From NCBI GenBank assembly GCA_040380225.1, contig JBEIJN010000014.1, forward strand, positions 1,995-65,994: a DNA stretch of 64,000 nucleotides. Direction: 5' to 3'. Positions 1 to 64,000 of this stretch are shown in pieces. Below the pieces are notes generated by a model. It searched no databases. It was not told the DNA's origin and was given only the letters and a program-made list of their open reading frames with translations. Made by a program: the position numbers and the translations under genes. Each line of letters opens with the position of its first letter. The first letter of the stretch is position 1. This stretch comes from Verrucomicrobiia bacterium (lineage in GTDB: Bacteria; Verrucomicrobiota; Verrucomicrobiia; Chthoniobacterales; UBA6821).

Positions 1-1826
1 GTTCCGTTGGCGGCGATCCTTCTTATTGAGTTATTGAAGGTGTCGGCGATTAACAGGACTCCGTTGGTGCCGACCGTGATGCCGTAAGGCCAGTTGAACA
101 GGGCATTGGTCCCCTGCCCATCATTGGCTCCGGTCACTCCGTATTGGCCGGCAATGGTTGTCACGGTTCCATTGGAAGCAATCTTGCGAATGAGTTGATT
201 GCCTGTATCGGCAATATACAGATTTCCGCTGGAATCGGTTGCCAATCCTTGGATCCATCCGAAGGTCGCCCCGTTGGTTCGCGAACCGTTTTGGCTACCC
301 CAGACCGTTCGTTGTCCGGCATAGGTGGTGACATTTCCCGCCAGGTCGATTTTCCGAATCACCGGAGAGTCGGCCACATAAAGATTACCTGCGGAATCGA
401 GTGCAAGTCCTGCGGGTGACTGGAAGAGAGCGTTGGTGCCTGATGCGTTGCTTGTTCCCCAGATCCAAGGCCTGCCGGCGATCGTGGTTACCACCCCATT
501 GGTGGCAAGCCTGCGAATGATGTAGCTTGAGTTATCGGAGACATAGATCGTGCCGTTCGCCGTCACGGCGACCCCGCTTGGTGCTGCAAACTGGGCTCCA
601 AACCCGTTCCCATCCTTGGATCCGGAAATGCCTGCCTGGCCAGCCAGAGTCGTGACATTCCACGGGGTGTAGGTATTGAGCCTGTTGTAGTCCAGAACCA
701 GGGAACTCAGATTGCTGTGGGTTTGACCCGGGAAGATTCCAGATAATGAGGGATCGAGAAGCGTTCCCGGGGTGTAGAAATTCCCATAAAAGCTGTTTGT
801 TGAAAGCCATCCTCTCGGTGATGTCGTTGTCTGGAAGAACTGCCCGAGGTTGATGGTCTTGCCATCCAAAAGAGTCGAGGAATTAGTATCGGCGGGAAAG
901 ACTGCGGGGTTGCTAAGAGATGCGGCGAGTGCAGTAAAGCGATTTCGAGTCACCTCCTCGGCAGCAAGTGCCTCCGTGCTGGATGTGTCGAATGAAAAGA
1001 TATTCCTGTATGCCGACTGCTCGACGCGCTGGTTGCGGATATAACTGGATGCCGTCTGATAAGAGGAATTTGCCTTTGAGAATGCCTCCTTTGCCAAGGC
1101 GCGTTGAGCGACATTCGGATTCGAGCTGAACAGTGCGGGATAGGCATTCAAGATGTCCTGAATCGTGCTTGCCCCTTGGATCAGCTTCACAAAGTCGGGA
1201 AGGGCTGCACCTAGATTGTAGCTGTCGAGCGCATGAATCGCGGACTTGATCAGATAGAGGATGCTCAGGACGCCTTTCACATCACCATAATCAACCGCTT
1301 CGGGTTCGGTGCTGGTCTGATCTGCTGTGAGCGTGAAGCTGACATTGGTTGAAACCATTTCCAACCTGCCAATGGCCTGATCAATGGCTGGCCTCAGCGT
1401 ATTCGTGGCGTAATAAAGAATCTGCTCCGTGCGTGAGTTCGTCGCCACCGTTGGATTGCCATCCATGTCGAGGGGCAGTTGATAATCGTACCCGTAGATA
1501 CTCCCATTGGGTTGCATAACGCCGACCTGAGTCAGGAGCGTGATGAACTGGGGATTCTGCTGCAGGATGAAAAGTTCCGTTCCGGTCTTCAGGACCAATG
1601 CCTGCGAATTGGTGGGGTTTTTTTGAAGCGCTATTGCAAAATTTGTATCAGCAGAGATCAGTCCATTCGTACTCTGCAGCGTCAGATTCTGTAATCCTGC
1701 CTGAACCGACTGGGTGGAAGCAGCCTGATCAGTCGGCGATACAGCTCGAACAGAGGCCGTGATGGCGAGCATCGCGCAAAACGGCAGCGCGATCTTAGCC
1801 CGCGAAAGAATCTTGAGGGGAGTCAT
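1..1826 (-). CDS. Secreted NHL-repeat (beta-propeller) protein; C-terminus runs off the left window edge
   Basis: Absent from the ORF track because there is no stop in the window. Hand translation from ATG (1826..1824) stays open to base 1. It starts MTPLKILSRAKIALPFCAMLAITASVRA (signal peptide) and has a ~400-aa N-terminal region. At least 4 NHL-type repeats follow: PSGVAVTANGTIYVSDNSSYIIRRL, PAGLALDSAGNLYVADSPVIRKI, GLATDSSGNLYIADTGNQLIRKI, PYGITVGTNGVLLIADTFNNSIRRI. Confidence 0.75.
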   Translation of the reverse strand, partial: MTPLKILSRAKIALPFCAMLAITASVRAVSPTDQAASTQSVQAGLQNLTLQSTNGLISADTNFAIALQKNPTNSQALVLKTGTELFILQQNPQFITLLTQVGVMQPNGSIYGYDYQLPLDMDGNPTVATNSRTEQILYYATNTLRPAIDQAIGRLEMVSTNVSFTLTADQTSTEPEAVDYGDVKGVLSILYLIKSAIHALDSYNLGAALPDFVKLIQGASTIQDILNAYPALFSSNPNVAQRALAKEAFSKANSSYQTASSYIRNQRVEQSAYRNIFSFDTSSTEALAAEEVTRNRFTALAASLSNPAVFPADTNSSTLLDGKTINLGQFFQTTTSPRGWLSTNSFYGNFYTPGTLLDPSLSGIFPGQTHSNLSSLVLDYNRLNTYTPWNVTTLAGQAGISGSKDGNGFGAQFAAPSGVAVTANGTIYVSDNSSYIIRRLATNGVVTTIAGRPWIWGTSNASGTNALFQSPAGLALDSAGNLYVADSPVIRKIDLAGNVTTYAGQRTVWGSQNGSRTNGATFGWIQGLATDSSGNLYIADTGNQLIRKIASNGTVTTIAGQYGVTGANDGQGTNALFNWPYGITVGTNGVLLIADTFNNSIRRIAANG

Positions 1827-1830
1827 GAGT

Positions 1831-1859
1831 AAAGAATTCGTTTTACGAGCGAATTCTTT
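1831..1859 (-). terminator. 10-bp perfect hairpin between ORF 1887..2495 and the NHL gene start (terminator or translational hairpin)
   Basis: AAAGAATTCG (1831-1840) pairs with CGAATTCTTT (1850-1859) around a 9-nt loop. On the minus strand the stem ends 4 nt before the NHL ATG and runs into TTT. Confidence 0.3.
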
Positions 1860-1886
1860 TCTATGTCTATACGACTGTCAATCGTC

Positions 1887-2495
1887 TTATCGCATGTTGC
1901 CTTCTTTTAATGGACAAAGGAGCGATAGCGTATGACGACCCGAGGATCCTTTCCAACTCAAGGTTCCCTTGTCACCCCCCCGTAGGTGTAAACGAGCTTC
2001 AGAAATTTCCTGAATCCCGCTTCCCATATCGAGGTGGAGCCTCCGCAGCACCATCACCCCTTGCCCTTGGCAGAATGATGCCTGAGCGGCGCTGATTTGC
2101 AGTGAAGTGTCCCAGTCACAAACGAGATTCACCCTCTCCATGCGCCCCTGTTGGAAGAGAGGATTGGAGTTAGAAAAGTCATCCAAAAGTTCACACCAAG
2201 AACTGGAATTATCGGTACTTAATATTTTAATGTTAATACCACGGAAAGTAACTTCTGGAATAACTGAAATAATTAAAAAATCAAATTTCTTTGAACTTAC
2301 ATCTATTTTTTCAATTCGAATAATCAAATCTGGATTAAGATGATCTTTTCTTGCAAGAGGGATCCTCACATCAGAGAAAAACACTCCCCTTTCCAAAGGA
2401 AGGCCAGCAAAGTCCATGGCTCCAACGCATCCAATACTTAGGATGATAAGCATCAACCGAAATACCAAATACTTATATAGTTTATTTAACATCAA
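1887..2495 (-). CDS. Hypothetical membrane-anchored protein; N-terminal half encoded by a strongly AT-rich patch
   Basis: 202-aa ORF with N-terminal hydrophobic anchor LVFRLMLIILSIGCVGA. No recognisable family. Lines 2221-2340 hold only about 13-14 G/C per 60 nt, against GC-rich surroundings. Confidence 0.4.
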   Translation of the reverse strand: MMLNKLYKYLVFRLMLIILSIGCVGAMDFAGLPLERGVFFSDVRIPLARKDHLNPDLIIRIEKIDVSSKKFDFLIISVIPEVTFRGINIKILSTDNSSSWCELLDDFSNSNPLFQQGRMERVNLVCDWDTSLQISAAQASFCQGQGVMVLRRLHLDMGSGIQEISEARLHLRGGDKGTLSWKGSSGRHTLSLLCPLKEGNMR

Positions 2496-2507
2496 AATCC
2501 CTTTAAA

Positions 2508-3800
2508 TCAAAGCTTCAAGAAGCGTTCATTGGCAAACCTGCACCAAGCAGTAATGATCAGTCCCGCCGCCGCGAGGTAGGCGAGACCGCTCCAGGCGAT
2601 CGCCCCGCTCATCCGTTCCATTTGCGCCCCCGTTCCGTAGGTGGCGGCCAGGCCGATCGCCACCGGACCGAGCGCACCGCCACCCCATCCGAGGAGATTC
2701 ATCAGGCCGGCGACCGAGGCCCTCTCCCGCGGACTCACAAAGTCAAAGACCGAGGCGAAGATCCCGCCGTCATACGCTCCCTTGCAGAGGCCGAAGCAGA
2801 CCATCGCACCCATCAGTGCCTCCATGGTCGGGGCACGACCGACCAGCACCACGCAGAAGGATCCCGCCATCAGCGCGACCGCCTGCACCAGCATCCGCGC
2901 TCCCGGGATCGAGAGCGACAAGCGGTCGGCAAGCATCCCCGAGAGCGGGGCGCTCACCGCGCTGGCAAGCTGGATCGCGGCCACGGCCGAGAAACCCGCC
3001 GCCACCAAGCCGAGATGGAATTTTTCGAAAAGGAAGGTTGGGGCCCAGATTAGGAAAATGGATCCCACCGCATTCGCACAGGCAAAGGCCCCCATGAGCA
3101 GCAGCACCGCCGGACGCCCGAGCAATCCCTGGAATGTCGGCAGGATCCCTTGAGGCTTATCGTGCGGTTGCAGCGGGATATCCTCCGATGCCCCGCGGAT
3201 CGGCTCGCGCAGGCGCCACCAGAGGAGCAGGGCGACCACGATGCCAGCACCTCCGAATCCGTAGAAGGCCCACCGCCACCCGTAGCGCTCGGCCAGCAAT
3301 GCTCCGAGCCATCCTCCGGCGATCGTTCCGATGTAGACCGCCGACTGGTGGAACGAGAGGGCCGTCGAGCGGGTGCGGGGACCATGGTAGTCCGAGAGCA
3401 TCGAGGCGGCCGCGGGAAAGTATACCGACTCCCCCAGCCCTATCAGGGCACGCACCGCGACGAACTGCCAGAGACGGCCGCACCAACCGGTCGCACCGGT
3501 CATGAGACTCCAGAAGAGACATCCTCCCAAGATCAGCCCCTTGCGGGAACGGCGGTCGCCCGCATATCCGGCAAAGGGAGCCGAGGCGGCGTAGACCCAC
3601 ATGAAGGCACTGCCGATCAAACCGAGTTGCGCCTTGGTGAACCCGAAATCACGCTCCAGAAGCGGAAAGAGACTACTGATCGCCTGACGGTCGGCGTAGT
3701 TGAGCAGGCAGACCATCCAGAGCATCCCGAGCACGATCCACTTCTCACGAACGGCGACAGTCGGAGCGAAGTTTCTACTGGGATGATTCATGGAGGGCAA
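2508..3800 (-). CDS. MFS transporter
   Basis: 430 aa, multi-TM. MFS signature region LNYADRQAISSLFPLLERDFGFTKAQLGLIGSAFMWVYAASAPFAGYAGDRRSRK (GDRxxRK-type loop). Confidence 0.85.
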   Translation of the reverse strand: MPSMNHPSRNFAPTVAVREKWIVLGMLWMVCLLNYADRQAISSLFPLLERDFGFTKAQLGLIGSAFMWVYAASAPFAGYAGDRRSRKGLILGGCLFWSLMTGATGWCGRLWQFVAVRALIGLGESVYFPAAASMLSDYHGPRTRSTALSFHQSAVYIGTIAGGWLGALLAERYGWRWAFYGFGGAGIVVALLLWWRLREPIRGASEDIPLQPHDKPQGILPTFQGLLGRPAVLLLMGAFACANAVGSIFLIWAPTFLFEKFHLGLVAAGFSAVAAIQLASAVSAPLSGMLADRLSLSIPGARMLVQAVALMAGSFCVVLVGRAPTMEALMGAMVCFGLCKGAYDGGIFASVFDFVSPRERASVAGLMNLLGWGGGALGPVAIGLAATYGTGAQMERMSGAIAWSGLAYLAAAGLIITAWCRFANERFLKL

Positions 3801-3893
3801 AGTATCCCGGTTGCTTCATCGGTCGGAGCAATCGGAAAAACACCCCTTCTCTTCACAGGAGCGGAGTTGCCGTTATCGGATCCGTCGTTGCTC

Positions 3894-4484
3894 CTACTTT
3901 GATTCGGCCACGGAGCGGTTGAGGGCGGCGATCACGGCGTCCGCTCCACCCTGCTTGAATTGGGAGTCGAACTGGGTCCTGTAATTGGCAACCATGCTGA
4001 CCCCCTCGATCACCACGTCGGTGATCCGCCAAGGGGCGCCGTCGGTTTCCTCGAGACGGTAGATCACGTCGTAACGGCTCCCCTTGTAGAGCGACGTGGT
4101 GGGGATCTCGACGCGGTTGGGCGCAGGGGAGGAGGCCGTCTTGTATTCCACGCCGGGCAACTCGCCAGGCGTGAACTTCGCGGTGTAGGTGCGGAGGATG
4201 AGGGTCGTGAAGAGGCGGATCGCCTCCTTCTGCTGCTCGGGCGTGAACTGCCTCCATCCGGGACCGATGGCTCGGCGGGTCATCGCATCGAAGCTGAGGA
4301 TATTCTCAAGGACCGGCTTCACTCCCGCGATCAGGGCCTTGCGGTCGGGGGCGCTCTTCGCGACGGCGACCACCTTGTCGACGGAGGCTTTCAGGCGCTT
4401 CTCGGCCTCCTCGGTGGAGGCGAGGAGGGTTCCTTGGATCAGCAGGAACGGCAGAATCAGGAGTAGCAGGGATCGTGGGTTCAT
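3894..4484 (-). CDS. mlaC: Phospholipid-binding periplasmic protein MlaC (Ttg2D/toluene-tolerance family)
   Basis: 196 aa with a signal peptide. MlaC-like core FDAMTRRAIGPGWRQFTPEQQKEAIRLFTTLILRTYTAKF. Its start overlaps the mlaD stop by 4 nt. Confidence 0.8.
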   Translation of the reverse strand: MNPRSLLLLILPFLLIQGTLLASTEEAEKRLKASVDKVVAVAKSAPDRKALIAGVKPVLENILSFDAMTRRAIGPGWRQFTPEQQKEAIRLFTTLILRTYTAKFTPGELPGVEYKTASSPAPNRVEIPTTSLYKGSRYDVIYRLEETDGAPWRITDVVIEGVSMVANYRTQFDSQFKQGGADAVIAALNRSVAESK

Positions 4485-4999
4485 GGGTTGGTTTTTTTGA
4501 CTTTCTCCTTGGTCTCTTTGGAATCTTTTTCCTTGGTCTCTTTATCGTTTTTGGAGACCGATCCGAAAGCCATTTTTCCGATCAATGACTCCATATCCAC
4601 CGCCGATTCCGTCATGGTGATCCTTTCGCCGGGTTTGAGATACTCCTCCTCGGCACCCGGGGAAAGGGCGACGTATTTGTCGCCGATCAGGCCGGAGGTT
4701 TTGACGGAAGCCATGGAATCGGCGGGAAGCCTCAATCCGGAGAGCAGGCGCAGCGTCACGATGGCGCTGTAATCGGAGGGTTCCATCCTCACTCCTTCCA
4801 CCCGTCCGACGGTGACTCCGGACATCAGCACGCTGCTGCCCGCGTGGATGCCGCCCGCATTCGCAAAGCGGGTCTCGATCAGGTAGGTGTCGCCGCCGAC
4901 CATCGATCCTGTCCCCAGCTTGATCGTCATGTAGGCGATCGCTGCGATCCCCAGGATCACGAAGATCCCGACGGAAAGTTCAAGTTTGGTGTTTTTCAT
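4481..4999 (-). CDS. mlaD: MCE-domain protein MlaD
   Basis: 172 aa. N-terminal TM ELSVGIFVILGIAAIAYM, then MCE core GGIHAGSSVLMSGVTVGRV...SGLIGDKYVALSPG. Confidence 0.85.
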   Translation of the reverse strand: MKNTKLELSVGIFVILGIAAIAYMTIKLGTGSMVGGDTYLIETRFANAGGIHAGSSVLMSGVTVGRVEGVRMEPSDYSAIVTLRLLSGLRLPADSMASVKTSGLIGDKYVALSPGAEEEYLKPGERITMTESAVDMESLIGKMAFGSVSKNDKETKEKDSKETKEKVKKTNP

Positions 5000-5005
5000 A
5001 AATCG

Positions 5006-5800
5006 TCAGAGGGCGGCTGTGTCGCGACGGATCTCGGCAAGCGACCAGGCGAGGGCATCCGCGCTGTCACGGAATGCCGAGACAACCGGGTGGGTGGAGG
5101 CGCTGAACTCCGAGGGGGCTCCCTCGAAGCAGATCCGCCCGTGATCAAGCAGGGCCACCCGGTCGCTGGCGACCAGAGCCTCGGGCACGTCGTGGGTGAC
5201 CACCAGCGCGGTGAAGCTGAATCGTCGCTGGTATTTGGCAATCATGGCGAAGACCGCGTTCCGGCGGAGCGGATCAAGCCCGGCCGTCGGTTCATCGAAG
5301 AGCACAAGCTCGGGGCGGGTCACGATCGCACGGGCAAGGGCAAGACGCTTCTGCATCCCTCCCGACAAACGGCCCGGGTACTGGTTGCGGTGCTCGTCCA
5401 TTTCCAGTTGATGCAATGCTTCACGACTCCGTTCCCGGATCTCCTTCTCCCCCAGATCCGTGGTCTGCTCGAGCGGAAGGGCCACATTCTCCAGAGCAGT
5501 CAGCGAATCAAAGAGGGCGTTGCTCTGGAACAGGAAGCTGCAGCGCTTCCGGAAGCTGGCACGGGCGGCGGGATCGGCACCCAGGAGACAGCCGTCGAAA
5601 CTGATCCGTCCCGCATCGGGAGGGAGGACATTGGCAAGGCACTTGAGAAAGACGGACTTCCCCGTTCCGCTGGGTCCCAGCAGAGTGAAGACACTTCCCC
5701 GGGGCACCGCAAGGTCGATGCCGTCGAGAACGACGCGGCCGCCGAAGCTCTTCCTCAGCCCATTCACCTCAAGCACATATCCCGGATCGGCGACACCCAT
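5006..5800 (-). CDS. mlaF: ABC transporter ATP-binding protein MlaF
   Basis: Walker A GPSGTGKS, signature LSGGMQKRLALARA, Walker B LVLFDEPTAGLD. Start trimmed to ATG 5800 (MGVADPGYVLEV), 2 nt after the mlaE stop. The longer track ORF (to 5992) overlaps mlaE. Confidence 0.85.
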   Translation of the reverse strand: MGVADPGYVLEVNGLRKSFGGRVVLDGIDLAVPRGSVFTLLGPSGTGKSVFLKCLANVLPPDAGRISFDGCLLGADPAARASFRKRCSFLFQSNALFDSLTALENVALPLEQTTDLGEKEIRERSREALHQLEMDEHRNQYPGRLSGGMQKRLALARAIVTRPELVLFDEPTAGLDPLRRNAVFAMIAKYQRRFSFTALVVTHDVPEALVASDRVALLDHGRICFEGAPSEFSASTHPVVSAFRDSADALAWSLAEIRRDTAAL

Positions 5801-5802
5801 GA

Positions 5803-6588
5803 TCAGACGAAGAAGGAGCTGATGACGTAATCGGCCACCAGAATGATGATGCTGGAATAAACCACCGCCCGGGTCGTGGCGGCGCTGACGGCCCTGGCTC
5901 CGCTTGCCGAGCGGTTCCGGTCGGCATGGAAGCCCTGATAGGCGCAGATGGCAACGGAGAGCAGGCCGAACGATGCCGCCTTCACGAAGCATTCCCTGAG
6001 GTCACGCGACTCCACTGCCCGCTCCACGGAGGACCAGTAGACCCCCGAATCGACTCCGAGCAGAAGCGACCCGGAGAGGGCGCCGCCCCATAGTCCGACA
6101 ACCACGAAGAGAGCCGCCTGAATCGGGAATGCCAGCACCGAAGCGATCAGGCGTGGTGCCACCAGGTATCCGTGACTGCTCACACCCATCGTCTCCAGCG
6201 CCACGATCTGCTCCGTGTTACGCTGCATCCCGAGCTCCGCGGCGAGAGCCGATCCGGCCTGACCGACCAGCATCAGGGCGGCCAGGACAGGCGCCATCTC
6301 GCGCACCAGACTCAGGGAGACCAGCGCCCCCAGCAGTCCCTCCGAACCGAAGCGGTTCAGGACATGATATCCCTGCAGTCCGAGGACGAGCCCCGTGAAG
6401 ATCCCGACGATCAGGATGACGGGGAGGCAGACGGTTCCCTGCTCATGGAGTGCCCGAATGATCCGGCGGCCGATCCTTCTGGCATGCAGCAAGGAACGGA
6501 AAGACCTTCCGGTGAACAGGGCGAAATCGCCGAATCCGGAAACAACCTGCAGAGTCTCTCGTCCGATCAGAGGCAACATTCCGACCAT
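5803..6588 (-). CDS. mlaE: ABC transporter permease MlaE
   Basis: 261 aa, multi-TM. MlaE-like LVREMAPVLAALMLVGQAGSALAAELGMQRNTEQIVALETMGV. Confidence 0.85.
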   Translation of the reverse strand: MVGMLPLIGRETLQVVSGFGDFALFTGRSFRSLLHARRIGRRIIRALHEQGTVCLPVILIVGIFTGLVLGLQGYHVLNRFGSEGLLGALVSLSLVREMAPVLAALMLVGQAGSALAAELGMQRNTEQIVALETMGVSSHGYLVAPRLIASVLAFPIQAALFVVVGLWGGALSGSLLLGVDSGVYWSSVERAVESRDLRECFVKAASFGLLSVAICAYQGFHADRNRSASGARAVSAATTRAVVYSSIIILVADYVISSFFV

Positions 6589-6788
6589 TCATGCATGAAA
6601 CGTCGTATTAAACAATACAATGCCATGTCCTCCCGATAGCTGGGGAAGTGTCGCTATATCCTAGGTTCAGGTCTCAGGTTTGCTTACCCGGCCGTTGCTT
6701 TGCAGCCGTTACGGCAGGTTTGATGGCACTTTGCTCCCGCAAAGCGGTGCCGCACTTTGCTACAGGGCTGCCTTCGGCAGTCTTCCGC

Positions 6789-6873
6789 GCCTGTTCCCAG
6801 GCTTGGTTCATCCTTCAGGTTTCAAGTTTCAGCTTTCAGGTTTCCCCTTCCCATTTTTCAGCCTTCAGCCTTT
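6789..6873 (+). repeat. 3'-UTR repeat module after bioA: covarying hairpin, then TTGGTTCA, then a GTTTCAG-type heptamer array
   Basis: GCCTG-TTCC-CAGGC (6789-6802), TTGGTTCA (6803-6810), then CCTTCAGGTTTCAAGTTTCAGCTTTCAGGTTTCC...TTTTTCAGCCTTCAGCC up to the bioA stop at 6875. Confidence 0.7.
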
Positions 6874-6874
6874 T

Positions 6875-8203
6875 TCACAATCCCTTCTGCCTTCCGAGGA
6901 ATTCCCCGATGACCCCGAAAGCGGTGTCGATCTGCTCGTCGGTGATGCAGTAAGGGGGGATGAAGTAGATGACGTTTCCGATCGTCCTCATCAGCAGTCC
7001 ATTCTCTTGGGCATAGGCCGCCAACTCGCGCCCCGCAGCCGCTGAATAGGCACTCTCCACCCCGGCCAGATCAAAGGCGGCGATCCCTCCCAGAATGCGG
7101 AGATGCTCGATCCGGGGGTTTCCAGCCAGAAGCCCCAGATGGCGCGCCATCCGGCGGTTGATCCGATCCACCTGACCCAGGGAATCAGTCTGCTCGTGGA
7201 GATCGAGACTGCAGAGAGCGGCCGCGCAGGCGACGGGATTGGCCGTGTAACTGTGGCCGTGCGCGAGGGCGGTCGAGAAGTCATTCCCTAGAAAGGAGTC
7301 GAAGAGGTTCTCCGCAACGATCGTCACCGCGAGCGGAAGAATGCCGCCGGTGATCCCCTTGGAGAGGCAGATCATGTCGGGAATGATGCCGGTCTGCTGG
7401 TAGGCAAAGAAGCTTCCTGTCCTTCCGAATCCGGTCATGACCTCGTCGAAGATCACGGGGATGCCCCGGTCACGGAAGAGAGCGCAGAGCTTTTCAAGGA
7501 ACTGGGGCGAGTGAAACCTCATCCCGCCGGCGCCTTGGACAAGGGGTTCGACGATGAGAGCCGCCATGGAGTCGGCATCTCCCTCAAGAAGACGCGCGAC
7601 CTCCTCCAGCGCCGCCTTCTCCCCTTCCTCGTTGGCGAATCCGTTCCAGATCAGCGGGACTGGCAGGGAGACGGTCTCGAACATCATCCCGTGAAAGGCA
7701 TCGAAGAACCCGGAACTGCGACCGACACTCATCGCCCCGACCGTGTCACCGTGGTAGCTGCCGAGGAGCGTCGCGAAGAGCCGGCGCGGCTCACCTCGAT
7801 TCACCCAATGCTGGTGGGCGATCTTCAATGCCGCCTCCACGGCCGTGGAGCCGTTGTCCGAGTAGAAGACCTTCGCACTCCCAGCGAGTCCCGCCTTCTC
7901 CAGCAGACGCTCCGCCAGACGGACGGCAGGCTCGTGGGTGGCCCCGGCGAACTGCACATGGTCGAGACGCTGGATCTGTTCCGCGACAGCTTGGGCCAAC
8001 TCCCGACGGCCGTGGCCATGGAGGTTCACCCACCAGGAAGAGATCATGTCCAGGTATTCCCGTCCCTGCGTGTCACGGAGCATGGCACCCCTGGCCTCCG
8101 CCACGGGAAGAAGGGGCCGCCCCAGACCATGCTGGGTGAAGGGATGCCAGATCACGGCGCCATCGCGGGCCAGCAGGGTGTCCAAGGAATCCGATGAGTC
8201 CAC
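6875..8203 (-). CDS. bioA: Adenosylmethionine-8-amino-7-oxononanoate aminotransferase
   Basis: 442 aa class-III aminotransferase: WHPFTQH, SDNGSTAVEAALKIA, DEVMTGFGRTG, LSKGITGG (PLP lysine). Confidence 0.85.
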   Translation of the reverse strand: MDSSDSLDTLLARDGAVIWHPFTQHGLGRPLLPVAEARGAMLRDTQGREYLDMISSWWVNLHGHGRRELAQAVAEQIQRLDHVQFAGATHEPAVRLAERLLEKAGLAGSAKVFYSDNGSTAVEAALKIAHQHWVNRGEPRRLFATLLGSYHGDTVGAMSVGRSSGFFDAFHGMMFETVSLPVPLIWNGFANEEGEKAALEEVARLLEGDADSMAALIVEPLVQGAGGMRFHSPQFLEKLCALFRDRGIPVIFDEVMTGFGRTGSFFAYQQTGIIPDMICLSKGITGGILPLAVTIVAENLFDSFLGNDFSTALAHGHSYTANPVACAAALCSLDLHEQTDSLGQVDRINRRMARHLGLLAGNPRIEHLRILGGIAAFDLAGVESAYSAAAGRELAAYAQENGLLMRTIGNVIYFIPPYCITDEQIDTAFGVIGEFLGRQKGL

Positions 8204-8350
8204 GGGAGGGATGTTGCATCCCCTGCCCCACTTTCGGAAGCCTTAACCCCCAAACGCCCCCCCGAAAGCTGGCTATCTCCACAGAAACGCATTGCCATTC
8301 TGTTCCGGGCATGAAAGGTAAGAGCAGGTTTTCATCTCGATTCCCACCCA

Positions 8351-9376
8351 ATGACCAGAACCCGTACCATCTTCCTGATCATGTCAGTCTTTTCGGTTGC
8401 GGCTTCTGTCAGGATGTTGCCAGCCGCTTCGGATGATTCCGATTCCCCGATTATCAGAATCACCCAGAAGGGGTTCGTCCCCGTCAGGACCTTGGGGGCA
8501 AGAAGCAGAAACTCTGGCGAGACCTGCTATCTGCGTAGCGCGGTGGAGCCGCAGGCAAGAGTGCATGCCACCTGCTCCACTTCGTCTGCAAAGCCAACGC
8601 CTACTCCCAAGCCAAAGGCAACTCCAACACCCACTCTTGCGCCTGCCAAAATCACCGTCGTCAAACCGGCAAAAGTCCAGGCGGCCAAAAGTACGGTCAA
8701 ATCCACCGCTCCTGCCAACAATGATCTCGACGAGTACAGTAATGTGGCCCTGATCGCCGACCCCATCGAACCGGTCAACCGCGGCATCTTCTGGGTCAAC
8801 CACCAGTTCTACAGGTATATACTCAAGCCGGTTTCCCGCACCTACGACGCCATCCTGCCGAAACCCGTGAGGAAGGGAGTCTACAACGTCTTTGACAACC
8901 TCGAATATCCGGTTCGTTTCGTGAACGACCTGCTCCAGTGCAAGTTCCAGCGCGCAGGCAAGGAAACCGGGAAGTTTGTCGTTAACAGCACCGCCGGTGT
9001 CGCAGGCATCATGAAAGTCTCCGACCGCATCCCCGCCCTGACCGACGTTCCCCCCGAGGACACCGGCCAGACATTCGCCCAATGGGGCATCGGTCACGGA
9101 CCATACATCGTCCTTCCGCTGATCGGCCCCAAGAGCCTGCGAGAAACAGCAGGCTTTGCCGGCGACGTCGCCCTGAGTCCCGTGACATGGGTCACCTTTG
9201 GAGTCATCGGAGGACTCGGAGGCGCCACCTCGCTGGCCGTGAACTACCCCAATACGGCACGTAGCATGAACGGACGACTGAGCGCCTACGACGCAGTCAC
9301 CAAGGATGCGGTGGATCCTTACCTTGCGACACGGAGCGCCTATGTCCAGAGCCGCAAGCAGGCTGTATCGAAGTAG
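8351..9376 (+). CDS. mlaA: MlaA/VacJ family lipoprotein with a long low-complexity N-terminal extension
   Basis: VacJ core DPIEPVNRGIFWVNHQFYRYILKPVSRTYDAILPKPVRKGVYNVFDNLEYPVRFVNDLLQ...QWGIGHGPYIVLPLIGP. It is preceded by about 120 aa including PTPTPKPKATPTPTLAP. Confidence 0.8.
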   Translation: MTRTRTIFLIMSVFSVAASVRMLPAASDDSDSPIIRITQKGFVPVRTLGARSRNSGETCYLRSAVEPQARVHATCSTSSAKPTPTPKPKATPTPTLAPAKITVVKPAKVQAAKSTVKSTAPANNDLDEYSNVALIADPIEPVNRGIFWVNHQFYRYILKPVSRTYDAILPKPVRKGVYNVFDNLEYPVRFVNDLLQCKFQRAGKETGKFVVNSTAGVAGIMKVSDRIPALTDVPPEDTGQTFAQWGIGHGPYIVLPLIGPKSLRETAGFAGDVALSPVTWVTFGVIGGLGGATSLAVNYPNTARSMNGRLSAYDAVTKDAVDPYLATRSAYVQSRKQAVSK

Positions 9377-9407
9377 AAACCCGTTTCACGAACTCTCGGA
9401 CAAAAAG

Positions 9408-9752
9408 ATGTTCCTTCCCGGCCAAGCCGTCGTTTGCATTGACGACTCCTTCCCCTTGGGGATTCAGGCCTTGTACAACCAGCTTCCCAAGAAGGGGAAC
9501 ACCTATCACATCCGGGACCTGGTTCCGGGATGCGACTTCAACGCCAATCCCGGTGAAGTGGCCGTCTACCTCACGGAACTTCGGAACCCCACCAACAAGC
9601 TGGGGATCGAGCGTGGATTCAAGGCCGAGCGATTTGCCCCTTTGGAAACGGATGAGACCGAGGAGGAGGACATCTTCCACCTCGATGAGGTGTTGCCCTC
9701 GCCCAATCAGAAACCGATTAGGAAACCGGATCTTGTTCCCGCCGGAGATTGA
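9408..9752 (+). CDS. Hypothetical small protein
   Basis: Track ORF 9306..9752 trimmed to ATG 9408 (MFLPGQAVVCIDD) to clear the mlaA overlap. Acidic C-terminal tail. No family recognised. Confidence 0.4.
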   Translation: MFLPGQAVVCIDDSFPLGIQALYNQLPKKGNTYHIRDLVPGCDFNANPGEVAVYLTELRNPTNKLGIERGFKAERFAPLETDETEEEDIFHLDEVLPSPNQKPIRKPDLVPAGD

Positions 9753-10014
9753 AAGTGGAATGCCGCCAACTCCTTGACGACAAGGTCTGAGCGGGCGAAT
9801 GGGTGGCGAATTAACTCGCGTGCTCCCGCACGTCTCGCCTTTCAGGCTGGCTTTGCCAGTCTACCTCGCTTTTTCCATAAGCTCGGTTCTCTTCTCGGGT
9901 ATCTCAAACCTGCCCTTGATAGGGATTCTATTTTTGATGGTGAGCTAGGCGCGCGAGCAATGCCGTAGTAAACCTACGGCAAGCGAAGAGCAACAAAGCT
10001 CACCGCAAAAAAAG

Positions 10015-10090
<76 letters not shown>

Positions 10091-10204
10091 TTGAAAATGG
10101 TTCTCGGAGATTGCTCCAAGTCGGGCTTTCCGTCAAGCGGGGTTTCTTGGGAGGAATTGGGTCCAATCTTGCCGGAAAGGACTTCCTGAAGGAAAGTCGC
10201 CCCG

Positions 10205-11416
10205 ATGAACACGTATTTCAATGAACTGGGAAAGAGGGTCTACGCACGATGGGAGAAGGAAAACTTCTCCCTGGAGGCCTTCCCTGCCATCGCGACCCGG
10301 GCCCTTGAGGAAAAGCCTCCGGCCAAGCATGTCGATCTCGAGGAACTGATGCGCGATTTCCTCCTCGATGACGCGCAGCCGTTCCAAACCTCCTCCGGAT
10401 TCGGGCAACCGGAGTTGATCGTGTACGATAACCCGAAGTTCTACATCCAATTGCTCTTCTGGCTGGATGGGACGACCGATATCCACCAGCACGGTTTCTC
10501 GGGAGCCTTTCACGTGATGGAGGGGTCGAGCATCCACTCCGAGTTCGAGTTCCTGAATCCTCTCCCCATCACGGCCTATTTCCGCCTCGGTGATCTGAAG
10601 CTCAAAAACACCGGTCTCCTGGAGACCGGATCAACGGTTCCGATCCTCTCGGGTAACGGATGCATCCACTCGCTCTTCCATCTGGAGACGCCCTCCGTGA
10701 CTGTGGTGGTGAGGACTCATGCGGATCCCGGTTCGTCTCCGCAGTTCACCTACCTGCCGCCTCATGTGGCTCTCGATCCGGTGAAAGAGGATGCACTGAC
10801 CCTGCGCAGGAAGCAGTTGCTCGACGCGATGGAGAGAACGGGTGATGACCGCTATGCGACTCTGGTGAGCACCATGGTGGGGAAGCTGGATCTGGAACGG
10901 GGATTCTTCATCCTGCAGAACTGCATGGGGCACCTGCGCGCAATCGGGGCTTGGGAACGAGTCTGGAAGACCTTCACCAAGAAGCATGGAAAAGCCGCCT
11001 GGATGATCTCACCGACGCTCGACGAGATCGTTCGTCGCGATGCCCTGGTCGCGATGCGTTCCTCCATCGAGGATGTGGAGCACCGATTCTTCCTCGCGCT
11101 ACTGCTGACGGTTCCGGATCGGGAGCGGATTCTGGCAATGATCGGTAAACGTTTCCCCGGAAAGCCGCTAGAAACTGTCGCACGGTTGGCGGGTGAACTG
11201 GCGATCACAACGGAGGGAGGCACATGGATCCTGGATGCCTGCTTCCCGGAGGATCTGCAGGTCGCTGAGGAGGAACAGATCCCGCTCTTCCTTGGAACGC
11301 TGGATCACCTCATCCAAGGAGGGAAGCCTCCGGCGTGGCTCGCGAAATTCCCGAAGGTACTCAAGTCCCTCAGGGAATCCCTCTCGAATTCCAGTTGGCG
11401 GGTCCTGATCCGGTAA
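10205..11416 (+). CDS. Hypothetical protein with a cupin-like His cluster
   Basis: 403-aa ORF with clean coding appearance. DGTTDIHQHGFSGAFHVMEGSSIH resembles a cupin/dioxygenase metal site. No firm family call. Confidence 0.5.
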   Translation: MNTYFNELGKRVYARWEKENFSLEAFPAIATRALEEKPPAKHVDLEELMRDFLLDDAQPFQTSSGFGQPELIVYDNPKFYIQLLFWLDGTTDIHQHGFSGAFHVMEGSSIHSEFEFLNPLPITAYFRLGDLKLKNTGLLETGSTVPILSGNGCIHSLFHLETPSVTVVVRTHADPGSSPQFTYLPPHVALDPVKEDALTLRRKQLLDAMERTGDDRYATLVSTMVGKLDLERGFFILQNCMGHLRAIGAWERVWKTFTKKHGKAAWMISPTLDEIVRRDALVAMRSSIEDVEHRFFLALLLTVPDRERILAMIGKRFPGKPLETVARLAGELAITTEGGTWILDACFPEDLQVAEEEQIPLFLGTLDHLIQGGKPPAWLAKFPKVLKSLRESLSNSSWRVLIR

Positions 11417-11438
11417 AGGGAAATTTTTCTGCCCGCCA

Positions 11439-11466
11439 GCTCCCAACGGCCTCGCCCCGTTGGAGC
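11439..11466. terminator. Hairpin between convergent genes (403-aa ORF and rfbB); possible bidirectional terminator
   Basis: GCTCCCAACGG / CCGTTGGAGC, 9-10 bp with one bulge, loop CCTCGCC. No clear U-tract. Confidence 0.3.
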
Positions 11467-11530
11467 GCAAGTTCTGATGGCAGTCCGTGGATTGCGACCA
11501 AGTCGCCCCACTCGACTTCGGTACTCGGGT

Positions 11531-12595
11531 TTAACCCTGATACTGCTTGTCCACCCAGTCCTTGTAGGCTCCCGAGGTGACGTTCTTCACCCACTCCTGG
11601 TTGTCGAGGTACCACTGGACGGTCTTGCGGATTCCGGTCTCGAATGTCTCTTCCGGTTTCCAGCCCAAGTCGCGGTTGATCTTAGTGGCGTCGATCGCGT
11701 AGCGGCGGTCGTGGCCGGGACGATCGGTGACGTAGGTGATCTGCTCCTTGTAGCTCTTCCCATCCGATCGCGGCGCGAGCTGATCAAGAATGGCGCAGAG
11801 CGTGTGGACGACATCGAGGTTCGGCTTCTCGTTCCAGCCGCCGACGTTATAGGTCTCACCCACCCCGCCCGCCTGGAGAACGCGGCTGATGGCTGAGGCG
11901 TGATCCTTCACGTAGAGCCAGTCGCGGATCTGCTGGCCATCGCCGTAAATCGGGAGCGGCTTGCCGGCGAGGGCGTTGTGGATGACGAGCGGGATGAGCT
12001 TCTCGGGGAAGTGATAGGGACCGTAGTTGTTCGAGCAGTTGGTGGTCAGCACCGGGAGGCCGTAGGTGTGGTGGTAGGCGCGGATAAGGTGGTCCGAGGC
12101 CGCCTTGCTGGCCGAGTAGGGGCTATTGGGCTCGTATTGCTTGGTCTCGGTGAAGGCGGGATCCTTCGGGGCCAGAGATCCGTAGACTTCGTCGGTGGAG
12201 ACATGGAGGAAGCGAAAGGCTTTCTTGGCCTGCTCATCAAGGCCGTTCCAGTAGGCGCGGGTGGCTTCGAGGAGGTTGAAGGTGCCGACGATGTTGGTCT
12301 GGATGAACTCGGCGGGGCCATGGATGGAGCGGTCGACATGGGACTCCGCGGCAAAGTTCACGATGGCACGGGGCTGATGCTCAGCGAGGAGCTTGGCCAC
12401 CAATTCCGCATCCCCGATATCGCCGCGGACGAAGGTATGGCGGGGGTTTCCCTCGAGGGAGGCAAGGTTCTGGAGATTGCCGGCGTAGGTGAGCTTGTCG
12501 AGGTTGATGACGGAGCCCTGCTCGAGGGCGATCCAGTCGAGGACGAAGTTGGAACCGATGAATCCGGCACCGCCGGTGACGAGGATGGTGGACAT
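11531..12595 (-). CDS. rfbB: dTDP-glucose 4,6-dehydratase
   Basis: 354 aa. [14 protein letters not shown] Rossmann motif, SDR catalytic [10 protein letters not shown], typical RfbB C-terminus. Confidence 0.9.
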
Positions 12596-12665
12596 GATTG
12601 AGAGGTTGTTAGGCTGAAGACTTTTAGGCTGTTAGAAAAGAAAGGACGAAGGATGATGACTCCGA

Positions 12666-13097
12666 TCAAGCAGTCAAGGGGTTCCACACGCGCTGAAATC
12701 CAAGCTCCTCAAAATCCTTGGTATTCGCCGTGGCGAATTCTGTCACGCCGTGAGCCTGGAGCGTTTTGGCAAGCCGGACATCGAAAATTCCCCGGCGGGC
12801 AAATCCCTCCTTGGCGGCCACAGGCCAGACTTCCTTCATGACATCCGCAGCATCGATCAACTGCCATCTGGGATGAGCGCGAAGGAGATGACATTCCTCT
12901 ACTGCTTCCGAGGCAGAGAGCGGCGGAGACAACACCCTCTCATTGCGCAGCAGGAGGTAAAGTTCCATGAGAACCAGTTCGGAAATCACAACTTGCTGAT
13001 TCGCCCCCAAACCTTCAAGAAACTCCACTGCCGCTCCGTGCCACGGCGAAGTCCCAATTCTGGCATAGGCCAGGATAGTCGTATCGATGCCGATCAT
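12666..13097 (-). CDS. vapC: PIN-domain toxin VapC
   Basis: 143 aa. MIGIDTTIL (N-terminal acidic D), internal ELVLMELY, C-terminal TANTKDFEELG (PIN D). Abuts the antitoxin stop directly. Confidence 0.8.
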   Translation of the reverse strand: MIGIDTTILAYARIGTSPWHGAAVEFLEGLGANQQVVISELVLMELYLLLRNERVLSPPLSASEAVEECHLLRAHPRWQLIDAADVMKEVWPVAAKEGFARRGIFDVRLAKTLQAHGVTEFATANTKDFEELGFQRVWNPLTA

Positions 13098-13349
13098 TCA
13101 GCGAATCGCTTCCGCATCGTCACGAACGAGATCGCGAAGAATTTCAGGATCATGCACCAGCATCCTCGATCGAATGGGGGGAGGAAGTTTCCAACCGGAA
13201 GATGCTTGTTGCTTCAGGGCGGGGTAGGCCCGGATGATGGATTCAGCTCCCCTCCGGATCACCTCGGCTATACTCCACTCCTGATCACGTGCCACTCTCT
13301 GCACCTCCCGGTAAAGCTGATCTGGAAGCTGTATCTGAGTACGAACCAT
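13098..13349 (-). CDS. vapB: Ribbon-helix-helix (CopG/Arc-like) antitoxin
   Basis: 83 aa. MVRTQIQLPDQLYREVQRVARDQEWSIAEVIRRGAE matches the RHH pattern. Contiguous with vapC. Confidence 0.7.
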   Translation of the reverse strand: MVRTQIQLPDQLYREVQRVARDQEWSIAEVIRRGAESIIRAYPALKQQASSGWKLPPPIRSRMLVHDPEILRDLVRDDAEAIR

Positions 13350-13380
13350 GATTAAAATATAGCGTGATTAAAATATGACA

Positions 13381-13932
13381 TCAATCATATTTCTCACACT
13401 CGGCGAACGAGGCCGCGGCGGCATCTTTAGGGGAAACAAGGGGGTTGATTCCGATCTCGACGGGCCAAGTGATGGCTAGTTCCGGATCATCCCATCGAAG
13501 GGAGCGCTCTGCGGCGGGGGCATAGAGCGAGGTCACCTTGTAATGAAAGTCAGCCGTGTCGCTGACCACGAGGAAACCATGCGCACAACCGGGAGGCACC
13601 CAAAGACGCTCATGGGCATCCGCGGTAAGGTAATAACCATCCCAGACACCGTAGGTTGGAGAGCTTTTGCGAAGATCCACGATCACGTCGAAAACCGTAC
13701 CGGAGGTCACCCAGACAAGCTTTCCCTGTGCGGCATCCCCCGCCTGGTAATGAAGCCCACGCAGAACGTGCTTGGCGGATCGTGAGTGGTTGTCCTGAAC
13801 GAAATCGAAATCGCCGACCAGATCGCGGAATGTCTGCTTGTTCCAGGACTCCAGGAAGAAGCCCCGGGCATCGCCGAAGACCTTTGGCTTGAGCAGGTAG
13901 GCGTCGTGGATTTTGGTGGAGATTTTTTGCAT
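13381..13932 (-). CDS. rfbC: dTDP-4-dehydrorhamnose 3,5-epimerase
   Basis: 183 aa. FGDARGFFLESWN, RGLHYQ, GKLVWVTSGTVFDVIVDLR, VPPGCAHGF. Confidence 0.9.
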   Translation of the reverse strand: MQKISTKIHDAYLLKPKVFGDARGFFLESWNKQTFRDLVGDFDFVQDNHSRSAKHVLRGLHYQAGDAAQGKLVWVTSGTVFDVIVDLRKSSPTYGVWDGYYLTADAHERLWVPPGCAHGFLVVSDTADFHYKVTSLYAPAAERSLRWDDPELAITWPVEIGINPLVSPKDAAAASFAECEKYD

Positions 13933-13986
13933 CTATCTAATAAATGAGCGAGTTGTTTCGCGCAAAGGCGCAGAGAAGGTAGAGAG

Positions 13987-14868
13987 CTACCGCTTCCGAC
14001 GTTTGAGGACATCGCGGAGGTAGGTGCCGTAGGTCGATTTGCCAAGGGGCTCGAGAGCACGCTCAAAGGCGGCCTCGTCCAGAAAGCCCATCTGGAGCCC
14101 GATTTCCTCCAGGCAGGCGATCCGAAGTCCCTGACGGTTCTGGATGGCACGCACAAAATCGGCCGCTTCGAGCAGGGACTCATGGGTGCCGGTGTCGAGC
14201 CATGCCGTCCCTCGCCCCAGCTTCTGAACGCGAAGACGGTCGGCATCGAGGTAGAGGCGGTTGAGGTCCGTGATCTCGAGTTCGCCGCGGGCGGAGGGTT
14301 TCAGCGATCGGGCCATCTCCACGACATCACTGCTGTAGAAATAGAGCCCTGGAACGGCGTAGTTGCTCTTGGGATCGGCGGGCTTTTCCTCCAGCGAGAT
14401 CGCCTTGCCGGAAGCATCGAACTCCACCACACCATAGGCAGAGGGATCAGCCACCTCGTATCCGAAGACGGTGGCATATTCCTTGTCTTGATCAGCCGCA
14501 GCCAGAATGTCGGTGAAGTCATGGCCGTAGAAGAGATTATCCCCCAGCACGAGTGCGGCAGGCGATCCCGCAAGAAATTCGGCGCCAATCAGGAAGGCCT
14601 GGGCAAGGCCGTCAGGAGAGGGCTGCTCCGCATACTCGAAGCGAACCCCATAACGGGAGCCATCCCCGAGCAGGCGTCGGAAGGAAGGCAGGTCGTGAGG
14701 CGTGGAGATGATCAGGATCTCACGGATACCGGCCAGCATGAGGACCGAGATCGGATAGTAGATCATCGGCTTGTCATAGACCGGCATGAGCTGCTTACTC
14801 ACCGCCATGGTCAGGGGGTGGAGACGGGAGCCGGTGCCTCCGGCCAGAACGATGCCTTTGCGAGTCAT
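13987..14868 (-). CDS. rfbA: Glucose-1-phosphate thymidylyltransferase
   Basis: 293 aa. [50 protein letters not shown]. Confidence 0.9.
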
Positions 14869-15013
14869 GGGAAAAAAGGGATTAGCGCTTTAGTCTGCAA
14901 TCCTTTTGGAAAGATGCGAGTCGAAAGCCGAGGCTCCCCACCGTTTTCAGCGGGTAAGAAAACCATCAATGCCCCCTCAGTCGGGCTTAATCCTTCATCC
15001 GCGACCGTGTTTG

Positions 15014-15045
15014 CTCTTTCAGCTTTTTGGCGTTTCAGCTTTTCC
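15014..15045 (+). repeat. GTTTCAG-type short tandem motif in the 3' region of the 15096 gene
   Basis: CTCTTTCAGCTTTTTGGCGTTTCAGCTTTTCC. In minus-strand (mRNA) sense it reads GCUGAAAC / GCUGAAAG. Confidence 0.5.
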
Positions 15046-15095
15046 CTCCTAGCATCCTCCATCATCGATCCTCCATCCATCTCCGAGTTGCCGAC

Positions 15096-15473
15096 CTAAA
15101 ACTGACTCTGTCCCATGAATGCGCCGTTGCGTGCATTGTAGCGACGGACGAGGTGCGGTGACTGGACTAGCACGACGCCTCCGGTGACCTGGACACCAGT
15201 GCATCCTGCACCGGGCTGCATCTGCCCCATGAAGGCGCCGTTCTCCGCATTATAGCGGGAGACAACTCCGTGCGGCGAGAGGATCGCGATGGTCTCTCCG
15301 TCGCAACCGACCGAGAGGACGCCGCCCGAGGGTTGGATCTGACCAAGGAACGCCCCATTGCTCCCTTTGAGCCGGTAAACCAGCGAAGGGCTCTTCATGA
15401 CGGCGGTGACATCGGCGGCGCTCATGGTGGTGATCGTGAAGCCCAAGAGGGCAAGTCTCCCAAGCAACTTCAT
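15096..15473 (-). CDS. Small secreted protein built of three ~38-aa repeats
   Basis: Start trimmed to MKLLGRLALLGFTITTMSA (signal). Repeats: YRLKGSNGAFLGQIQPSGG, RYNAENGAFMGQMQPGAG, RYNARNGAFMGQSQF. Confidence 0.5.
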   Translation of the reverse strand: MKLLGRLALLGFTITTMSAADVTAVMKSPSLVYRLKGSNGAFLGQIQPSGGVLSVGCDGETIAILSPHGVVSRYNAENGAFMGQMQPGAGCTGVQVTGGVVLVQSPHLVRRYNARNGAFMGQSQF

Positions 15474-15555
15474 GGCATGCAGTGAAGGACAACCAGCCCC
15501 GAATGACAACCCGAAAGAAGTGGAAGCCCCGCGCAGATTCGGGTAATCGGAAGGC

Positions 15556-16023
15556 ATGTGGAACATGTCGATTCACTGGTGGGAGCTGATCGGAAGAGGG
15601 TTGCTGATCTATTTCTTCTTGATCCTTCTACTGCGGGCGACCGGCAAGCGTCAGATCGGGCAAATGAGCCCCTTCGATCTGGTCCTTCTGATGGTACTCA
15701 GCAACGCGGTGCAGAACTCGATGAATGGCGGCGACAACTCGGTCACGGCAGGAGTGATCCTCGCCGTCACCCTCGTCGCGGCGAACTGGATCGTCGGCAG
15801 GATCACCACATCCAGCAAGACGATGGAGCAACTCATCGAAGGGAACCCCCAGGTCCTCTTCCATAACGGCAAGGTTTATGAAAACGTCCTGGCCGACGCC
15901 CAGATCACCCGCCAGGAACTCATCGCTGCCGTCCACAAGGCCGGGCATGCCGACCTGAATGCGATCAGGGCGGCGATCCTCGAGAACGACGGGACGATCA
16001 GCGTGATCCCGAAACAGCACTGA
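15556..16023 (+). CDS. DUF421 (YetF-like) membrane protein
   Basis: 155 aa. RATGKRQIGQMSPFDLVLLMVLSNAVQNSM is typical of DUF421. Confidence 0.7.
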   Translation: MWNMSIHWWELIGRGLLIYFFLILLLRATGKRQIGQMSPFDLVLLMVLSNAVQNSMNGGDNSVTAGVILAVTLVAANWIVGRITTSSKTMEQLIEGNPQVLFHNGKVYENVLADAQITRQELIAAVHKAGHADLNAIRAAILENDGTISVIPKQH

Positions 16024-16029
16024 CCCTTC

Positions 16030-17154
16030 ATGAAAAATGATTCATCCAAACACGGGGGATTCCTCCCGGGACTCATCCGCCGCGAGTGGGTGCTACTGGC
16101 CAGTTACGGGACATCGGCCCTATTTCTCACGCAGGGCGCATCGTGGCTTGCAACCAACCCCGGACTGGCATGCGGCGCGGTCTTCTTCGTCTGGCTCTTC
16201 ACGGTGATGATGGCCTCCGCGTTCGCCATCTCACGCCATGCCGACCATCTCGCCCTGCAACTCAAAGAACCGCTCGGCACGCTGGTCCTCACCCTTGCGG
16301 TTACCAGCATCGAGGTGATGATGATCTCTGCCCTGATGCTCAAGGGCAACAATCCCGCACTGGCCAGGGACACGATGTTTTCTGTGGTGATGATCGTGCT
16401 GGGTGGACTCCTCGGCACGGCCCTGCTCACGGGAGGACTCCGCTTCGGGGAGCAGAATTTCAACATCAAGGGGGTGAACTCGTTTTTGGGCCTCATTCTA
16501 CCCCTGTCGGTCCTCTCGCTGGTGATGCCCAACTTCACCATTTCCGGGGGCGAGGGTTCGTTCTCGGTTATGCACGAGGTGAGTCTGATGCTCCTATCCT
16601 TCGCCATCTACGGAATCTTCCTCGCCGTGCAGACCAGGAGGCACCAGGAATTCTTCAATGAAAGGGAGACCGAATCCGCAAGCGGGGAGGAACATGAGAT
16701 CTGCGCCCCACCCCTCGTGGAGGCGCTGCTGATGATCCTTCACATGATACCGCTGGTCGTTCTCTCCAAGCAACTGGCCCGCCTGCTGGACTTCAGCATC
16801 GATTGCGGCGGCTTCCCAGCAGCACTGGGAGGCCTCGTGGTGGCCGTCCTCAGCCTGTCTCCCGAGGCATTGACCGCCATTCAGGCGGCGACTCGCAACC
16901 AGATGCAGCGCTCGGTGAACGTAATGCTGGGCTCCGTGCTTGCAACGATTGGAATGACGGTGCCTGCGGCGCTGGGCATCAGCCTCTTCACGGGAAAGCC
17001 GATCCATCTCGGCCTCTCCCCCATCTCGATGACCCTACTCGCAGTGACGCTGGGCAGTTGCATCATCACCTTCGGTCAGGGACAGACGAATATCCTGCAG
17101 GGATTCGTCCACCTGCTCCTCTTCGCAGCCTACATCGTGCTGATGTTTGACTGA
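16030..17154 (+). CDS. chaA: Ca2+/H+ antiporter (ChaA/CaCA family)
   Basis: 374 aa, about 11 TM. Two alpha-repeat-like regions: LVLTLAVTSIEVMMISALM and VVAVLSLSPEALTAIQAA. Confidence 0.75.
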   Translation: MKNDSSKHGGFLPGLIRREWVLLASYGTSALFLTQGASWLATNPGLACGAVFFVWLFTVMMASAFAISRHADHLALQLKEPLGTLVLTLAVTSIEVMMISALMLKGNNPALARDTMFSVVMIVLGGLLGTALLTGGLRFGEQNFNIKGVNSFLGLILPLSVLSLVMPNFTISGGEGSFSVMHEVSLMLLSFAIYGIFLAVQTRRHQEFFNERETESASGEEHEICAPPLVEALLMILHMIPLVVLSKQLARLLDFSIDCGGFPAALGGLVVAVLSLSPEALTAIQAATRNQMQRSVNVMLGSVLATIGMTVPAALGISLFTGKPIHLGLSPISMTLLAVTLGSCIITFGQGQTNILQGFVHLLLFAAYIVLMFD

Positions 17155-17428
17155 GGAAGCGCTGATTAAATCCCATGAAGGCCGCTGAAGAGCATTTGCT
17201 GATTTTTGAAGGCGCGAGCGCGGGGCGATACCCGCAGCGGTCTCGCCCGAGCGAGCAAATCGGCAAAAATCGACAAATGGCTTCAGCCCTTTGGGTTGCG
17301 GGGATAACAGGCCGGGGGCTGCGTTGGCTTGGCACTTACAGCCCACTGAGGGGATGCTCGTGCCAAGCCGCCTTGCCCGCGGCACATTCTTCCCGCAACG
17401 GCCTCTATGCGATTTAATCAGCGTTTCC
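17155..17428. repeat. 274-bp element bounded by 18-bp terminal inverted repeats (MITE-like or giant hairpin) filling the chaA/folB convergent gap
   Basis: GGAAGCGCTGATTAAATC (17155-17172) against the reverse complement of GATTTAATCAGCGTTTCC (17411-17428): 17/18 match, 13 contiguous. It starts 1 nt after the chaA stop. Confidence 0.55.
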
Positions 17429-17475
17429 CTAGGGAAGCGTCGACAGTCGAAAGACGAGGGTCGAGAGCCTGAGTT

Positions 17476-17835
17476 TTAATCCGCTTGTCGTCGAATGGTG
17501 ACCGACACCCACTCCGCGTTGGGGAGGATGAATTTGCGGACGGTGATCTCGATCCAACGGAGGTCGAACTCACCAAGAAGAAGCGAAGCAAGGTCGTCGG
17601 CCAGAGTCTCGATCAGTTTGCGCGGACGCTCCTCCACGATCGCCGTAACCCGCAGGGCAACCGCATGGTAGTCGACGGTGCGGCTGATCTCATCGCCGAG
17701 ATCAGGAGGCTGATCGGTGGTGGCGAAGCGAAGGTCGAACAGGAGGCGCTGTGGATGGGCACGTTCCCCGTCAGGCACCCCGACCTGGGCATTTAGCTCC
17801 AGTCCCCGTATCTCGATGATGCGTTCGGTTCCCAT
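17476..17835 (-). CDS. folB: Dihydroneopterin aldolase
   Basis: 119 aa. IEIRGLELNAQVGVPDGERAHPQRLLFDL...DYHAV matches the FolB pattern. Confidence 0.8.
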   Translation of the reverse strand: MGTERIIEIRGLELNAQVGVPDGERAHPQRLLFDLRFATTDQPPDLGDEISRTVDYHAVALRVTAIVEERPRKLIETLADDLASLLLGEFDLRWIEITVRKFILPNAEWVSVTIRRQAD

Positions 17836-17837
17836 GA

Positions 17838-18218
17838 TCAGAGGACGAACTTGATGTCACGGATCACCTTCTCCCCGAACTGCTCCCGGAGCTTGCGGAT
17901 GATCTCGGGCTTCCAAGTCCGGTCGAGCTCGTAGCGGACGCTGGGTTGGATGACGCGGATGTGGAGAGTGCCTGCCACGAGTCGCTCGGGCTGGGAATGC
18001 TGGGCGATGAATTCCCCAACGATCCCCTTCCATGCGGCCGTGATGTCGGCCTCCTTGATCCGGGTGTCGAGCCCCAACTGGGGTAGAAGCTTACCTAGGA
18101 TATCTCCGACCGGCGAGGCGCGGTCGGGACGGGCGCTCTCATCAAAACCGCGCCACTCCTGCAGGAGACGCCTGGCGGCGGTCCATTTCGCGGGGAAACG
18201 GCCGCCTGCCGGTGTCAT
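17838..18218 (-). CDS. DUF721 (DciA-like) protein
   Basis: Start trimmed to ATG 18218, because the longer ORF overlaps the ferredoxin gene. DUF721 core: ITAAWKGIVGEFIAQHSQPERLVAGTLHIRVIQPSVRYEL. Confidence 0.6.
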   Translation of the reverse strand: MTPAGGRFPAKWTAARRLLQEWRGFDESARPDRASPVGDILGKLLPQLGLDTRIKEADITAAWKGIVGEFIAQHSQPERLVAGTLHIRVIQPSVRYELDRTWKPEIIRKLREQFGEKVIRDIKFVL

Positions 18219-18238
18219 GCCCTGGGCAGGGAAAGGGA

Positions 18239-18472
18239 CTAGGCCGCGTCGTTGCCGATGGCCTCGACGGGGCAGCCCTCCATGGCCTCCTTGCAGAGAG
18301 CCTCCTCCTCGGGAGTCTCGGGCTGCTTGAAGACATACGAGTGACCACCATCCTCGTTGCGCTTGAAGTTGGCGGGTGCGGTTTCGCGGCAAAGATCGCA
18401 ATCGATGCACTGGTCGTCGCAGTAGTAGGCTCCTGCGACATTCTCGGGATACTTGTTGGATACGTCGGCCAT
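18239..18472 (-). CDS. Small ferredoxin (single Fe-S cluster type)
   Basis: MADVSNKYPENVAGAYYCDDQCIDCDLCRETAP...CPVEAI has the CxxCxxC...CP cluster motif. Confidence 0.7.
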   Translation of the reverse strand: MADVSNKYPENVAGAYYCDDQCIDCDLCRETAPANFKRNEDGGHSYVFKQPETPEEEALCKEAMEGCPVEAIGNDAA

Positions 18473-18564
18473 AGTGACGGAAAGGTTAAAAGCCCCCACC
18501 CTGATTGCAACGGTTTTTTTGGCCGCGCGTTGCCAAAATCGGGCTTTTGGTCAAAATCCCCTCC

Positions 18565-19401
18565 ATGACCGATACCACGACTTCCTTGCCACCGATCCTC
18601 CCCACCGAGGGACGCCATGTCCTTCATCTCTACTACCGGGTCGAGCGGAGGGCATGGCGGTGGCTGTTTGCCGGGGAGAAGAGGAAGCGTCGCGACGGCT
18701 TGGCACGGCTGGTCCGTGAGATCCAGGGGATGCCCGACACCCAACTCCTCCCCTTCAGCGCGGTGAGCCCCAAGGCCGACCTGGGCTTCATGCTCGTGAC
18801 GCCCGACCTGCAGGTGGCCGACCGCTGTGCCAAGCTCCTCGGCGAGGGACTCGGCGCCGGGATGCTCACCCCGACCTTCTCCTGGCTCTCGATGACGGAG
18901 CGCAGCGAATACACCATGACGGAATCCGAATACACCGACACCCTGAGGGAGGAGGGTATCGGACCTGCGCATCCGGAATTCGCCGGGAAGATGGCTGAGT
19001 TCCACGCCCGGATGGAGAAGTACATGCGCTATCGGATCGAGCCGGAACTTCCCTCGGCCGCCGAGTGGCCGGTTCTCTGCTTCTACCCGATGTCGAAGCG
19101 CCGCAATCCCGGGCAGAACTGGTATGCCCTCTCCTTCGAGGATCGCAAGCGCCTGATGGCGGGACATGCAAGGATCGGGCGCACCTACTCGGGTCGCGTC
19201 CTCCAGCTCATCACCGGATCCACGGGTCTCGATGACATGGAGTGGGGGGTGAGCCTCTTTGCCAAGACCACCAGCGAGATCAAGGCGATCGTCTATGAGA
19301 TGCGCTTCGACGAGGTGAGCTCGCAGTATGCGGAGTTCGGCGAGTTCTTCATCGGCATCAGGATGGACATCCCCGATCTCTGCAACCGACTTAATCTGTG
19401 A
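18565..19401 (+). CDS. Chlorite dismutase family protein (HemQ/ChdC-like)
   Basis: VLCFYPMSKRR, NWYALSFEDRKRLMAGHARIGRTYSGRVLQLITGSTGLDDMEWGVSLF, IVYEMRFDEVS. Start trimmed to ATG 18565. Confidence 0.7.
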   Translation: MTDTTTSLPPILPTEGRHVLHLYYRVERRAWRWLFAGEKRKRRDGLARLVREIQGMPDTQLLPFSAVSPKADLGFMLVTPDLQVADRCAKLLGEGLGAGMLTPTFSWLSMTERSEYTMTESEYTDTLREEGIGPAHPEFAGKMAEFHARMEKYMRYRIEPELPSAAEWPVLCFYPMSKRRNPGQNWYALSFEDRKRLMAGHARIGRTYSGRVLQLITGSTGLDDMEWGVSLFAKTTSEIKAIVYEMRFDEVSSQYAEFGEFFIGIRMDIPDLCNRLNL

Positions 19402-20237
19402 GCGGGCTTGGGTCAGGCCTGGCGCCGGCGGACAAGGAGGTGCTCCACAAGGAGACACTCCTTGAGGAGATCTTGCGTCGCCATACCCCGCTCCTGATCG
19501 CCTATTCGGGCGGCGTCGACAGCACCCTCCTGCTGGCGGTGGCCCACCGCACGCTGGGCAGGAACGCGACCGGCATCATCGCCGACTCCCCCAGCCTCCC
19601 CCGCGCTTCCCTGGCGGAAGCTCTTCGCGTCGCGGAGGGGATCGGAGCCTCCGTGGAAGTCGTCCCCACCGCGGAACTGGAGGATCCGCGCTACGCGGAG
19701 AATCCGATGAACCGTTGCTACTTCTGCAAGGCGGAGCTCTTCACCCGGATGGATCAGGTGGCCAAGGAACGGAAATTCGCGGCGATCGCCTACGGGGAGA
19801 ATGCCGATGACCCCGCCCATCTGCGCCCCGGATCAGTGGCTGCGGCCGAGTTCTCCGTCATCGCCCCGCTCAAGGAGGCAGGGCTCACCAAGGCCGATGT
19901 CCGCGCTCTCTCCCGCAAACTCGGCCTCCCCACGGCAGATGCCCCGGCCCAGCCATGCCTCAGCTCCCGTATTCCGCACGGCACACCCGTGACCCGGGAG
20001 GCTCTGGACTTCGTGGAGAGGGGCGAGGCGATCGTGAGGCAGTTCGGATTCAAGGTCTTCCGCGTTCGTTACAGGGCACCGGAAGCTGAGGGAGGATCAG
20101 GTCGCCCGGGAGCCAGAATTCAGGTTGCCTCCGGGGAAACGACACGGCTCGAAGCGACCAGGCACACCGTCATCGCCGCACTCTCTGCGAGCGGGTTCGG
20201 AAGGGTCGAGATCGATCCAGAGCCCCTGAAAAGATAA
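19398..20237 (+). CDS. LarE-like PP-loop ATP pyrophosphatase (TIGR00268-type), three-cysteine variant
   Basis: PP-loop AYSGGVDS. CYFC (CxxC) plus PCLSSRIPHG cysteine. The GTG start overlaps the preceding stop (GTGA). Confidence 0.65.
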   Translation: MSGLGSGLAPADKEVLHKETLLEEILRRHTPLLIAYSGGVDSTLLLAVAHRTLGRNATGIIADSPSLPRASLAEALRVAEGIGASVEVVPTAELEDPRYAENPMNRCYFCKAELFTRMDQVAKERKFAAIAYGENADDPAHLRPGSVAAAEFSVIAPLKEAGLTKADVRALSRKLGLPTADAPAQPCLSSRIPHGTPVTREALDFVERGEAIVRQFGFKVFRVRYRAPEAEGGSGRPGARIQVASGETTRLEATRHTVIAALSASGFGRVEIDPEPLKR

Positions 20238-20261
20238 GACTAAGGGCGACACTCCAGACAG

Positions 20262-20873
20262 TCATTCATCGATTACTGAGGCGAGGCATCCGGCCAACCG
20301 TGATAGAGCATTTTGAATAATCGGGTTGCCGTGGGCAAAAAGGAGGATCTGAGGTTTTAACCCCTTGAGAGCGGCCAGTGATCGAAGCGACTGCTTTTTA
20401 TCCTCCCGGTATTTCTCGGGAAGCAGGCGTAATCCCTCCGGCTCCAGATTGATCAGGGCGTCCCCGAAGATCAGTGCCCCTTCGTGAAAGAAAACCGTCT
20501 CTCCTGGACCGAATCCCTGCAGGGAGATCGACTCCATCCCGGCCACAGGATCGCCTGATCGGAACCGCTGATCGGCGATGATGTCGTCGCCTGAATCCGC
20601 GGGGGCGAAGACCGGAATCCCAAAGCGCTTGGCGAGCGACAGGCTCTCGCGTTGGTGATTTCCACTGGTCAGTACCACGGCCGCTGGAGCGGAGAACGAC
20701 TCCGCCACCAACTCCTTCAGCGCCTCATCGGCGAGAGGGATCGGATCGATGAAGATCAATCCCGCAGGGGTCACAATCGCCGTCGAGGAGCAGTCACACT
20801 TCACCGCAGGTTCATACCCCTGCCAATGGAACAGGCCGGATCGAACCGTGGAGTATTCGGGAACAGCTTTCAT
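20262..20873 (-). CDS. Metallo-beta-lactamase-fold-like protein (degenerate metal motif)
   Basis: 203 aa. The topology-like stretch IFIDPIPL...VVLTSGNHQRES...LLFAHGNP resembles the MBL fold, but the HxHxDH motif is not intact. Confidence 0.4.
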   Translation of the reverse strand: MKAVPEYSTVRSGLFHWQGYEPAVKCDCSSTAIVTPAGLIFIDPIPLADEALKELVAESFSAPAAVVLTSGNHQRESLSLAKRFGIPVFAPADSGDDIIADQRFRSGDPVAGMESISLQGFGPGETVFFHEGALIFGDALINLEPEGLRLLPEKYREDKKQSLRSLAALKGLKPQILLFAHGNPIIQNALSRLAGCLASVIDE

Positions 20874-20895
20874 AGGATACTACTAGGATTCATAT

Positions 20896-20984
20896 CCCGC
20901 AGAGGCGCTGAGAACGCAGAGAAAATAAAAGCCAATTTTTCCTTCTCCGATCACTTCATCTCCGCGCCTCTGCGACTCTGCGGG
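20896..20984. repeat. GCGCAGAG-family inverted repeat pair
   Basis: CCCGCAGAGGCGCTGAGAACGCAGAG (20896-20921) and CTCCGCGCCTCTGCGACTCTGCGGG (20960-20984). The ends CCCGCAGAG / CTCTGCGGG are perfectly complementary. Confidence 0.55.
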
Positions 20985-20992
20985 AAAACTCA

Positions 20993-22738
20993 TCAGACTT
21001 TCTTCGCCGCGAGCACCTTCTCGATCTTTCCGAGCGGCAGACAGTTGACCACGTCGCCCTTGGTCAGCCATCCCTTCCGGGCGATGCCGACTCCGTAGAT
21101 CAGATCCTGCAGGCCGAAGGTTGTGTGGGCGTCGGGGTTGATCGCGCACTTCACTCCCTTCTCTTTCGCAAGCGGCCACCAGCGCCAGTCCATGTCGAGA
21201 CGCCAGGGGCTGGCATTGATCTCAATGATCGTCCCGGTCTCGGCGGCCGCCTCGATGACGGCGGGGATATTCACTGGATAGGCCTCGCGGGAGAGCAGAA
21301 GTCGGCCCGTCAGATGCCCCATCATCGTGACATGGGGGTTTCGGATCGCGCGGATAATCCGCTCGGTCATCGTCTTCTCATCGGCCGTGAAGCCCGAGTG
21401 AACCGAGGCAACGACATAGTCGAGTGTCGAGAGCACCTCGTCGGGAAAATCAAGGTCTCCCTCTTTCAGGATATCGCATTCGGTACCGGCAAAGAGCCGG
21501 AAGCCAGCCTCCTGGAACTCCTTCGATGCGTTGAGTTCGCGGATCTCAGCCACCTGCTCGGAGAGGCGGGCGGCATCGAGCCCCCTCGCCTGGAAGGAGC
21601 TTTTGCTGTGGTCGGCGATACCGAGGTACTCGAGGCCGAGGTCGATGGCGGCGCGGGCCATCTCAAGCAGCGAGCTCTTCCCGTCGCTCGCCGTGGTGTG
21701 GCAGTGGAAGGTGCCCCGGAGATTGCTCCACTCGATGAGGTCAGGGAGTTCTCCCGCTTCGGCGGCGGCAATCTCCCCCTTATCCTCACGTAGTTCGGGC
21801 GGAATGAAATCGAGATCGAGCGCCTTGTAGAGCCCCTTCTCATCCAGGATCTCGGGGGGCTGTTCGGCTCCCTCGGCCACGCTGAAACGGTATTCGTTAA
21901 GGGACCAACCCCGGTCCAGCGCCCTGCTGCGAAGGCGGATATTGTGCTCCTTGCTCCCGGTAAAATAGACGAGTGCGAAAGGGAACTCCTCCGGCTTTAC
22001 CACACGCAGATCACACTGCACTCCGCCCTGGAGGCGGACACTTGATTTCGTCGGGCCATGGACGATCACCTCCTCCACAAGGGGATGATGGATGAAGAAA
22101 TCAGAGACCTCCTCGGGGTGCTTCGATGAAACCAAGATATCGAGATCACCGATCGTCTCCTTGCGTCGGCGGAAGCTTCCTCCCTCGCTGATCTGACCGA
22201 CCGCCTCCAGCGCGCGCAGATCGGAGAGGAGTTGCTCTGCCAGCACGGCCACCACGTTGATCCGGAAGCGCCCGGCATGCTTGCGGTGATCCTCGATCGC
22301 TTTCAGCAACTTCGTCTGGGTCTTTTCGCCAAAACCGGCCAACTCAGCCGCCTTCCCCTCCTTGCAGACACGCTCGAGATCCTCCACGGATGAGACCCCG
22401 AGTTGGTCATGGAGCGCCTTGATCTTCTTGGCTCCCAATCCCTGAAGCTCGAAGAGTTCGAAGATCCCCTCGGGGAAGGAGCCCTTCAGCTCCTCGTAGT
22501 ATGCGAGGCGGCCCGTGGTCACGAGCTCCGTGACCTTCTCGGTGATCGCCTTCCCGATCCCCTCGATCTCACCGAGGCGCCCCTCCTTGACCAGCGTCTC
22601 GATCGGCTCACTCAGTGACTCCAGAGCCCGGGCTGCATTGGTGTAGGCACGGATCTTGAAAGGGTTCTCACCCTTCAGTTCGAGCAACTGGGCGATGTGC
22701 TCTAGGATTTCTCCAATATGGGCGGGTGTCTCTGACAT
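20993..22738 (-). CDS. polX: Family X DNA polymerase with C-terminal PHP domain (PolX)
   Basis: 581 aa. HhH N-terminus LELKGENPFKIRAYTNAARAL, GIGKAITEKV, GDLDILV catalytic aspartates, PHP motifs FHCHTTASDG and GIADHS. Confidence 0.85.
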   Translation of the reverse strand: MSETPAHIGEILEHIAQLLELKGENPFKIRAYTNAARALESLSEPIETLVKEGRLGEIEGIGKAITEKVTELVTTGRLAYYEELKGSFPEGIFELFELQGLGAKKIKALHDQLGVSSVEDLERVCKEGKAAELAGFGEKTQTKLLKAIEDHRKHAGRFRINVVAVLAEQLLSDLRALEAVGQISEGGSFRRRKETIGDLDILVSSKHPEEVSDFFIHHPLVEEVIVHGPTKSSVRLQGGVQCDLRVVKPEEFPFALVYFTGSKEHNIRLRSRALDRGWSLNEYRFSVAEGAEQPPEILDEKGLYKALDLDFIPPELREDKGEIAAAEAGELPDLIEWSNLRGTFHCHTTASDGKSSLLEMARAAIDLGLEYLGIADHSKSSFQARGLDAARLSEQVAEIRELNASKEFQEAGFRLFAGTECDILKEGDLDFPDEVLSTLDYVVASVHSGFTADEKTMTERIIRAIRNPHVTMMGHLTGRLLLSREAYPVNIPAVIEAAAETGTIIEINASPWRLDMDWRWWPLAKEKGVKCAINPDAHTTFGLQDLIYGVGIARKGWLTKGDVVNCLPLGKIEKVLAAKKV

Positions 22739-22799
22739 TGGCTGGCTGTTTTTGCGCGGGGCGGTGTTGCCACTCGCTTGCAGTATAGTTCATTCAACT

Positions 22800-23717
22800 T
22801 CACTTGGAAGCCTGAGCGCGACATGCGGACCGGAAGCGTAGCTTCTGCAACGTCATCACAACTCCCAGCACAATCACCCCCACCAGCACGCCGATGAGGG
22901 CATCCCACACAAAGGGCATCGGAAGACTGTTCGTCAGGTGGTGAAGGAAAGGCACGCCGTGCACCAGAATGCCGCCACCCACTAAGAACATCGCCGCCGT
23001 ACCGACAACCGACAACGTTTTCATCATCCAAGGCGTGACCCGCAGCAAGCCGCGACCCAAGGCATGCAACACGCCACCTTGCGGCACTGCCGACGGACGA
23101 CGGATGAGGTAGAGCCCCATATCGTCAATCTTGACGATGCCGGCCACCAATCCATAGACCCCGAAGGTCATCAGCAGCGCGATGCCGGCCAGCACCAGAA
23201 ACTGGGTGAGTAACGGGCTGCTTTGCACCGTCCCAAGCGTGATGGCGATGATTTCGGCGGAAAGAATGAAATCGGTGCGGATTGCGCCCTTGATCTTACC
23301 CTTCTCCAGCGCCAACAGGTCGGTCTCGGGATCCTTCAATGCGTGCAAAAGTTCCGCTTCATGGGCATGCCCCTCATCACCGTGCGGCAGAAACTTATGG
23401 GCCAGTTTTTCAACACCCTCGAAGCAGAGGTAAGCACCCCCCACCATCAGTAACGGGGTGACCAACGAGGGAGCCACCCCGCTGATGGCCAGCGCAGCCG
23501 GCACCAGGATCACCTTATTGACCAGCGACCCCTTGAAGACGGCCCATACCACGGGCAACTCCCGTTCAGCCGACAATCCGGTTACCTGCTGGGCGTTGAG
23601 CGCCAGATCGTCACCAAGCACGCCGGCGGTTTTTTGTGCGGCCACTTTGCTCAGGACCGACACATCATCCAATAGCGTGGCGATGTCATCAATCAGTGCA
23701 AGGAGGCTGCTGGACAT
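22800..23717 (-). CDS. DUF808 (YedI-like) inner-membrane protein
   Basis: [45 protein letters not shown] is the characteristic DUF808 N-terminus. Confidence 0.7.
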
Positions 23718-23879
23718 GGATGGGTAATACCTTCCTCCCACAGGAAGGGAAAGCCGCGAGAAGGGCCCTTAACAAGCAACCCCGAAGTACCGTGACCCGG
23801 CCATGGAACGTGAAATCCCAAGCCCTTCCAAAAGCGTCTTTACCTAGGGGCGATCTAAAGAGAAGATCACGGGCTCTTT

Positions 23880-25172
23880 ATGCGAAGCATCGGCATCGGA
23901 TTAGCCGGCTTCGGCACTGTCGGTGCCGGAGTCTATGAAAATCTGGAGCGCCACCGCGATCTGATCGCGGAGCGTTCCGGGTATACCTTTGCCGTGCGCC
24001 GGATCGTCGTGCGCGATCAGAAGAAGCAGCGCGATGTCGCGGCACCGGCCGAACTCTTTTCCAACCGCTGGCAGGAGCTGCTCGAGGATCCCGAAATCAA
24101 GGTGATCGTCGAGTTGATCGGCGGCACAACGGAGGCCTTCGACCTGACGGTCGCCGCCATCAAGTCGGGTCGCATCGTCGTCACGGGCAACAAGGCCCTG
24201 CTCGCCGAGCGCGGCGCGGAGATCTTCGCCCTCGCCTGCGAGCACAAGGTTCCCGTTTTCTTCGAGGCGGCGGTGGCGGGAGGCATCCCGATCATCCAGT
24301 CGCTCCGCGACGCTTTCGTGGGCAACCGCATCGAGTCGGTTCACGGCATTCTCAACGGCACGAGCAACTACATCCTCACGCGCATGCAGGAGGCGGGACT
24401 CGACTACCCCGAGGCGCTCGCCGAGGCGGTGAAGCTCGGCTATGCCGAGGCCGACCCCTCCCTCGACATCAACGGCTGGGATGCCGGCCACAAGGCGATC
24501 ATCCTCGCCGCACTCGCCTACGGCTTCTGGGTCGATCCCTCCACGGTCCGCGTCGAGGGGATCGACCGCGTCAGCGCGGCCGACATCCATTTCGCCAGGA
24601 GCCTCGGCTACTGCATCAAGCTTCTCGGCTCGATCCGTGAGAAGGAGGGGAAGGTCGAGGTCGGCGTCGCCCCCACCCTCATCCCCCAAGGAAACGTCCT
24701 CGCCTCGGTGAACGGCGTCTTCAACGCCATCGCCGTCCGCGGCGATCTGGTCGGCGACAGTCTCTTCTACGGACGCGGAGCGGGACGCGGCCCCACGGCC
24801 AGCTCCGTGATCGGCGACCTCGTCGAGGCGGCCCATGTGCTCGACGCCCCTCGCAAGACCTACGGCTTCGCCTCCCACGCCCTCTACGGCAGCAGCCGCC
24901 CGGCCGACCAGATCGTCGGCTCCTACTACCTGCGCCTCTCCGTCGATGACAAACCGGGCGTCCTAGCCCGCATTGCCGGAGTGCTCGGCGAGGCCGGCAT
25001 CGGGATCTCCTCGGTCGTCCAACCGGAATCGATTGCCGGCGTCGAGACCCCTCTCGTCCTGATGATCCACGAGGCCCCCTACGGCGCCGTTCGTGCCGCA
25101 CTCGCGAAGATCACCTCCCTGGACTGCGTGAAGGGCGAGCCGATCCTCTTCAACGTGGAGACCCTTTCCTGA
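23880..25172 (+). CDS. hom: Homoserine dehydrogenase
   Basis: 430 aa. [46 protein letters not shown]-terminal ACT-like domain. Confidence 0.9.
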
Positions 25173-25183
25173 TTTCCGACCCG

Positions 25184-26284
25184 ATGAAGAAAACGTTCAA
25201 TGACTGCGGCGTGATCGCGCGCTACCGGGAGTTCCTTCCCGTCACCGACGCCACCCCCGTCATCTCGCTGAGCGAGGGTTCCACTCCCCTGATTCATTCG
25301 CCCAAGCTGAGTGCGATCACCGGCGGCGAGGTCTACGTCAAGTACGAGGGGCTCAATCCGACCGGATCGTTCAAGGATCGCGGAATGACCATGGCCATCT
25401 CCAAGGCCGCCGAGGAGGGAGCCCACACCGTTCTCTGCGCCTCCACGGGGAATACCTCCGCGGCAGCGGCAGCCTACGCAGCGCGGGCCGGCATGAAGTG
25501 CGCCGTCCTCCTCCCCGCCGGACGCATCGCGGGGGGCAAGATGGTCCAGGCCTACATCTACGGTGCGACCGTCATCGCCATCCGGGGGAACTTCGACGAC
25601 GCCCTGCGCCTCGTGCGCGAACTGGGCGAGACCGGCGACTTCGCCATCGTCAATTCGATCAACCCCTACCGCATCGAGGGTCAGAAGACGGCGGCCTTCG
25701 AGATCATCGAGGAGCTTGGCAACGCGCCCGACATCCACATCCTCCCCGTCGGCAACGCCGGGAACATCACCGCCTACTGGAAGGGCTACAAGGAATTCAA
25801 GGAACTCGGCCGCAGCCACAAGCTGCCCCGGATGCTCGGCGTCCAGGCTGCGGGAGCCGCCCCCCTTTATCACGGAGCCCCGATGGACAATCCCGAGACC
25901 GTGGCCACCGCCATCCGGATTGGCCGCCCGGCCAGCTGGGACGGAGCCAAGGCCGCCGTCTCCGAATCGGGCGGATGCTTCGAGATCGTCGAGGACTCGG
26001 AGATCCTCGCGGCCCAGAAGTGGCTCGCCTCCAACGAGGGCATCTTTGCCGAACCGGCCAGCGCTGCTCCCGTGGCGGCCCTCTTCAAATGCTACAACCG
26101 CAGCGGAAAGACCACGCAATGCGACTGCTGCCCCTTCCGCCAGATCCAGCCCGGCGCCAAGGTCGTCCTCACCGTCACCGGCCACGGACTCAAGGATCCC
26201 GACACGGCCAAGCACGCCGTCACGGCCCCGATCGAGACCGACGCCACCGCATCGGCCGTCCGCGAAGCCCTTTCAATAGGCTGA
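25184..26284 (+). CDS. thrC: Threonine synthase
   Basis: 366 aa. [13 protein letters not shown] (PLP lysine), [30 protein letters not shown]. Confidence 0.9.
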
Positions 26285-26290
26285 TTTCAA

Positions 26291-26325
26291 GCCCTCGACT
26301 CTCGTCCCTCGACACTCGACTCACC
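26291..26325 (+). repeat. C-rich CCCTCGAC-type short tandem array (thrC-lysC spacer)
   Basis: GCCCTCGACTCTCGTCCCTCGACACTCGACTCACC. Confidence 0.55.
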
Positions 26326-26327
26326 CC

Positions 26328-27545
26328 ATGTCCCTCATCGTCCAGAAATACGGCGGCACCTCGGTCGGCAACCCCGAGCGCATCACCAATGTTGCCAGAC
26401 GCCTTCTCGAGACCCAGCGCGCCGGTCATTCCGTCGTGGCCGTCGTCTCGGCGATGTCGGGAGTCACCGATTCCCTGATCAAGCTGGCACGCGAGGTCTC
26501 AGCAAAGCCGACCGAGCGCGAGATGGATGTCCTTCTTTCCACCGGCGAGCAGACCACGATGGCCCTCACCGCGATGGCTATCCAGAGCATGGGTGGCAAG
26601 GCCGTCTCCCTCACGGGAGCCCAGGCGGGAATCGTCACCAACGGCGTCCACACCAAGGCCAAGATCAGCAACATCACCCCGGACCAGATCCGCAAGCACC
26701 TCGATCAGGGTGAGATCGTGATCGTCGCGGGTTTTCAGGGGGAGACCAGCGAGGGGGACATCACCACCCTCGGACGGGGCGGCTCCGACCTCACCGCCAT
26801 CGCCTTGGCCTCCGCCGTCGAGGCTGATGCCTGCCAGATCTTCACCGACGTCGATGGCGTCTACACCTGCGACCCGCGCATTGTCCCAACTGCAAAGAAG
26901 ATCGCGGAGATCTCCTACGACGAGATGCTCGAGATGGCCTCGAGCGGCTCCAAGGTCATGCAGTCGCGATCCGTCGAGTTCGCCAAGAAATTCGGAGTGA
27001 CCTTCGAGGTCCGCAGCAGCTTCAACAACAACCCAGGAACCACCGTGAAAGAAGAATCCGCAGGAATGGAACAGGTCGTCGTGCGCGGCGTCAGCGTCGA
27101 GCGCAATCAGGCCAAGGTCACCGTCACCAACGTCCCCGACAAACCGGGATGCGCGGCCCGGCTCTTCACCGCACTCGCCGATGCGCACGTCATGGTCGAT
27201 GTCATCGTCCAGAATGTCTCGGCCAGCGGCTCCACCGACATCTCCTTCACGATGAACCGTGATGAACTCGAGAAGATCGGTGATCTCCTCGACCGCGTCG
27301 CCGCCGAGATCGGGGCCGGCAAGGTCAGCAAGCAGGATGGCATCGCCAAGCTCAGCGTGGTCGGCATCGGCATGCGCACCCACTCGGGTGTCGCCGCCAA
27401 GCTTTTCGACGCGCTCGCGAAGGGGGGGATCAACATCCAGATGATCTCCACCTCCGAGATCAAGATCGCGGTGATCATTGAGGAGACCAAGATCGCCGAG
27501 GCGGCAAAGTTGGCCCACACCGCCTTTGGGTTGGACGCGGCGTAG
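26328..27545 (+). CDS. lysC: Aspartate kinase
   Basis: 405 aa. [29 protein letters not shown], two C-terminal ACT domains. Confidence 0.9.
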
Positions 27546-27563
27546 GCTGAAAGGCCAGCTGCC

Positions 27564-27656
27564 GAGTCGAGCGTCGATGGACGAGAGACGAGAGCCAGCG
27601 GCGGAAAGCCTCCTGTCTGTTTGAGCCCTCGACGTTCGACACTAGACCCTCGACAG
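27564..27656. repeat. Inverted pair of CCCTCGAC-type arrays downstream of lysC
   Basis: GAGTCGAGCGTCGATGGACGAGAGACGAGAG (27564-27594, reverse orientation) and GCCCTCGACGTTCGACACTAGACCCTCGACAG (27625-27656). They are partially complementary. Confidence 0.45.
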
Positions 27657-27684
27657 CCCACGCGGGTTAAATGACCCTTCGTCT

Positions 27685-29727
27685 GTGATGACTGTTTTCA
27701 AAGCATCTTCCTCCCTTCTCTCCAAGTGTGCGTGGGCTCTTGTCTCCCTCCTTCTGCTTCTCTCCATTGCCATCATCTCCTTCGTCCGGGGTGAACCGGT
27801 CAATGCCCTCTGGCTCGTGGTGGCGGGGGTCTGCACCTTTGCCCTCGCCTACCGATTCCATGCCGCATGGTTGCTGGCCGATGTCCTGACGCTGGATCAG
27901 GAGAGGCAGACGGCAGCCTCCCGCCACGCCGACGGGAAGGACTTCGTCCCCACGAACCGCTGGGTCGTCTTCGGACATCACTTTGCCGCCATTGCCGGAC
28001 CCGGACCCTTGGTCGGCCCCGTGCTTGCCGCCCAGTTCGGCTATCTTCCGGGGACCCTCTGGATGCTGATCGGCGCGACCCTCGGGGGAGCCGTCCACGA
28101 CTGCATCATCCTTTTCTGCTCGTCACGACGGAAAGGAAAGAGCCTCGGGCAGATGGTCTCCGAGGAGGTCGGCCCGTTTGCCGGGCTGGTCACGCTGATT
28201 GGGGTCGTCTCCATCATGGTGATCCTCCTAGCGGTGCTGGGCCTTGTCGTGGTCAAGGCTCTGGCCGAAAGCCCCTGGGGCCTCTTCACGATCGTGGCCT
28301 CCATGCCGATCGCCCTCTGCATGGGAGTGGCCATGCGCTCGGGAAAGATTCATCTCGGACTCATCAGCACGCTCGGAGTGGCGGCACTTCTCCTTTCCGT
28401 AGTAGCTGGCCAATGGATCAAGGGATCCCCGCTCGAGCCGTGGTTCACTCTCGACGGACGGACGCTCGCGCTCGGCATCATGATTTACGGGTTGCTCGCC
28501 TCCGTCCTCCCGGTCTGGCTCCTACTCGCCCCCCGCGACTACCTGAGCACCTTCCTCAAGATCGGAGTCGTTGCCCTGCTCGGCATCACCATCGTCGCCC
28601 TCGCCCCGAAACTCCAGATGCCCGCACTGACCAGATTTATTGATGGCACCGGCCCCGTCTTCGCGGGCAAGGTCTTCCCATTTGCCTTCATCACGATAGC
28701 CTGTGCGGCCGTCTCGGGCTTCCACTCCCTGATCGCCTCGGGCACCACGCCGAAGCTCCTTGCCAATGAAAAGGACATCCGGATCATCGGCTACGGGGCC
28801 ATGATCACCGAGATGCTGGTCGGCCTGCTGGCGCTGGTTGCGGCCTGCTCGATGGTCCCCGGGGAATACTTCGCGATCAACATGAAGGGAGAGCCCGCCC
28901 AGGTCGTCGCCTCCATCACCGCTCAGGGATTCCCGGTCACCATGGCGCAGATGGATGCCCTTGCGACAAGCGTCGGGGAAAGGAGTATGTTCGGCCGCAC
29001 CGGAGGGGCCCCGACCTTCGCCGTTGGGATGGCCCAGATGTTCGCCGGTGTGTTCAACAGCCCCGCCGCCACCTCCCTCTGGTACCACTTTGCCATCATG
29101 TTCGAGGCCCTCTTCATCCTCACCACGATCGATGCCGGCACCCGGGTCGGCCGCTTTCTGGTACAGGACCTCGCTGGCCTCTTCTGGAAGCCGCTCGCGC
29201 GCACTGACTCCGCTCTTGCGGGGTGGAGCGCCAGCATCCTCTTTGTGGGCGCCTGGGGCTACTTCCTCTATCAGGGAGTCATCGACCCGCTCGGGGGGAT
29301 CAATTCTCTCTGGCCGATCTTCGGTGTGTCCAACCAGCTCCTGGCAGTGATCGCACTGAGCCTCGGCACCACCATCCTCCTCAAGATGCGAAAGGAACGC
29401 TACCTCTGGGTCACCATCCTGCCCCTCTCATGGCTTCTCGCCGTCACGCTGACGGCTGGATGGCAGAAGATCTTTGCCACCGACATCCGCCTCGGATTCC
29501 TGAGCGCGGGAAAGCACTTCGAGAAACTCGTTGCGGCGGGAGGTTCCGCCAGGGATCTCGCAGGCTGGCAGCACCAGATCTTCAACAATTACCTCAACGC
29601 CTCCGTCACCGCCCTGTTCCTTATCCTGGTCATCCTGATCGTCGCCTCCTGCGCCCGTGTCTGGATCCGGCTATTGGCCGGACGACATGAAGAGCATCCG
29701 CTGAGGGAAGAGCCAAGCGTGGCCTGA
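27685..29727 (+). CDS. cstA: Carbon starvation protein A (CstA family peptide/pyruvate transporter)
   Basis: 680 aa, about 18 TM. FGHHFAAIAGPGPLVGPVLAAQFGYLPG, SGFHSLIASGTTPK, LWPIFGVSNQLLA. Confidence 0.85.
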   Translation: MMTVFKASSSLLSKCAWALVSLLLLLSIAIISFVRGEPVNALWLVVAGVCTFALAYRFHAAWLLADVLTLDQERQTAASRHADGKDFVPTNRWVVFGHHFAAIAGPGPLVGPVLAAQFGYLPGTLWMLIGATLGGAVHDCIILFCSSRRKGKSLGQMVSEEVGPFAGLVTLIGVVSIMVILLAVLGLVVVKALAESPWGLFTIVASMPIALCMGVAMRSGKIHLGLISTLGVAALLLSVVAGQWIKGSPLEPWFTLDGRTLALGIMIYGLLASVLPVWLLLAPRDYLSTFLKIGVVALLGITIVALAPKLQMPALTRFIDGTGPVFAGKVFPFAFITIACAAVSGFHSLIASGTTPKLLANEKDIRIIGYGAMITEMLVGLLALVAACSMVPGEYFAINMKGEPAQVVASITAQGFPVTMAQMDALATSVGERSMFGRTGGAPTFAVGMAQMFAGVFNSPAATSLWYHFAIMFEALFILTTIDAGTRVGRFLVQDLAGLFWKPLARTDSALAGWSASILFVGAWGYFLYQGVIDPLGGINSLWPIFGVSNQLLAVIALSLGTTILLKMRKERYLWVTILPLSWLLAVTLTAGWQKIFATDIRLGFLSAGKHFEKLVAAGGSARDLAGWQHQIFNNYLNASVTALFLILVILIVASCARVWIRLLAGRHEEHPLREEPSVA

Positions 29728-29865
29728 AGGCCGCCAATAGGGGTTTAGACTGAAGGCTATTAGACTTGTTAGGTCTGATCAGAAGAATATCCGCAGACCT
29801 AGAGCATCATCTAGTTAATCTGTCGTTCCTTGGGCGATCATCTTGACCGTCGATAATTAAAAGGA

Positions 29866-30063
29866 CTCGCGCAGAGACGCAGAGGCGCGGAGTAAAAGAC
29901 AAAGGATTGGGTCCGGAGAAGGTTGTCAGCGTTACTCCTATCGAATCGGAGAATCACTTGGCCGATTCATAATGGGGTCTGACGACTACTTTCAAGGGAG
30001 ATGTTTCTAAAGACGCATTGCCATTGGTCATAAAAACTCTGCGCCTCTGCGTCTCTGCGCGAG
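29866..30063. repeat. 198-bp unit bounded by 27-bp GCGCAGAG-family inverted repeats (MITE-like)
   Basis: CTCGCGCAGAGACGCAGAGGCGCGGAG (29866-29892) against the reverse complement of CTCTGCGCCTCTGCGTCTCTGCGCGAG (30037-30063): 26/27 match. Confidence 0.6.
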
Positions 30064-30156
30064 ATTTCTTGCCTTGTAAATGCATCCAATAAAACCGCAA
30101 CCACACTAAAAGGAAGCACCGGGGCACGACTCATTAATCCTGGGCTCATTTTTTCC

Positions 30157-30183
30157 CTCCGCGCCTCTGCGCCTCTGCGCGAG
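30157..30183. repeat. Third GCGCAGAG-family copy
   Basis: CTCCGCGCCTCTGCGCCTCTGCGCGAG, same orientation as 30037-30063. Confidence 0.6.
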
Positions 30184-30233
30184 AAGTTGATCCGCTCTCC
30201 ATCCGCCGATATCTCAAGCCTCCCCTGGAAACG

Positions 30234-30262
30234 AAAAAGCCCCGGATTGCTCCGGGGCTTTT
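30234..30262 (-). terminator. Rho-independent terminator of rpoA-rplQ
   Basis: Minus strand reads AAAAGCCCCGG-AGCAAT-CCGGGGCTTTT followed by TCGTTT. GC-rich stem plus U-run, 22 nt after the rplQ stop. Confidence 0.75.
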
Positions 30263-30283
30263 CGTTGATTGGTTGGAGATGGG

Positions 30284-30784
30284 TTATTCGCCCTTCTCTT
30301 CCTTGGACTTGGAGGCCTTCTTCTTGGGCTTCTCCTCGCCTTCAGCCTTGGGGGCCTTGGGTTCCTTGGGTTCCTTCTTCGCCTTGGCAGGCTTTTCGGC
30401 GGCAGGCTCCTCCTTCTTGACCTCGGGGGCGTAATCGACCCACTCGAGGTAAGCCATCGGGGCGCTGTCGCTGAGACGGGCTCCGAGCTTGGTGATGCGG
30501 GTGTAGCCTCCCTTGCGGTCGGCGGCGGCCGGAGCGATCTCGGTGAAGAGGGTCTTCACGATGTCCTTGTGCTTGAGGTAGGAGATCGCGACGCGGCGTG
30601 CGTGGAGATCCCCCTTCTTGCCCAGGGTGAGCATGCGCTCGGCCAGCGGCTTGACGGCCTTGGCCTTGGCGAGGGTGGTCTTGATGCGGCGGTGCTCGAT
30701 GAGACTGCAGACCTGGTTCGCGAGGAGCGAATCCCGGTGTGCCTGGCTGCGGCCGAGCTTGACGGTTTTCTTACGGTGACGCAT
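30284..30784 (-). CDS. rplQ: 50S ribosomal protein L17 with a lysine-rich C-terminal tail
   Basis: MRHRKKTVKLGRSQAHRDSLLANQVCSLIEHRRIKTTLAKAK..., GGYTRI. About 45 extra residues follow: KKEEPAAEKPAKAKKEPKEPKAPKAEGEEKPKKKASKSKEEKGE. Confidence 0.9.
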   Translation of the reverse strand: MRHRKKTVKLGRSQAHRDSLLANQVCSLIEHRRIKTTLAKAKAVKPLAERMLTLGKKGDLHARRVAISYLKHKDIVKTLFTEIAPAAADRKGGYTRITKLGARLSDSAPMAYLEWVDYAPEVKKEEPAAEKPAKAKKEPKEPKAPKAEGEEKPKKKASKSKEEKGE

Positions 30785-30809
30785 GGCGTGTCGTTCTTTC
30801 TATGGGTGC

Positions 30810-31814
30810 TTATTCGGCGGCGGTCGTGGAATCGACGAGGCCGGACTCGAACTTCATGCCGAGGCCGAGGCCGAGCTGGACGAGCTTGTCCTTGATCTCG
30901 TTCAGCGACTTCTTGCCGAAGTTGCGGTACTTGAGCATCTCGGCCTCGCTCTTGAGGGCGAGCTGTCCGACGGTGGTGATGTTGGCGTTGTTGAGGCAGT
31001 TCGCGGCGCGGACGGAGAGTTCGATCTCGTTGACGCTCATGGCGAGCAGCTTCTTGAGGCGGCTGTTCTCCTGGCTGACCTCGACGGGGGTCTCATCGAA
31101 CTCGACCTGGGTGTCGTCGAAGTTGACGAACACGTCGAGGTGGTGACGAAGGATCGCGGCGGACTGGAGGAGGGCCTCGTCGGGGGTGAGGCGGCCGTCG
31201 GTCCAGATGTCGAGGATGAGTTTGTCGTAGTCGGTACGCTGGCCGACGCGGGTCTGCTCGACGGCGTACTTGACCTTGGTGACGGGCGAGAAGATGGAGT
31301 CGATGGCGATGACGCCGATCGGCTTGTCAGCGGCCTTGTTCTCGTCGCCGGTGGCGAATCCGCGGCCGACCTTGACCTCGAACTCCGCGTCGAACTTCAT
31401 CTTCTTGTCGAGCGTGCAGATGTGCTGGTCGGGGTTGAGGACCTCGCACTGTGCGGTCGACTGGATGTCGCCGGCGGTGACGGCTCCCTGCTTGTTGACC
31501 GAGAGGGTCAGGTTGCGGGGCTCGTGGTCGTGGGCCTTGAACTTGACCTGCTTGAGGTTGAGGATGATCTCGACGACATCCTCGACGACGCCGGGGATGC
31601 TGGTGAACTCGTGGGGAGCCCCCTCGATCCTGACCGAGGTGATGGCTGCTCCCTCAAGCGAGGAGAGAAGGGTGCGGCGGAGCGAGTTGCCGATGGTGTG
31701 GCCGTAGCCGGCCTCGAAGGGCTCGGCGACAAACTGCGCGTAGGTTTCAGTGGCGGTTTTCTCGTTCTTGACGAGGGTCTTCGGCATTTCGAAGCGACCG
31801 AGGCGGATAGGCAT
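30810..31814 (-). CDS. rpoA: DNA-directed RNA polymerase subunit alpha
   Basis: 334 aa. GYGHTIGNSLRRTLLSSLEGAAITSVRIEG, C-terminal domain ELSVRAANCLNNANITTVGQL. Confidence 0.95.
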   Translation of the reverse strand: MPIRLGRFEMPKTLVKNEKTATETYAQFVAEPFEAGYGHTIGNSLRRTLLSSLEGAAITSVRIEGAPHEFTSIPGVVEDVVEIILNLKQVKFKAHDHEPRNLTLSVNKQGAVTAGDIQSTAQCEVLNPDQHICTLDKKMKFDAEFEVKVGRGFATGDENKAADKPIGVIAIDSIFSPVTKVKYAVEQTRVGQRTDYDKLILDIWTDGRLTPDEALLQSAAILRHHLDVFVNFDDTQVEFDETPVEVSQENSRLKKLLAMSVNEIELSVRAANCLNNANITTVGQLALKSEAEMLKYRNFGKKSLNEIKDKLVQLGLGLGMKFESGLVDSTTAAE

Positions 31815-31860
31815 GGTGTCTGATGGTTCTCGTTGCCGGGTTTCCCTTGGCGCTTTCCGA

Positions 31861-31880
31861 TGATCTGCAAGTGCAGATCA
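31861..31880 (-). promoter_or_regulatory. Perfect 8-bp hairpin / near-palindrome in the rpoA leader
   Basis: TGATCTGC-AAGT-GCAGATCA, 47-66 nt upstream of the rpoA ATG. Confidence 0.3.
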
Positions 31881-32094
31881 CCCAAGGACCGACGGCAAAT
31901 GTTTGATGCGCGGTTAGGTAGAATAGCCCGACAAGGCCGGCCTGCAAGGATGAATTATCCTGAAATTTGCATTAGAAGGTGGTGAGCATAGAATTTTATC
32001 AGTAAATCAGCCGTAACGGATGCGAAGCAACGGCCGGGCTAGCAAAAACAGGAATGGAGGGAACTTGGCAGGCGGGTCGGGATCGAATACCGAA

Positions 32095-32201
32095 GGAACC
32101 ACGAAACACAGAAAAACACGAAATGAAGGAAATAATTGGACTCCATTTTCCCTTCTCTCACCCCTCGGCATTTCGTGACTTTCGCGTTTTTCGTGGTTCT
32201 C
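32095..32201. repeat. CACGAAA-family imperfect inverted repeat
   Basis: GGAACCACGAAACACAGAAAAACACGAAATGAAGG (32095-32129) against the reverse complement of GGCATTTCGTGACTTTCGCGTTTTTCGTGGTTCTC (32167-32201). Confidence 0.5.
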
Positions 32202-32339
32202 TCTCAATTGCTTCGTCTTCACCATCTTGGTGAACACACCAGACCTGTTGTCAGGGTTCCATTGCAAAATCTGGGATTATCCCAAAATCTACATTAGCGG
32301 CGGGATGTCCGAAGCCAAAAGACGTTAAAAAGGCCTGTA

Positions 32340-32747
32340 TCAGGCCACCGATAACTTATAGCCGACGACATCAAGAGCCGGTATCGCGTCGAAGTGTTTG
32401 GGATTTCTGGTGATCACTGGCCTTTTTCGTGCGCTGGCAGCAGCGGCAATCCACAAATCAGGGTAGTCGGGAGCCTTGCCTCTTCGAGCCATCTCCACCC
32501 ATAACTCGCAGTAGCGATCCATGGTCCCTTGATCCAGTGCGAGAAGCAAAAAACTACTGTAAAAAGAAGAGAGTGACGGTAACGAGACTCCCTTGTATAG
32601 GGCTCCTCTTGAGAACTCCGCCTGTGTGATCCAAGGGACAATCAAGGATGCCTCTCCCACCTTTTCGATCAAATCGGAAATCCGTGCCGGCTTGTCCCTG
32701 AATCTCCAGAGATCGATCAAGACCGTTGTGTCAGCGATCAACTCCAT
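32340..32747 (-). CDS. vapC: PIN-domain toxin VapC
   Basis: 135 aa. MELIADTTVLIDLWR, ITQAEF, ITRNPKHFDAI. Overlaps the antitoxin by 10 nt. Confidence 0.8.
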   Translation of the reverse strand: MELIADTTVLIDLWRFRDKPARISDLIEKVGEASLIVPWITQAEFSRGALYKGVSLPSLSSFYSSFLLLALDQGTMDRYCELWVEMARRGKAPDYPDLWIAAAASARKRPVITRNPKHFDAIPALDVVGYKLSVA

Positions 32748-32962
32748 ACAGGAGGAAGCTGCTTGCGCGTCGCGTTGACTGATTGCTCCAGTTCCTGAAA
32801 GCCTGCCTCCGATAGTTTCGGCAGTGTCCTGGAGGCCTTGAGCGCCGCCTGGAGAGTACCCTTGGGGGGGATCAATTTCTCGATCACTTCGGAAAAGGTG
32901 TCCCCTTCCTTCCAGGAAAGCAGCCTCTGATATGCGGATTCAGAGAGGGAAATCGTTTTCAT
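32738..32962 (-). CDS. vapB: VapB-type antitoxin (short alpha-helical, DUF217-like)
   Basis: Start trimmed to MKTISLSESAYQRLLSWKEGDTFSEVIEKLI. Overlaps the vapC start. Confidence 0.6.
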   Translation of the reverse strand: MKTISLSESAYQRLLSWKEGDTFSEVIEKLIPPKGTLQAALKASRTLPKLSEAGFQELEQSVNATRKQLPPVWS

Positions 32963-33056
32963 ACACAGGACACATGACACATGACACAGAACACGAATCA
33001 TGTCAAACAGAGGTCAAGTTCTCAGTTCCCAGTGGGAACCTTACCGCCACACCCCC

Positions 33057-34976
33057 TTACCCCTCGAACATCTTATCCATCTTGCCAGCATACTTCTCTG
33101 CGATGACGTGACGCTTCAACTTGAAGGTCATGGTCAGTTCATCGCCGACCTCGAAGGGCTTCTCCAGAAGATCAACCGCGGCGATCCGCTCAAAGGGCTT
33201 GAAGCCCGTCTCGCCGGAGACCAGACGACGGATCTCTTTCTGGATCTTTTCGCGGACCTCGGGGCGCGAGGCCAAGGAGGCGGAATCCGCCGCCTCGATC
33301 CCGGCGGTCGCAAATCCACCAACCGACGGAACCACCAGGACGCCGAGATGCTTCTGATCCTGTCCGACGACCATGCACTGGTCGATGAGCGGTGACTCGA
33401 GCAGCTTCGACTCGATCGGGAGGGGCTCCACATTCTCCCCTCCCAGCAGGACGATGGTCTCCTTGCAGCGGCCGACGATCTTGATGCAGTCATTGAAGGT
33501 CACCAGACCCAGATCGCCGGTCGAGAGCCATCCGTCACGTAGCACCTTTGCCGTCTTTTCAGGATCCTTGTGGTATCCCGACATCATCTGGGGCCCTTTG
33601 GCATGGATCTCTCCGCGCCGTCCACGACCGAGATCTCGACGGGTGGTGTCCGGATAGAGGATGGCACCGGTGACGGGGTCGACGATGCGGATTTCCGTTC
33701 CGGGAAAAGCCGGGCCGACCGTTCCGATGACCAGGCGACCCCATGTCCTGACGGCCAGCACGGTGCCCGACTCCGTGAGTCCGTATCCCTCGAGAACGGG
33801 AAAGCCGATGTCATTGAAGAACTCGTCAACATGGGGTGGCAGCGCCCCTCCCCCCGAGATCGTTCCTCGGAAGCATCCTCCCACGATGGCGCGGAGTTTC
33901 TTCAGCACGATCGCGTCGAGCAGGAGGAACGGGAGGATGAAGACGAGCCATGCCGCCGCATGAAAGGCCCCGAGCACGAGCGAGACCGGGAATGAGCGCC
34001 CCATGAGATCAACCTTCCTTCCGCTCAGGAAATCCTCCGCCCTGCGGACGGCATGCGATGAGATCCGGGCCGCGTGAAAGAGCGACCGACGGATCAGGGG
34101 CGCCTTCTCCACCGTGGAGAGGATCCTGCGGTGCAGCCCCTCCCAGAGCCGGGGCGCCGAGGCCATGATCGTGGGCCGCGCCGACTTGAGATCCTCCCCC
34201 AAGTGCCGCAGCGTCGTGTAGTAGGTGTGCAAGCCGCTCGAGATGGAAAGCATCTCGAAGACCCTCTCGTAGATATGCCAGACGGGAAGGATCGAGAGGG
34301 CCCTGTCCTCCGGCCCGAGGGCAAAGGGGAGATTCCTCACCTGCGAGATGATGGAGCCGTGCGAAAGCCGCACCCCTTTGGGTACACCCGTGGTGCCCGA
34401 AGTGTAGATGATCGTGTAGAGATCCTCGGAACTCACCCCGGCGATCCGTTCCTCAGCCCGGAGATCGCCCCCCACCCGCAATCGCTCGCCGGCTATTTCC
34501 AGATCGCGGAGTCGGTGGACATTTCTGGCGGAGGCAATATCCGCATCACCGGCCATGATGATGAGATGGCGTAGACCCGGCAGGCGGTCGCGTACCGACT
34601 CCACCTTGGCCAGCACGGCCTCATTCTCGACGAAAGCCACGCCGACGTCGGCATGCCCCAGGATGTAGGCGATCTCTTCGGCCGTGACATCGGCGGCGCG
34701 CGGCACATCGGCGGCACCGCAGAACTGCACGGCGGCATCCGCCAGAATCCACTCGAAGCAGTTGTCGGAGAGGATCGCGACATGATCGCGCGCACCGACG
34801 CCGAGTTCGATCAATGCTGTGGCAAGTGCCAGCGAGCGGTCACACCACGCGCGGTAAGAGACCGAATAAAAAGTCCCGTCAGGACGACGGGAAGAGAATG
34901 CGGGGAGATCCCCCCACCGCTCCCCCGCTTCCCGGATGAGGGAAGCGAGGTTCGGTGAATCAATGCGGTCTGACAT
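33057..34976 (-). CDS. fadD: Long-chain acyl-CoA ligase (AMP-binding enzyme)
   Basis: 639 aa. AMP motif IIYTSGTTGVPKGV, YGLTES, WLSTGDLG, and an internal hydrophobic insertion typical of the long FadD/FAA type. Confidence 0.8.
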   Translation of the reverse strand: MSDRIDSPNLASLIREAGERWGDLPAFSSRRPDGTFYSVSYRAWCDRSLALATALIELGVGARDHVAILSDNCFEWILADAAVQFCGAADVPRAADVTAEEIAYILGHADVGVAFVENEAVLAKVESVRDRLPGLRHLIIMAGDADIASARNVHRLRDLEIAGERLRVGGDLRAEERIAGVSSEDLYTIIYTSGTTGVPKGVRLSHGSIISQVRNLPFALGPEDRALSILPVWHIYERVFEMLSISSGLHTYYTTLRHLGEDLKSARPTIMASAPRLWEGLHRRILSTVEKAPLIRRSLFHAARISSHAVRRAEDFLSGRKVDLMGRSFPVSLVLGAFHAAAWLVFILPFLLLDAIVLKKLRAIVGGCFRGTISGGGALPPHVDEFFNDIGFPVLEGYGLTESGTVLAVRTWGRLVIGTVGPAFPGTEIRIVDPVTGAILYPDTTRRDLGRGRRGEIHAKGPQMMSGYHKDPEKTAKVLRDGWLSTGDLGLVTFNDCIKIVGRCKETIVLLGGENVEPLPIESKLLESPLIDQCMVVGQDQKHLGVLVVPSVGGFATAGIEAADSASLASRPEVREKIQKEIRRLVSGETGFKPFERIAAVDLLEKPFEVGDELTMTFKLKRHVIAEKYAGKMDKMFEG

Positions 34977-34997
34977 TCAGGAACCGCTGTACGGGAT

Positions 34998-35534
34998 TTA
35001 GAATGCGGCCGTCTCGGAGGGGAAGGACGCGGCGGGAGCCACGGCCTCGGGAAGGATTCCCACGGGTGCGCTGAGGCTCTCGGCAACATAGATTCCTTCG
35101 CCTGCCTTCCTCACGCCGGCGAGCTTGCCGATGCGGACGTAAAGCGTCTGAGTAGGGCTCTTGGCGGTCCAGACATATCCGTCCTGCTCGAGACCGATGA
35201 GGATTTCCTTCACCTTCATGGGGCGATTGTAGCGCTGAAGCACCTTCACGACGGCAGGAGCCAGAGGGCCGGAGGGCGATGCGGGACGCGGACGGCCTGC
35301 AAGCTTGGATGTGCGGGGCTCACCGTCGACGGCAACCTTGCGGCCGGAACCGGGAGGACGGCCACGGCGGCGGGGAGTGCTGGCCAACTGGGTCAGGTGA
35401 CTGGTCATGGTGACGGTGGCGGGAGGCAGTTCGAGCGTGGCGCCGAGGAGCTCGTGGAGCTTCTGCTGAAGGCGCTCGATCTTGACGGCGATCTTCATCG
35501 CTTTCTTAAGGGTCAGGGAATCAGGGATGGTCAT
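34998..35534 (-). CDS. Hypothetical DNA-binding protein (AT-hook-like motif plus winged-helix/HARE-HTH-like C-terminus)
   Basis: 178 aa. N-terminal coiled segment, RRGRPPGSGRK, C-terminal VLQRYNRPMKVKEILIGLEQDGYVWTAKSPTQTLYVRIGKL. Confidence 0.4.
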   Translation of the reverse strand: MTIPDSLTLKKAMKIAVKIERLQQKLHELLGATLELPPATVTMTSHLTQLASTPRRRGRPPGSGRKVAVDGEPRTSKLAGRPRPASPSGPLAPAVVKVLQRYNRPMKVKEILIGLEQDGYVWTAKSPTQTLYVRIGKLAGVRKAGEGIYVAESLSAPVGILPEAVAPAASFPSETAAF

Positions 35535-35544
35535 GGTATTGGGT

Positions 35545-35620
35545 GGTTAGGTTCTAGGTTTTTAGACTCTAGGAGTATAGGTGCTAGGTGATTGGTGATG
35601 GGAACTAGGTGATGGGTGAT
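35545..35620. repeat. Short-word tandem array (CTAGGTG / GGTGATG words) downstream of infA
   Basis: GGTTAGGTTCTAGGTTTTTAGACTCTAGGAGTATAGGTGCTAGGTGATTGGTGATGGGAACTAGGTGATGGGTGAT. C-rich and G-poor in infA mRNA sense. Confidence 0.5.
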
Positions 35621-35621
35621 C

Positions 35622-35840
35622 TTATGCGGTACGGAAGGTGATGCGGGCCTTGGTCAGGTCGTAAGGGGACATTTCGACAGTCACCTTGTCACCCGGCACA
35701 ATGCGGATGAAATGCTTGCGCATTTTCCCTGAAATATGGGCCAACACCACGTGGCCGTTGCCGAGTTCGACACGAAACATCGTGCCTGGGAGAACCTCGA
35801 CGACAACGCCTTCGGTGGTAATTGCTTCTTCTTTTGCCAT
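35622..35840 (-). CDS. infA: Translation initiation factor IF-1
   Basis: [70 protein letters not shown]. Confidence 0.95.
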
Positions 35841-35917
35841 AAAGGTTAAAGTTAGTAGGGAAAATATCTCTGTATGTCGAGGAAAATGTTATTTTGGAGG
35901 GTTAAAAAGATGAAAAA

Positions 35918-36065
35918 GTTAAAAGGTTAAAAGAGGTTCAACCCACCCCCGCAGAACTCTCGCACCGAAAGCCGCTGCACTTTCGGAAAAGTGGTAGCCG
36001 TCGTGAATACCTCTTCGGCCCACATTGTAACGATTCAACGTTATAACTCTTTTAACCTTTTTAAC
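35918..36065. repeat. 18/19-bp inverted repeat GTTAAAAGGTTAAAAGAG flanking the infA/exonuclease divergent region
   Basis: GTTAAAAGGTTAAAAGAG (35918-35935) against the reverse complement of CTCTTTTAACCTTTTTAAC (36047-36065); one indel. Extra GTTAAAAAG word at 35901. Confidence 0.5.
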
Positions 36066-36097
36066 TTTTTATCCGGATGCGATAGCATCCGTGCTTC

Positions 36098-36649
36098 ATG
36101 TCCGCCCCAAAGAACATCGTCTATTTTGATCTGGAGACTCAGCGCACCGCCAATGACGTCGGCGGTTGGGACAAGAAAGCGGACATGGGAGTCTCCGTGG
36201 GGGTCACCTACAGCACGGGGACGCAGAGCTACGAGATCTTCACCGAGAAGCGGGTCGGCGATCTGATCGACCTGCTCGGGCGCGCCGATCTGGTGGTGGG
36301 CTACAACAACCGTCGCTTCGATTACGAGGTCCTCATGGGCTACACGATTCTCGACCTGCCCCACCATCTCCCCACGCTCGATCTTCTCGAAGTCGTCGAG
36401 AAGGCTGCGGGTCACAGGCTGCCGCTCGACTCCATCGCCACGGCCACACTCGGCGTCGGCAAGACGGCCGAGGGGCTTGATGCGATCCGCTGGTGGCGAG
36501 AGGGTAAGATGATGGAGATCGCGGAGTACTGCTGCTTCGACGTGAAGGTGACCAAGCTCGTGCACGAGTACGCCGTGCAGCACGGACAGCTCCACTACAT
36601 CGACCGCTTCTCCAGGAAGCAGACCCTGACGATCGAACTGCCATCATGA
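36098..36649 (+). CDS. RNase H-fold DEDD-type 3'-5' exonuclease-like protein
   Basis: 183 aa. ExoI VYFDLET, ExoII VVGYNNRRFDYEVL, ExoIII YCCFDVKVT. Confidence 0.6.
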   Translation: MSAPKNIVYFDLETQRTANDVGGWDKKADMGVSVGVTYSTGTQSYEIFTEKRVGDLIDLLGRADLVVGYNNRRFDYEVLMGYTILDLPHHLPTLDLLEVVEKAAGHRLPLDSIATATLGVGKTAEGLDAIRWWREGKMMEIAEYCCFDVKVTKLVHEYAVQHGQLHYIDRFSRKQTLTIELPS

Positions 36650-37944
36650 TCCAGCCCCTCGACTCAGCCCGCAACAGCTGGCGACTCCTCTGGATCGATC
36701 TGGAGGAACCCGTGCCGGCACCCGCTCAATCCGGTGAATCCGGAACCGGAGACTACTGCCTGCCGACCTGCCTTCTGGTGACCACCGCATCCGGCAAGCC
36801 GCTCTGCCCTCCCGAGATCCTGGAGGAACTCGACCAACCCCGCGCCGAGCAACTGCTGGGACGACTCTTCGACGAGCATGGCACGCCCGACCGCCTGACC
36901 ATCGCGGAGAGCAGCGACTGGGATACGGAGGCATGGCGCTCCTTCGCCATCGACTGCCGTATCGAGATCGCCTTTGGAGCCTTCCCTGAAGCCAAGCCGG
37001 GCGAACTGCTCCAAGTCGGCCGCAGGATCGCGCAGCGACTCAGGGGCGAAGGCTTCCACTCTCCGGGGGCCATTGCCCGGGGACTGGTCGCCACGGCGCG
37101 CCGCCTCCGCTCGCCGGAAAGAAAAAGCGCCCACCTGCGTAAGGCTATCGAGCAGGATTCAGAATGCGTCCTTGCACGGATCGAACTGGCCGACGCCGAC
37201 TATCAGGCAGCCCGATGGAACGAAGCCAGACGTGGCTATCAGGAGGTGGCCGAGCGCGAGGAGCGGCGCTGGCGCGGCGAGACTCCCGAATGGTGGGAGG
37301 ATCACGAGACACGCCCCTACATGAGGGCACTCTACGGGCGGGCGATGACCGAGTGGCACCAGGGACGCTTCGCGGAGACCGCCAAGGATTTGGAAAAACT
37401 CCTAAAACTCAACCCACGCGACAACCAGGGAGTCCGCTTCCTGATCCCGCTCGTCCACCTGCTGGGTGATGACGATGCCAAGGCGCTCAAATCCCTTGAG
37501 GAATACGATCGGAACTATCCCGACGACTACTGCGAGCCGTCGCTGCTTTTCGGCAAGGGGCTCGCCCTCTGGCGCTTGGGCGACGATGAACCGGCCCGCG
37601 CCGCCTACCGCACCGCGATGCTGCAGAACCTCTACATCACCCCGATGCTGCTGGATCTCCCCACCCCACCAGCCGACATCTGGCATCCCAACGACCGTTC
37701 CGAGATCAACTACGCCCAGGACTTCATGCAGTCCTACGCGATCCTGTGGGACAGGGAACCCGCAGCCACTCGGTTCATTTCCGAACTCCACGACGAACTG
37801 GCCCCGGAAATCGAGAAGATCCTCACCCTGCGCCGCACGATGGCGGATTGGCAGGACCAGCGCTACGACCGGGACTTCAAAGCCCGCTGGAAAGCCATGA
37901 TCGATCAGGACAAGTCACTGACGGGAGGAGCGGATAGGGAGTAG
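36646..37944 (+). CDS. TPR-repeat protein with an unknown N-terminal domain
   Basis: 432 aa. TPR-like helices (YQAARWNEARRGYQEVAE, ALYGRAMTEWHQGRFAETAKDLEKLLKLNPRDNQG). The ATG overlaps the exonuclease stop (ATGA). Confidence 0.55.
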   Translation: MIQPLDSARNSWRLLWIDLEEPVPAPAQSGESGTGDYCLPTCLLVTTASGKPLCPPEILEELDQPRAEQLLGRLFDEHGTPDRLTIAESSDWDTEAWRSFAIDCRIEIAFGAFPEAKPGELLQVGRRIAQRLRGEGFHSPGAIARGLVATARRLRSPERKSAHLRKAIEQDSECVLARIELADADYQAARWNEARRGYQEVAEREERRWRGETPEWWEDHETRPYMRALYGRAMTEWHQGRFAETAKDLEKLLKLNPRDNQGVRFLIPLVHLLGDDDAKALKSLEEYDRNYPDDYCEPSLLFGKGLALWRLGDDEPARAAYRTAMLQNLYITPMLLDLPTPPADIWHPNDRSEINYAQDFMQSYAILWDREPAATRFISELHDELAPEIEKILTLRRTMADWQDQRYDRDFKARWKAMIDQDKSLTGGADRE

Positions 37945-37951
37945 GGGATGG

Positions 37952-38000
37952 GAGAAACTTGAAACCTGAAAGCTGAAACCTGAACCAAGGCGGGGGCGAA
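37952..38000 (-). repeat. Heptamer array plus TGAACCAAGG module, reverse orientation (3' of the TPR gene)
   Basis: GAGAAACTTGAAACCTGAAAGCTGAAACCTGAACCAAGG-CGGGGGCG starts 8 nt after the TPR stop. It is the reverse complement of the 6789-6873 module. Confidence 0.65.
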
Positions 38001-38052
38001 AAATGAAAAAGGGGCGGAGATGTGAGTAAAGCGGACGGATGAAACCTGATTT

Positions 38053-38099
38053 CTGACAACCGACAACCGACAACTGACTCCCGACCTCCGACCACCAAC
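38053..38099. repeat. CGACAAC / CCGACC short-word array
   Basis: CTGACAACCGACAACCGACAACTGACTCCCGACCTCCGACCACCAAC. Confidence 0.5.
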
Positions 38100-38110
38100 T
38101 TCCGAAAACC

Positions 38111-38488
38111 TCAATACCGGAAACCAGGCTTAGCCGGAGCGTTGGTGGAGGTGCGGGCCGTTTCGGTCTTGGGCTTTGCAGAAGCCTCTGGTGCGGCGGG
38201 TAGAAGAGGCTTGAGAGCCTCATTGGCCACGTACCCATTCTGACCGTCAAAGATTCGCACAAAACTGTAACCCAACTCCTTGCGCAACACCTCCACCTCG
38301 TCACCCTTCACGAGCGAGAGGTCGGGCCCGTTACCCTGGGCCGGGCCGTTGTGAAAAAAGGGTGTTCGCTCCACCACAACAACCATCTTGGGACTGTTGG
38401 TAGAATTGTACTCAATGGAACCGCATCCCGTGATCACCAACAATGCCGCCCAGAGAGCTACCCCAGTGATTGGTTGAATAAGCTTCAC
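38111..38488 (-). CDS. Lipoprotein with an SH3-like domain
   Basis: 125 aa. Lipobox LLVITGC. GDEVEVLRKELGYSFVRIFDGQNGYVANEAL resembles bacterial SH3. Confidence 0.55.
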   Translation of the reverse strand: MKLIQPITGVALWAALLVITGCGSIEYNSTNSPKMVVVVERTPFFHNGPAQGNGPDLSLVKGDEVEVLRKELGYSFVRIFDGQNGYVANEALKPLLPAAPEASAKPKTETARTSTNAPAKPGFRY

Positions 38489-38538
38489 GGATAACTCCTA
38501 TGCGTTGATTTCCGACGATTGCCAAGCCAGAAAAAGCT

Positions 38539-39057
38539 TCATTCCAAGTTCTTGACTCCGGAATGCAATCTCCTAACGGCCTCCTCAATGGTAAGTTCAT
38601 GAGTAGGTATTACCAGTTCAGGATGTAAGGGGGGCTCATAGGGGGAATCAATTCCTGTGAACTTCGGAATCATGCCCGCGCGAGCCTTCTTGTAGAGCCC
38701 TTTGGGATCTCGCCCTTCGCAAGTGGAGAGAGGAGTGCTGACATAAACCTCAATGAACGCGACATCGCGCGCCTGACATAGCCCCCTGATTGCCTCCCTT
38801 TCACTTCGGAGGGGCGAAATCAAGGAGCAGATACTCGTGATGCCGGATCGCGCAGCCAGCAGGGCGATCGCCCCAGCGCGACGTATATTCTCCATCCGAT
38901 CCTCGGCTGAAAATCCAAGATCCCTGGATAGTTCCTCGCGCAAACCATCCCCATCTATCATGAGGGGATGAATGCCCTCAGCCTTGAGTTTCGCAGCCAA
39001 TCCATCCGCAAGCGTCGACTTTCCCGCGCCGGATAAACCTGTAAGCCAAATAATCAT
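38539..39057 (-). CDS. cysC: Adenylyl-sulfate (APS) kinase
   Basis: 172 aa. IIWLTGLSGAGKSTLA (P-loop), LDGD-like IDGDGLR, FSAEDRMENIRR, ISPLRSER, GLYKKARAG, FTGIDSPYEPP. Confidence 0.9.
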   Translation of the reverse strand: MIIWLTGLSGAGKSTLADGLAAKLKAEGIHPLMIDGDGLREELSRDLGFSAEDRMENIRRAGAIALLAARSGITSICSLISPLRSEREAIRGLCQARDVAFIEVYVSTPLSTCEGRDPKGLYKKARAGMIPKFTGIDSPYEPPLHPELVIPTHELTIEEAVRRLHSGVKNLE

Positions 39058-39124
39058 GAGCAGAGGATTAGCCGTTTGCTTTTCGGTATGCCAGCCAGAA
39101 GCTGGAAGCTAGGGAAACGAGGAT

Positions 39125-40243
39125 TCAATCGGCAACAAGAACCTCTTCGTAAATGCCCTCAATCCGACGAACAAGATGCCGGATTTCGTATCGCTCCAAA
39201 ATGGTGTTGCGGGCATTCCCTCCCAGAGTGGCCCTCAATCCATCATCCTGAAGCATGCCTTCAAGTGCTCCAGTGAAACCCGCGGCATCACCCGGAGGGA
39301 GCAGAATGGCATCGTGGCCGTTCGTACAGACCTCCGCGATCCCGTCCACCGCCGAGGCAAGCACAGGCAACCCACAGGACATCGCCTCCAGCAGAACCAT
39401 TGGGGTTCCCTCAAAATCGGAAGTCATCAGCAAAGCATCAAAGGCATGATAGAGGGTCAACCGATCGCTTACATGCCCCAGGAAGCGTACCCGGTGACTA
39501 ATTCCAAGCGACGCCACCTTCTCCTTGAGCGCCTCCTCCTCCGGCCCCGTGCCGGCAATCACAAACATAGCGGAGGGATTTCCAGATAGGACTCGCACCG
39601 CAACATCCATGAAGAGCGAAAAATTCTTCTGTGCCACGAGCCTTCCGACCCCGCCGATCACGAAGCACTCACGGGGAATTCCTAGTGCTGCCCTCGCAGC
39701 TTCCCTCGCTCCAGCACTTGCCGGAGAAAAGACCTCCGTATCGATCCCGTTGGGGATCGTTATCACCAGGTCATCCCGCTGATCTTCGCGATCAAGAAGG
39801 TAACGGCGCGTGCTTTCGGAGACGGCGATCACACGATCGGAGCGCCGGTTCCAAAAAGAATCCGCCGCCAAAAGCAGCGGGTTCTTTTCCCTCGAGGCAT
39901 CATTGCACTGGTCATGCACGATGATCGCCGGATGACCGGCCATGATCGCGAGTGGCTTGGCGCAGAGGTTCGCCCCAAACAGATGGAAGTGGAGGATGTC
40001 GTACCCTCCCGAGCGCATCAGTCGCCAAAAATTCGGGAGATAATACGGTGGGAACTTTTCAGGAGAGAGTGAGTGAACGGTGATTCCATTCTTCTCAAAA
40101 GCCTCCGCATAGACCCCCCGCCCGTGCATGCAGGCCACCTCCGGAAGATAACGTGACCTGTCATGGTGCTTAGCCAGTTCAAGCAGGAAGGTCTGAGCTC
40201 CGCCCAGATCCAGACTATCGATCACATGAAGAATCCTCTTCAC
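39125..40243 (-). CDS. Glycosyltransferase family 4
   Basis: 372 aa. ILHVIDSLDLGGAQ N-terminus, EX7E region SDFEGTPMVLLEAMSCGLPV. Confidence 0.8.
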   Translation of the reverse strand: MKRILHVIDSLDLGGAQTFLLELAKHHDRSRYLPEVACMHGRGVYAEAFEKNGITVHSLSPEKFPPYYLPNFWRLMRSGGYDILHFHLFGANLCAKPLAIMAGHPAIIVHDQCNDASREKNPLLLAADSFWNRRSDRVIAVSESTRRYLLDREDQRDDLVITIPNGIDTEVFSPASAGAREAARAALGIPRECFVIGGVGRLVAQKNFSLFMDVAVRVLSGNPSAMFVIAGTGPEEEALKEKVASLGISHRVRFLGHVSDRLTLYHAFDALLMTSDFEGTPMVLLEAMSCGLPVLASAVDGIAEVCTNGHDAILLPPGDAAGFTGALEGMLQDDGLRATLGGNARNTILERYEIRHLVRRIEGIYEEVLVAD

Positions 40244-41322
40244 TTCAATCCCTCCAGAAATGCCTCGGTGTTTTTCCCGTTATCAAGCCACTCGGCGACC
40301 ATCCTTTGCGCCCCGTCCCCCATCCTTTGGGAATCTCCGCCTTCAGCCAGGAGTTCGAGGACTTTCGTGACAAATAGCTCAAAATCCCCCCCTGCGGAAA
40401 AACCGGCACCAAAGGTCTCGATCAAGCCGTCGGGATCTAGTTCCAAGGATAGGATCCCTGCTGCTCCCTGTGCAGCCTGAATCATGACGTTAGGAAAACC
40501 TTCCGTTTCGGAAGTGCTTACCAAGAAGCGCGCCCTGTCGTAGGTCTCTTGGATCTCATGATAGGGAACCCTCTCATGAAAAGTAAGATTGGGCATCCCG
40601 GCGGCGCGGGCGACCACGGATTGCCATAACTCTTCATCCTCCCTGGGGCAGATCATCTCGCAGTGGGCTTCGGGCAATCGTTCCACCAGATCGAGAAAGA
40701 AATGCGGGCGCTTGATATGCTGGCATCTTCCGACCCAGAGCAGATCGATATCTTTCAGCGCCGTCCGGGGCTTCGCTCGCGGGAGGATCAGATTTCGGTA
40801 CATGCCGCAGGAGAGTCCGGCTTGGCCGAAAAGTCTCCTCTGATATTCCGACATGGCGAACCTGATATCGGAGAGTGCGACGCCCCGCTCAAACAGCCTT
40901 CCTTTCCATCCATGGCTTTTTCCGAAGGAACCGTCTATCTCCGTGTCGAGGCCGCAGATGAAGACCAAGCTGTAACCGAAAAGCGGCCTCAGCAGACAGA
41001 GGATATAGAGCCACGCCGTCCATCCCAGCACGCAGACGAATTCGGGACGATACTCAGCCAGCAGGCGCGTGACTTTGGGCAGTGCAATGATGGTATCGGC
41101 CATTCCTCCCGTGTGGAAACGGCCCGCATTCCTTGTCACCACCCCGTTGAAAACCCTGCCGTCCTGCTGGCCGGTATCCCCGCCTGCAATGACGGCCTCA
41201 TGGCCACGCATGGCCAATTCTTTGGCAAGCAACGCCACCTGAAGCTCCGCACCGCCGGAAACACGGGTCGCCAAGGGGTCGAGCGCGTAATGCGCATGGC
41301 TGGAAAGAAAGAAAAACTTCAT
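40240..41322 (-). CDS. GT-B fold glycosyltransferase (GT4-like)
   Basis: MKFFFLSSHAHY..GGAELQV, STSETEGFPNVMIQAAQGAAG. Alternative start at 41364. Its stop overlaps the next gene's start by 4 nt. Confidence 0.6.
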   Translation of the reverse strand: MKFFFLSSHAHYALDPLATRVSGGAELQVALLAKELAMRGHEAVIAGGDTGQQDGRVFNGVVTRNAGRFHTGGMADTIIALPKVTRLLAEYRPEFVCVLGWTAWLYILCLLRPLFGYSLVFICGLDTEIDGSFGKSHGWKGRLFERGVALSDIRFAMSEYQRRLFGQAGLSCGMYRNLILPRAKPRTALKDIDLLWVGRCQHIKRPHFFLDLVERLPEAHCEMICPREDEELWQSVVARAAGMPNLTFHERVPYHEIQETYDRARFLVSTSETEGFPNVMIQAAQGAAGILSLELDPDGLIETFGAGFSAGGDFELFVTKVLELLAEGGDSQRMGDGAQRMVAEWLDNGKNTEAFLEGLK

Positions 41323-41351
41323 GTGCTCTTCCGCGCGTTTCCCCAATGACT

Positions 41352-41861
41352 TCAAGCTTCGCAACGTATCACTCGCGCAGGATTGCCGGCGACAACGGAC
41401 TTTGGAGCCACATCATCGATCACGACCGATCCCGCGCCGATCACAGCCCCCTCTCCCACGCTTATTGGACCAAGAATCAGCGCATTCGCTCCGACATTCA
41501 CATTGTTGGCGAGGACCGGAATCCCCTTTCTGGGCAATCTGTCGCCGATCGTCACCCCCTGCCTCAGCGTGCATCGTGAACCGATAACCGCGGCGGGATG
41601 GACGACCAAGCCCGTGCCGTGGCGGAGACAGAGACCCGCTCCAATATCCGAACGGTAGTCGATCTCGATTCCCATGATCCAATGAACCAACAGCACATAT
41701 AGCCCCAGAATTGGTGATCCAAATATCCAAAGACCGTATGGCAGCTTCCTGATCCGCTGGCATAGTCGGCAAAACAACATCACAAACCTTCCCTTGGGAC
41801 TGCCTTGATTTACATCCCAGTCCTGAAAGATTCCCGCCGTGGATTTGATTTCGTTGTCCAT
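41352..41861 (-). CDS. Hexapeptide-repeat O-acetyltransferase (CysE/WcaB/NodL-like)
   Basis: 169 aa. LbH repeats IGAGLCLRHGTGLVVHPAAVIGSRCTLRQGVTIG...NVNVGANALILGPISVGEGAVIGAGSVV. Confidence 0.75.
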   Translation of the reverse strand: MDNEIKSTAGIFQDWDVNQGSPKGRFVMLFCRLCQRIRKLPYGLWIFGSPILGLYVLLVHWIMGIEIDYRSDIGAGLCLRHGTGLVVHPAAVIGSRCTLRQGVTIGDRLPRKGIPVLANNVNVGANALILGPISVGEGAVIGAGSVVIDDVAPKSVVAGNPARVIRCEA

Positions 41862-41941
41862 ACTTCAAATCATGTGATGAATGGATGCTTGTCGTGATTC
41901 ACATCCATCATGGCAAGTAATGATCCATAACTCCAAAGCAT

Positions 41942-42931
41942 TCACTGGTTCAAAAACAGACGTGCTGCAAACAACCGCAACCAAGGTAGCCCTAGTAACC
42001 GTGTTGGGGCATGCCGACTTAAAGCAGAGATGAGACCCGTCAGAGATTGCCCGGATCTCTGAATCAATGTCTGGTATTCGAGGCCGATTTCATGCCAGGG
42101 GTTCCCGTGGACACGGCCGTAATTGGACACTGTATTTTCAAAAACCCGGCAATATTCATCCCAGTCAATTCCGCCGGGATCCTCCCACGATCGGGCAAGC
42201 ACATCTTCCTCACTAGGCGAGAGCATGGTTCCCAAGAAACGGTGGATATTCCTGCGCCTCACAAGGTTTATGTCGGCATCCCCTTGCAAGTCCCTTCTCA
42301 TGATCGATCCATCATGCACCCTGTATTTGACTAACTTATCCCGAATCATCCCGAAACGATTTTGGGCCGCAATCTCAGACCACAAGGCATAATCCTCAGA
42401 CTTTCGGGAAGCGGCATACCCACCGTATTCGTTTAGGATCCTTTCCCTTCGCATCATCACGGAACAATGAGGCACGGGATTTCTGAAGCACAGATCCCAC
42501 TTAAGCCATGGCGTGGAGAATGGGACCCTCATGACCCCGCGAGGGATCCCTGCCGAGCCTATAATGGTTGCGGCTGATCCAACAGCGTCGATGTGATTAT
42601 TGGCATTCAGGTAATCAAACTGCCGGGCCAACCGACACCTCATGGCAACATCGTCCGCGTCCATTCTCGCAACAAGCGGAGATGACGCGGAGATCAATCC
42701 CTCGTTCAGCGTGGCGACAAGCCCCTTGTTTTCCGAGTGGCGGATCAAGCGGATGCGGATGTCTCGAATCGAGGAAACGATATCAGGGGTCCCGTCGGAA
42801 GATCCGTCATCAATCACCAGCAGTTCAAAATCACGGAAGGTCTGATCCAGTATACTGCCAATGGATTCATGAATGAAATCGGCCGCATTGTACGCCGGCA
42901 TCAGCACTGTAACCAAGGGACTCTTCATCAC
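41942..42931 (-). CDS. Glycosyltransferase family 2
   Basis: VTVLMPAYNAADFIHESIGSILDQTFRDFELLVIDDGSSDGT, RMDADD. Confidence 0.85.
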   Translation of the reverse strand: MMKSPLVTVLMPAYNAADFIHESIGSILDQTFRDFELLVIDDGSSDGTPDIVSSIRDIRIRLIRHSENKGLVATLNEGLISASSPLVARMDADDVAMRCRLARQFDYLNANNHIDAVGSAATIIGSAGIPRGVMRVPFSTPWLKWDLCFRNPVPHCSVMMRRERILNEYGGYAASRKSEDYALWSEIAAQNRFGMIRDKLVKYRVHDGSIMRRDLQGDADINLVRRRNIHRFLGTMLSPSEEDVLARSWEDPGGIDWDEYCRVFENTVSNYGRVHGNPWHEIGLEYQTLIQRSGQSLTGLISALSRHAPTRLLGLPWLRLFAARLFLNQ

Positions 42932-44058
42932 GATAGCACCTCCCGGAAAATCTCCCCGTGGCGACGCATCCAGCCAGTCAGATCAAAAACCTCAACGGCA
43001 CGCTTCCTCGCGGATTCAGATATTGCCAGGCGATTGCCCATGATATGCTCCACCGCATCGGCTAGGTCCCCTGGATTCCCAGCACGATCACAGCTCCACC
43101 CCTGCTCCACCGGAACCAGCACGCCGCATGAATCCGTCACGAGTTCAGGCATCCCTCCGCTCCGCGTTCCGACAACCGGCAAACCGCTGGCCATCGCCTC
43201 GATGGGAACCGTCGGGCAGGGATCGTTGTATTTTGTGTGAAGTAACAGATTGGCGGTGCGATAGATTTCCGGAGCCTCTTCCTGGCCGAATGGAGGGAGG
43301 ATCGTGACGCGCCGATCCAAGCCGCACATCGCCTCCCTTACCTGCACTTCCGCATCCTTCCAGCGAAATTCTCCGGCAATCGTCAGATGCACGTCATGAC
43401 CTCGGGAGAGAAGCTCTCTGAGTGTATCGAGAGCTGATTTGGTTCTGTAGAGCGCATGACTTGTTCCCGCCGCAAGGATGCGCCACGGGCCATCCGGCAA
43501 CGATTGCATTCGGGGAGAAAAGACTTCCGTATCGACGGGATTGACCAGGATCTCGGACGGTACGGTCGATGATCCGAGATAACGCTCGGCACTGATGCGG
43601 GAGAACTCGCTCTGGTTGATGATGAAGTCGGCCTGATTGCGGAGCGCCGCCATCCGGCGGTTGAGCCAGGGATAGAAATCCCCGTAACATCCCGGATAGG
43701 CCACCCCGTTCTGGTTCCAGACAAGCTTGGCGCCCTTGCTTTTTGCCGCCCTGACGACCTCCTCAACCTGTGGTGGCAGGGCACTGCTCACCAGATACAT
43801 CACGTTGAAGTCGTCAAAAGATTCCGGGAAAGCCTTCCGGAGATGGATCAGCTTGATCTCCCCGCCGATGGGACGACCGGCCTTCATGGGAGCAAGTCGA
43901 CCGTAATTGACGGCAGGAACTCCGGATTCCGAAATCCGCACCAGAGAGGCCTTGGATCTTATAGTGATTTTTTCGGGAAAGCGACGGACCCTGCTGCCGA
44001 GTTCCCTAAGGCCGTACAGCAGATCATTCGCCAGCAGTGTCGGTTCGGGCCTTACCAT
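42928..44058 (-). CDS. Glycosyltransferase family 4
   Basis: 376 aa. YNDPCPTVPIEAMASGLPVVGTRSGGMPELV. 4-nt overlap with the downstream GT2. Confidence 0.75.
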   Translation of the reverse strand: MVRPEPTLLANDLLYGLRELGSRVRRFPEKITIRSKASLVRISESGVPAVNYGRLAPMKAGRPIGGEIKLIHLRKAFPESFDDFNVMYLVSSALPPQVEEVVRAAKSKGAKLVWNQNGVAYPGCYGDFYPWLNRRMAALRNQADFIINQSEFSRISAERYLGSSTVPSEILVNPVDTEVFSPRMQSLPDGPWRILAAGTSHALYRTKSALDTLRELLSRGHDVHLTIAGEFRWKDAEVQVREAMCGLDRRVTILPPFGQEEAPEIYRTANLLLHTKYNDPCPTVPIEAMASGLPVVGTRSGGMPELVTDSCGVLVPVEQGWSCDRAGNPGDLADAVEHIMGNRLAISESARKRAVEVFDLTGWMRRHGEIFREVLS

Positions 44059-44864
44059 GGGAGATCACGCCCCAGCAAGCCGGCAAGATCGGCATTCAAA
44101 GGCTTATAAAATTCCGCCAGCATCCTCTCCGCTTCACTTGGAAGAGGCTCCGCACCCCCTCCATCCCGTGCGTGGGGCATTTTCTTGACGGGGACAGGCT
44201 CCAACCCAAGATGCCTCCAACTTCTTGCAAGGTTTTCCTGTGGGGATTCCGTCAACTCCTCCAGAAAAAGCACCAACGATTGTTCACGCGGAAAATGACC
44301 CCACCACTCGCGTAGCAAGTCGGCATACATGCCGCAGCGGACGTAGCGGAGCGGATTATTCCACTGTCGCAGAGCTGATCGACAAAGAGCCGTGCCTGAT
44401 GGATCCGACAGCCACCGGACTGCATTCGTCACCGTTTTGGTGAAATCCGAGAGATCGTCACCCGACTTGCGGAACATCCTGTACTCCGACCAAGCCCTTA
44501 CCACCGGTTCCCTGAAAATGAAGATCAGCCTGGCATCCGGCATCACCTCGGCCGCACGGGCGGGCAAATCGGGATGGAACCAGTACTCCATGCTTGCATC
44601 CCCGCAGACCCATGGGGCGAACGGCCTGACAAAAGGGAAGTTCATCCTCAGACGAAGTTCGCTTCCCGGATAACGGATCATGCTGGCCGGTTCCTTGAAC
44701 GGCCCCCTTCGTACTCGCGGATGAAGGAGCAGTGCGTCAAAGAGGGAGGAGGAGCCGCACTTCGGAGCCCCGGGCATTAGGAAGGAAGGTCGCGTCCTGA
44801 GCGGAGCGGTAAGCAGGCGGCATGCCTTCGAGATCTCGGCGTTGATGTCGGGCTTTTTAGGCAT
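44052..44864 (-). CDS. PAPS-dependent sulfotransferase
   Basis: 5'-PSB loop PGAPKCGSSSLFDALLLHP and 3'-PB element FIFREPVVRAWSEY. Start trimmed to ATG 44864, 2 nt after the upstream stop. Confidence 0.75.
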   Translation of the reverse strand: MPKKPDINAEISKACRLLTAPLRTRPSFLMPGAPKCGSSSLFDALLLHPRVRRGPFKEPASMIRYPGSELRLRMNFPFVRPFAPWVCGDASMEYWFHPDLPARAAEVMPDARLIFIFREPVVRAWSEYRMFRKSGDDLSDFTKTVTNAVRWLSDPSGTALCRSALRQWNNPLRYVRCGMYADLLREWWGHFPREQSLVLFLEELTESPQENLARSWRHLGLEPVPVKKMPHARDGGGAEPLPSEAERMLAEFYKPLNADLAGLLGRDLPW

Positions 44865-44866
44865 GG

Positions 44867-46021
44867 TCAGCTTGCTGGAAGGAAGGATCGAATCCGAGAC
44901 GCGATTTTCCTGCCCACGGCATCCCATGTAAACTCTTTCTCCACCATCGTCCTTCCGGCGCTTCCCATGACGCGCGCCCGGTCCTGATCCTGCAAGAGGG
45001 CGACAATGGCAGAGGCAAACTCCTCCGTATTCCTGGGATCAACAAGCCGGCCGGTCACCCCATCCCTCACACGCTCGGCCCCTGCTCCGAAGGGCGTGGT
45101 GATCACCGGCAACCCGTAGGCGGCGGCATCCAGCGCCAGCATACTTGCCCGCTCCACGCGACTCGGGACACTGACAAGGGCTGCCTTGCGAAAGAGCTGG
45201 TCCAACTCCCCGAGCCTCACCCTTCCGAAAACCCTCATCCCTTCCTGAGCACTCCGAGGCTGTGCTCCAACCACCCAGAGTTCCGCGGAGGGTATCTTCT
45301 GCCGGACTCTTTTGAATGCAGCAGCGAGTTCCTCTCCTCCCTTGATCCCCCAATCCGCTCCGACAAATAGAATCACGGGTTCGGGCGTTGAGGCAGACTC
45401 CTCCAGAAGCGGCAGATCCATGTTGATCCCGGTGGAAACTGTCAGCACTCGTTCCTCGGGAATCCCGTAATCCAAGACGACTGACTTTTCGCAGAAACGA
45501 CTCAGGGTGAAGACCGTCGCCGCCTTCGGGTAAAGAGCAGCTTCTAATCTTATCCATTCTGGTGATGCCGGCGCCGGCGATCCCCCGCCCGGTTGGCGTT
45601 TGTGCGCCTCGCGGGTGTGATCCGTATAGATGAAGAATGGGATTCCCGGATGCGAGGCATCAAACATCGACTGCGTCTGGAAAATGAAAGAGACCCGGGA
45701 AGGATCAATATTCCGCAGGATCCACAACGAGATCAGATCCCATGCCTTCGGTTCCTGGAAAACAAAATCCCAAGGGCTGTGCCTTCCCCGGAGGAGCGGC
45801 ACCAACCGCTTCATGGAGGCCTTGCAGCACAGCCACAGTGAGTGTAACGGAAAGGATGACAGAATATCGCGCGCCGCATCCACGACTTCCAGCTCACACT
45901 CAGGAAACCGCTCCCTCAGCACCCTCTCCATCTTCGCGTTCACGTGTGAGAACGATCCGTATTTGACGAAGATGATCCGATTCGGAATTCCACCGCCAAG
46001 AGGAGAGGATGATGAGTTCAT
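44867..46021 (-). CDS. Glycosyltransferase family 4
   Basis: 384 aa. VSVPSRVERASMLALDAAAYGLPVITTPFGAGAERV. Confidence 0.7.
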   Translation of the reverse strand: MNSSSSPLGGGIPNRIIFVKYGSFSHVNAKMERVLRERFPECELEVVDAARDILSSFPLHSLWLCCKASMKRLVPLLRGRHSPWDFVFQEPKAWDLISLWILRNIDPSRVSFIFQTQSMFDASHPGIPFFIYTDHTREAHKRQPGGGSPAPASPEWIRLEAALYPKAATVFTLSRFCEKSVVLDYGIPEERVLTVSTGINMDLPLLEESASTPEPVILFVGADWGIKGGEELAAAFKRVRQKIPSAELWVVGAQPRSAQEGMRVFGRVRLGELDQLFRKAALVSVPSRVERASMLALDAAAYGLPVITTPFGAGAERVRDGVTGRLVDPRNTEEFASAIVALLQDQDRARVMGSAGRTMVEKEFTWDAVGRKIASRIRSFLPAS

Positions 46022-47133
46022 TTTGGGGACAAAACGGCTTTCACCGCGTCAACATGCCGTGGCGCGACAACCTCCGTTGCATAATGTTCCAAAAACACAC
46101 GGCGCGACGCATGCGATGCCTCAGCGCGCCATTCATCACTGCGGGCAGTCTCGAATGCCCCACCCCACTCCTTATAGGACTCACAGATCGTAACGGCCGC
46201 CCCCCCCGTGCTCCGATCCCTCACATCCAGATAGCTGGGTTGGGGGCTTGCAATAGCGGGCAGGCCGCAAGCCATCCCCAGAGTGATCTTCCATTCCGTA
46301 TGAGACTGGTTGTACGGGTTCTCCAGAAACCTCGGCGAGATAACTACCCCAGGTTTTTCGGCATACAGCGAGAGCAGATTCTCGATCGACCTGAACCGAT
46401 GGGTTGTGTGGGGCACTGAAGAAAGAAGAGACTCAAGACTCGCCGCAGCAGTGGCGTCCAGGCGACTCACGGCTGATTTCAAATCGCCCGTCACAAGATG
46501 CAGTCTGATCTTCTTTCCCATCGAGCGCATCGCCTCTCCTGCCGCAAGCAGATCGGACGCCTTGTCAGCCATCCCCGACCACCAGACATGGAGTGCGGAA
46601 TCATCGCGCGGGACGGTAGCCTGCGGCGTGGGGATCATTCTCGCGGGAATTTGGTCCGGAACCCAGAAAACGTTAGGATTCCACGCCGCGCAAATTGCTG
46701 TCAGATGACTGGAGGAGGCAATCACGCCGTCCGTCAGGGATGTCATCCTGATTGCTTTTTCCCTCTGCGCCGAGGTTGGTCTTAAATGCCCGGGGAGCGT
46801 CCCTCCCCCCCCTTCGGTGTAGTAATCGACATTGGCCTCGAAGATGACCTTTGTCCCCTTCTCCTTGAGCCTTTCGGCAAAGTCGGCGCATCCGGCCTCC
46901 ATTGACTTAAGAAATACCACCGCGTCGTAACGACGCCAGGGTTTGAAAAGCTCATAGCGCATCCCGAAACCTGGATCACGGTTCACCACCTCCGCAATCC
47001 AGCCAAAGCGCATGAAATTCATGGGGGAGTGCCGGTCCGGCCACCCCGTCAGGAGGTAATGAGGTTTCATACCTCGCATCACCGCTTTCCATTCAGGAAA
47101 ACGACTATTGATGATGAATCCGATCCGCTTCAC
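46018..47133 (-). CDS. Hypothetical GT-B-like glycosyltransferase
   Basis: Likely GTG start at 47133, overlapping the upstream TGA (GTGA). GT-B-like C-terminal half (KITLGMACGLPAIASP). Weak family call. Confidence 0.45.
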   Translation of the reverse strand: MKRIGFIINSRFPEWKAVMRGMKPHYLLTGWPDRHSPMNFMRFGWIAEVVNRDPGFGMRYELFKPWRRYDAVVFLKSMEAGCADFAERLKEKGTKVIFEANVDYYTEGGGGTLPGHLRPTSAQREKAIRMTSLTDGVIASSSHLTAICAAWNPNVFWVPDQIPARMIPTPQATVPRDDSALHVWWSGMADKASDLLAAGEAMRSMGKKIRLHLVTGDLKSAVSRLDATAAASLESLLSSVPHTTHRFRSIENLLSLYAEKPGVVISPRFLENPYNQSHTEWKITLGMACGLPAIASPQPSYLDVRDRSTGGAAVTICESYKEWGGAFETARSDEWRAEASHASRRVFLEHYATEVVAPRHVDAVKAVLSPK

Positions 47134-47933
47134 CTGGCGGGAGACCTCGGAAAGAAGGATCGGATCTCCTTGGTAACCAAGGGGCCCCTGCCGTAACGCT
47201 GCTCCTTGGAGTCCCTCGGTGCTCCGCGTAAGACAAAGGCAATCCAAGCGCGTATGAATCGCAGGACCGGCCATGTGTGACGATCCATGATGCAGTCTCG
47301 ATTCCGGGGATTTTCCGCGTCACGCGACGACCTCCTGACAAAGCATGGATGGAGGCAGCGGAAATCGGCTTCTTCCCAGGAAACCTGCTCATGAAGGTCC
47401 CGGCGAAGACCTTCGTGGTATCCCTCACGGAAAACCACCGTACCCCCATGCATCCGCTCCCGGCAGGGACCATTCCATGCCTTGATGGCATTGAAGTTGT
47501 AGAGTTTCGTCATGCTGCGGCACGGGGGAGCCAGATGACCCTGCGCCCAAGCTTCCCCGACATTGATCCTGCGGACATTGAGGACGTTTCCAAAAATGCA
47601 CCAGTCCTTGTCAAACTCACCCGACTCGAGGCGTCCCCTCATCCGCGAAAGGCCTTCCGGATCGTAAATCTCGTCGCCATCGAATCCGAAGATCCAGGTA
47701 TGGGTTCCGGCATACCCCTCGATCAGATCATGGCTAACAGCGGGCGTCATGACGCTGTGAATTTCGAGCTTGTCACCGAATTCGGTTTTCAACTCCTCAA
47801 GAATTTCAAGAGTGCGATCCGATGACGGCCCCTCCACCGCAATCACCTTGTCGCAGAAGTCGATGGCGTTTCTAAGAACCCTTTCGACATACAGATCCTC
47901 ATCCTTCACCAGAAGAATTCCAATGATTTTCAT
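47130..47933 (-). CDS. GT-A fold glycosyltransferase (GT2-like)
   Basis: MKIIGILLVKDEDLYVERVLRNAIDFCDKVIAVEGPSSDRT, FDGDEIY (DxD-like). Start trimmed from 48023. Confidence 0.55.
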   Translation of the reverse strand: MKIIGILLVKDEDLYVERVLRNAIDFCDKVIAVEGPSSDRTLEILEELKTEFGDKLEIHSVMTPAVSHDLIEGYAGTHTWIFGFDGDEIYDPEGLSRMRGRLESGEFDKDWCIFGNVLNVRRINVGEAWAQGHLAPPCRSMTKLYNFNAIKAWNGPCRERMHGGTVVFREGYHEGLRRDLHEQVSWEEADFRCLHPCFVRRSSRDAENPRNRDCIMDRHTWPVLRFIRAWIAFVLRGAPRDSKEQRYGRGPLVTKEIRSFFPRSPAR

Positions 47934-47982
47934 GCGCGGCACTCCTTGGGTAACAACGATGTGGAGATCATGGCAAGGTTCA

Positions 47983-49140
47983 TCACCGACGTTTGCGAAT
48001 CCAATCCCGGCAAGGCATCTCAAAATAGCGGTAGGAAAGATCCGATAATCCGAGAACCACTGCTAGGAGAACCGCAAGATTGATGAGTCCATGCCCGAGT
48101 AGACTTGCGGAGAAATGCTCCTTCCCTATCCGAATCAGGAATACAATCCACCCCATGACAAGAATATGCCACAGATAGATTGAATAGGATCTTTCACCCA
48201 ACCATTGGAAAACCCTGTGCTTGAGGATCCCTGTAATAATGCCGCTGTCATAGGCACTGAAGAGAATGAGTGCCGGGAACGCATAGAGTAGGTACTGGTC
48301 GGGGAGCCCCCCCTGTCTGGTCAGCACTAACACCATCACCACGCCGATCAACACGGCGTCGATGAACGGAAAACGCAGGATGAATGCAGGAATCCTGCGA
48401 AACACGGAACAGAGAAAGAACCCTGCCGCAAAACCCAGGATGCCTTTTGCCAAAAATCGTGATTGCCACTCGAAATCACCCACATGCAGCGGCGGAATCT
48501 TGTAATTCGCCATCCACCATGTGGCGGCCAAGGCAAGGACCGCTGACAGAAACCCGATGCCGCGCCTATCCGCGCACCGTGTGACCAAGAGAACGAGAAG
48601 AGGGAAAACAAAGAGGTAACAGAAGAATTCGACGCTGATCGACCATGCGGGTGAATTCAATGTCTCTCTCCAACCGAAAAGCACACCCGATACCATCGTG
48701 AAGTTGGTGAGTAGGGTGATCGCTGGATTGCCTGTCAGAACCTCCGGTTTATGCCCCCAGATCGCATAAAATGAGAGAGGGGTTAGAAAGGGAAGCAAGG
48801 TGAGATAATACAGCGGCATGATACGACCAATGCGTGCACGGAGATATGAAGACCAAACGATGGGGCGATCCCGGCCGACATAAACCCAGTTGAGGATGAA
48901 CCCGCTCAGCATGAAAAACAGAAGGACAGCCTGATAACCCCAGTTGAAGAGCGAGAACCAACGGACATCCAGCCCCCAGTCGGTCAGGATGCCGTTTTTT
49001 GCCTGACCTCCCACATGCCCCAGAAAGACGCTCATGGCAGCGATTCCACGGAGCGCCGTGTGGGACTGGATTTCCGACCCGGGCCTCTTGGGCGCGGGTG
49101 CCCGCAATCCTTGGAAAAAACCAGCCATGCCGCCGCTCAC
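47983..49140 (-). CDS. Membrane O-acyltransferase, acyltransferase-3 (AT3) family
   Basis: 385 aa, about 10 TM. ALRGIAAMSVFLGH, FFMLSGF, AWSISVEFFCY, SYSIYLWH. Confidence 0.75.
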   Translation of the reverse strand: MSGGMAGFFQGLRAPAPKRPGSEIQSHTALRGIAAMSVFLGHVGGQAKNGILTDWGLDVRWFSLFNWGYQAVLLFFMLSGFILNWVYVGRDRPIVWSSYLRARIGRIMPLYYLTLLPFLTPLSFYAIWGHKPEVLTGNPAITLLTNFTMVSGVLFGWRETLNSPAWSISVEFFCYLFVFPLLVLLVTRCADRRGIGFLSAVLALAATWWMANYKIPPLHVGDFEWQSRFLAKGILGFAAGFFLCSVFRRIPAFILRFPFIDAVLIGVVMVLVLTRQGGLPDQYLLYAFPALILFSAYDSGIITGILKHRVFQWLGERSYSIYLWHILVMGWIVFLIRIGKEHFSASLLGHGLINLAVLLAVVLGLSDLSYRYFEMPCRDWIRKRR

Positions 49141-50114
49141 CTGTTTGTCACCAGATACTGGCAGAGATCGGCGTAATCCATCGCCATTCTGTCGCCCGAC
49201 GGCATCGCCCTTAAGAGTTTTTTCCGAAACTCTGGTAGCCTTTCAGCCATTTGCTTCAAGGCATCCGCAGGGTCATCCCTGAATCCGATCCCGTATTTCC
49301 TGCCCGCCTCGACGATACCGCCGCCGTCCTCATGGTAAACAAGGGGCAACCCGCATTGGGCCCCCTCCACATGGTGCATCCCGCAAGGTTCCCAGCGAGA
49401 GGCAGTCAGATAGATGTGGCACTCGCGAAGCTTCCGCGCGAGCGGTTTTCCGGTCATCGGCCCGATCAGTTCCGCCGAACGCCAATTGATTGACTTCGGC
49501 CAGCGTCCGATCACACGAAGTTCAAAACCGGGTAATTTCCCGTCCGCGATCATATGATCCACTTTTTCGTACATATCGAATCCCTTCAGTGCATTATCGG
49601 ACCAGTGATGAGTCACGATCCTGACGGTTTCCCCGGCTTTGGGAAGCGCCGATCCGAATGGGTGATACACCGCCGGGTCCGCGCCATTGTAGATGCAGGA
49701 ATGTGGCTTCGAGAGATCGAACCACCTTGCCGCGAAATAATCCCTCAGCCACTCCGCGATGAACACGGTGTGATCAGCCATGTCGTTTGCCTGCCGCAGA
49801 AGCTCGTCAATGTCGTTGGTTCCCTTGCGCTGGTCGCATTCATTGATGCGGTGAAGGACAGGAATCCGAGGATGAGCGGCACGGAAACGCTTGAGTTCCT
49901 GCAGTCCGAATTTCTTTTTCGGATGATCCATCCGAGGATCCATCACCAGAACAACATCAGGAACAGGATCCAAGGCGTATTGGATCCTCCACCCCCTCCT
50001 CTTCAGAAGAGCAGCCAACTGCCAGACAAAAGGGCTTGCTCCTCCCCATGGCGACCATGTCGGAGCCATACTGATCGCCAAACGGGGCCCCTGATTGAAT
50101 AAGGTGAAATTCAC
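49137..50114 (-). CDS. GT-B fold glycosyltransferase (GT4-like)
   Basis: 325 aa. YLTASRWEPCGMHHVEGAQCGLPLVY. Confidence 0.55.
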   Translation of the reverse strand: MNFTLFNQGPRLAISMAPTWSPWGGASPFVWQLAALLKRRGWRIQYALDPVPDVVLVMDPRMDHPKKKFGLQELKRFRAAHPRIPVLHRINECDQRKGTNDIDELLRQANDMADHTVFIAEWLRDYFAARWFDLSKPHSCIYNGADPAVYHPFGSALPKAGETVRIVTHHWSDNALKGFDMYEKVDHMIADGKLPGFELRVIGRWPKSINWRSAELIGPMTGKPLARKLRECHIYLTASRWEPCGMHHVEGAQCGLPLVYHEDGGGIVEAGRKYGIGFRDDPADALKQMAERLPEFRKKLLRAMPSGDRMAMDYADLCQYLVTNR

Positions 50115-50168
50115 TGCTCGAAACTGACTCCTAAAGCCCGCTCAAGAAAGGCTCTTTTCATGGTATTT

Positions 50169-52097
50169 TTACGGCATGACGGTTCGGTCGAGATAAGTGA
50201 CGTGATCTTTCACATACCCTTTGCGGAGATGGGCCTTGTCGAACCGGATGGGACCCTGCTCGTTCTCCTGGATGCACCAACCGTCGATGCACAGAAAATC
50301 AAGTGGATCGATCACCTCGGCACCGTTTGCCAGTGCAACACGTTTCATGTCCTTCCTTGAAATGAAGTCGCCGATTCCATTCAGGAACTCCTCCCGGCTC
50401 ACGGGAACGGGCCTGCTGATGCTGATGCCGGTGAAGGTCCTGGTGATGAAGTGACGTGGATCGAAGACATCGCCATTCGGGACGCTCAGCACCAGCACCA
50501 CCTCCTTGCCCTGCTCGTGTAGCGATCGAATAAGGGCTCCGAGGGCAGCGATAGCCTCGTTCTCACCTATCGGGGTCGCCAGAGAGTGACCGTTGATCTC
50601 AAACTTGCTTCCTTTCTTAAAATAAGGATCCCAGTTGGCAGCAATCACCACCCGTCGGATCAATGGGTTCTCCTGAAGCACGCCCATAAGACGGCCCATT
50701 GCAATCGCGGTGGTTTTTATTGGATCGATCACCCCGGGAATGGGTGGGCGACCGCCGGATCCCAGCATCAATACTCCTGTGTTTTTATCTTTGAGCCCGT
50801 TCACCACGATCCGGATGCGCGGCGCGTAATGCCACATGTTGCTGTCGCCAAGGTAAAGGGTTCGGATCTCCTTCCCACCAACCCTGCAGAGGTAGACATT
50901 CCCTTGAGTATCAGTCTCCCAACCATCGAAAAACCCTTGGTTTTTGGTGGCAAAAGCCACCTGCTCAATCCTTGCGGTCGTCGTCGGATAGATCCCCTTT
51001 CTCCAGATGATCCAACCGAAGATACCGGCAATGAGGAAGGATGCCACGAGCAACCAAAAAACAGCACGGGATCTCGTGTGGCGGAGCGGTTTCTCGATGA
51101 GATAGTAGGTGAAAATCGTCAGTACGAGTGCGACTCCCAAAGCCATCCAGATAACACCGGGCGGAGGATTGGTACCTTTGACAATATGCAGGAATGACAA
51201 GGCAGGCCAATGGAAGAGATAGAGCGGATAGCTGATCAGGCCGATCCAGACTATCGCCGGATAGGAAAGGAAGAAACGGTTGAACCAAGCTCCTTTTCCT
51301 CCCTCCATCACCAGAACCGTCCCGCATACTGGCAACAAGGCCCTCCATCCCGGATAGAAGGCATCCTCGTGAATGAAGGCAAAACCTGCCGCGAGCAGAA
51401 GTACTCCAACAAAGGATAAAAGATGCCTGTGTACCGGCACATCCTCCTCGTGCCCCCTTTCAAAGTGCCACCATGCCAGAAGCGAACCTCCGAGAAATTC
51501 CCATGACCTCCATGGGGTGAGGAAAAAAGCGGCGGAACCGCTTATGCGGGATATCAGGAGATTTCCGATCAACGAGGCCAGAAACAGCCCCCCCAGAACT
51601 CGGGCCATCGGCCAGCGTTTTCTGGCAACAAGGAGAAGCAGCGGGGGGAAGAAAATGTAGAACTGTTCTTCCACAGCCAGCGACCAGAGATGCAGGAGTG
51701 GCTTCGTGTCAGCCGCAGTATCGAAGTAACCGCACTCCTGCCAGAAGACGATGTTCTGGATAAAGACAGCTCCAGCCGCGACATGCTTCCCAAGTTGTTC
51801 GTATTCCCCCCGGAGCAGCACGAAGAACCCATAGGCAAGACAGAGTCCTAGTACTGCCACCAGCGAGGGAAAGAGGCGGCGAACCCGGCGCGCATAAAAC
51901 TCGGAAAAGCTGAAATCACCCGCCTTTACACCCTTGTAAAGGATCCCGCTGATCAGATAGCCGGAAATCACGAAGAAAATGTCCACACCGGTGAATCCTC
52001 CGGGCAACGCCTTGGGAAAGGCATGATAGACAATCACGCCGAGCACGGCGACAGCCCTCAGGCCATCGATGTCGGGGCGGTATCGCAGAGAGGTCAT
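50169..52097 (-). CDS. AT3-SGNH fused O-acyltransferase (OafA/YrhL-like), paralog 1
   Basis: 642 aa. YRPDIDGLRAVAVLGVIVYHAF, VDIFFVISGYLIS, LWSLAVEEQFYIFFP, ISYPLYLFHWP. C-terminal extracytoplasmic domain with LGDSNMWHY (SGNH block I-like). Confidence 0.8.
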   Translation of the reverse strand: MTSLRYRPDIDGLRAVAVLGVIVYHAFPKALPGGFTGVDIFFVISGYLISGILYKGVKAGDFSFSEFYARRVRRLFPSLVAVLGLCLAYGFFVLLRGEYEQLGKHVAAGAVFIQNIVFWQECGYFDTAADTKPLLHLWSLAVEEQFYIFFPPLLLLVARKRWPMARVLGGLFLASLIGNLLISRISGSAAFFLTPWRSWEFLGGSLLAWWHFERGHEEDVPVHRHLLSFVGVLLLAAGFAFIHEDAFYPGWRALLPVCGTVLVMEGGKGAWFNRFFLSYPAIVWIGLISYPLYLFHWPALSFLHIVKGTNPPPGVIWMALGVALVLTIFTYYLIEKPLRHTRSRAVFWLLVASFLIAGIFGWIIWRKGIYPTTTARIEQVAFATKNQGFFDGWETDTQGNVYLCRVGGKEIRTLYLGDSNMWHYAPRIRIVVNGLKDKNTGVLMLGSGGRPPIPGVIDPIKTTAIAMGRLMGVLQENPLIRRVVIAANWDPYFKKGSKFEINGHSLATPIGENEAIAALGALIRSLHEQGKEVVLVLSVPNGDVFDPRHFITRTFTGISISRPVPVSREEFLNGIGDFISRKDMKRVALANGAEVIDPLDFLCIDGWCIQENEQGPIRFDKAHLRKGYVKDHVTYLDRTVMP

Positions 52098-52108
52098 GCC
52101 GGCCGTCT

Positions 52109-54046
52109 TTAGGGAGCAACGGTAAAATCGAGGTACATCAACTTATCCCTGACATATCCCGGACGGAGGTGCGTAGCATCATAGCGGATGGGACCATCAG
52201 TATCTTCGGCGATACACATGCCGTCCACGCAAAGGTAATCCATAGGGTCAATTACCTCCGCTCCGTTTCTTCGTGCCACCGCAGCGATCTCGGACAAGAA
52301 ATCCCCCCTATCTTCAAGAAACTCCTTCACAGTCAGTCGACCCGCCGAACAGCTGCGAACCCCAGTGAAATCCCTTGCGAAAAAACTTTTTGGATCGAGC
52401 AGATCACCCGACGGCACGCTTAGCACAAGCGTGACTTGTTTCCCGGACAGCGCAAAATTGTTTATTTCGCGCCCCAAATCCTCAAGGGCAGTTTTTCTTC
52501 CATTCACGCCGCTCATGGGTTGCCCTTGATGCAAGTATTTTGAGTGATCCATGAAATAGGCATGCCAGCGAGCTGCTATCACCACACGGTCAATTCTTGG
52601 ATCAGAGTTCAGTACCTCATGGATCTTTGGCATCAACGCCACACACCTTGGTTTTGCGGGATGGGTTACGCGGGGAATCGGGGGAACCCCGACAGATGTC
52701 AGAAAAAGAGCCCCCCTTGCCGGATTGGCAGACTGTTTAGTCAAGAGCCTCAATATTCGCGGTGCATACTGCTGGGCATTACTGTCGCCGATATAGAGTG
52801 TCTGCGGCCCTTCCCCTCCAGCATGGTTGAAGCTAAAGAGTTGAGCATCACCCAAGCACTGCAATCCCGCCAGCGAATCATGATCGCGCGTTGCCGTCAC
52901 ACACTTCTGAACATCGCCTGAAACCGATATTGCTGGGATCCAACCCCTGAAAATCGCCCAACCAGCAAATCCCAAGAGAAGGTAGATCAGGATGAGAGTG
53001 GGCAACACCCGGGCGGACATGCAGTACCTGATCTTTTTCTCAACGAGATAGTAAGTGATGAGCGTCAGCGCGAAGGCAACTCCCAAGGCCATCCAGATAA
53101 GTTCCGGCTCAGGATTCGCACCTTTGACGATGTGAAGGAACGACAATGCCGGCCAGTGGAAGAGGTAGAGGGGATAGCTAATTAGCCCCACATACACCAT
53201 TGCAGGATGGGAAAGGATCCTTCTGTTCACCCAAGCACCGCCGCCCCCCTCGATCACCAGCAGCGTACCCGCTACTGGCAGCAGGGCTCGCCATCCGGGA
53301 TAGGGTTGCGCCTTCGTCAGCAAGATCATGCCTAGCAGCATCAGGATGGCCCCCGCCCAGGAAAGGATCTCCCTGTGCTTTGGCTTCTCCGCATGATGAG
53401 CCCGATCATAGTGCCACCATGCAAGGAGACTTCCTGCCAGGAACTCCCATGCCCGATAGGGCGTCAGGAAGAAGTCTGAGGCTGCACTCTGATACGACAT
53501 CACCACGTTGCCAATGAAGGAACCGATGAGAAGCACGCCCATGATGGCTGCAGGCGGCCACTTCTTTTTCCAGATCAGCAGTAGGAGCGGCGGAAAGAAG
53601 ATATAGAACTGTTCCTCCACCGCAAGCGACCAGAGGTGGAGTAGCGGCTTGAGAATGGCCGCCGTGTCAAAATAACCGCTCTCCTGCCAGAAAACCATAT
53701 TCTGGATAAAGAGAGTTCCTGCCGCCACATGCTTTCCCAGCTTCTCATACTCGTCCGGCAGCAGAATGACCCACCCATAGCCCAGGCAGAGCAGCAGAAC
53801 GGTGATGAGCGAAGGAAAGAGCCTCCTGATACGCCGTGCGTAGAACTCCTTGAAGCTGAAGGGCCCTTCCCTATGACCCTTGTAGAGAATCCCGCTGATC
53901 AGATATCCGCTAATCACGAAGAAGATATCCACCCCGCTGAACCCTCCCGGCAATAACTTCGGGAACGCATGGAAAATGATGACGCCGAGAACCGCCACAG
54001 CCCTTAGGCCATCAATGTCGGGACGGTATCTCAGTGAAACACTCAT
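52109..54046 (-). CDS. AT3-SGNH fused O-acyltransferase, paralog 2 (tandem duplicate)
   Basis: 645 aa. N-terminal AT3 half is highly similar to paralog 1 (same motifs). The C-terminal half (IGDSNAQQY) is clearly more diverged. Confidence 0.8.
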   Translation of the reverse strand: MSVSLRYRPDIDGLRAVAVLGVIIFHAFPKLLPGGFSGVDIFFVISGYLISGILYKGHREGPFSFKEFYARRIRRLFPSLITVLLLCLGYGWVILLPDEYEKLGKHVAAGTLFIQNMVFWQESGYFDTAAILKPLLHLWSLAVEEQFYIFFPPLLLLIWKKKWPPAAIMGVLLIGSFIGNVVMSYQSAASDFFLTPYRAWEFLAGSLLAWWHYDRAHHAEKPKHREILSWAGAILMLLGMILLTKAQPYPGWRALLPVAGTLLVIEGGGGAWVNRRILSHPAMVYVGLISYPLYLFHWPALSFLHIVKGANPEPELIWMALGVAFALTLITYYLVEKKIRYCMSARVLPTLILIYLLLGFAGWAIFRGWIPAISVSGDVQKCVTATRDHDSLAGLQCLGDAQLFSFNHAGGEGPQTLYIGDSNAQQYAPRILRLLTKQSANPARGALFLTSVGVPPIPRVTHPAKPRCVALMPKIHEVLNSDPRIDRVVIAARWHAYFMDHSKYLHQGQPMSGVNGRKTALEDLGREINNFALSGKQVTLVLSVPSGDLLDPKSFFARDFTGVRSCSAGRLTVKEFLEDRGDFLSEIAAVARRNGAEVIDPMDYLCVDGMCIAEDTDGPIRYDATHLRPGYVRDKLMYLDFTVAP

Positions 54047-55122
54047 TCAGATGAAGATGCCCGCTCAATGACGCCGGCCAATCGCTCGGCAAAACCTTGG
54101 GCCGTCCACTTTGCCCCAAGAAGCGCATTCCTCGCGGCAAGCACACTGGATGTCGACATGGTTCCCTGAATCGCCGCCGCAAACTCTTCCGCATTGTCAG
54201 GGCTCACCAGTGAAACTTCTTTCCCGTCGCGAATGACATCGCTCCCCCACCATCCCGAGGTTTTGGTGATGACCACGGGGGCTTCGCACATCATCGCCTG
54301 CATGGCCACACTCTGCCCGGACGGCTGAAGGCTTTCCCTAAGTGGAACCAACACGCACGCGGCCATCTGGTAAAGATCCCGGAGCCCTTCATCGCTTAGC
54401 GCGTTTTCCTTCCAGTCACCACGACGCCAGAGGACATTCTTCGGCAAATTGTCAGGGGCATCCAGACGTGTGACCACGGTGAAGGGAATCGCCGGAAGGA
54501 TCCTTGCCGTCTCCACAAGCGTGGCGTAGTCACGACGACCATCGTTCCCCACGGCAAGAACTCCACTGCGGTTTCCGTCGATAGACGGAGGGATCCAGAA
54601 AGTCTCATCCACTCCAAACCAACCCGATTGGATTTCATCAGCCTCGGGCTTGAAACGCTTCCTGATCTCAGCCTCCTCTGAATCTGCGAAGAGCACGGCC
54701 TGCATCCGGCCCAGCAGTCGGGCGGTGATGATCCTGCGTACCTCTGATCCTATAGGATAATTGACAGCTCCACAGAGAATTCCCGCGAGAGGCTTCTTGA
54801 ACAGGCCCAGTTCTTTCCAAAGAGCCAGACCGAAGGAAATCTCGGTCGCTGTTGCAACCACCACATCGTAGCCCTTCAACTTCGGAAGCAGACGACGCGT
54901 CCGGGCAATCCAATCGGCCGAAGTTCTGGGAGGAACAAGTATGCCCAAGAGCCCCCCTGCGATCAGGCCGGTCAGCGGATCTGCCGGTTCGGCATCCACC
55001 TCGAGGCAATCCACAGTCCATCCGTGGCGAGAGGATAACTCCCTGGCCCCATAAAAGAAATCGGACGGCCCGTCGGTTCCCCGAAGATGCCGTCCGCCAG
55101 CGTAGACAAAGGCAACCTTCAT
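54043..55122 (-). CDS. GT-B fold glycosyltransferase (GT4-like)
   Basis: Start trimmed to MKVAFVYAGG (ATGA overlap with the upstream stop at 55119-55122). LQPSGQSVAMQAMMCEAPVV. Confidence 0.55.
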   Translation of the reverse strand: MKVAFVYAGGRHLRGTDGPSDFFYGARELSSRHGWTVDCLEVDAEPADPLTGLIAGGLLGILVPPRTSADWIARTRRLLPKLKGYDVVVATATEISFGLALWKELGLFKKPLAGILCGAVNYPIGSEVRRIITARLLGRMQAVLFADSEEAEIRKRFKPEADEIQSGWFGVDETFWIPPSIDGNRSGVLAVGNDGRRDYATLVETARILPAIPFTVVTRLDAPDNLPKNVLWRRGDWKENALSDEGLRDLYQMAACVLVPLRESLQPSGQSVAMQAMMCEAPVVITKTSGWWGSDVIRDGKEVSLVSPDNAEEFAAAIQGTMSTSSVLAARNALLGAKWTAQGFAERLAGVIERASSSE

Positions 55123-55955
55123 TTCATTCGGAAGAGCCTCCACCTGATTCCCTCCATAACTTTCCCAATCACCCCCGCCATCCAGGCATCCCATCCGATC
55201 CAGTATCCGAGGCATCGACCGGGCTTGCTCAGAATCCCGAAATGCCTCGGAGAAGCCTCCCTGAGCCTCGGTAGGAATACCCGGGGACTTCCGCTCTTGT
55301 TCAATGAAGCCGACAACGCCTCGTAATCTGGATGCCGCCCGTGGAGGATTTTTACCGACCCCCTTCCCGCGAACGCAGGCATGATGAATCGGAAGTTGTA
55401 TTCGGGAGGCAGAGTCGCGAAGGAAACATCACTCTGCCACAGCGCATCCCTCAGCGACGGTTGGTCATCGATCACGCCGGTGCTCGTGAGTCTTTCCTGA
55501 TAAAGCTTCTCCCAGAGTGAAAAAAGCGAGCGAGTGCGGTCATTCAGATGATAGGCAATCACCCCGCTGTTGCATTCGGGAAAGGTCGGCGGAACCGACG
55601 AGGTTGCGGTAAATCTCATCGGGGCGTGGGCCATGGCGACATCATGCCGATCCAAGATGGCAAACATCTCGGGAACCGGCTCGCAGAGCCATGTATCGGT
55701 ATCGAGAAACACAGTTCTTTCAAATGGCGTCGAAAGAAGCGGCCCGATCTTATCGGAGAAATTAAACTGCGGGTTTGCTATCGCGAGATGATGATCAAAC
55801 AGATCTTTCGGTGGCGATAGATCGGATGCGATCGCTATCGGAACCCCAGGCATCACCGAGCGGATACGCACGGCAGATCGGCATGACTCATCAAGGAATC
55901 TGCGCCCTGTAGCGATAAAGTAAAATCCGGTGGATGATTCCTTCATACTATCCAT
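55119..55955 (-). CDS. GT-A fold, GT8-like nucleotide-sugar transferase
   Basis: Start trimmed to MDSMKESS (TAATG overlap with the upstream stop). FLDTDTW (DxD), CNSGVIAY, DDQPSL. Confidence 0.5.
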   Translation of the reverse strand: MDSMKESSTGFYFIATGRRFLDESCRSAVRIRSVMPGVPIAIASDLSPPKDLFDHHLAIANPQFNFSDKIGPLLSTPFERTVFLDTDTWLCEPVPEMFAILDRHDVAMAHAPMRFTATSSVPPTFPECNSGVIAYHLNDRTRSLFSLWEKLYQERLTSTGVIDDQPSLRDALWQSDVSFATLPPEYNFRFIMPAFAGRGSVKILHGRHPDYEALSASLNKSGSPRVFLPRLREASPRHFGILSKPGRCLGYWIGWDAWMAGVIGKVMEGIRWRLFRMK

Positions 55956-57202
55956 TACCGAGTATTTACACCTCGTCGGAAGTGCCTGTGATAAATCTCC
56001 TTGGCCACGCAGGAAGCCATCCTCGAGACAAACTTGCCGGAAGAGCAACCCTTGGCGACGATTCGGTTCGGGGAGAAAGCTGCGAGAAGAAGCCCAGCCC
56101 CCAACCCTCCGGAAGTTTCATAACCATATTGTGGGAGAAGCTTACCAAAAAGCCCCTCGATGAGGTCTTTTTGCTTATCGCTCAATTCCGATTTCCAGCG
56201 TCCCGACATCTTGGGGCTAACCGTTCCGGAAGCCATCCCATCGGAATCCATTCTCGAAGTATTGGACCCAGCAGAGCGCCCGTAAACCGAGGGAGTGAGA
56301 AGAACCTTGTCAAATCCTATGCCCAGGAACTCAGCGATCCGCTTCATCTCGGCGGAGGTGTTGGCAACGAGATCCTCGTAACGCACGATATGATGAGAAG
56401 CGCTTAGGATTCTGTCGTTTGAAAGTCCAAACCTCATCGAGCTATGGATCGCCTCCATTTCATTGATCAGGGAGAAAGAGCGAAACTTCTTGTGCTGCTT
56501 GCGGGACTGCGCGGCAATGATCGCACCAGGATGACGCACGATGTGCAGGAATTTAGCCTCAGGGAACACTGATGCCAGGCGAAGGGCCTCCTCGGCATTA
56601 CCCGTCGATTTCTCAACCCATCCTTTTTTCACTTGGCCCGAAGGCGCCATCTCCTCCTCGATACTGCAGTATGCCCATGCCATGGCCGAGAGCAGCGACT
56701 CGGAAGAGTCCAAGCCTCTCTTCGTGGTGGCCAGTTCCAGCATCGCGGCGATCCGCGGATAGGCAGCGTGTTCCCTACCCGCAATCCATGTCGGCTCCTC
56801 CCCCGCGATGGGCATCACCAGGGAATGAATCATCGTCTCCAGAAGGGAGGATCGACGGTGTTCCCGCGGGCATTTCATCACAAGATCCATAAATCGGATC
56901 CCATGACCATCGGTTGGTAGCGTGTAAAGCTCAGGATGGCCGTCGAGCAGATTTCTCAAAAGAGTCGTCCCCGACTTGTGGGAGCCGCCGATGAATATCG
57001 GTCTCTGCACGACAGACTCGGGGACAAGCGTGGGATGCAGCCCGGCCGTTGACTGCTCCGCCCGCGCTCTCAGGCTGCTCACCTGATTTCGGAAACGTTC
57101 CGCGGAAGGGTGAGGGGAGACAAGCAGGAATCTCTCGCCGGCGGAGCGGGCTTCATCCAGCGATGCGTCTATATTCTTAAGTGATTGTTCCAGTTCCATC
57201 AT
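55955..57202 (-). CDS. PAPS-dependent sulfotransferase with an N-terminal ~75-aa extension
   Basis: 5'-PSB loop FIGGSHKSGTTLLRNLLDGHP and 3'-PB element FLHIVRHPGAIIAAQS. Confidence 0.75.
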   Translation of the reverse strand: MMELEQSLKNIDASLDEARSAGERFLLVSPHPSAERFRNQVSSLRARAEQSTAGLHPTLVPESVVQRPIFIGGSHKSGTTLLRNLLDGHPELYTLPTDGHGIRFMDLVMKCPREHRRSSLLETMIHSLVMPIAGEEPTWIAGREHAAYPRIAAMLELATTKRGLDSSESLLSAMAWAYCSIEEEMAPSGQVKKGWVEKSTGNAEEALRLASVFPEAKFLHIVRHPGAIIAAQSRKQHKKFRSFSLINEMEAIHSSMRFGLSNDRILSASHHIVRYEDLVANTSAEMKRIAEFLGIGFDKVLLTPSVYGRSAGSNTSRMDSDGMASGTVSPKMSGRWKSELSDKQKDLIEGLFGKLLPQYGYETSGGLGAGLLLAAFSPNRIVAKGCSSGKFVSRMASCVAKEIYHRHFRRGVNTR

Positions 57203-57224
57203 TGGTGCCAGGTCATTTCATTAT

Positions 57225-58460
57225 TCAGTCCAGCACGATCCGTGCAGGCATGCCCGCAATCATCGGATCACATCCTCCGTGACGCATTGCGCGTGATATA
57301 TTGCCATCTCCATCGCAGATCCAGTTTTCGGCGGCTCCGGCTTTGGACAAGAGACCGATGTTTTTGAATATCTGCTCCTCGCTGGTGTCATGGGATTTCA
57401 TATGGACGCAGATTTCGGGAGCTCCCGAGTATGCGGGCAGGCGACATAGAGTGGAACGCCGCGCTTCCGAGATCCAAGCCACATCGGCGACGCGAACACC
57501 ATCCCCGGTCTCGATCGGCACATCGACCAGCACATGCCCGCCCTGCAGCGACCGGGCCAGAAGCGAGCTGATAGCACCGACCATTTCGGCACGTCTCGAT
57601 CCCGTACCTGCTGAAAAATGCGATGCGCCGTGAAGATGAAGCCCCTCCGTGTAGAAGTCCGCCGCCTCCAGCGCGGGCGCATCGCAGACCACCCTTCCTT
57701 GCTGCAGGACGATGGCCCGGTTGCAGAGTTGCTTCACACTCTCGGCGGCATGACTCACGAAGAGAATCGTCACCCCTGAGTTCTTCGTCGCCTCGATCTT
57801 CTCAAGGCACTTCTCCTGGAACGCCGCATCCCCCACGGCCAGCACTTCGTCGAGGATCAGGATCTCCGGATCCAGATGAGCCGCCACGGAGAATGCCAAC
57901 CGGACTCGCATGCCGCTAGAGTAACGCTTGACCGGCGTGTCCATGAACTTCTCGATCTCGGCAAAGGAAAGGATCTGGTCATAGCGATCATCGATTTCCT
58001 TCTTTTTTAGCCCAAGGATACTTCCGTTGAGATAGACATTCTCCCTGCCGGTGAGCTCCTGGTGAAATCCGGTTCCCACCTCCAGGAGACTTGCCACGCG
58101 CCCCTTCATGTATGCTTTTCCCTCGGTGGGAGCAGTTATCCTGGAGAGAAGCTTCAACAGCGTGGACTTGCCGGAGCCATTGCGCCCCATGATTCCCACG
58201 ATGTCACCTTGATGGACTTCAAAGCTTATATTCTTCAGAGCCCAGAAGTCATAGGCCTCCGGCAAGCTGTCCGTATTCTGTTCATGGACACGGCTATTGG
58301 GGTCTGTTTTTCCCAGCTTCCTTGAGACATAGCTCTCGATCTGATCGACCAGCATCTTCCGGGTGATCACCCCCAGGCGGTATTTTTTGGAAAGGCCCTC
58401 GGCACGAATCACGCACTCCTTAAGTGCATTATTCGATATTGTTAATTGGTCATTATGCAT
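57225..58460 (-). CDS. wzt: Polysaccharide ABC exporter ATP-binding protein (Wzt/TagH-like) with an atypical C-terminal domain
   Basis: Walker A GRNGSGKST, signature YSSGMRVRLAFS, Walker B ILILDEVLAVGD. The C-terminal ~135 aa resemble the Uma2/DUF820 fold (see findings). Confidence 0.85.
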   Translation of the reverse strand: MHNDQLTISNNALKECVIRAEGLSKKYRLGVITRKMLVDQIESYVSRKLGKTDPNSRVHEQNTDSLPEAYDFWALKNISFEVHQGDIVGIMGRNGSGKSTLLKLLSRITAPTEGKAYMKGRVASLLEVGTGFHQELTGRENVYLNGSILGLKKKEIDDRYDQILSFAEIEKFMDTPVKRYSSGMRVRLAFSVAAHLDPEILILDEVLAVGDAAFQEKCLEKIEATKNSGVTILFVSHAAESVKQLCNRAIVLQQGRVVCDAPALEAADFYTEGLHLHGASHFSAGTGSRRAEMVGAISSLLARSLQGGHVLVDVPIETGDGVRVADVAWISEARRSTLCRLPAYSGAPEICVHMKSHDTSEEQIFKNIGLLSKAGAAENWICDGDGNISRAMRHGGCDPMIAGMPARIVLD

Positions 58461-58521
58461 TGTTTATTCCTGCCTTAGAAAATCACTTGAATGTATTTTT
58501 CGGTGCTCCTATGCAGCAGAA

Positions 58522-58553
58522 CTCAGGTTTCATGTTTCAGGTTTCAGATTTCG
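58522..58553 (+). repeat. GTTTCAG-type heptamer array in the wzm-wzt spacer
   Basis: CTCAGGTTTCATGTTTCAGGTTTCAGATTTCG, 12 nt downstream of the wzm stop. Confidence 0.65.
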
Positions 58554-58564
58554 TCTCTTTTCCC

Positions 58565-59422
58565 CTACGCCGTATCCACGCTCGTCTGCTCGACTTTGTT
58601 GAAGACGATCAACCCCAGAAAAAGGATCCCGATGCTCAGTGTTGCGCTGATCACGACCTGCCCGAAGGTAACGGTCCCCTGCCCCATGAATGCGCATCGA
58701 AATGCCTCGATCACAAAGACAATCGGGTTCCAATCATACATCCATCGGTAGCTCTCAGGAACCACCTTCAGTGGATAGACCACACAGCTTGCGTACATCC
58801 AGAGCTGCATAAAGAAACCAAGCAGCACCTGGAGATCTCGAAACCTGCTTGTCACTCCAGAAATCAGGCAACCCACCCCCAGACCGAGTGCAGCCATCTG
58901 GATGATGAGTACCGGTAATACGATGATCCTCCAGTCAAGGCGGATAGGCGCCCCGTGGAAGTAAAACCAGAGATAGAACGCAAAGAAGAGGACTAATCCC
59001 ATGGCCAGTCCCACGAGATTGGTGATCAGTTGGGAGATCGGCACGGCCAATCGCGGAAAGTAGACTTTATCGAACATTCCTTGGTTCGAGGTGAAGGTGT
59101 TCGCCGTCTTGGTCACACACTCAGAGAAATACCTCCAGCAGACCGTTCCGGAGAGATAGAAGAGAATCGGCGGAATTTCCCCAGTGGAGATCTTGGCAAC
59201 CCTTGTGAAGACCAGCACGAACATAAGGCTCTGCAGCAGCGGCTGCAGCACATACCAGAAGGATCCCAGAACCGTCTGCTTATACTGGGAGACGAAGTCC
59301 CTGTGGGCCATCAGCCCGATCATCTCCCGGTAGTCCCAGAGTTCCTTGAAGGGGATGTACAGGAGATTACGCCGGGGAGTGATGACCGTAGTCCAGGATT
59401 CGGAAGTTGAAGATGAGGACAT
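58565..59422 (-). CDS. wzm: ABC-2 type polysaccharide exporter permease (Wzm/KpsM/TagG-like)
   Basis: 285 aa, 6 TM. ELWDYREMIGLMAHRDFVSQYKQTVLGSFWYVLQPLL, NPIVFVIEAFR. Confidence 0.8.
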   Translation of the reverse strand: MSSSSTSESWTTVITPRRNLLYIPFKELWDYREMIGLMAHRDFVSQYKQTVLGSFWYVLQPLLQSLMFVLVFTRVAKISTGEIPPILFYLSGTVCWRYFSECVTKTANTFTSNQGMFDKVYFPRLAVPISQLITNLVGLAMGLVLFFAFYLWFYFHGAPIRLDWRIIVLPVLIIQMAALGLGVGCLISGVTSRFRDLQVLLGFFMQLWMYASCVVYPLKVVPESYRWMYDWNPIVFVIEAFRCAFMGQGTVTFGQVVISATLSIGILFLGLIVFNKVEQTSVDTA

Positions 59423-59536
59423 GGGGAATAGTGGAAAGTAGAAAGTTAAAATTGAAAATAAGTGGGGTAGGAGATCAATAGCATGGATATGAAATCATGA
59501 GCTAGTCCGCCTTCATCGAGTTTGTGCAGAAGGTTT

Positions 59537-59971
59537 TCAAATCACGCAAAGATTTTTCTCTTCCGCATCGTTCACTGCAGAAATGGGAATTTTTGTATCA
59601 AATGTCACGAGTCGCCCCTGGCGAGACACTGCCAATCCTAGCAGGTAAAGATCCGTTAAATATCGTGAACTATGAATGCGCTCGCATGCAAAGATGGCTT
59701 TGTTCCGAAGGGAAATGGAATCACCCCAAAATTCATGATCCGTCGAATCGACGAACTGGCGCATCTGGCCGATCAGATCACCGGGCAAGAACTGCATTGT
59801 CCGGCTGTATCCGGGATTGGACATGATGCGTACAGCTCCGTTTTCCGTGAGCGGACAACTGGCCCATCCATCCCCTCCATGCATTGCCCACCAACCATGC
59901 GCCCTCTCGTGAAATGAATGATCCGGATCAAAGAGCGCAATGATCACATTGATATCCAACAATGCCCGCAT
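59537..59971 (-). CDS. vapC: PIN-domain toxin VapC
   Basis: 144 aa. MRALLDINVIIALFDPDH, CPLTENG, YLTDLYLLGLAVSRQGRLVTFD. Confidence 0.8.
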   Translation of the reverse strand: MRALLDINVIIALFDPDHSFHERAHGWWAMHGGDGWASCPLTENGAVRIMSNPGYSRTMQFLPGDLIGQMRQFVDSTDHEFWGDSISLRNKAIFACERIHSSRYLTDLYLLGLAVSRQGRLVTFDTKIPISAVNDAEEKNLCVI

Positions 59972-59975
59972 CGCT

Positions 59976-60215
59976 TCAGATTCCCTCCTGACCCATCAAC
60001 TTTCGGGCATGCTCCAGAGTCACAACCTCACCGCGCGACTGCAGCAATGGAACCCCCCCGCGAGTCACCGGCGATCTCTTTTTTTCGTGCGCGGGAATCG
60101 TCAACCCTCGTCGAGCTAAGACGGAAAGAATGTGGCCGGCGGTACTCCCTTCTCGCTGCGCAAGTTCTTTCGCGGCCTGCAAAACATCTTCCTCTATATC
60201 CAACGTGGTTCTCAT
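59976..60215 (-). CDS. vapB: VapB-type antitoxin
   Basis: 79 aa. MRTTLDIEEDVLQAAKELAQREG is the typical MRTTLDIDDxL antitoxin N-terminus. It lies 4 nt upstream of vapC. Confidence 0.7.
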   Translation of the reverse strand: MRTTLDIEEDVLQAAKELAQREGSTAGHILSVLARRGLTIPAHEKKRSPVTRGGVPLLQSRGEVVTLEHARKLMGQEGI

Positions 60216-60388
60216 GCATCTGATGATAGTGCATCAATCTATCCAAGTCAAACCAAGTTGTGACACCCCTTGTCTTGTTTACCGATAACCGATTACCCAT
60301 TCCCAATCCCCTTTAAAGACCTCCATGCTCTTCATGGTTATTCCATTAAGATTTTTCATTTTCCGCCTATCCCTCCAGTCTTCCGCGC

Positions 60389-60575
60389 CGCTTCCCAGCG
60401 ACTTGGTTCAGGGTACTTTGAACTCGCTTGCTTTGCCTCGGCCTCTCCCTAGGCCCTCGTCCTACGGACTGCTTTGCAGGCTTCATCGTGCCTCCCGGCA
60501 CTCGATGATCGCAAGGCTCGACCCTCTGGGGCTGCTTTCAGCAGTCCTACTCGGTCTTCCCCAGACCTCGTTTCA
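60389..60575 (+). repeat. Full unit of the structured intergenic repeat, bounded by two hairpin+(T)TGGTTCA/TCGTTTCA modules
   Basis: CGC-TTCCCA-GCG-ACTTGGTTCA (60389-60410); TTTGAACTCGCTTGCT (60417-60432, identical to 63980-63995). Hairpins at 60440-60455, 60483-60508 and 60532-60544. GGTCT-TCCCC-AGACC-TCGTTTCA (60553-60575). Confidence 0.65.
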
Positions 60576-60734
60576 CTATCCCCATTTTCCAATTTCCTTA
60601 TTTCTAATTTCTAGATTTCCCAATTTTTCCCTCTCTACTCATTCATCATTCATCATTCATCATTTTGCATTTTCCCCTCCCCTCCCGTGAAGCCGTGGCG
60701 CCCTCTGGGCTACGATTTCATCGTAGTCTACCGC

Positions 60735-60817
60735 GTGCCATCCCAGGCGCTTGGTTCAAGTTTCAGCTTTTCATCTCTGGCACTCGACGCTCGACCCTCG
60801 ACCCTCGACTCAGCTCG
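60735..60817 (+). repeat. Hairpin+TTGGTTCA module, heptamer array and CTCGAC array overlapping the 3' end of the GT2 gene
   Basis: GTGCC-ATCCCA-GGCGC-TTGGTTCA (60735-60758), AGTTTCAGCTTTTCATC, CACTCGACGCTCGACCCTCGACCCTCGACTCAGCTCG (60781-60817). Confidence 0.65.
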
Positions 60818-61629
60818 TCCGCCCACCCCTGCACCATCAGCGGAGGATCCTTGAAGAGGTTCCAGCAGAGGTGATCGAAGATAGAGCGGGGCAATCTGAA
60901 GGGCTGTTTGGAGAGAAGATTACGGATCTGGAAAGAGAGGTTATTCCTATCCAGGGGGCCATTGTGACGCCGGCCAATCCGGGCAATCTCTCTCATCCGC
61001 TTCCACCCTCCCGTGTTGGTCTTTGTATCCTCATAGTAACGGATATTGGCCAGATGCTGAGGAATCGTTACGACCTTCCCGATTTTCGAGAGCTTCAGGA
61101 GCAGATCCCAGTCCATCGCATAGTGCAGAGACTCATCCAGGCCCCCCACTTTCCAGTAGGCATCACGCCTGAAGAACATGGCCGGCTGGACTGCTCCAAA
61201 GGCCCATGACAAACGTTTTGGGCAAAACTCACGAAAAGGAACTTTTTTGATAATACTCCCGTCCAGATCTGTCTTGGCTCCAACTCCGTAGATCACGACT
61301 GTATCCGGGTTTTTAGAGAATGCCTCTTCAACCGCATGGAGAGCCCCTGGGAGAAGGATATCGTCAGAGTTTAACCACCCAACGATCTCTCCAGTTGCCA
61401 CCCTCATTCCCTTATTGATCGCATCACTCTGGCCTCGGTCAGGCTCTACAAAGAGCTTCAGCTTCCCCTCCGTCTCCGCCTTCTTCCAGATCTCGATCAC
61501 CCCGTCAGTCGACCCTGCATCATAGACGATGTGCTCTAGATCCGGGTACTGCTGGACATCCAGCGAGGCCAGCATCTCAGGAGCAAAGACAGCCTGATTC
61601 AGGCTGGGGGTAATAATGGAGATCTTCAT
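60763..61629 (-). CDS. Glycosyltransferase family 2
   Basis: MKISIITPSLNQAVFAPEMLASLDVQQYPDLEHIVYDAGSTDG, LNSDD. Alternative start at 61668. The last ~18 codons are encoded by the repeat arrays. Confidence 0.8.
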   Translation of the reverse strand: MKISIITPSLNQAVFAPEMLASLDVQQYPDLEHIVYDAGSTDGVIEIWKKAETEGKLKLFVEPDRGQSDAINKGMRVATGEIVGWLNSDDILLPGALHAVEEAFSKNPDTVVIYGVGAKTDLDGSIIKKVPFREFCPKRLSWAFGAVQPAMFFRRDAYWKVGGLDESLHYAMDWDLLLKLSKIGKVVTIPQHLANIRYYEDTKTNTGGWKRMREIARIGRRHNGPLDRNNLSFQIRNLLSKQPFRLPRSIFDHLCWNLFKDPPLMVQGWADELSRGSRVERRVPEMKS

Positions 61630-61674
61630 TTCACTATTTTTCTCGGTCTCTACACTGTTGGATTTCACAATTTT

Positions 61675-62817
61675 TTAATTTCCCAACTCCCCTCCATCCA
61701 AAAATCGTGTGCCCTTTTCCAAGTCCATCACAATTGGCTCGGCATCCTTGTAACGCTGACAAAAGCGCTCCAGACCCCCCATGCGTTTCACTCTGCCTGA
61801 TTTCACTTCGATCGCCACAATGCCACGTTGGGTTTTTACAACGAAATCCACCTCGGCGCCACCCTCTCGCCAATACATGACCTCATCATAGCGCCGACAG
61901 AGTTCGGCACCCACCCCGCACTCAAAAAGCCGACCCTTCCATTCGATATCTTGATCGAGCGGAAAAGAATCCCTCTGGGCATTCACCAGCGCCGTATTGA
62001 GCGGGACGATTTTGGGGCTCGATCCCCGCTTTTTTATCTCCGATCCGCTATATTTTTGTAATACCTTGATCAGAAAAGCCCCCTCGAACAGTTCGAGATA
62101 ATGCTTGATTGTAGTTACATTCCCTGACTCCTGCAATTGCCCCAGCAGCTTTTGAAGGGAAATCTCCATTGCAGGATAGGCGAGGCACAACTGAAACGCC
62201 TGCCGGAAAAGAGCCGGCTTGTTCACGACGGCCAGCGACAACAAATCCCGCAGCAGAACCGGCTCAATAATCGAATGGTTGATAAAATCTCTCCACCGGG
62301 AGAAATCCCCAGTGAGTTCCGCCGCCGCCGGATACCCGCCGAATTTTAGAAACTCCTTCAAGCCCCATCCAAAAGCCTCGCGACACTCCGGCAAGCTCCA
62401 GTGTCCTGCGTGAATGACCTCGTAACGACCCGCTAGGCTCTCAGCCATTCCCTTCTGCATCAGCAGGCTGGCCGAGCCTAGCAAAACCACCTTCAAACTA
62501 CGAGATTCGCGATCCTCATCGAAAAGCCTCTTCACTCGCTCACTCCAGCCCGGCACTTTCTGAATCTCATCGATCACCAGCAAAGCCCCCTCACCCATGC
62601 CCCGCGAGATTTTCCAGTTCAACTCGATCCAATCTGCAGTAGGTGGTGCCACCTCATCAGCCGAGGCCAAATGCACAGGCCCCTTCCATCTCTGGGCAAT
62701 TTGTCGGAGCCCCGTGGTCTTTCCCACCTGGTGCGGCCCAGTGACGACCTGAATAAAGTTCAGCCTCTCCTGCAAACGAACTTCTAATTTTTTGCTAAAA
62801 TCACGAAAAAATTGCAT
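61675..62817 (-). CDS. AAA ATPase with a DUF4143-type C-terminal domain
   Basis: 380 aa. P-loop VTGPHQVGKTT, Walker B LLVIDEIQ, C-terminal nuclease-fold-like GAEVDFVVKTQRGIVAIEVKSGR. Confidence 0.7.
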   Translation of the reverse strand: MQFFRDFSKKLEVRLQERLNFIQVVTGPHQVGKTTGLRQIAQRWKGPVHLASADEVAPPTADWIELNWKISRGMGEGALLVIDEIQKVPGWSERVKRLFDEDRESRSLKVVLLGSASLLMQKGMAESLAGRYEVIHAGHWSLPECREAFGWGLKEFLKFGGYPAAAELTGDFSRWRDFINHSIIEPVLLRDLLSLAVVNKPALFRQAFQLCLAYPAMEISLQKLLGQLQESGNVTTIKHYLELFEGAFLIKVLQKYSGSEIKKRGSSPKIVPLNTALVNAQRDSFPLDQDIEWKGRLFECGVGAELCRRYDEVMYWREGGAEVDFVVKTQRGIVAIEVKSGRVKRMGGLERFCQRYKDAEPIVMDLEKGTRFLDGGELGN

Positions 62818-62828
62818 CTCTCAATGAG

Positions 62829-62846
62829 TCTACTATTTTTAGTAGA
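62829..62846. promoter_or_regulatory. Perfect 7-4-7 palindrome upstream of the AAA ATPase gene (candidate operator)
   Basis: TCTACTA-TTTT-TAGTAGA, 12 nt upstream of the ATG at 62817. An extra half-site-like TCTACC sits at 62851-62856. Confidence 0.3.
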
Positions 62847-62960
62847 TGCGTCTACCATTTATTTCATAAGAGAACTTTCCCGATAAAATCAACTCAGCAA
62901 CCTCAAATCCGTCATGACGGAGCCCATGTCCCTTTCCCCTTCCTCCTTGGATCCCTCTTG

Positions 62961-63101
62961 GATTGCCCTTTGCTTCGATCGCTCCCGCGATCCGAACCCT
63001 TGCGGGCTATGCGTCAGCGCATAGGCTACGCCGTGCCCCCCGGCACTCGGCGTTGTGGTTAATAATCGGATCCCCCTTTGCTTCGATCGCTCCTGTGATC
63101 C
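62961..63101 (+). repeat. Two ~34-bp direct repeats (each a UCCC/UCCU-loop hairpin) flanking two further hairpins
   Basis: GGATTGCCCTTTGCTTCGATCGCTCCCGCGATCC (62961-62993) against GGATCCCCCTTTGCTTCGATCGCTCCTGTGATCC (63068-63101). Between them: CTATGCG-TCAG-CGCATAG and ACGCCG-TGCC-CCCC-GGCA-CT-CGGCGT (63028-63053). Confidence 0.65.
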
Positions 63102-63175
63102 ATACACTTCATTTTCCCTCAGGCCACGGGATAAACAAACTTTCTGCGGATGAACCCCCATTTGGGCCCAAGGAC

Positions 63176-63556
63176 TCAGTTGCCAGCTTTCGGGAAAAAG
63201 CGTACGGCAGGAAGGTCTTCAAAGTGGCGATCTTGAGTCCATAAGTCCGCATCCACACTCAAAGAGGATGCATAGACCAGCGCGTCGGCCATAGCCAACT
63301 TGTGCCGGCAAGCTATCTCCGCCGCTGCATCTGCAATGGCATCATCGACGTGCAACTGATCGAACTTGGCAAGCACGCACACTGCCATTTCGCGGCCTGC
63401 CTCCCCCTTGTGAGTCAGCGTATAGCGGCCGACTTCATACCGAACAACCGCAGGTACGAAAAGCTGCTCAGCTTGAAGAGCAGGCTCAAACAAGCCGGCT
63501 CGATCTGAACCTGCCAAAAGCTCTATCCACCCGGAGCTATCGAGAACAACCCTCAT
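63176..63556 (-). CDS. vapC: PIN-domain toxin VapC
   Basis: 126 aa. MRVVLDSSGWIELL, AMADALVYASS, LWTQDRHFEDL. 4-nt overlap with the antitoxin. Confidence 0.8.
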   Translation of the reverse strand: MRVVLDSSGWIELLAGSDRAGLFEPALQAEQLFVPAVVRYEVGRYTLTHKGEAGREMAVCVLAKFDQLHVDDAIADAAAEIACRHKLAMADALVYASSLSVDADLWTQDRHFEDLPAVRFFPKAGN

Positions 63557-63774
63557 GGTAAAATCCGCTCCTCTTCGGAACGGATTGTTGAATCATCGAT
63601 CACCATTCCGCTTAGCAGCCCACGAATCTGATCGATCGATGGCTCCTTTACCAACCTTAACCCTGACGGCTCTGAAATTGCTTGCAACCTCATTCCGGAG
63701 GTTATTCCCAGGGCCTGGCGAGCCTCTTTTGGAATGACAATCTGATATTTGGAGGAAACAGTAACAGCTATCAT
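63553..63774 (-). CDS. vapB: AbrB/MazE/SpoVT-family antitoxin
   Basis: Start trimmed to MIAVTVSSKYQIVIPKEARQALGITSGMRL (SpoVT-AbrB looped-hinge motif). Confidence 0.7.
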   Translation of the reverse strand: MIAVTVSSKYQIVIPKEARQALGITSGMRLQAISEPSGLRLVKEPSIDQIRGLLSGMVIDDSTIRSEEERILP

Positions 63775-63932
63775 GTCTAGATGGTAAAGCGTTTTTACAT
63801 CGATGTCAATATGCTTTCCTTGAAGAAGCAAGAACGACTCCATTTCCCTGCTTTTCGACACAGTTATTTCTGCTCCTAAAAGCCTTCAGTCTTTTATCTG
63901 CTGATGGCTGGCCCCAGGCTAGCCGTACGGGT

Positions 63933-64000
63933 CCACTTTCGGTGGCTACTACTCGACCTTCCCATGGTCTCGTTTCAGGTTTGAACTCGCTTGCTCCCCC
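63933..64000 (+). repeat. End of one structured repeat unit abutting the start of another (cut by the window edge)
   Basis: CCAC-TTTCG-GTGG (63933-63945), GACC-TTCCCAT-GGTC-TCGTTTCA (63955-63977), GG, TTTGAACTCGCTTGCT (63980-63995). Confidence 0.6.

Follow-up and report, generated by a model that had tools for sequence, protein, structure and literature searches.

The window, meaning here the whole 64,000-nucleotide stretch of DNA that was analysed, has its protein matches in the Verrucomicrobia, near Chthoniobacterales and Terrimicrobiaceae. On its minus strand lie mlaE (5803-6588), bioA (6875-8203; stop codon 6877-6875), wzt (57225-58460), wzm (58565-59422; stop codon 58567-65), and GT2 (60763-61668; stop codon 60765-63, inside a heptamer unit), and on its plus strand a gene for a TPR protein (36646-37944; stop codon 37942-44). 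These genes were identified with Pfam, and the gene names of a first-pass annotation agree with the Pfam result. Loci and contigs compared with the window carry L numbers.

The spacer between bioA and mlaE is occupied by a nest of repeats on the minus strand. A degenerate heptamer array (6811-6877) starts in phase with the TGA stop codon of bioA and proceeds through GGCTGAA, AAACCTG, AAAGCTG, and AAACTTG units to TGAACCA. It is joined by a copy of an approximately 96-nt structured repeat (6717-6810; 82.9 bits and E=1e-16 with the R1 covariance model). This copy is composed of TGAACCAAG, hairpin 1 with a GNRA loop, CGCGGAAGA, hairpin 2, hairpin 3 with a 3-nt bulge and a GGGA loop, and ATCAAACC, and the CCCnnnGGG mini-hairpin of other copies is broken in it. 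A short distal array, AAACCTG AGACCTG AACCTAG (6661-6684), has the same orientation as the bioA array and closes the nest before mlaE.

Similar arrays were found elsewhere in the window. Directly 3′ of the TPR-gene stop codon lies a plus-strand array (37945-37989) that reads GGGATGG GAGAAACT TGAAACC TGAAAGC TGAAACC TGAACCAAG, the last element being "solo" with no hairpin module behind it. The spacer is then filled, up to a convergent SH3-like ORF, by TGAAACCTGATTTC and a (GACAACC)n period-7 array (38040-38096, plus strand), which is kept in L247. The wzm-wzt array, GAAATC TGAAACC TGAAACA TGAAACC TGAG (58522-58553, minus strand), begins 11 nt past the wzm stop codon and lies 62 nt (or 101 nt) 5′ of the wzt start. 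At the end of GT2 (60754-60812, minus strand), a (GGTCGAG)4 array inside the last codons is followed by TGAAAAGC TGAAACT TGAACCA, and the stop codon of GT2 is the TGA of one array unit. The (GGTCGAG)4 array at 60781-60812 makes up the last 16 or so codons. Thus, the C-terminus of GT2 is apparently repeat-encoded, and the next array provides the stop codon. The nest 3′ of GT2 (60350-60758, minus strand) holds structured repeats at 60667-60758, 60479-60575, and 60350-60410 (partial), scoring 78.6, 32.5, and 30.1 bits, which are separated by (TGAATGA)n at 60636-60666 and by GAAAT-type 7-8-nt arrays at 60579-60626. At 63885-63984 (minus strand), 5′ of a MazE/PIN toxin-antitoxin pair, a TTCAAACC TGAAAC stub precedes a variant module (TGAAACGAG, hairpin 1, GAGTAG, hairpin 2) which scores below the threshold of the R1 model. 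At 15014-15081 (minus strand), two AAAAGCTGAAA words accompany a (GAGGATG)n period-7 array (15053-15081) that begins about 15 nt past the stop codon of the 15096 gene; this region is kept in L001.

Existence and position of the arrays

The first-pass annotation had listed six sites of a CUGAAAS heptamer array. Three of them are solid (CTGAAAS)n arrays, at 6813-6873, 37952-37986, and 58522-58553 in plus-strand coordinates. TRF found a period of 7 at 6814-6844 (4.4 copies, 83% matches), 6857-6872 (2.3 copies), 37954-37984 (4.4 copies, 87% matches), and 58523-58552 (4.3 copies, 86% matches). Two further sites, 60754-60775 and 63973-63984, are stubs of about two units each and are in fact the 5′ edge of the larger structured repeat. 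The sixth, 15014-15045, is not a heptamer array: its two AAAAGCTGAAA words lie 18 nt apart and 51 nt from the stop codon, and both are kept in L001 at about 92% DNA identity. With one mismatch allowed, TGAAASYTGAAA matches the window 13 times against 0.71 expected, a count reached in none of 100 shuffles, and all 13 matches are confined to five loci. The lone hexamer TGAAAC is not enriched in the window (30 occurrences, 25.6 expected). Thus, it is the tandem layout that carries the signal.

All arrays of the window are intergenic or sit at ORF ends, in spacers that are probably transcribed, as had been proposed. In each of the four evaluable loci (bioA, TPR, wzm, and GT2), TGAAA reads in the sense direction of the gene that has its stop codon just 5′ of the array. 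The distance from the stop codon to the array is 1 nt, 7 nt (TPR), or 11 nt (wzm), and the two overlap in GT2; the next start codon is 62-225 nt away. Hence the sense orientation and the close abutment to the upstream stop codon, on which the first-pass annotation had built its proposal of an RNA signal, hold within the window, although an all-sense pattern at four independent loci has by itself a one-sided p of about 0.06. It had also been stated that UGAACCAAG and a covarying hairpin follow the array in three cases. This was borne out at 6810 and 60758, whereas only the 9-mer, without hairpins, is present at 37981. A TGA recurs in phase in each unit of the window arrays, beginning with the stop codon of bioA itself. 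Thus, none of the three frames stays open on the sense strand, and an ORF running into an array ends on it or right at it.

An Rfam search of the window (gathering score; E ≤1) gave no match at the arrays or the structured repeats, only a tRNA-Gly passing. A scan of the three array regions for intrinsic terminators found no hairpin with a T-run, in agreement with the earlier view that these are not usual terminators, and a promoter scan at the arrays found none.

Repeat class, structured module, and turnover between relatives

Many other words with a period of 7 or 8 are present in the window: ACACATG (32962), TAGGTGA (35578), GACAACC (38052), TCATTCA (60636), CTCGACC (60781, 26291, and 27625), CTCTGCGC (20960 and 29866-30183), and GTTAAAAA (35901 and 36044, inverted). 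At equal stringency, 223 kb of the lineage contained 18 arrays of period 7, 16 of period 8, eight of period 6, six of period 9, and at most two of any other period. Beyond the lineage, a GAAANNTGAAANNTGAAANNTGAA scan of species-representative genomes found TGAAANN arrays in at least 120 loci, and those listed belong to Bacteroidota, Acidobacteriota, Planctomycetota, Chloroflexota, Cyanobacteria, Bacillota, and others. The mixed 19-mer GAAACYTGAAAGCTGAAAC, which is common to two window arrays, occurs in at least 120 metagenome contigs, and those listed mostly have 53-65% G+C; among the matches listed, 88 of the 96 metagenome arrays fall outside the ORFs that were called. In summary, the arrays have three or more head-to-tail copies above chance, are mostly intergenic, vary between relatives, and come in many words. 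The CUGAAAS arrays are real, fast-changing members of the known bacterial class of heptanucleotide simple sequence repeats (SSRs), to which the long SSRs, the cyanobacterial STRRs, and the GGGAATC and TAACTGA repeats described below also belong. What is new here is the host lineage, the repeat words, the orthologous comparisons of array and module turnover, and a lead on array polarity, which tracks GC skew.

The resemblance to long SSRs with 5-11-nt units is close. According to the summary of Mrazek 2007 in PMC4679880, heptamers are the most abundant of these in most genomes. As far as that summary describes them, long SSRs, including the cyanobacterial STRR heptamers, are like the window arrays head-to-tail 7-nt repeats of 3-6 copies, mostly intergenic, with several words per genome, a preference for period 7, and a copy number that varies between relatives. 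The present arrays differ in their words (TGAAACC, TGAAAGC, GGCTGAA, GGGATGA, and others) and in their Verrucomicrobia host; moreover, period 8 is almost as common here and a structured 96-nt repeat stands alongside. Word and host also separate the window arrays from STRR1-3. The latter are CCCCAGT, TTGGTCA, and CAACAGT repeats of heterocystous cyanobacteria.

Position biases have been described for two other heptamer families. [quoted passage not shown] 2015, PMC4692102). The arrays studied here are likewise weakly nearer the ORF on their 5′ side (49 against 32 within 40 nt, in summed counts; median distances 44 and 94 nt). However, the Xanthomonas and Nostoc repeats are G-rich, form G-quadruplexes, and were reported at conserved locations, whereas the present ones are A-rich, form no G-quadruplex, and turn over fast. 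In marine Beggiatoaceae, Cyanobacteria, and Bacteroidetes, 147 of 170 sets of TAACTGA repeats point at a start codon, the largest single category ends 1 nt 5′ of it, and a post-transcriptional role was proposed (MacGregor 2015, PMC4679880). These share with the present arrays a length of 2-6 heptamer units, richness in stop codons, intergenic location, biased orientation, and a scattered distribution over phyla. The word is different, and the window arrays abut the upstream stop codon and are remote from the next start. Heptamer hairpins of the form (GTTTCAR)n, loop of about 20 nt, (YTGAAAC)n, ending from a few to 25 nt 5′ of an ATG, were seen in Pyrinomonadaceae, Flavobacterium, and other genomes (L060, L076, L122, L036, L044, L081, L089, L167, and L174). 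Inverted array pairs as 5′-UTR hairpins are few and mixed cases.

The element TGAACCAAG proved to form the 5′ end of a four-hairpin unit about 96 nt long. The order in this module is TGAAMCRAG, hairpin 1 (GNRA loop), CGCGGTAGA, hairpin 2, CCCnnnGGG, hairpin 3 (3-nt bulge, GGGA loop), and GTCAAACC. In nine copies, 91.9% of the cells pair, compared with 35-39% when the partners are slid, and nine base pairs have changed on both sides. Across 223 kb of the lineage, a covariance model recovered 26 copies at E<0.01. Copies point either way relative to genes, many lack an array 5′ of them, and most have GTAG or GAAG 5′ of hairpin 2. Minus-strand copies of the window are at 6717-6810, 60667-60758, 60479-60575, 60350-60410, and 9808-9890, and more were found in L247, L248, L186, L211, and L194; in L186, the modules are direct tandem copies with a 96-nt period. 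A copy about 125 nt 3′ of the tRNA-Gly gene is kept in relatives with about 80% BioA protein identity (L002 and L244).

The module resembles palindromes of the REP, BIME, and SMAG type in being clustered, variable in number, hairpin-forming, and intergenic, in its compensatory stem changes, and in the G(T/A)AG 5′ of hairpin 2 in most copies. REP and BIME elements are marked by an imperfect palindrome, a GTAG-type 5′ tetranucleotide, and a cognate RAYT gene. The module differs from the REP type in having four hairpins in about 96 nt, GNRA-type loops, an often direct tandem arrangement, and no Rfam match; no RAYT (Y1 transposase) gene was found among the window ORFs scanned. The module is carried by only five of 100 array-selected metagenome contigs, and adjoins an array in three of the five, among the matches listed. 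Thus, arrays and module are distinct elements that occur together in the nests of this lineage, and the idea that arrays are a mere 5′ leader of the module was rejected as a general rule. The 96-nt repeat is a separate candidate, of modest interest, for a new REP-like or RNA family.

How stable are these elements between relatives? The relatives used here share 79-97% protein identity with the window, and copy number, repeat word, and presence all vary among them. L001 has about 92% DNA identity to the window, yet its intergenic regions are replaced or have indels. In the bioA spacer, L001 has retained only AAAGGCTAAAGGCTGAAGCTTGAAGG and lacks the hairpin module, the corresponding spacer of L002 (81%) has 95 nt and no array, and the other relatives at this locus (L244-L246) have almost no additional arrays. 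The TTCATCC array between acs and rpoA, antisense to both genes, has about one unit in L249, two in the window, and four in L247. In the thrC-lysC spacer, the window has (CCCTCGA)n, while L247 has (GGCTGAA/GGCTAAA)n antisense to both genes. The TPR nest has no module in the window, where the array and the solo TGAACCAAG are present, two modules in L247 (in the order module, array, long module, array), and three or four in L248 together with GGGATGG and TATGAAT arrays. The junction of the window nest falls within a 24-nt stretch common to two L247 arrays, as would be expected from recombination between arrays. The wzm-wzt array is missing in L251 (85%); in L252 (79% Wzt identity), 34 of its 37 nt are identical while the remaining spacer has diverged. 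In L250 (92%), the site has a PF05635 ORF between long inverted GAAAT-type arrays instead of the solo array of the window.

The L250 cassette (1640-2376) encodes a PF05635 protein (23S rRNA intervening-sequence protein, S23p) between wzm and wzt, and the ORF is enclosed by inverted arrays of about 150 nt made of 6-8-nt GAAAT-type units; it is IVS-like but outside rRNA. In Coxiella, variable GACAGAT heptamers precede the S23p ORF of such an intervening sequence, and RNase III cleaves the terminal stem of the element (PMC4990558). The L250 layout is like the 23S rRNA IVS in having a small ORF within inverted terminal repeats and variable heptamers just before the start. It differs in not residing in rRNA, and the window has the solo array only, with no PF05635 ORF. 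Neither PF05635 nor a transposase was found among the window ORFs scanned; the small ORFs near arrays belong to VapBC, PIN, and MazE toxin-antitoxin systems.

Toxin-antitoxin cassettes (VapBC, MazE/PIN, and PIN) are found in the same repeat-rich spacers, at 32340-33001, 63176-63861, and 59537-59971 of the window and 4285-4954 of L252. The VapBC pair with about 1 kb is an insertion between acs and rpoA relative to L247 and L249, and a (CATGTGT)n array lies immediately 5′ of the VapB start codon. L001 carries an inserted 88-nt module where the window has an empty site. Inverted pairs of octamer arrays (GTTAAAAA and CTCTGCGC) surround cores of 100-250 nt at 35901-35942 with 36040-36073 and at 29866-29897, 30036-30063, and 30152-30183 of the window, and at 18194-18492 of L001 (reverse strand). 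One octamer-flanked element is inserted in L001 when compared with the window and looks MITE-like, with ends built of short tandem units.

Array orientation, transcription, and GC skew

The sense orientation of the window arrays had been read as a coupling to transcription, and therefore as an RNA signal. A strand-bias test that had been set beforehand was run on extended samples. For the metagenome contigs, which carry no taxonomy and whose arrays are not independent when they share one contig, genes were called by codon log-odds trained on the window; checked on L001 and L002, this caller found 39 of the 46 called genes and made two false calls. A naive longest-ORF caller was dropped, since it made too many wrong-strand calls at this G+C range. 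Among the matches listed, metagenome arrays with the window 19-mer in co-directional spacers were sense in 18 cases and antisense in 29, and those within 60 nt past a stop codon were sense in 17 and antisense in 13. Stop codons occur on exactly one strand in 136 of 223 period-7 arrays. In about 800 kb, such one-strand-stop arrays in co-directional spacers were sense in 34 cases and antisense in 34, and within 40 nt past a stop codon the numbers were 28 and 20, which is not significant. Independent loci inside the lineage gave about six sense and three antisense arrays. The antisense arrays of close relatives include those in the acs-rpoA and thrC-lysC spacers, which are likely operons, and number three in all. 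The genome-scan set, a mixture of words and phyla, leans to sense (17:8, among the matches listed). These results show no general bias toward the sense of the upstream gene, and the proposed coupling does not extend beyond the window. No general coupling of array orientation to transcription was seen in these samples.

Array orientation tracks GC skew better than it tracks transcription. Among the matches listed, the array-sense (GAAAC) strand coincides with the G-rich one in 44 of 62 metagenome contigs (p=0.0013), in 41 of 62 when GC3 skew is used, and in 20 of the 25 contigs of 8 kb or longer. When all purine-asymmetric period-7 arrays of the metagenome and lineage loci L124-L252 and of the window are taken together, the purine-rich strand coincides with the locally G-rich strand (by GC3 skew) in 72 cases and does not in 40. 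The genome-scan set has no link to skew (52:49, among the matches listed). In the window, GC skew is negative whichever way the genes point, and four of the five arrays, with their genes, are on the G-rich strand; only the TPR array departs from this and follows its gene. Since the genes of the window are mostly on the G-rich strand, an apparent coupling to transcription would arise there. The leading strand is usually G-rich. Thus, the skew polarity suggests a replication-linked polarity of the arrays, one that would pass for a coupling to transcription wherever genes run in the direction of replication. If this lead holds in complete genomes, it would point to a replication-linked origin, through slippage or strand-specific repair, and would be a warning against reading such arrays as 3′-UTR signals.

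Origin of the arrays

I favour, at a probability of roughly 0.55, the reading that the arrays are heptanucleotide SSRs made by slippage and recombination, tolerated past stop codons and at nest junctions, with a polarity that comes from skew and not from transcription. The arrays would arise and change through slippage and unequal recombination between units, and would be tolerated where intergenic spacers are free, just past the stop codons. In the Chthoniobacterales-like lineage, they may serve as linkers or junctions in repeat nests with the four-hairpin repeat, and recombination between arrays may gain and lose hairpin modules. The purine-rich (GAAAC) strand would tend toward the G-rich, presumably leading, strand, where most window genes also lie. 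Against this stand the four evaluable window loci, all sense and within 11 nt of a stop codon, the TPR array, which defies the skew, the genome-scan set, which leans to sense and has no link to skew, and the wzm-wzt array, which is the best-kept part of its spacer in a 79% relative. A purely neutral model leaves the conserved wzm-wzt array unexplained, and particular copies such as this one may have a local role at the RNA level.

The original idea was that (CUGAAAS)n is an RNA cis-element, a single-stranded A-rich platform in the mRNA just past the stop codon, whose orientation is selected and which binds a protein, marks a processing site, or shields the terminating ribosome from downstream hairpins. 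The all-sense window arrays at 0-11 nt from the stop codon fit it, as do sense arrays 11-15 nt past stop codons in L001 and L002, the conservation of the wzm-wzt array in L252, the similar position biases of the TAACTGA and GGGAATC repeats (PMC4679880, PMC4692102), and a tract that is predicted to be unpaired beside stable hairpins. However, the sense bias is not seen outside the window, close relatives have antisense arrays in the likely acs-rpoA and thrC-lysC operons, the word differs at orthologous sites, the array is missing in L251, L002, L244, and L246, and the bioA-mlaE spacer has a predicted fold of no unusual stability (z = -0.9). I regard this explanation as distinctly doubtful. A further candidate is a multi-frame safety net, in which a TGA every 7 nt is selected past genes against read-through and frameshift. 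The in-phase TGA of each window unit from the bioA stop codon on, the GT2 ORF that ends on an array TGA, and the one-strand stop codons of 136 out of 223 period-7 arrays fit it, whereas the 34:34 split in co-directional spacers and the non-significant 28:20 near stop codons largely refute it. This candidate was rejected, and its probability is very small.

Could the arrays instead form the ends or junctions of small intergenic elements that move or recombine? Candidates would be the 96-nt module, the IVS-like S23p cassettes, and the MITE-like inserts; solo arrays would then be footprints or empty sites, with an orientation inherited from the element. An array and TGAACCAAG are found on both sides of the module, the number of modules varies among relatives, and in L186 a (TATGAAT)n array runs into GATGAACCAAG and then three tandem 96-nt units. 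The 88-nt L001 module at a site empty in the window, the inverted 8-mer arrays around the inserts at 35901-36073 and in L001, and the inverted partner within 200 nt of about 20% of metagenome arrays (among the matches listed) are also consistent with it, as is the PF05635 ORF with inverted GAAAT-type arrays that stands in L250 exactly at the solo wzm-wzt array of the window, for which the Coxiella IVS with its GACAGAT heptamers offers a parallel (PMC4990558). On the other hand, the module is present in only five of the 100 array-selected contigs listed and next to the array in only three of these, most arrays have no inverted partner, module copies point either way relative to genes and often lack a 5′ array, the L001 insertion has no clean target-site duplication, and the window ORFs scanned include neither a transposase nor a PF05635 gene. 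On balance, this explanation seems unlikely, and the heptanucleotide SSR reading is preferred.

It was also considered whether the arrays and the 96-nt GNRA-capped units belong together in a single, undescribed system of intergenic repeats in Chthoniobacterales-like Verrucomicrobia, which appears rather improbable as a whole. In such a system, the in-phase TGA arrays could be junctions that gain or lose modules and S23p or toxin-antitoxin cassettes, and their polarity would be that of the DNA strand (replication-linked). Individual copies, the conserved wzm-wzt array for one, could have taken on a role as inter-cistronic RNA signals or as sites to which a multimeric nucleic-acid-binding protein binds, for example one of the pentameric four-helix bundles of the S23p/Avd type.

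A 262-nt insertion at 17161-17423 of the window is absent from L001 and has at its borders 46-nt inverted repeats (17142-17187 and 17396-17441) that are 76% complementary. Two adjacent paralogues, 50169-52097 and 52109-54046, encode proteins of 642 and 645 amino acids, and their 73-81% DNA identity at an offset of 1946 nt indicates a tandem gene duplication.

Follow-up and report, generated by a model that had tools for sequence, protein, structure and literature searches.

A predicted ABC-transporter-dependent gene cluster for a sulfated, acylated surface polysaccharide in an uncultured Verrucomicrobiota bacterium

A long run of minus-strand genes in a 64 kb stretch of DNA (hereafter, the window) from an uncultured Verrucomicrobiota bacterium, whose nearest named relatives are Chthoniobacterales/Terrimicrobiaceae, raises the question of what these genes would build and whether they form one pathway. 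A first-pass annotation had read them as a single translationally coupled operon for a sulfated, O-acylated, ABC-exported polysaccharide of an undescribed kind. As it had stated, all called genes in 38539-61668 lie on the minus strand, and 38539-59422 comprises 19 co-directional genes: an APS kinase, ten glycosyltransferases, a hexapeptide acetyltransferase, an AT3 protein, two AT3-SGNH proteins, two sulfotransferases and Wzm/Wzt (Table 1). HMM matches, catalytic motifs and conserved synteny support its functional reading, and to an ABC-transporter-dependent cluster for a heteropolysaccharide surface glycan we assign, from sequence evidence, a probability of about 0.78. The operon-like cluster of 21-23 kb is real, and its predicted product is a surface polysaccharide that is sulfated, acetylated and exported.

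Table 1. Features of the cluster and its surroundings (window coordinates).
Feature	Coordinates	Strand	Evidence
rmlB	11531-12595	-	GDP_Man_Dehyd/Epimerase
rmlC	13381-13932	-	dTDP_sugar_isom
rmlA	13987-14868	-	NTP_transferase
cysC-type stand-alone APS kinase	38539..39057	-	Pfam APS_kinase 1e-57
GT4a, GT4 glycosyltransferase	39125..40243	-	Glycos_transf_1 3e-35, Glyco_transf_4 2e-20
GT4b, GT4 glycosyltransferase	40240..41322, start within 41322-41364	-	Glyco_trans_4_4 4.5e-10
Hexapeptide-repeat O-acetyltransferase (EpsC/WcaB/CysE-like), cytoplasmic	41352..41861	-	Hexapep 1.8e-10
GT2a, GT2 glycosyltransferase	41942..42928 (ORF to 42931)	-	Glycos_transf_2 1.4e-29
GT4c, GT4 glycosyltransferase	42928..44058	-	Glyco_trans_1_4 6.7e-18
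ST1, heparan-sulfate-3-O-sulfotransferase-like	44052..44864, alternative start 44927	-	Sulfotransfer_1 3e-8
GT4d, GT4 glycosyltransferase	44867..46021	-	Glyco_trans_1_4 1.9e-25
Unk1, divergent GT-B (GT4-like)	46018..47133	-	hhalign, without Pfam match
GT2w, weak GT2-like GT-A	47130..47933 (ORF to 48023)	-	Glycos_transf_2 4.6e-4, under cutoff
AT3 membrane O-acyltransferase, without SGNH	47983..49128 (ORF to 49140)	-	Acyl_transf_3 4e-25
GT4e, GT4-like	49137..50069 (ORF to 50114)	-	Glyco_trans_1_4 5e-6, weak
AT3-SGNH O-acetyltransferase paralogue 1 (OafA/OafB architecture)	50169..52097	-	Acyl_transf_3 2e-30, SGNH 1.6e-20
AT3-SGNH O-acetyltransferase paralogue 2	52109..54046	-	Acyl_transf_3 1.2e-32, SGNH 2e-25
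GT4f, GT4-like	54043..55122 (ORF to 55215)	-	Glyco_trans_1_4 2.7e-11
Unk2, GT8/glycogenin-like GT-A	55119..55955	-	motifs and family profile, without own Pfam match
ST2, Sulfotransfer_3 (TPST/CurM-like)	55955..57202	-	Sulfotransfer_3 6e-27
Wzt, ATPase of polysaccharide ABC exporter	57225..58460	-	ABC_tran 7.7e-24
Wzm, ABC-2 permease	58565..59422	-	ABC2_membrane 4.8e-20
PIN toxin and antitoxin, VapBC-like	59537..60215	-	outside pathway, inserted; toxin 59537-59971 (Pfam PIN 1.8e-4), antitoxin 59976-60215 (79 aa, ORF upstream of toxin)
GT2b, GT2 glycosyltransferase	60763..61629 (ORF to 61668)	-	Glycos_transf_2 1.2e-21

All nine overlapping junctions noted at first pass (40240/40243, 42928/42931, 44052/44058, 46018/46021, 47130/47133, 49137/49140, 54043/54046, 55119/55122 and 55955) agree with ORF coordinates and start-codon candidates, and a search for intergenic terminators in the cluster found none. 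Intervals of 54-104 nt separate the genes at 39057/39125, 41861/41942, 50114/50169 and 58460/58565. GC content is 55.4% in the cluster and 59.7% in the flank 1-38538 (GC3 63% and 78%, respectively), in line with the lower GC first seen by eye. The toxin-antitoxin pair and ~550 nt of non-coding sequence separate the eleventh glycosyltransferase gene, GT2b, from wzm, so a single unbroken glycan operon does not span the stretch. GT2b is probably an ancestral neighbour of wzm, since in a related locus (L020) its homologue (87% identity) lies directly upstream of wzm without the insert. The single-operon claim was thus overstated: the nine overlaps stand, but the insert sets the last GT2 apart, and the relatives show ST2, the AT3 genes and the hexapeptide gene to be dispensable inserts.

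Unk1 aligned with the GT4 proteins of the window over the C-terminal half of the GT-B fold (hhalign probability 89%, E = 2.3e-6). Unk2 contains DxD (FLDTDTW) and NSGV motifs and has 2526 representative homologues, whose family profile matches glycogenin (E = 3e-4); among 31 homologues scanned, 15 matched Glyco_transf_8 and 17 Nucleotid_trans. Both are therefore glycosyltransferase-like despite lacking a Pfam match, and the original count of eleven glycosyltransferases (GT4/GT-B, GT2/GT-A and one GT8-like) holds, with weak or profile-only support for three of the eleven. Among the cluster's proteins, only the APS kinase reached a curated NCBIfam cutoff (TIGR00455, 202.5 bits; cutoff 138.7); the glycosyltransferases, acyltransferases and transporter proteins all fell short, so specific sugars cannot be named.

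PAPS genes and sulfotransferases in a polysaccharide cluster have been called a hallmark of sulfated polysaccharide synthesis (PMC11641403). The APS kinase, correctly annotated as the stand-alone enzyme converting APS to PAPS, contains the P-loop GLSGAGKST. Neither ATP sulfurylase nor PAP phosphatase was found in the 64 kb window, leaving the PAPS supply chain incomplete there. ST1 aligned with PDB 1T8U/6XKG (E = 3e-13), retaining the PKCGSS lysine, the 3'-PB motif REPVVRAWS and the KEP glutamate, which falls at the catalytic-base position of HS 3-OST. Its copies in L015 and L023 are 85-90% identical, and L026 and L027 encode a sulfotransferase of 269-270 aa at the same position; ST1 is a predicted carbohydrate sulfotransferase kept in relatives. 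The ST2 profile matched TPST1/2 and the CurM sulfotransferase (1e-17 to 1e-21), and GGSHKSGTTLLRN and VRHPGAIIAAQ showed no variation across 22 homologues. Both proteins have sulfotransferase HMM matches and PAPS-binding residues, so that the refutation of the sulfotransferase reading envisaged at first pass on these grounds fails. The two had also been called non-homologous, which we rejected: pairwise BLAST aligned only the 3'-PB region (E = 0.011), making them very distant members of one superfamily.

Pfam matches bore out the four O-acyltransferases. The hexapeptide protein scored 3.8e-31 against NCBIfam EpsC and 6.8e-25 against WcaB, each under its cutoff. The AT3-SGNH paralogues share 56% identity, and paralogue 1 carries the motifs DGLRAVAV..YHA, GDSN and DKAH.

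Backbone gene order is kept in L015, L023, L026 and L027. The L023 contig carries a collinear cluster in the same chromosomal position (flanks 92-94% identical, cluster 76-87%), with the glycosyltransferase backbone and ST1 retained and a 92% identical APS kinase gene at the corresponding end. Identity between genes is mosaic, from 51% to 99%: relative to L023 it is 86% for GT4a, 91% for GT4b, 83% for GT4c, 82% for GT4e and just 51% for GT2a, and relative to L015 it is 95% for GT2w and 99% for GT4e. Unk1 is 72-84% identical in L015 and L023 across 371 aa; GT4f, part of a conserved wzm-wzt-GT8like-GT4f module, is 72-84% identical in L015, L020 and L023. ORF and nucleotide comparison found in L023 no ST2, no AT3 gene of either architecture and no hexapeptide gene (no matching ORF; nucleotide similarity breaks at ~41326-42782), so these five genes look like variable decorations. 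The AT3 gene without SGNH is 91% identical in L015, which has a single AT3-SGNH gene, nearer to paralogue 2 (85%) than to paralogue 1 (57%). Unk2 directly follows wzt in L015, L023 and L026, with ST2 absent from between them, and one or two sulfotransferase genes occupy that interval in the present locus, L003 and L020. ST2 would thus be a variable accessory gene and, together with the three AT3 genes and the hexapeptide gene, appears to behave as a serotype-like variable layer over a conserved backbone.

The ABC exporter was likewise correctly recognized. Wzt consists of a nucleotide-binding domain (NBD; residues ~68-277), whose closest solved relative is the O-antigen exporter Wzt of Aquifex aeolicus (E = 2.5e-64, NBD only), and a C-terminal domain (residues 280-411; 57228-57623). 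The AF2 model of the latter (pLDDT 90.7) best matched 9Y1L, 1WDJ, 3OT2 and 6OKH in Foldseek (E = 1e-7 to 5e-6), its profile matched 9Y1L (E = 1e-6), and tblastn retrieved Salinibacter genes annotated as 'Uma2 family endonuclease' (5e-9). Its predicted fold is Uma2/DUF820 restriction-endonuclease-like and not the usual carbohydrate-binding β-sandwich; such a nuclease-like Wzt tail appears to be undescribed in the literature searched. Sulfation genes lie within 10 kb in 11 of 13 sampled loci with a Uma2-type Wzt, a count that has no control set for comparison.

The pathway that we propose draws on these domain assignments and motifs; its substrates, order and destination we infer. An unlinked polyprenyl-phosphate transferase would prime the chain, and up to eleven glycosyltransferases would extend it at the cytoplasmic face. 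PAPS made from APS by the cluster's kinase would serve ST1 and, where present, ST2 in sulfating the lipid-linked glycan in the cytoplasm, where the hexapeptide transferase would add acetyl groups. The finished anionic chain would leave via Wzm/Wzt and be O-acetylated on the periplasmic side by the AT3 and the two AT3-SGNH proteins, as described for OafA/OafB (PMC7448272). The window's Mla genes point to a diderm envelope, and ligation to lipid A-core as O-antigen is the probable last step, at about even odds against a capsule or exopolysaccharide.

The locus is a known kind of system, and the claim of novelty was overstated. Synechan of Synechocystis PCC 6803 is made by a Wzx/Wzy-type system (xss) that has polysaccharide export proteins and dedicated regulators and does not use an ABC exporter. 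Like our locus, xss is a dedicated bacterial cluster for a sulfated polysaccharide, in which several sulfotransferases accompany many glycosyltransferases (PMC8205485). Published ABC-transporter clusters for sulfated capsules come from Cobetia marina KMM 1449 (PMC11766843) and Vibrio sp. KMM 8419 (PMC11641403), both marine Gammaproteobacteria. Like our locus, each groups sulfotransferase(s) and PAPS-synthesis genes with glycosyltransferases and an ABC transporter; rml genes are also shared, and the Vibrio polymer is O-acylated too, but they use KpsMTED/KpsCS export and full cysDN(C)/cysQ instead of Wzm/Wzt and only cysC. ABC-dependent O-antigen pathways (E. coli O8/O9a, Klebsiella O-types, A. 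aeolicus) share the Wzm ABC-2 permease, a Wzt with a C-terminal extension (there a β-sandwich), cytoplasmic glycosyltransferases encoded beside the transporter and the lack of Wzx/Wzy (PMC9445017), whereas our locus has two sulfotransferases and an APS kinase, far more separate glycosyltransferases and no kinase/methyltransferase terminator. In the ABC-dependent O-antigen cluster wbsalmo of Aeromonas salmonicida (Wzt of 438 aa), a sulfotransferase-domain ORF directly follows wzt, and no sulfate was reported in the O-antigen (PMC4483657). Salmonella OafA/OafB, encoded for a surface glycan, share the AT3-SGNH architecture, the AT3 Arg/His motif and SGNH GDS and DxxH (PMC7448272); here, two tandem paralogues and an AT3-only protein all lie within the biosynthesis cluster. 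Rarity was overstated as well: at least four related contigs from metagenomes have the same backbone of glycosyltransferases and ST1, and sulfotransferase or PAPS genes adjoin wzm/wzt in six further sampled loci.

The destination is incomplete within the window. As first reported, ORFs of at least 180 aa elsewhere in it include no initiating transferase, Wzx/Wzy, ligase or outer-membrane exporter, nor any with multiple TM-like segments, and WaaL, a Wza/KpsD-type exporter, KpsE, KpsC and KpsS are absent from the 64 kb. The product could be a capsule or exopolysaccharide, made by the same biosynthetic logic but staying lipid-anchored or being released, and leaving through an unlinked outer-membrane exporter, which we rate as possible at clearly less than an even chance. 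In the published cases, the sulfated ABC-dependent polymer is a capsule (PMC11766843, PMC11641403), Kiritimatiellae, also Verrucomicrobiota, secrete sulfated exopolymers (PMC7356697), and Wzm scored about equally against the NCBIfam galactan Wzm (9e-15) and KpsM (3e-14) models, each under its cutoff. The missing waaL points the same way, but the missing Kps and Wza-type genes and the O-antigen exporter as the closest solved relative of Wzt argue against it. Eleven glycosyltransferases is a high number for one ABC-type repeat unit and, with the mosaic identities and the four intergenic gaps, would suit parts of two or more glycans (a primer/adaptor plus repeat, or two polymers with a common exporter); the conserved backbone order, the lone exporter and the nine overlaps make this unlikely.

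In E. coli O9a, WbdD caps chains with methyl-phosphate, Wzt has a carbohydrate-binding module, and the WbdD gene comes right after wzt. By analogy, ST2 might place a terminal sulfate cap that ends growth and is read by the Uma2-like domain. ST2 holds the WbdD position, both L003 and L020 have sulfotransferase genes right behind wzt, L030 has one between wzm and wzt, and the A. salmonicida ORF accompanies a repeat unit without reported sulfate (PMC4483657). However, L015, L023 and L026 have Wzt proteins 70-78% identical, with the same C-domain, and lack a sulfotransferase at that position, where L018 has a Methyltransf_21 gene; we consider such a cap doubtful, slightly more so than the multiple-glycan explanation. 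It is highly improbable that either or both of the sulfotransferases have a non-glycan substrate (lipid, peptide or small molecule) and only happen to lie in this cluster. The closest solved relatives of ST2 (TPST, CurM/OLS sulfotransferases) do use tyrosine or acyl-ACP, not sugars, but ST1 is nearest carbohydrate 3-O-sulfotransferases, ST2 weakly matches the fucose sulfotransferase NoeE, and both genes sit between glycosyltransferase genes with stop/start overlaps, a placement kept in relatives. For the polysaccharide pathway that we favour, rmlB, rmlC and rmlA (11531..14868), 24 kb from the cluster, are a possible source of dTDP-rhamnose; in a Terrimicrobiaceae locus (L016), rmlBAC lies immediately upstream of wzm.

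All genes of the glycan cluster, from 38539 to 61668, follow one another on the minus strand without a break, as the first-pass annotation had proposed, and the ORF list and a start-codon survey recovered nine of the nine junction overlaps that it had named. Its impression of a lower GC content was also borne out, at 55.4% in the cluster versus 59.7% upstream (GC3, 63% versus 78%). The proposal of a single operon held only in part: packing is operon-like, but wzm and the last GT2 gene are separated by a PIN toxin, a 79-aa antitoxin and ~550 nt of non-coding DNA. Scanning for promoters and terminators was uninformative, with all terminator-like sites intragenic and promoter-like sites fewer than in shuffled sequences, and an Rfam scan of the cluster gave no match. 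NCBIfam placed no glycosyltransferase, acyltransferase or transporter above cutoff, and supplied an equivalog-level name for cysC only.

Features of the window and their coordinates
Feature	Coordinates	Strand	Basis
rmlB, rmlC, rmlA	11531-14868		
ORF between rmlB and rmlC	12750-13355	+	
APS kinase (cysC)	38539-39057	-	Pfam
Hexapeptide acetyltransferase	41352-41861	-	Pfam
Sulfotransferase ST1	44052-44927	-	Pfam
Unk1, ORF of 371 aa	46018-47133	-	Alignment
AT3 acyltransferase	47983-49140	-	Pfam
AT3-SGNH acyltransferase, paralogue 1	50169-52097	-	Pfam
AT3-SGNH acyltransferase, paralogue 2	52109-54046	-	Pfam
Unk2, GT8-like ORF of 278 aa	55119-55955	-	Family profile
Sulfotransferase ST2	55955-57202	-	Pfam
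Wzt	57225-58460	-	Pfam
Wzt C-domain (residues 280-411)	57228-57623	-	Model
Wzm	58565-59422	-	Pfam
PIN toxin (VapBC-like pair)	59537-59971	-	
79-aa antitoxin (VapBC-like pair)	59976-60215	-	
Conserved non-coding element	~60457-60604		
Last GT2 of the cluster	60763-61629	-	Pfam
AAA_14/DUF4143 ATPase	61675-62817		
VapB/VapC pair	63176-63861		

The cluster had been credited with two non-homologous PAPS-dependent sulfotransferases. The PAPS-binding motifs are kept in both, but the description as non-homologous was wrong, since both match sulfotransferase Pfam families; in a pairwise BLAST of ST1 and ST2 only the 3'-PB region aligns (E=0.011). ST1 scores 33.7 bits with Sulfotransfer_1 (cutoff 22), aligns with human heparan sulfate 3-O-sulfotransferase 3A1 (E=3e-13), and retains the lysine loop PKxG(S/T) as PKCGSS, the 3'-PB motif REPVVRAWS and a KEP glutamate at the position of the catalytic base. 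With a 5'-PSB lysine loop, a 3'-PB Arg/Ser motif and a catalytic base, it is predicted to be a PAPS-dependent sulfotransferase. ST2, scoring 95.7 bits with Sulfotransfer_3 (cutoff 27), contains GGSHKSGTTLLRN, which includes GGSHKSGTT, and VRHPGAIIAAQ, both invariant in 22 homologues down to 29% identity; this 5'-PSB loop and 3'-PB motif likewise define a putative PAPS-dependent enzyme. By family profile it resembles tyrosylprotein sulfotransferases and the CurM/OLS sulfotransferases (1e-17 to 1e-21), and NCBIfam showed a weak similarity to NoeE, a fucose sulfotransferase; a scan of GTDB genomes with the ST2 profile returned only ~30% identical sulfotransferases from unrelated MAGs. Both calls therefore survived the test of HMM scores and PAPS-binding residues set beforehand as a possible refutation. 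The stand-alone APS kinase call also stands, with 202.5 bits for TIGR00455 (curated equivalog-domain cutoff, 138.7) and the P-loop GLSGAGKST.

Pfam recovered all four of the predicted O-acyltransferases: one hexapeptide, one AT3 and two AT3-SGNH proteins. The last two are tandem paralogues (56% identity) with AT3 and SGNH domains above the cutoffs and with GDSN and DKAH/DATH, and an N-terminal AT3 membrane domain joined to an SGNH domain with GDS and DxxH makes both probable OafA/OafB-type enzymes. For the glycosyltransferases, Pfam identified six of GT4 type and three of GT2 type, one of each type being weak, and left two ORFs, Unk1 and Unk2, without assignment. At E<=5, Unk2 had no Pfam match and Unk1 matched only Glyco_trans_1_4 at an unusable E=0.26; a PDB search with Unk1 alone as the query found nothing. 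Nevertheless, Unk1 aligns to the C-terminal half (GT-B) of the GT4 proteins of the window itself (hhalign 89%, E=2e-6). Unk2 was rightly called GT8-like: it has DxD and NSGV motifs, the profile of its family (2526 representative homologues) matches glycogenin (E=3e-4), and about half of the scanned homologues match Glyco_transf_8 or Nucleotid_trans. Since Unk1 and Unk2 are placed through alignment and family profiles, the original count of eleven glycosyltransferases is a fair one, with three of them weak or profile-only.

Comparison with related loci on other contigs separated a conserved backbone from variable decoration. L023, a 37-kb metagenome contig, is collinear with the window and occupies the same chromosomal site. 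Nucleotide identity between them is 92-94% in the flanks (housekeeping flank compared, window 33752-38074 versus L023 16662-20810) and 76-87% in the cluster, and protein identity across relatives is mosaic gene by gene (51-99%), which together suggest recombination or diversifying selection on the glycan locus. Surface-glycan loci typically show such conserved flanks around a divergent cluster. L023 retains genes for Wzt, the GT8-like protein, GT4f, GT4e, the weak GT2, the GT-B-like ORF, GT4d, ST1, GT4c, GT2a (51%), GT4b, GT4a and the APS kinase (92%), and lacks ST2, both AT3-SGNH genes, and the AT3 and hexapeptide genes. L015 carries one AT3-SGNH gene, AT3 and ST1, without ST2; L026 and L027 are further variants with an ST1-type gene at the same position; and in L020 and L003 the interval from wzt to the GT8-like gene holds a ~250-aa sulfotransferase and an ST2 homologue. 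The synteny check in relatives thus confirmed conservation of the backbone, ST1 and cysC, and these loci, differing in ST2 and acyltransferases while keeping the backbone, indicate that the former are probably a variable, serotype-like layer. These comparisons point to an uncultured Verrucomicrobiota lineage in which loci for a sulfated, acetylated and ABC-exported surface glycan are a regular feature, a conserved sulfotransferase and APS kinase forming their core and extra sulfation and acetylation the variable layer.

The predicted Wzm/Wzt exporter was confirmed, ABC2_membrane (4.8e-20) lying next to ABC_tran (7.7e-24), and Wzt carries Walker A/B and signature motifs (GRNGSGKST, YSSGM, ILILDE). 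A PDB sequence search of Wzt covered the nucleotide-binding domain alone, the closest match being the O-antigen Wzt of Aquifex aeolicus (E=2.5e-64), whose alignment ends at residue 277; the C-domain was modelled separately. These last 132 residues form an αβββαβ domain (model pLDDT 90.7), for which the best Foldseek matches were 9Y1L, 1WDJ, 3OT2 and 6OKH (E=1e-7 to 5e-6, TM 0.60-0.71, probability 1.00), all of them Uma2/DUF820 restriction-endonuclease-like proteins. The sequence profile of the domain also matches 9Y1L (E=1e-6), tblastn retrieved genes annotated as 'Uma2 family endonuclease' on Salinibacter plasmids (5e-9), and Pfam Uma2 gave sub-cutoff matches only, in two homologues. There was no Pfam match to Wzt_C in Wzt, and no Wzt carbohydrate-binding domain among the structural matches. 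As modelled, then, the C-domain has a Uma2 (DUF820) fold of the PD-(D/E)xK family, in place of the carbohydrate-binding β-sandwich described for other Wzt proteins. This domain is common to more than 100 Wzt proteins of ~400 aa (57-92% overall identity), and our literature search found no paper linking Wzt with Uma2/DUF820. Relative to 9Y1L, the Wzt domains keep the P-D/E and later E-x-W positions and have H, S or N at the acidic V-E position. As one acidic residue of the nuclease motif thus varies, the domain seems more likely to serve in binding or regulation than in catalysis.

To our knowledge, the β-sandwich carbohydrate-binding domain occurs on Wzt only in terminator-dependent systems, and the cluster (38539-61668) encodes no domain of a WbdD-type kinase/methyltransferase or WbbB-type Kdo-transferase chain terminator. 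A sulfate cap added by ST2 and read by a carbohydrate-binding module of Wzt would be an improbable arrangement, as the C-domain is not such a module and ST2 is missing from close relatives that share this Wzt. Among 13 sampled loci with a Uma2-tailed Wzt, 11 carry sulfation genes no more than 10 kb away; because many of the loci are related and were sampled without a comparison set, we regard the association as a lead rather than a result. Wzt is at least 69% identical to that of the window in L003, L015, L020, L023, L026 and L027, which, like the window, have one or more sulfotransferase genes within this distance; the window and L023 additionally have the APS kinase. In L030 (Wzt 67%) a sulfotransferase gene lies between wzm and wzt, L016 (Terrimicrobiaceae; 62%) has two sulfotransferases, and wzm is adjoined by cysD and cysN/C in L028 (61%) and by an APS kinase gene in L029 (61%). 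No sulfation genes were seen in L018 (58%), where a Methyltransf_21 gene follows wzt, or recognised in L031 (60%).

We give a probability of about one in five to the reading that Wzt with a Uma2/DUF820-like tail defines a distinct, undescribed exporter class dedicated to sulfated glycans, its tail re-used to recognise sulfated chains or chain ends or to sense PAPS/PAP, and so coupling export to sulfation. If true, uncultured Verrucomicrobiota would commonly carry sulfated surface glycans, which would then not be a cyanobacterial or marine rarity. The locus offers a handle on the open question of how O-antigen-type ABC exporters without a classical carbohydrate-binding domain recognise their substrate, with a replacement domain that is nuclease-like and genomically linked to sulfation.

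The sequence shows the domain identities and motifs, the operon-like packing and the conserved backbone with ST1 and cysC; beyond these, a pathway can be inferred in which the glycan would be primed by an unlinked transferase, assembled and sulfated from PAPS in the cytoplasm, and exported through Wzm/Wzt. The AT3 and AT3-SGNH proteins would then O-acetylate it in the periplasm, by analogy with OafA/OafB (PMC7448272), and it might finally be attached to lipid A-core or retained as a capsule. As the first-pass annotation had stated, no initiator or ligase is at hand: WecA/WbaP-type initiator, WaaL and Lpt were not found in the 64 kb. Neither was any KpsE/D/C/S-like ORF of a Group 2/3 (Kps) capsule set found in the window, with only a weak sub-cutoff similarity to KpsM (53.5 bits versus a cutoff of 300, NCBIfam). 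Mla genes in the window indicate a probable diderm envelope. The homoserine dehydrogenase encoded in the window is 82-95% identical to metagenome proteins, and its best named matches, at 63-69%, are from Chthoniobacterales, Terrimicrobiaceae and Terrimicrobium; together with the Mla genes, this points to an uncultured Verrucomicrobiota host. The presence of rmlB, rmlC and rmlA in the window, and of rmlBAC directly upstream of wzm in L016, suggests that rhamnose may be a component of the glycan; rmlD was not found among the window ORFs scanned.

The claim that this is not a described system could not be maintained, because sulfated capsule clusters combining an ABC transporter, sulfotransferases and PAPS genes are published for Cobetia marina KMM 1449 and Vibrio sp. 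KMM 8419 (PMC11766843, PMC11641403). Those clusters have Kps-type export and a full cysDNC set, whereas export here is of Wzm/Wzt type. Synechan uses the Wzx/Wzy route. This sulfated cyanobacterial exopolysaccharide has its own xss gene cluster, including sulfotransferases, and its authors considered sulfated polysaccharides unique to cyanobacteria among bacteria (PMC8205485). Within Verrucomicrobiota, Pontiella (class Kiritimatiellae) is able to make sulfated exopolymers (PMC7356697). New with respect to published systems are the Wzm/Wzt-type export, the Verrucomicrobiota host, the heavy decoration load and the non-canonical Wzt tail. Bacterial sulfated polysaccharides are still regarded as unusual, and are also wanted as biomaterials. 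A third, small Sulfotransfer_1-type gene (241-275 aa), absent from the window, occurs directly after wzt in L003 (6495-7220) and L020 (11239-12024) and between wzm and wzt in L030 (9201-10028). A comparable arrangement is known from Aeromonas salmonicida, where an ORF with a sulfotransferase domain follows wzt, yet no sulfate was seen in the polymer (PMC4483657).

The VapBC-like pair between wzm and the last GT2 gene is an insertion, because an 87% identical GT2 gene directly abuts wzm in L020. MazE/PIN pairs also occur upstream of wzm in L015, and L026 has a PIN gene ~8.5 kb upstream of wzm. Further upstream, the AAA_14/DUF4143 ATPase gene and the VapB/VapC pair adjoin the cluster; together they resemble a small island of selfish or defence-type genes at this variable end. 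In L003, the related cluster is bordered or broken up by AAA_14/DUF4143 genes. Related clusters share, at their borders, a conserved non-coding element about 150 nt long (L015 8813-8965, L023 16255-16318, L003 4454-4502); relative to the cluster, the L015 and L023 copies run opposite to the window copy. The element folds more stably than shuffled sequences (z=-4.4), one possible compensatory pair distinguishes the window and L015 copies, and Rfam gave no match to it; it may be either a short mobile repeat or an RNA. Elsewhere, a gene for a 23S_rRNA_IVP four-helix bundle separates wzm from wzt in L003 (4628-4993) and L029 (9571-9936), and ISL3 transposase fragments do so in L028 (8997-9465).

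Follow-up and report, generated by a model that had tools for sequence, protein, structure and literature searches.

A predicted PAPS-dependent sulfotransferase encoded between two glycosyltransferase genes in a glycan-assembly array of a Verrucomicrobiia bacterium

The window (the whole stretch of 64,000 nucleotides that was analysed) encodes ST1, which is quite likely a soluble sulfotransferase of the cytoplasm that transfers sulfate from PAPS to the glycan assembled by the neighbouring glycosyltransferases. The case for this function combines a sulfotransferase fold, PAPS-binding motifs that are conserved among homologues, a tight linkage to glycosyltransferase genes that is kept in relatives, and the presence of an APS kinase and of an exporter in the same array.

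The ST1 gene and the array around it

The features of the locus are listed in Table 1. The ORF of ST1 lies on the minus strand, which the original prediction left unstated. Direct reading of the bases bears out its description of the junctions, according to which the upstream GT4 gene ends 2 nt before ST1 starts, and ST1 stops 7 nt into the next GT4 gene: upstream, the TGA (44869-44867) is followed by CC and by the ATG of ST1 (44864-44862), and downstream, in ATGGTAA, the ATG of the glycosyltransferase (44058-44056) precedes the TAA of ST1 (44054-44052). The flanking genes had been called GT4, and the Glycos_transf_1 and Glyco_trans_1_4 domains are indeed found in both (Pfam); the N-terminal GT4 match of the downstream one scores 20 bits, under the cutoff.

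An alternative ATG at 44927, from which the frame is open, would lengthen the protein to 291 aa and make its gene overlap the upstream one by 61 nt. The public gene calls carry this longer form, and a search of public records for a sequence identical to the 270-aa form returned no match. The start at 44864 is nevertheless favoured, because the orthologues at 43–60% identity are 267–271 aa long and M1 of the 270-aa form is at least 90% conserved (alignment A2). The protein has no hydrophobic segment (maximum KD19 of 0.84) and is predicted to be soluble, with no transmembrane segment.

Table 1. Features of the ST1 locus, in window coordinates
Feature	Position	Strand	Basis
ST1, predicted soluble PAPS-dependent sulfotransferase, HS 3-OST/NST-like branch (XssA type)	44052..44864	minus	270-aa ORF plus stop (translation)
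5'-phosphosulfate-binding (PSB) loop, P31-G-A-P-K35-C-G-S-S-S-L41	44742..44774	minus	bases read directly
Candidate catalytic base E58 (K57-E58-P59)	44691..44693	minus	aligned with E184 of 3-OST-3 ('EPHFFD')
3'-phosphate-binding (3'-PB) strand-turn-helix, F115-I-F-R118-E-P120-V-V-R123-A-W-S126-E-Y128	44481..44522	minus	bases read directly
Upstream GT4-type glycosyltransferase	44867..46021	minus	Glyco_trans_1_4 90 bits, Glycos_transf_1 78 bits, Glyco_transf_4 36.6 bits (Pfam)
Downstream GT-B (GT4-like) glycosyltransferase	42928..44058	minus	Glyco_trans_1_4 65.8 bits, Glycos_transf_1 63.5 bits (Pfam)
Whole co-directional glycan-assembly array, ~21 kb	38539..59422	minus	Pfam; intergenic distances -145 to +104 nt
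APS kinase (CysC), makes PAPS; final array gene	38539..39057	minus	PF01583 194.9 bits; P-loop GLSGAGKST
Wzm (ABC-2 permease), array head	58565-59422	minus	ABC2_membrane 72 bits
Wzt (ATPase), array head	57225-58460	minus	ABC_tran 85 bits
ST2, second sulfotransferase, XssE/CurM-ST/TPST-like	55955..57202	minus	Sulfotransfer_3 95.7 bits

The array comprises, in order, Wzm, Wzt, ST2, an unknown protein of ~273 aa, a GT4, two AT3-SGNH proteins, a GT4, an AT3 and a weak GT2, then an unknown protein of ~370 aa, a GT4, ST1, a GT4, a GT2, a hexapeptide acyltransferase, two further GT4 and, after a 67-nt gap, CysC. It thus holds an ABC polysaccharide exporter (Wzm/Wzt, spanning 57225..59422 on the minus strand), about nine glycosyltransferases, three acyltransferases, the APS kinase and a second, unrelated sulfotransferase. 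The latter, ST2, matches 4gox (6e-14) and TPST2 (2e-8) in the PDB and is a lineage-specific accessory; ST1 and ST2 are not paralogues, their best local match having an E-value of 0.011 over 34 residues. The neighbour of 370 aa (46018-47130) is conserved; it has no sequence match in the PDB, and a faint GT-B signal (E 0.26) is all that Pfam returns for it.

No Wzx flippase or Wzy polymerase family is matched by the array genes (Pfam), and the gene content points to an ABC-transporter-dependent (Wzm/Wzt) polysaccharide pathway. The scan of the window ORFs, which covered not all of the small ones, found neither a priming enzyme (phosphoglycosyl transferase of the WecA/WbaP type) nor an outer-membrane export or ligation partner; such priming and outer-membrane partner genes of Wzm/Wzt pathways are often encoded elsewhere. 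In the annotated part of the window, no ATP sulfurylase was found. The window also has rmlA/B/C.

Family, fold and active site of ST1

The likeness of the ST1 sequence to sulfotransferases is far above chance. Pfam returns Sulfotransfer_1 (PF00685, 34 bits for a cutoff of 22) and Sulfotransfer_3 (PF13469, 33 bits for a cutoff of 27), with an E-value of 2.6e-8, and these matches span residues 79–222 only, structure-based evidence extending to the other parts of the protein. When compared to the PDB with phmmer, ST1 matches 3rnl (1.9e-13), 3-OST-3 (3e-13) and NST (8e-4); the family profile gives 1.5e-31 for 3rnl, 2e-26 for the heparan-sulfate (HS) 3-OST-3, 2.5e-22 for 3-OST-5, 1.3e-20 for 3-OST-1 and 1.2e-18 for the sulfotransferase (NST) domain of NDST1, versus about 1e-4 for the cytosolic SULTs (best ~6e-5). 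NCBIfam matches neither ST1 nor the two neighbours that lack an annotation, and the NCBI annotation already names the homologues of ST1 'sulfotransferase'.

The AlphaFold (AF2) model of ST1 (pLDDT 93.2, pTM 0.90) has an alpha/beta fold, built on a central parallel sheet, which Foldseek superimposes on solved sulfotransferases. There are 36 PDB matches at E<=1e-3, with sulfotransferases throughout among the matches listed: the top 21 consist only of 3rnl, NDST1 or 3-OSTs (TM 0.66–0.75) and are followed by CurM ST (TM 0.46). The TM scores are 0.68–0.75 for the 3-OST/NST enzymes, including 3-OST-1, -3 and -5 and the NST domain of NDST1, which share the fold of ST1, and at most 0.48 for CurM ST, TPST, Stf9 and the SULTs. 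Pfam, PDB profile and Foldseek therefore agree with the proposal that ST1 belongs among carbohydrate sulfotransferases; no P-loop kinase or NTPase family outside the sulfotransferases appears in Pfam or Foldseek, and this candidate was rejected. The class of aryl-sulfate (PAPS-independent) sulfotransferases, whose fold is unlike that of the PAPS-dependent ones, was also rejected, as ST1 keeps the 3'-phosphate-binding motif and its fold differs. The original prediction had further likened ST1 to Stf-type enzymes, and this does not hold: the mycobacterial Stf9 is matched only with an E-value of 5.7e-4 and a TM of 0.47 (Foldseek). Sequence and model together support the view that ST1 is a genuine PAPS-dependent sulfotransferase and falls in the HS 3-OST/NST-like branch, whose members use a glutamate base.

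The 5'-phosphosulfate-binding loop and the 3'-phosphate-binding R/S element that had been predicted are both present, as checked base by base. The first lies in PGAPKCGSSSLFDALLLHP (residues 31–49); in the model, the loop is preceded by a strand (28–31) and followed by a helix (38–45), and K35 aligns with K162 of 3-OST-3. The second is FIFREPVVRAWSEY (residues 115–128), modelled as a strand (112–117) and a helix (120–133), in which R118 to S126 align with the RDPVTRAIS element of 3-OST-3; the motif aligns with VVRDPVTRAISDY of that enzyme. E58 aligns with E184, the catalytic base of 3-OST-3 (PMC8341778), and is the candidate catalytic base of ST1, assigned from the alignment to the loop that follows the PSB helix.

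Conservation was counted in 45 homologues whose identity goes down to 23%. In the PSB loop, G32 is invariant (45/45), G37 is kept in 43/45, and position 35 is K in 40/45 and R in the other 5/45. The base motif is nearly as constant (E58 43/45, K57 42/45), and so is the 3'-PB element, with R118 and P120 in 45/45, R123 in 44/45 and S126 in 43/45. The K, S and R that would contact PAPS are therefore conserved as expected. Residues R23, Y94, Y180, R233 and W270 are invariant within the clade. Polysaccharide sulfotransferases are recognised by a Lys or Arg and a Gly in the PSB loop, a Ser in the PB helix and a His or Glu base (PMC11625862), and ST1 has all of these hallmarks, the base being a Glu.

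The resemblance to heparan-type enzymes is partial. The fold, the PAPS-binding elements and the glutamate-base position are common to ST1 and the 3-OSTs, and a C-terminal LREFYxPxN...W tail is common to ST1 and the animal 3-OST/NST enzymes, but the heparan-binding residues are not kept. Among nine residues important for the activity of 3-OST-3 or for heparan binding (list from PMC8341778), two are kept in ST1 and five are replaced: R166, H186, D189, K215 and Q255 become S39, A60, I63, A90 and M130. Since the heparan-binding residues are not conserved, ST1 is not a 3-OST orthologue, and with two of nine residues kept its acceptor is not inferable by analogy. The five replacements could also be taken to mean that ST1 is a relic without catalytic activity, or that it serves the assembly complex only as a structural subunit. 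This is extremely unlikely: the cofactor and catalytic positions are strongly conserved (R118, S126, E58 and K or R at 35), the array has a dedicated APS kinase, and the replaced residues are those that contact heparan, which are expected to change with another acceptor.

A second question is whether an active ST1 would be an N-sulfotransferase which, like the NST domain of NDST1, sulfates an amino sugar of the glycan at its free amine and not at a hydroxyl. NDST1 is among the top fold matches and comes almost level with the O-sulfotransferases in fold (8ccy, 2e-11, and 1nst, 5.7e-11, TM 0.68–0.69 in Foldseek), its domain is found by the family profile at 1.2e-18, NST likewise uses a glutamate base (PMC11625862), and the exopolymers of Pontiella, another member of the Verrucomicrobiota, are reported to be mostly N-sulfated (PMC7356697). 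However, 3-OST-3 is clearly closer in sequence (phmmer 3e-13 vs 8e-4, profile 2e-26 vs 1e-18), and Pfam finds in the array no N-deacetylase or sugar aminotransferase that would expose or create a free amine. An amine target is thus quite improbable, and that of ST1 is presumably a hydroxyl.

In animals, the 3-OST/NDST enzymes act on a finished chain and are type II membrane proteins facing the Golgi lumen. ST1 differs from them in being, as predicted from its sequence, a soluble bacterial cytoplasmic protein whose gene lies in a glycosyltransferase operon. Its top match in both sequence and structure, 3rnl, a sulfotransferase from Alicyclobacillus acidocaldarius (Foldseek 3.5e-13, 27% identity), is also bacterial, soluble and of similar length, from another phylum; it is a structural-genomics entry and gives no clue to the specificity of ST1.

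Conservation of the locus and proposed function

At E<=1e-3 the family around ST1 counts 17,705 representatives, and 4,223 relatives are found at E<=1e-10. The ST1 orthologous group stands out in the superfamily as two 50%-identity clusters, beyond which the bit score falls from 273 to 173. The GT4-ST-GT4 core is found in 25 of the 25 informative Chthoniobacterales/Terrimicrobiaceae loci, i.e., those covering both flanks of the ST1 orthologue, with sulfotransferase identities of 43–92%, and a genome scan with alignment A2 recovers the core block in 28 Verrucomicrobiota loci. The upstream glycosyltransferase adjoins the ST1 orthologue in every locus covering that side, and the position of the downstream one is conserved. 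The same 7-nt overlap between ST1 and the glycosyltransferase gene occurs in L029 and L033; overlaps are also kept in L034, a cluster of another type whose ST1 relative (40% identity) likewise lies between coupled glycosyltransferases. This synteny, together with the APS kinase in the array, strengthens the proposal that ST1 is an integral operon member. A hypervariable O-antigen island was rejected, the core order being kept across 43–92% identity.

What varies among loci is the accessory set, made up of AT3 copies, ST2, CysC, the hexapeptide transferase and a methyltransferase. CysC is linked in L002 (99%) and L003 (80%), whereas neither L029 nor L033 has it in linkage; L001 and L029 also have Wzt; L033 has neither CysC nor an exporter within 10 kb, and ST2 is absent from L029.

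The size of the family leaves room for targets other than a polymer, such as a nucleotide-sugar precursor, a glycolipid or lipid anchor, or a small metabolite, ST1 then being merely co-located with glycosyltransferases. Some distant family members fit such a picture: P0082 is outside any glycan context, P0083 is also outside glycan clusters and adjoins giant surface proteins, and P0086 follows sugar-nucleotide modification genes. The loss of the 3-OST acceptor-binding residues fits it too. Yet in all the informative loci the gene is coupled, start to stop, between two glycosyltransferases, the placement recurs in the different cluster type of L034, and XssA, the nearest genetically studied relative, is needed for the production of a sulfated polysaccharide. 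We consider these other targets improbable and infer that the acceptor of ST1 is the cluster's own glycan.

In the mechanism proposed for glycan sulfation by ST1, the loop G32-A-P-K35-C-G-S-S-S would grip the 5'-phosphosulfate of PAPS, while R118 and S126 would grip its 3'-phosphate. E58 would take a proton from a hydroxyl of the sugar acceptor, and K35 would steady the leaving phosphate in an in-line transfer whose products would be PAP and a sugar O-sulfate. The stage would be that of lipid-linked assembly: since PAPS is cytoplasmic, sulfation would occur on the inner side of the membrane, on a glycan still being built. PAPS would be provided by the operon's own APS kinase, and in this lineage the finished polymer, sulfated and O-acylated, would leave through the Wzm/Wzt ABC transporter of the array. 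It is probable that the cell produces a surface polysaccharide carrying sulfate.

A bolder version, which we hold to be rather doubtful, is that the GT4-ST-GT4 core specifies a sulfated surface glycan across the Chthoniobacterales/Terrimicrobiaceae and that sulfation is an obligatory in-line step and not a late decoration, the downstream, translationally coupled GT4 taking only the sulfated intermediate. If this were true, the clade would be a widespread soil and freshwater producer of sulfated polymers, by means of bacterial relatives of the heparan-sulfate sulfotransferases of animals.

Relation to known sulfated-polysaccharide systems

Sulfated polysaccharides of bacteria were long thought to be rare outside cyanobacteria, and to our knowledge the acceptor has been established for very few polysaccharide sulfotransferases from bacteria. 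The Verrucomicrobiota, of which Chthoniobacterales and Terrimicrobiaceae are common soil and freshwater members, are best known as a phylum of sulfated-polysaccharide degraders. In the literature searched, no report of a sulfated glycan from Chthoniobacterales was found, and nothing relevant on Chthoniobacter and sulfotransferases. The locus adds a well-defined orthologous group to the bacterial polysaccharide sulfotransferases. As the ST1 group and its conserved neighbours are shared by at least 28 species-level genomes of the Chthoniobacterales and Terrimicrobiaceae, a sulfated surface glycan is predicted in the carriers, where it would influence surface charge, metal binding, interactions with phages and grazers, and organic sulfur pools. 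The compact cluster, with its glycosyltransferases, sulfotransferases, APS kinase and ABC exporter, would also be a candidate for the engineering of sulfated glycans.

XssA (sll5042) is encoded in the synechan (xss) cluster on plasmid pSYSM of Synechocystis PCC 6803. It matches ST1 over residues 26–226 of the latter, at 25% identity over 208 aa (blastp, E 2e-16); the PSB loop, the K-E-P base motif and RxPxxRxxS of the two proteins fall into register. Deletion of xssA abolishes sulfated EPS (PMC8205485). In both clusters the sulfotransferase gene lies among GT2/GT4 genes, and each has a second sulfotransferase of another subfamily, ST2 matching XssE with an E-value of 3e-13. The xss cluster is plasmid-borne and cyanobacterial, has no APS kinase in the region compared and relies on Wzx/Wzy polymerisation, in contrast to the Wzm/Wzt ABC exporter of the present array; the identity between XssA and ST1 is low, and their acceptors may differ. 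By similarity and gene context, ST1 goes with the XssA-type polysaccharide sulfotransferases of bacterial EPS clusters, an informally delimited group.

Vibrio sp. KMM 8419 and Cobetia marina KMM 1449 have sulfated capsules (Rha2S-type) proven by NMR, and their loci bring together glycosyltransferases, at least one sulfotransferase, PAPS-synthesis genes and an ABC transporter; the authors consider a sulfotransferase associated with PAPS genes to be a hallmark of sulfated polysaccharide synthesis (PMC11641403, PMC11766843). Compared by gene content, these capsule clusters share the logic of the array described here. They differ from it in that they belong to marine Gammaproteobacteria, are group-3 Kps-type loci and have the full cysNDC set (and cysQ), whereas the array has Wzm/Wzt and cysC only.

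Pontiella (Kiritimatiellae) belongs to the same phylum as the host of ST1 and to another class, and consists of marine anaerobes. Its sulfated exopolymers have been shown, and a putative glycosaminoglycan sulfotransferase of the PF13469 type, assigned by homology, is encoded inside a GT2/GT4 cluster (PMC7356697); the comparison with ST1 is one of cluster context. Systems of this kind have been reported from other bacteria before: sulfated-capsule clusters that combine a sulfotransferase with PAPS genes and an ABC transporter are on record, and the ST1 locus leaves the understanding of sulfated-polysaccharide systems unchanged.

Family, fold and catalytic residues of ST1

ST1, the sulfotransferase encoded between two GT4 genes, had been recognized by two motifs, and both are present in the 270-residue translation: the 5'-phosphosulfate-binding (PSB) loop in PGAPKCGSSSLFDALLLHP (residues 31-49) and the 3'-phosphate-binding element in FIFREPVVRAWSEY (residues 115-128). 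Pfam returns Sulfotransfer_1 (34 bits, cutoff 22) and Sulfotransfer_3 (33 bits, cutoff 27). Among proteins of solved structure, the single sequence matches the bacterial sulfotransferase 3rnl (1.9e-13) and human heparan-sulfate 3-O-sulfotransferase (3-OST) 3A1 (3e-13). A profile of the orthologous clade finds 3rnl (1.5e-31) and 3-OST-3 (2e-26), then 3-OST-5 (2.5e-22), 3-OST-1 (1.3e-20) and the N-sulfotransferase domain (NST) of NDST1 (1.2e-18), and cytosolic SULTs only at about 1e-4. The AlphaFold2 model, computed from 45 homologues, has high confidence (pLDDT 93.2, pTM 0.90). Its best 21 Foldseek matches in the PDB are exclusively 3rnl, NDST1 or 3-OSTs (TM 0.66-0.75), after which the score falls to 0.46 for the CurM sulfotransferase; no non-sulfotransferase P-loop protein appears among these PDB matches. 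These searches thus lead to sulfotransferases, the supposed resemblance to carbohydrate enzymes was right in substance, and ST1 is almost certainly PAPS-dependent. The protein is basic (pI 9.3) and lacks hydrophobic segments (its highest Kyte-Doolittle mean over 19 residues is 0.84, versus 2.6 for the permease Wzm), which fits a soluble cytoplasmic enzyme.

According to a 2024 review, polysaccharide sulfotransferases have a PSB loop with a glycine and a catalytic lysine or arginine, a serine on the 3'-phosphate-binding helix, a β-sheet core, and a histidine or glutamate base, which is glutamate in HS3ST and NST (PMC11625862). In the alignment of ST1 with 3-OST-3, K35 and E58 correspond to K162 and E184, and R118 and S126 to the arginine and serine of RDPVTRAIS. 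E184 is the catalytic base of 3-OST-3, and K162 is among the residues required for activity (PMC8341778). The PAPS contacts were expected to be conserved, and they are, among 45 homologues with identity reaching down to 23%: position 35 is lysine in 40 and arginine in 5, R118 is invariant (45/45) and S126 is found in 43. The same holds for G32 and P120 (45/45 each), R123 (44/45), K57 (42/45) and the putative base E58 (43/45). That ST1 is an inactive protein is very improbable.

The residues by which 3-OST-3 contacts heparan and which contribute to its activity (R166, H186, D189, K215 and Q255) are all replaced in ST1 (S39, A60, I63, A90 and M130). Hence the heparan-type character originally proposed holds for the fold, the PAPS site and the glutamate base, but not for substrate contacts. 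Judging from these alignments, ST1 is predicted to work like a 3-OST/NST-type enzyme without being a heparan 3-OST, and analogy with 3-OSTs does not reveal which acceptor it uses. O-sulfation is probable; N-sulfation, as in the NST domain that the clade profile retrieves after three 3-OSTs, is improbable.

The gene cluster around ST1

The predicted open reading frame is confirmed, on the minus strand, and so are its junctions: TGA-CC-ATG separates the upstream stop from the ST1 start by 2 nt, and in ATGGTAA the downstream ATG overlaps the ST1 stop by 7 nt. The assignment of both neighbours to GT4 is fully supported upstream, but the N-terminal GT4 match of the downstream product is below threshold. 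The ST1 frame is open up to an ATG at 44927, giving a 291-residue form that overlaps the upstream GT4 gene by 61 nt. This form is the one in public gene calls, and close relatives are recorded at 290-292 residues for the same reason. The better start is 44864, because orthologues at 43-60% identity (267-271 residues) begin at this methionine.

ST1 belongs to an array of about 21 kb of co-directional genes, from 59422 to 38539 on the minus strand, with intergenic distances of -145 to +104 nt.

Features of the ST1 array and its surroundings in the window
Feature	Coordinates	Strand	Details
Two-gene module	59537-60215	-	between upstream GT2 (60763-61668) and Wzm; 144-aa PIN-domain protein, preceded by 79-aa ORF
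Array head		-	Wzm (ABC-2 permease), Wzt (ABC ATPase), ST2
Wzt	57225-58460	-	411 aa; ABC ATPase domain match ends near residue 206
ST2	55955-57202	-	415 aa; Sulfotransfer_3 96 bits; 22 nt past Wzt
Array after ST2		-	~273-aa conserved protein without Pfam match, GT4, two AT3-SGNH acyltransferases, GT4, AT3 acyltransferase
~273-aa protein	55119-55940	-	fixed position in cluster
AT3-family acyltransferases	47983-49140, 50169-52097, 52109-54046	-	three; two are tandem AT3-SGNH fusions
Array middle		-	weak GT2, ~370-aa conserved protein without Pfam match, GT4, ST1, GT4, GT2
~370-aa protein	46018-47130	-	faint Glyco_trans_1_4 hint only, E 0.26
Upstream GT4	44867-46021	-	384 aa; Glycos_transf_1/Glyco_trans_1_4 and Glyco_transf_4
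ST1	44052-44864	-	270 aa
Downstream GT4-like	42928-44058	-	376 aa; Glycos_transf_1/Glyco_trans_1_4
Array end		-	hexapeptide acyltransferase, GT4, GT4, APS kinase
APS kinase (CysC)	38539-39057	-	last array gene; PF01583 195 bits; P-loop GLSGAGKST
dTDP-rhamnose genes	11531-14868	-	RmlB-like dehydratase 11531-12595; RmlC 13381-13932; RmlA 13987-14868

CysC, which starts 67 nt beyond the last GT4 gene, bears on ST1 because its product, PAPS, is the donor needed by this enzyme class; neither ATP sulfurylase nor CysQ was seen in the window. The ABC exporter implies that polymer synthesis finishes in the cytoplasm, and PAPS is available there. Wzt has a C-terminal extension of about 150-200 residues with no Pfam match; such extensions in other Wzt proteins bind the capped glycan terminus. 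Apart from belonging to the same superfamily, the second sulfotransferase, ST2, has no relation to ST1; it resembles CurM/olefin-synthase sulfotransferases, tyrosylprotein sulfotransferases (TPSTs) and XssE. Encoded next to the exporter ATPase, ST2 might conceivably sulfate the chain end and so terminate the glycan.

The ~370- and ~273-residue proteins, with no match in Pfam, NCBIfam or PDB sequences apart from the faint hint for the former, are kept at fixed positions in nearly all of 28 related loci and may be unrecognized glycosyltransferases or modification enzymes. Within the glycan locus, the module ahead of Wzm resembles an inserted VapBC toxin-antitoxin pair (the PIN match, 22.5 bits, is slightly below the Pfam cutoff). 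The same pair precedes Wzm in another locus, L039, and identical ST2 copies occur in two other assemblies with the order toxin-antitoxin, Wzm, Wzt, ST2 kept. The dTDP-rhamnose genes are about 25 kb away from the array; rhamnose is the sulfated sugar of Vibrio and Cobetia capsules. The G+C content is 0.554 in the array and 0.598 in the first 38 kb of the window (ST1, 0.579; cysC, 0.538).

Conservation of the locus in Verrucomicrobiota

A word-indexed search gave 95 homologues of ST1, few of them named, as 'sulfotransferase' from Chthoniobacterales or Terrimicrobiaceae. In an exhaustive search, 17,705 of 1.84 billion representatives matched at E<=1e-3. Of these, 4,223 reached E<=1e-10 and just 20 reached E<=1e-30, and scores fall from 273 to 173 bits past the first two clusters. 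ST1 therefore forms a discrete orthologous group within a very large superfamily.

Scanning one genome per GTDB species identified 28 ST1 loci, all in Verrucomicrobiota MAGs (Chthoniobacterales, Terrimicrobiaceae and 'Spartobacteria'). Read by tblastn of the operon proteins of the window, every locus of sufficient length has the order weak GT2, ~370-residue protein, GT4, ST1, GT4, GT2, GT4. GT4-ST-GT4 is found in 25/25 loci spanning both flanks, down to 43% ST identity, and the three incomplete loci are consistent with it. The 7-nt overlap recurs in two further loci, L029 (80% identity) and L033 (52%). A relative at 40% identity, found in another cluster that encodes a UDP-glucose dehydrogenase and a fused ABC exporter, likewise overlaps its flanking glycosyltransferase genes, by 1 and 4 nt. 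ST1 is thus an integral operon member, as proposed.

The accessory genes vary. CysC linkage is limited to the window, L002 and L003; L029 lacks ST2 and has an unrelated 122-residue gene in place of CysC, and L033, which has an extra methyltransferase, shows neither CysC nor an exporter within 10 kb. AT3 genes vary in number among close relatives (none between the two GT4 genes in L001, one in L029), which suggests that O-acylation evolves fast compared with the rest of the glycan. Set against the constant gene order, this variation places ST1 in the conserved core and marks ST2, CysC and the acyltransferases as lineage-specific genes for decoration or supply. Across the 28 loci, identity of the upstream GT4 to that of the window falls into two classes (~35-42% and ~58-60%) and that of the downstream GT4 stays at 46-58%, which suggests that the upstream enzyme was exchanged or diverged in part of the clade.

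It is likely that the acceptor is the glycan of ST1's own cluster. Of four distant family members sampled (30-40% identity), two are in sugar-nucleotide or glycosyltransferase clusters and two are not. For ST1, sulfation of something other than a polymer (a precursor or a lipid, for example) is unlikely.

Proposed mechanism and comparison with known systems

ST1 would bind PAPS through the K35 loop, R118 and S126, and E58 would deprotonate a sugar hydroxyl of the lipid-linked glycan under assembly by the neighbouring glycosyltransferases. The sulfuryl group would be transferred in line, with PAP as leaving group. CysC would feed PAPS, and the sulfated, O-acylated polymer would be exported through Wzm/Wzt. 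The account as a whole is likely.

Homologues are already annotated as sulfotransferases. What is mildly new is that a GT4-ST-GT4 core is kept throughout an entire clade of Verrucomicrobiota that are abundant in soil and fresh water, that it belongs to a 3-OST/NST-like, XssA-type branch and, by implication, that a phylum known more for the degradation of sulfated polysaccharides has members predicted to make one. A literature search combining Chthoniobacter and sulfotransferase returned no relevant report on Chthoniobacterales.

Other characterized bacterial carbohydrate sulfotransferases are rhizobial LpsS and NodH, and KpsS of Mesorhizobium. The latter is also cited in the review of polysaccharide sulfotransferases (PMC11625862). 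The type of system predicted here (glycosyltransferases, sulfotransferase, PAPS gene and ABC exporter) has precedents in structural chemistry. Vibrio sp. KMM 8419 and Cobetia marina KMM 1449 make sulfated capsules of proven structure from loci in which glycosyltransferase and sulfotransferase genes accompany genes for PAPS synthesis and an ABC transporter. In the view of the authors, sulfotransferase and PAPS genes occurring together are a hallmark of sulfated polysaccharide synthesis (PMC11641403, PMC11766843). A case from the phylum Verrucomicrobiota itself is Pontiella (Kiritimatiellae), a producer of sulfated exopolymers in which a GT2/GT4 cluster includes a sulfotransferase assigned by homology only (PMC7356697).

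ST1 has 144 matches in plasmid records, each annotated 'sulfotransferase' and less than 35% identical; Synechocystis pSYSM is among these records. This plasmid carries the synechan (xss) cluster, the one genetically dissected bacterial sulfated-EPS cluster. The alignment of ST1 with XssA (E 2e-16, 25% identity over 208 residues) pairs the PSB loop, K-E-P and RxPxxRxxS of the two proteins. ST2 matches XssE (E 3e-13), whereas the cross pairs are weak. The window thus has the same two sulfotransferase subfamilies as the xss cluster, where deletion of xssA abolished EPS and bloom formation and deletion of xssE had little effect (PMC8205485).
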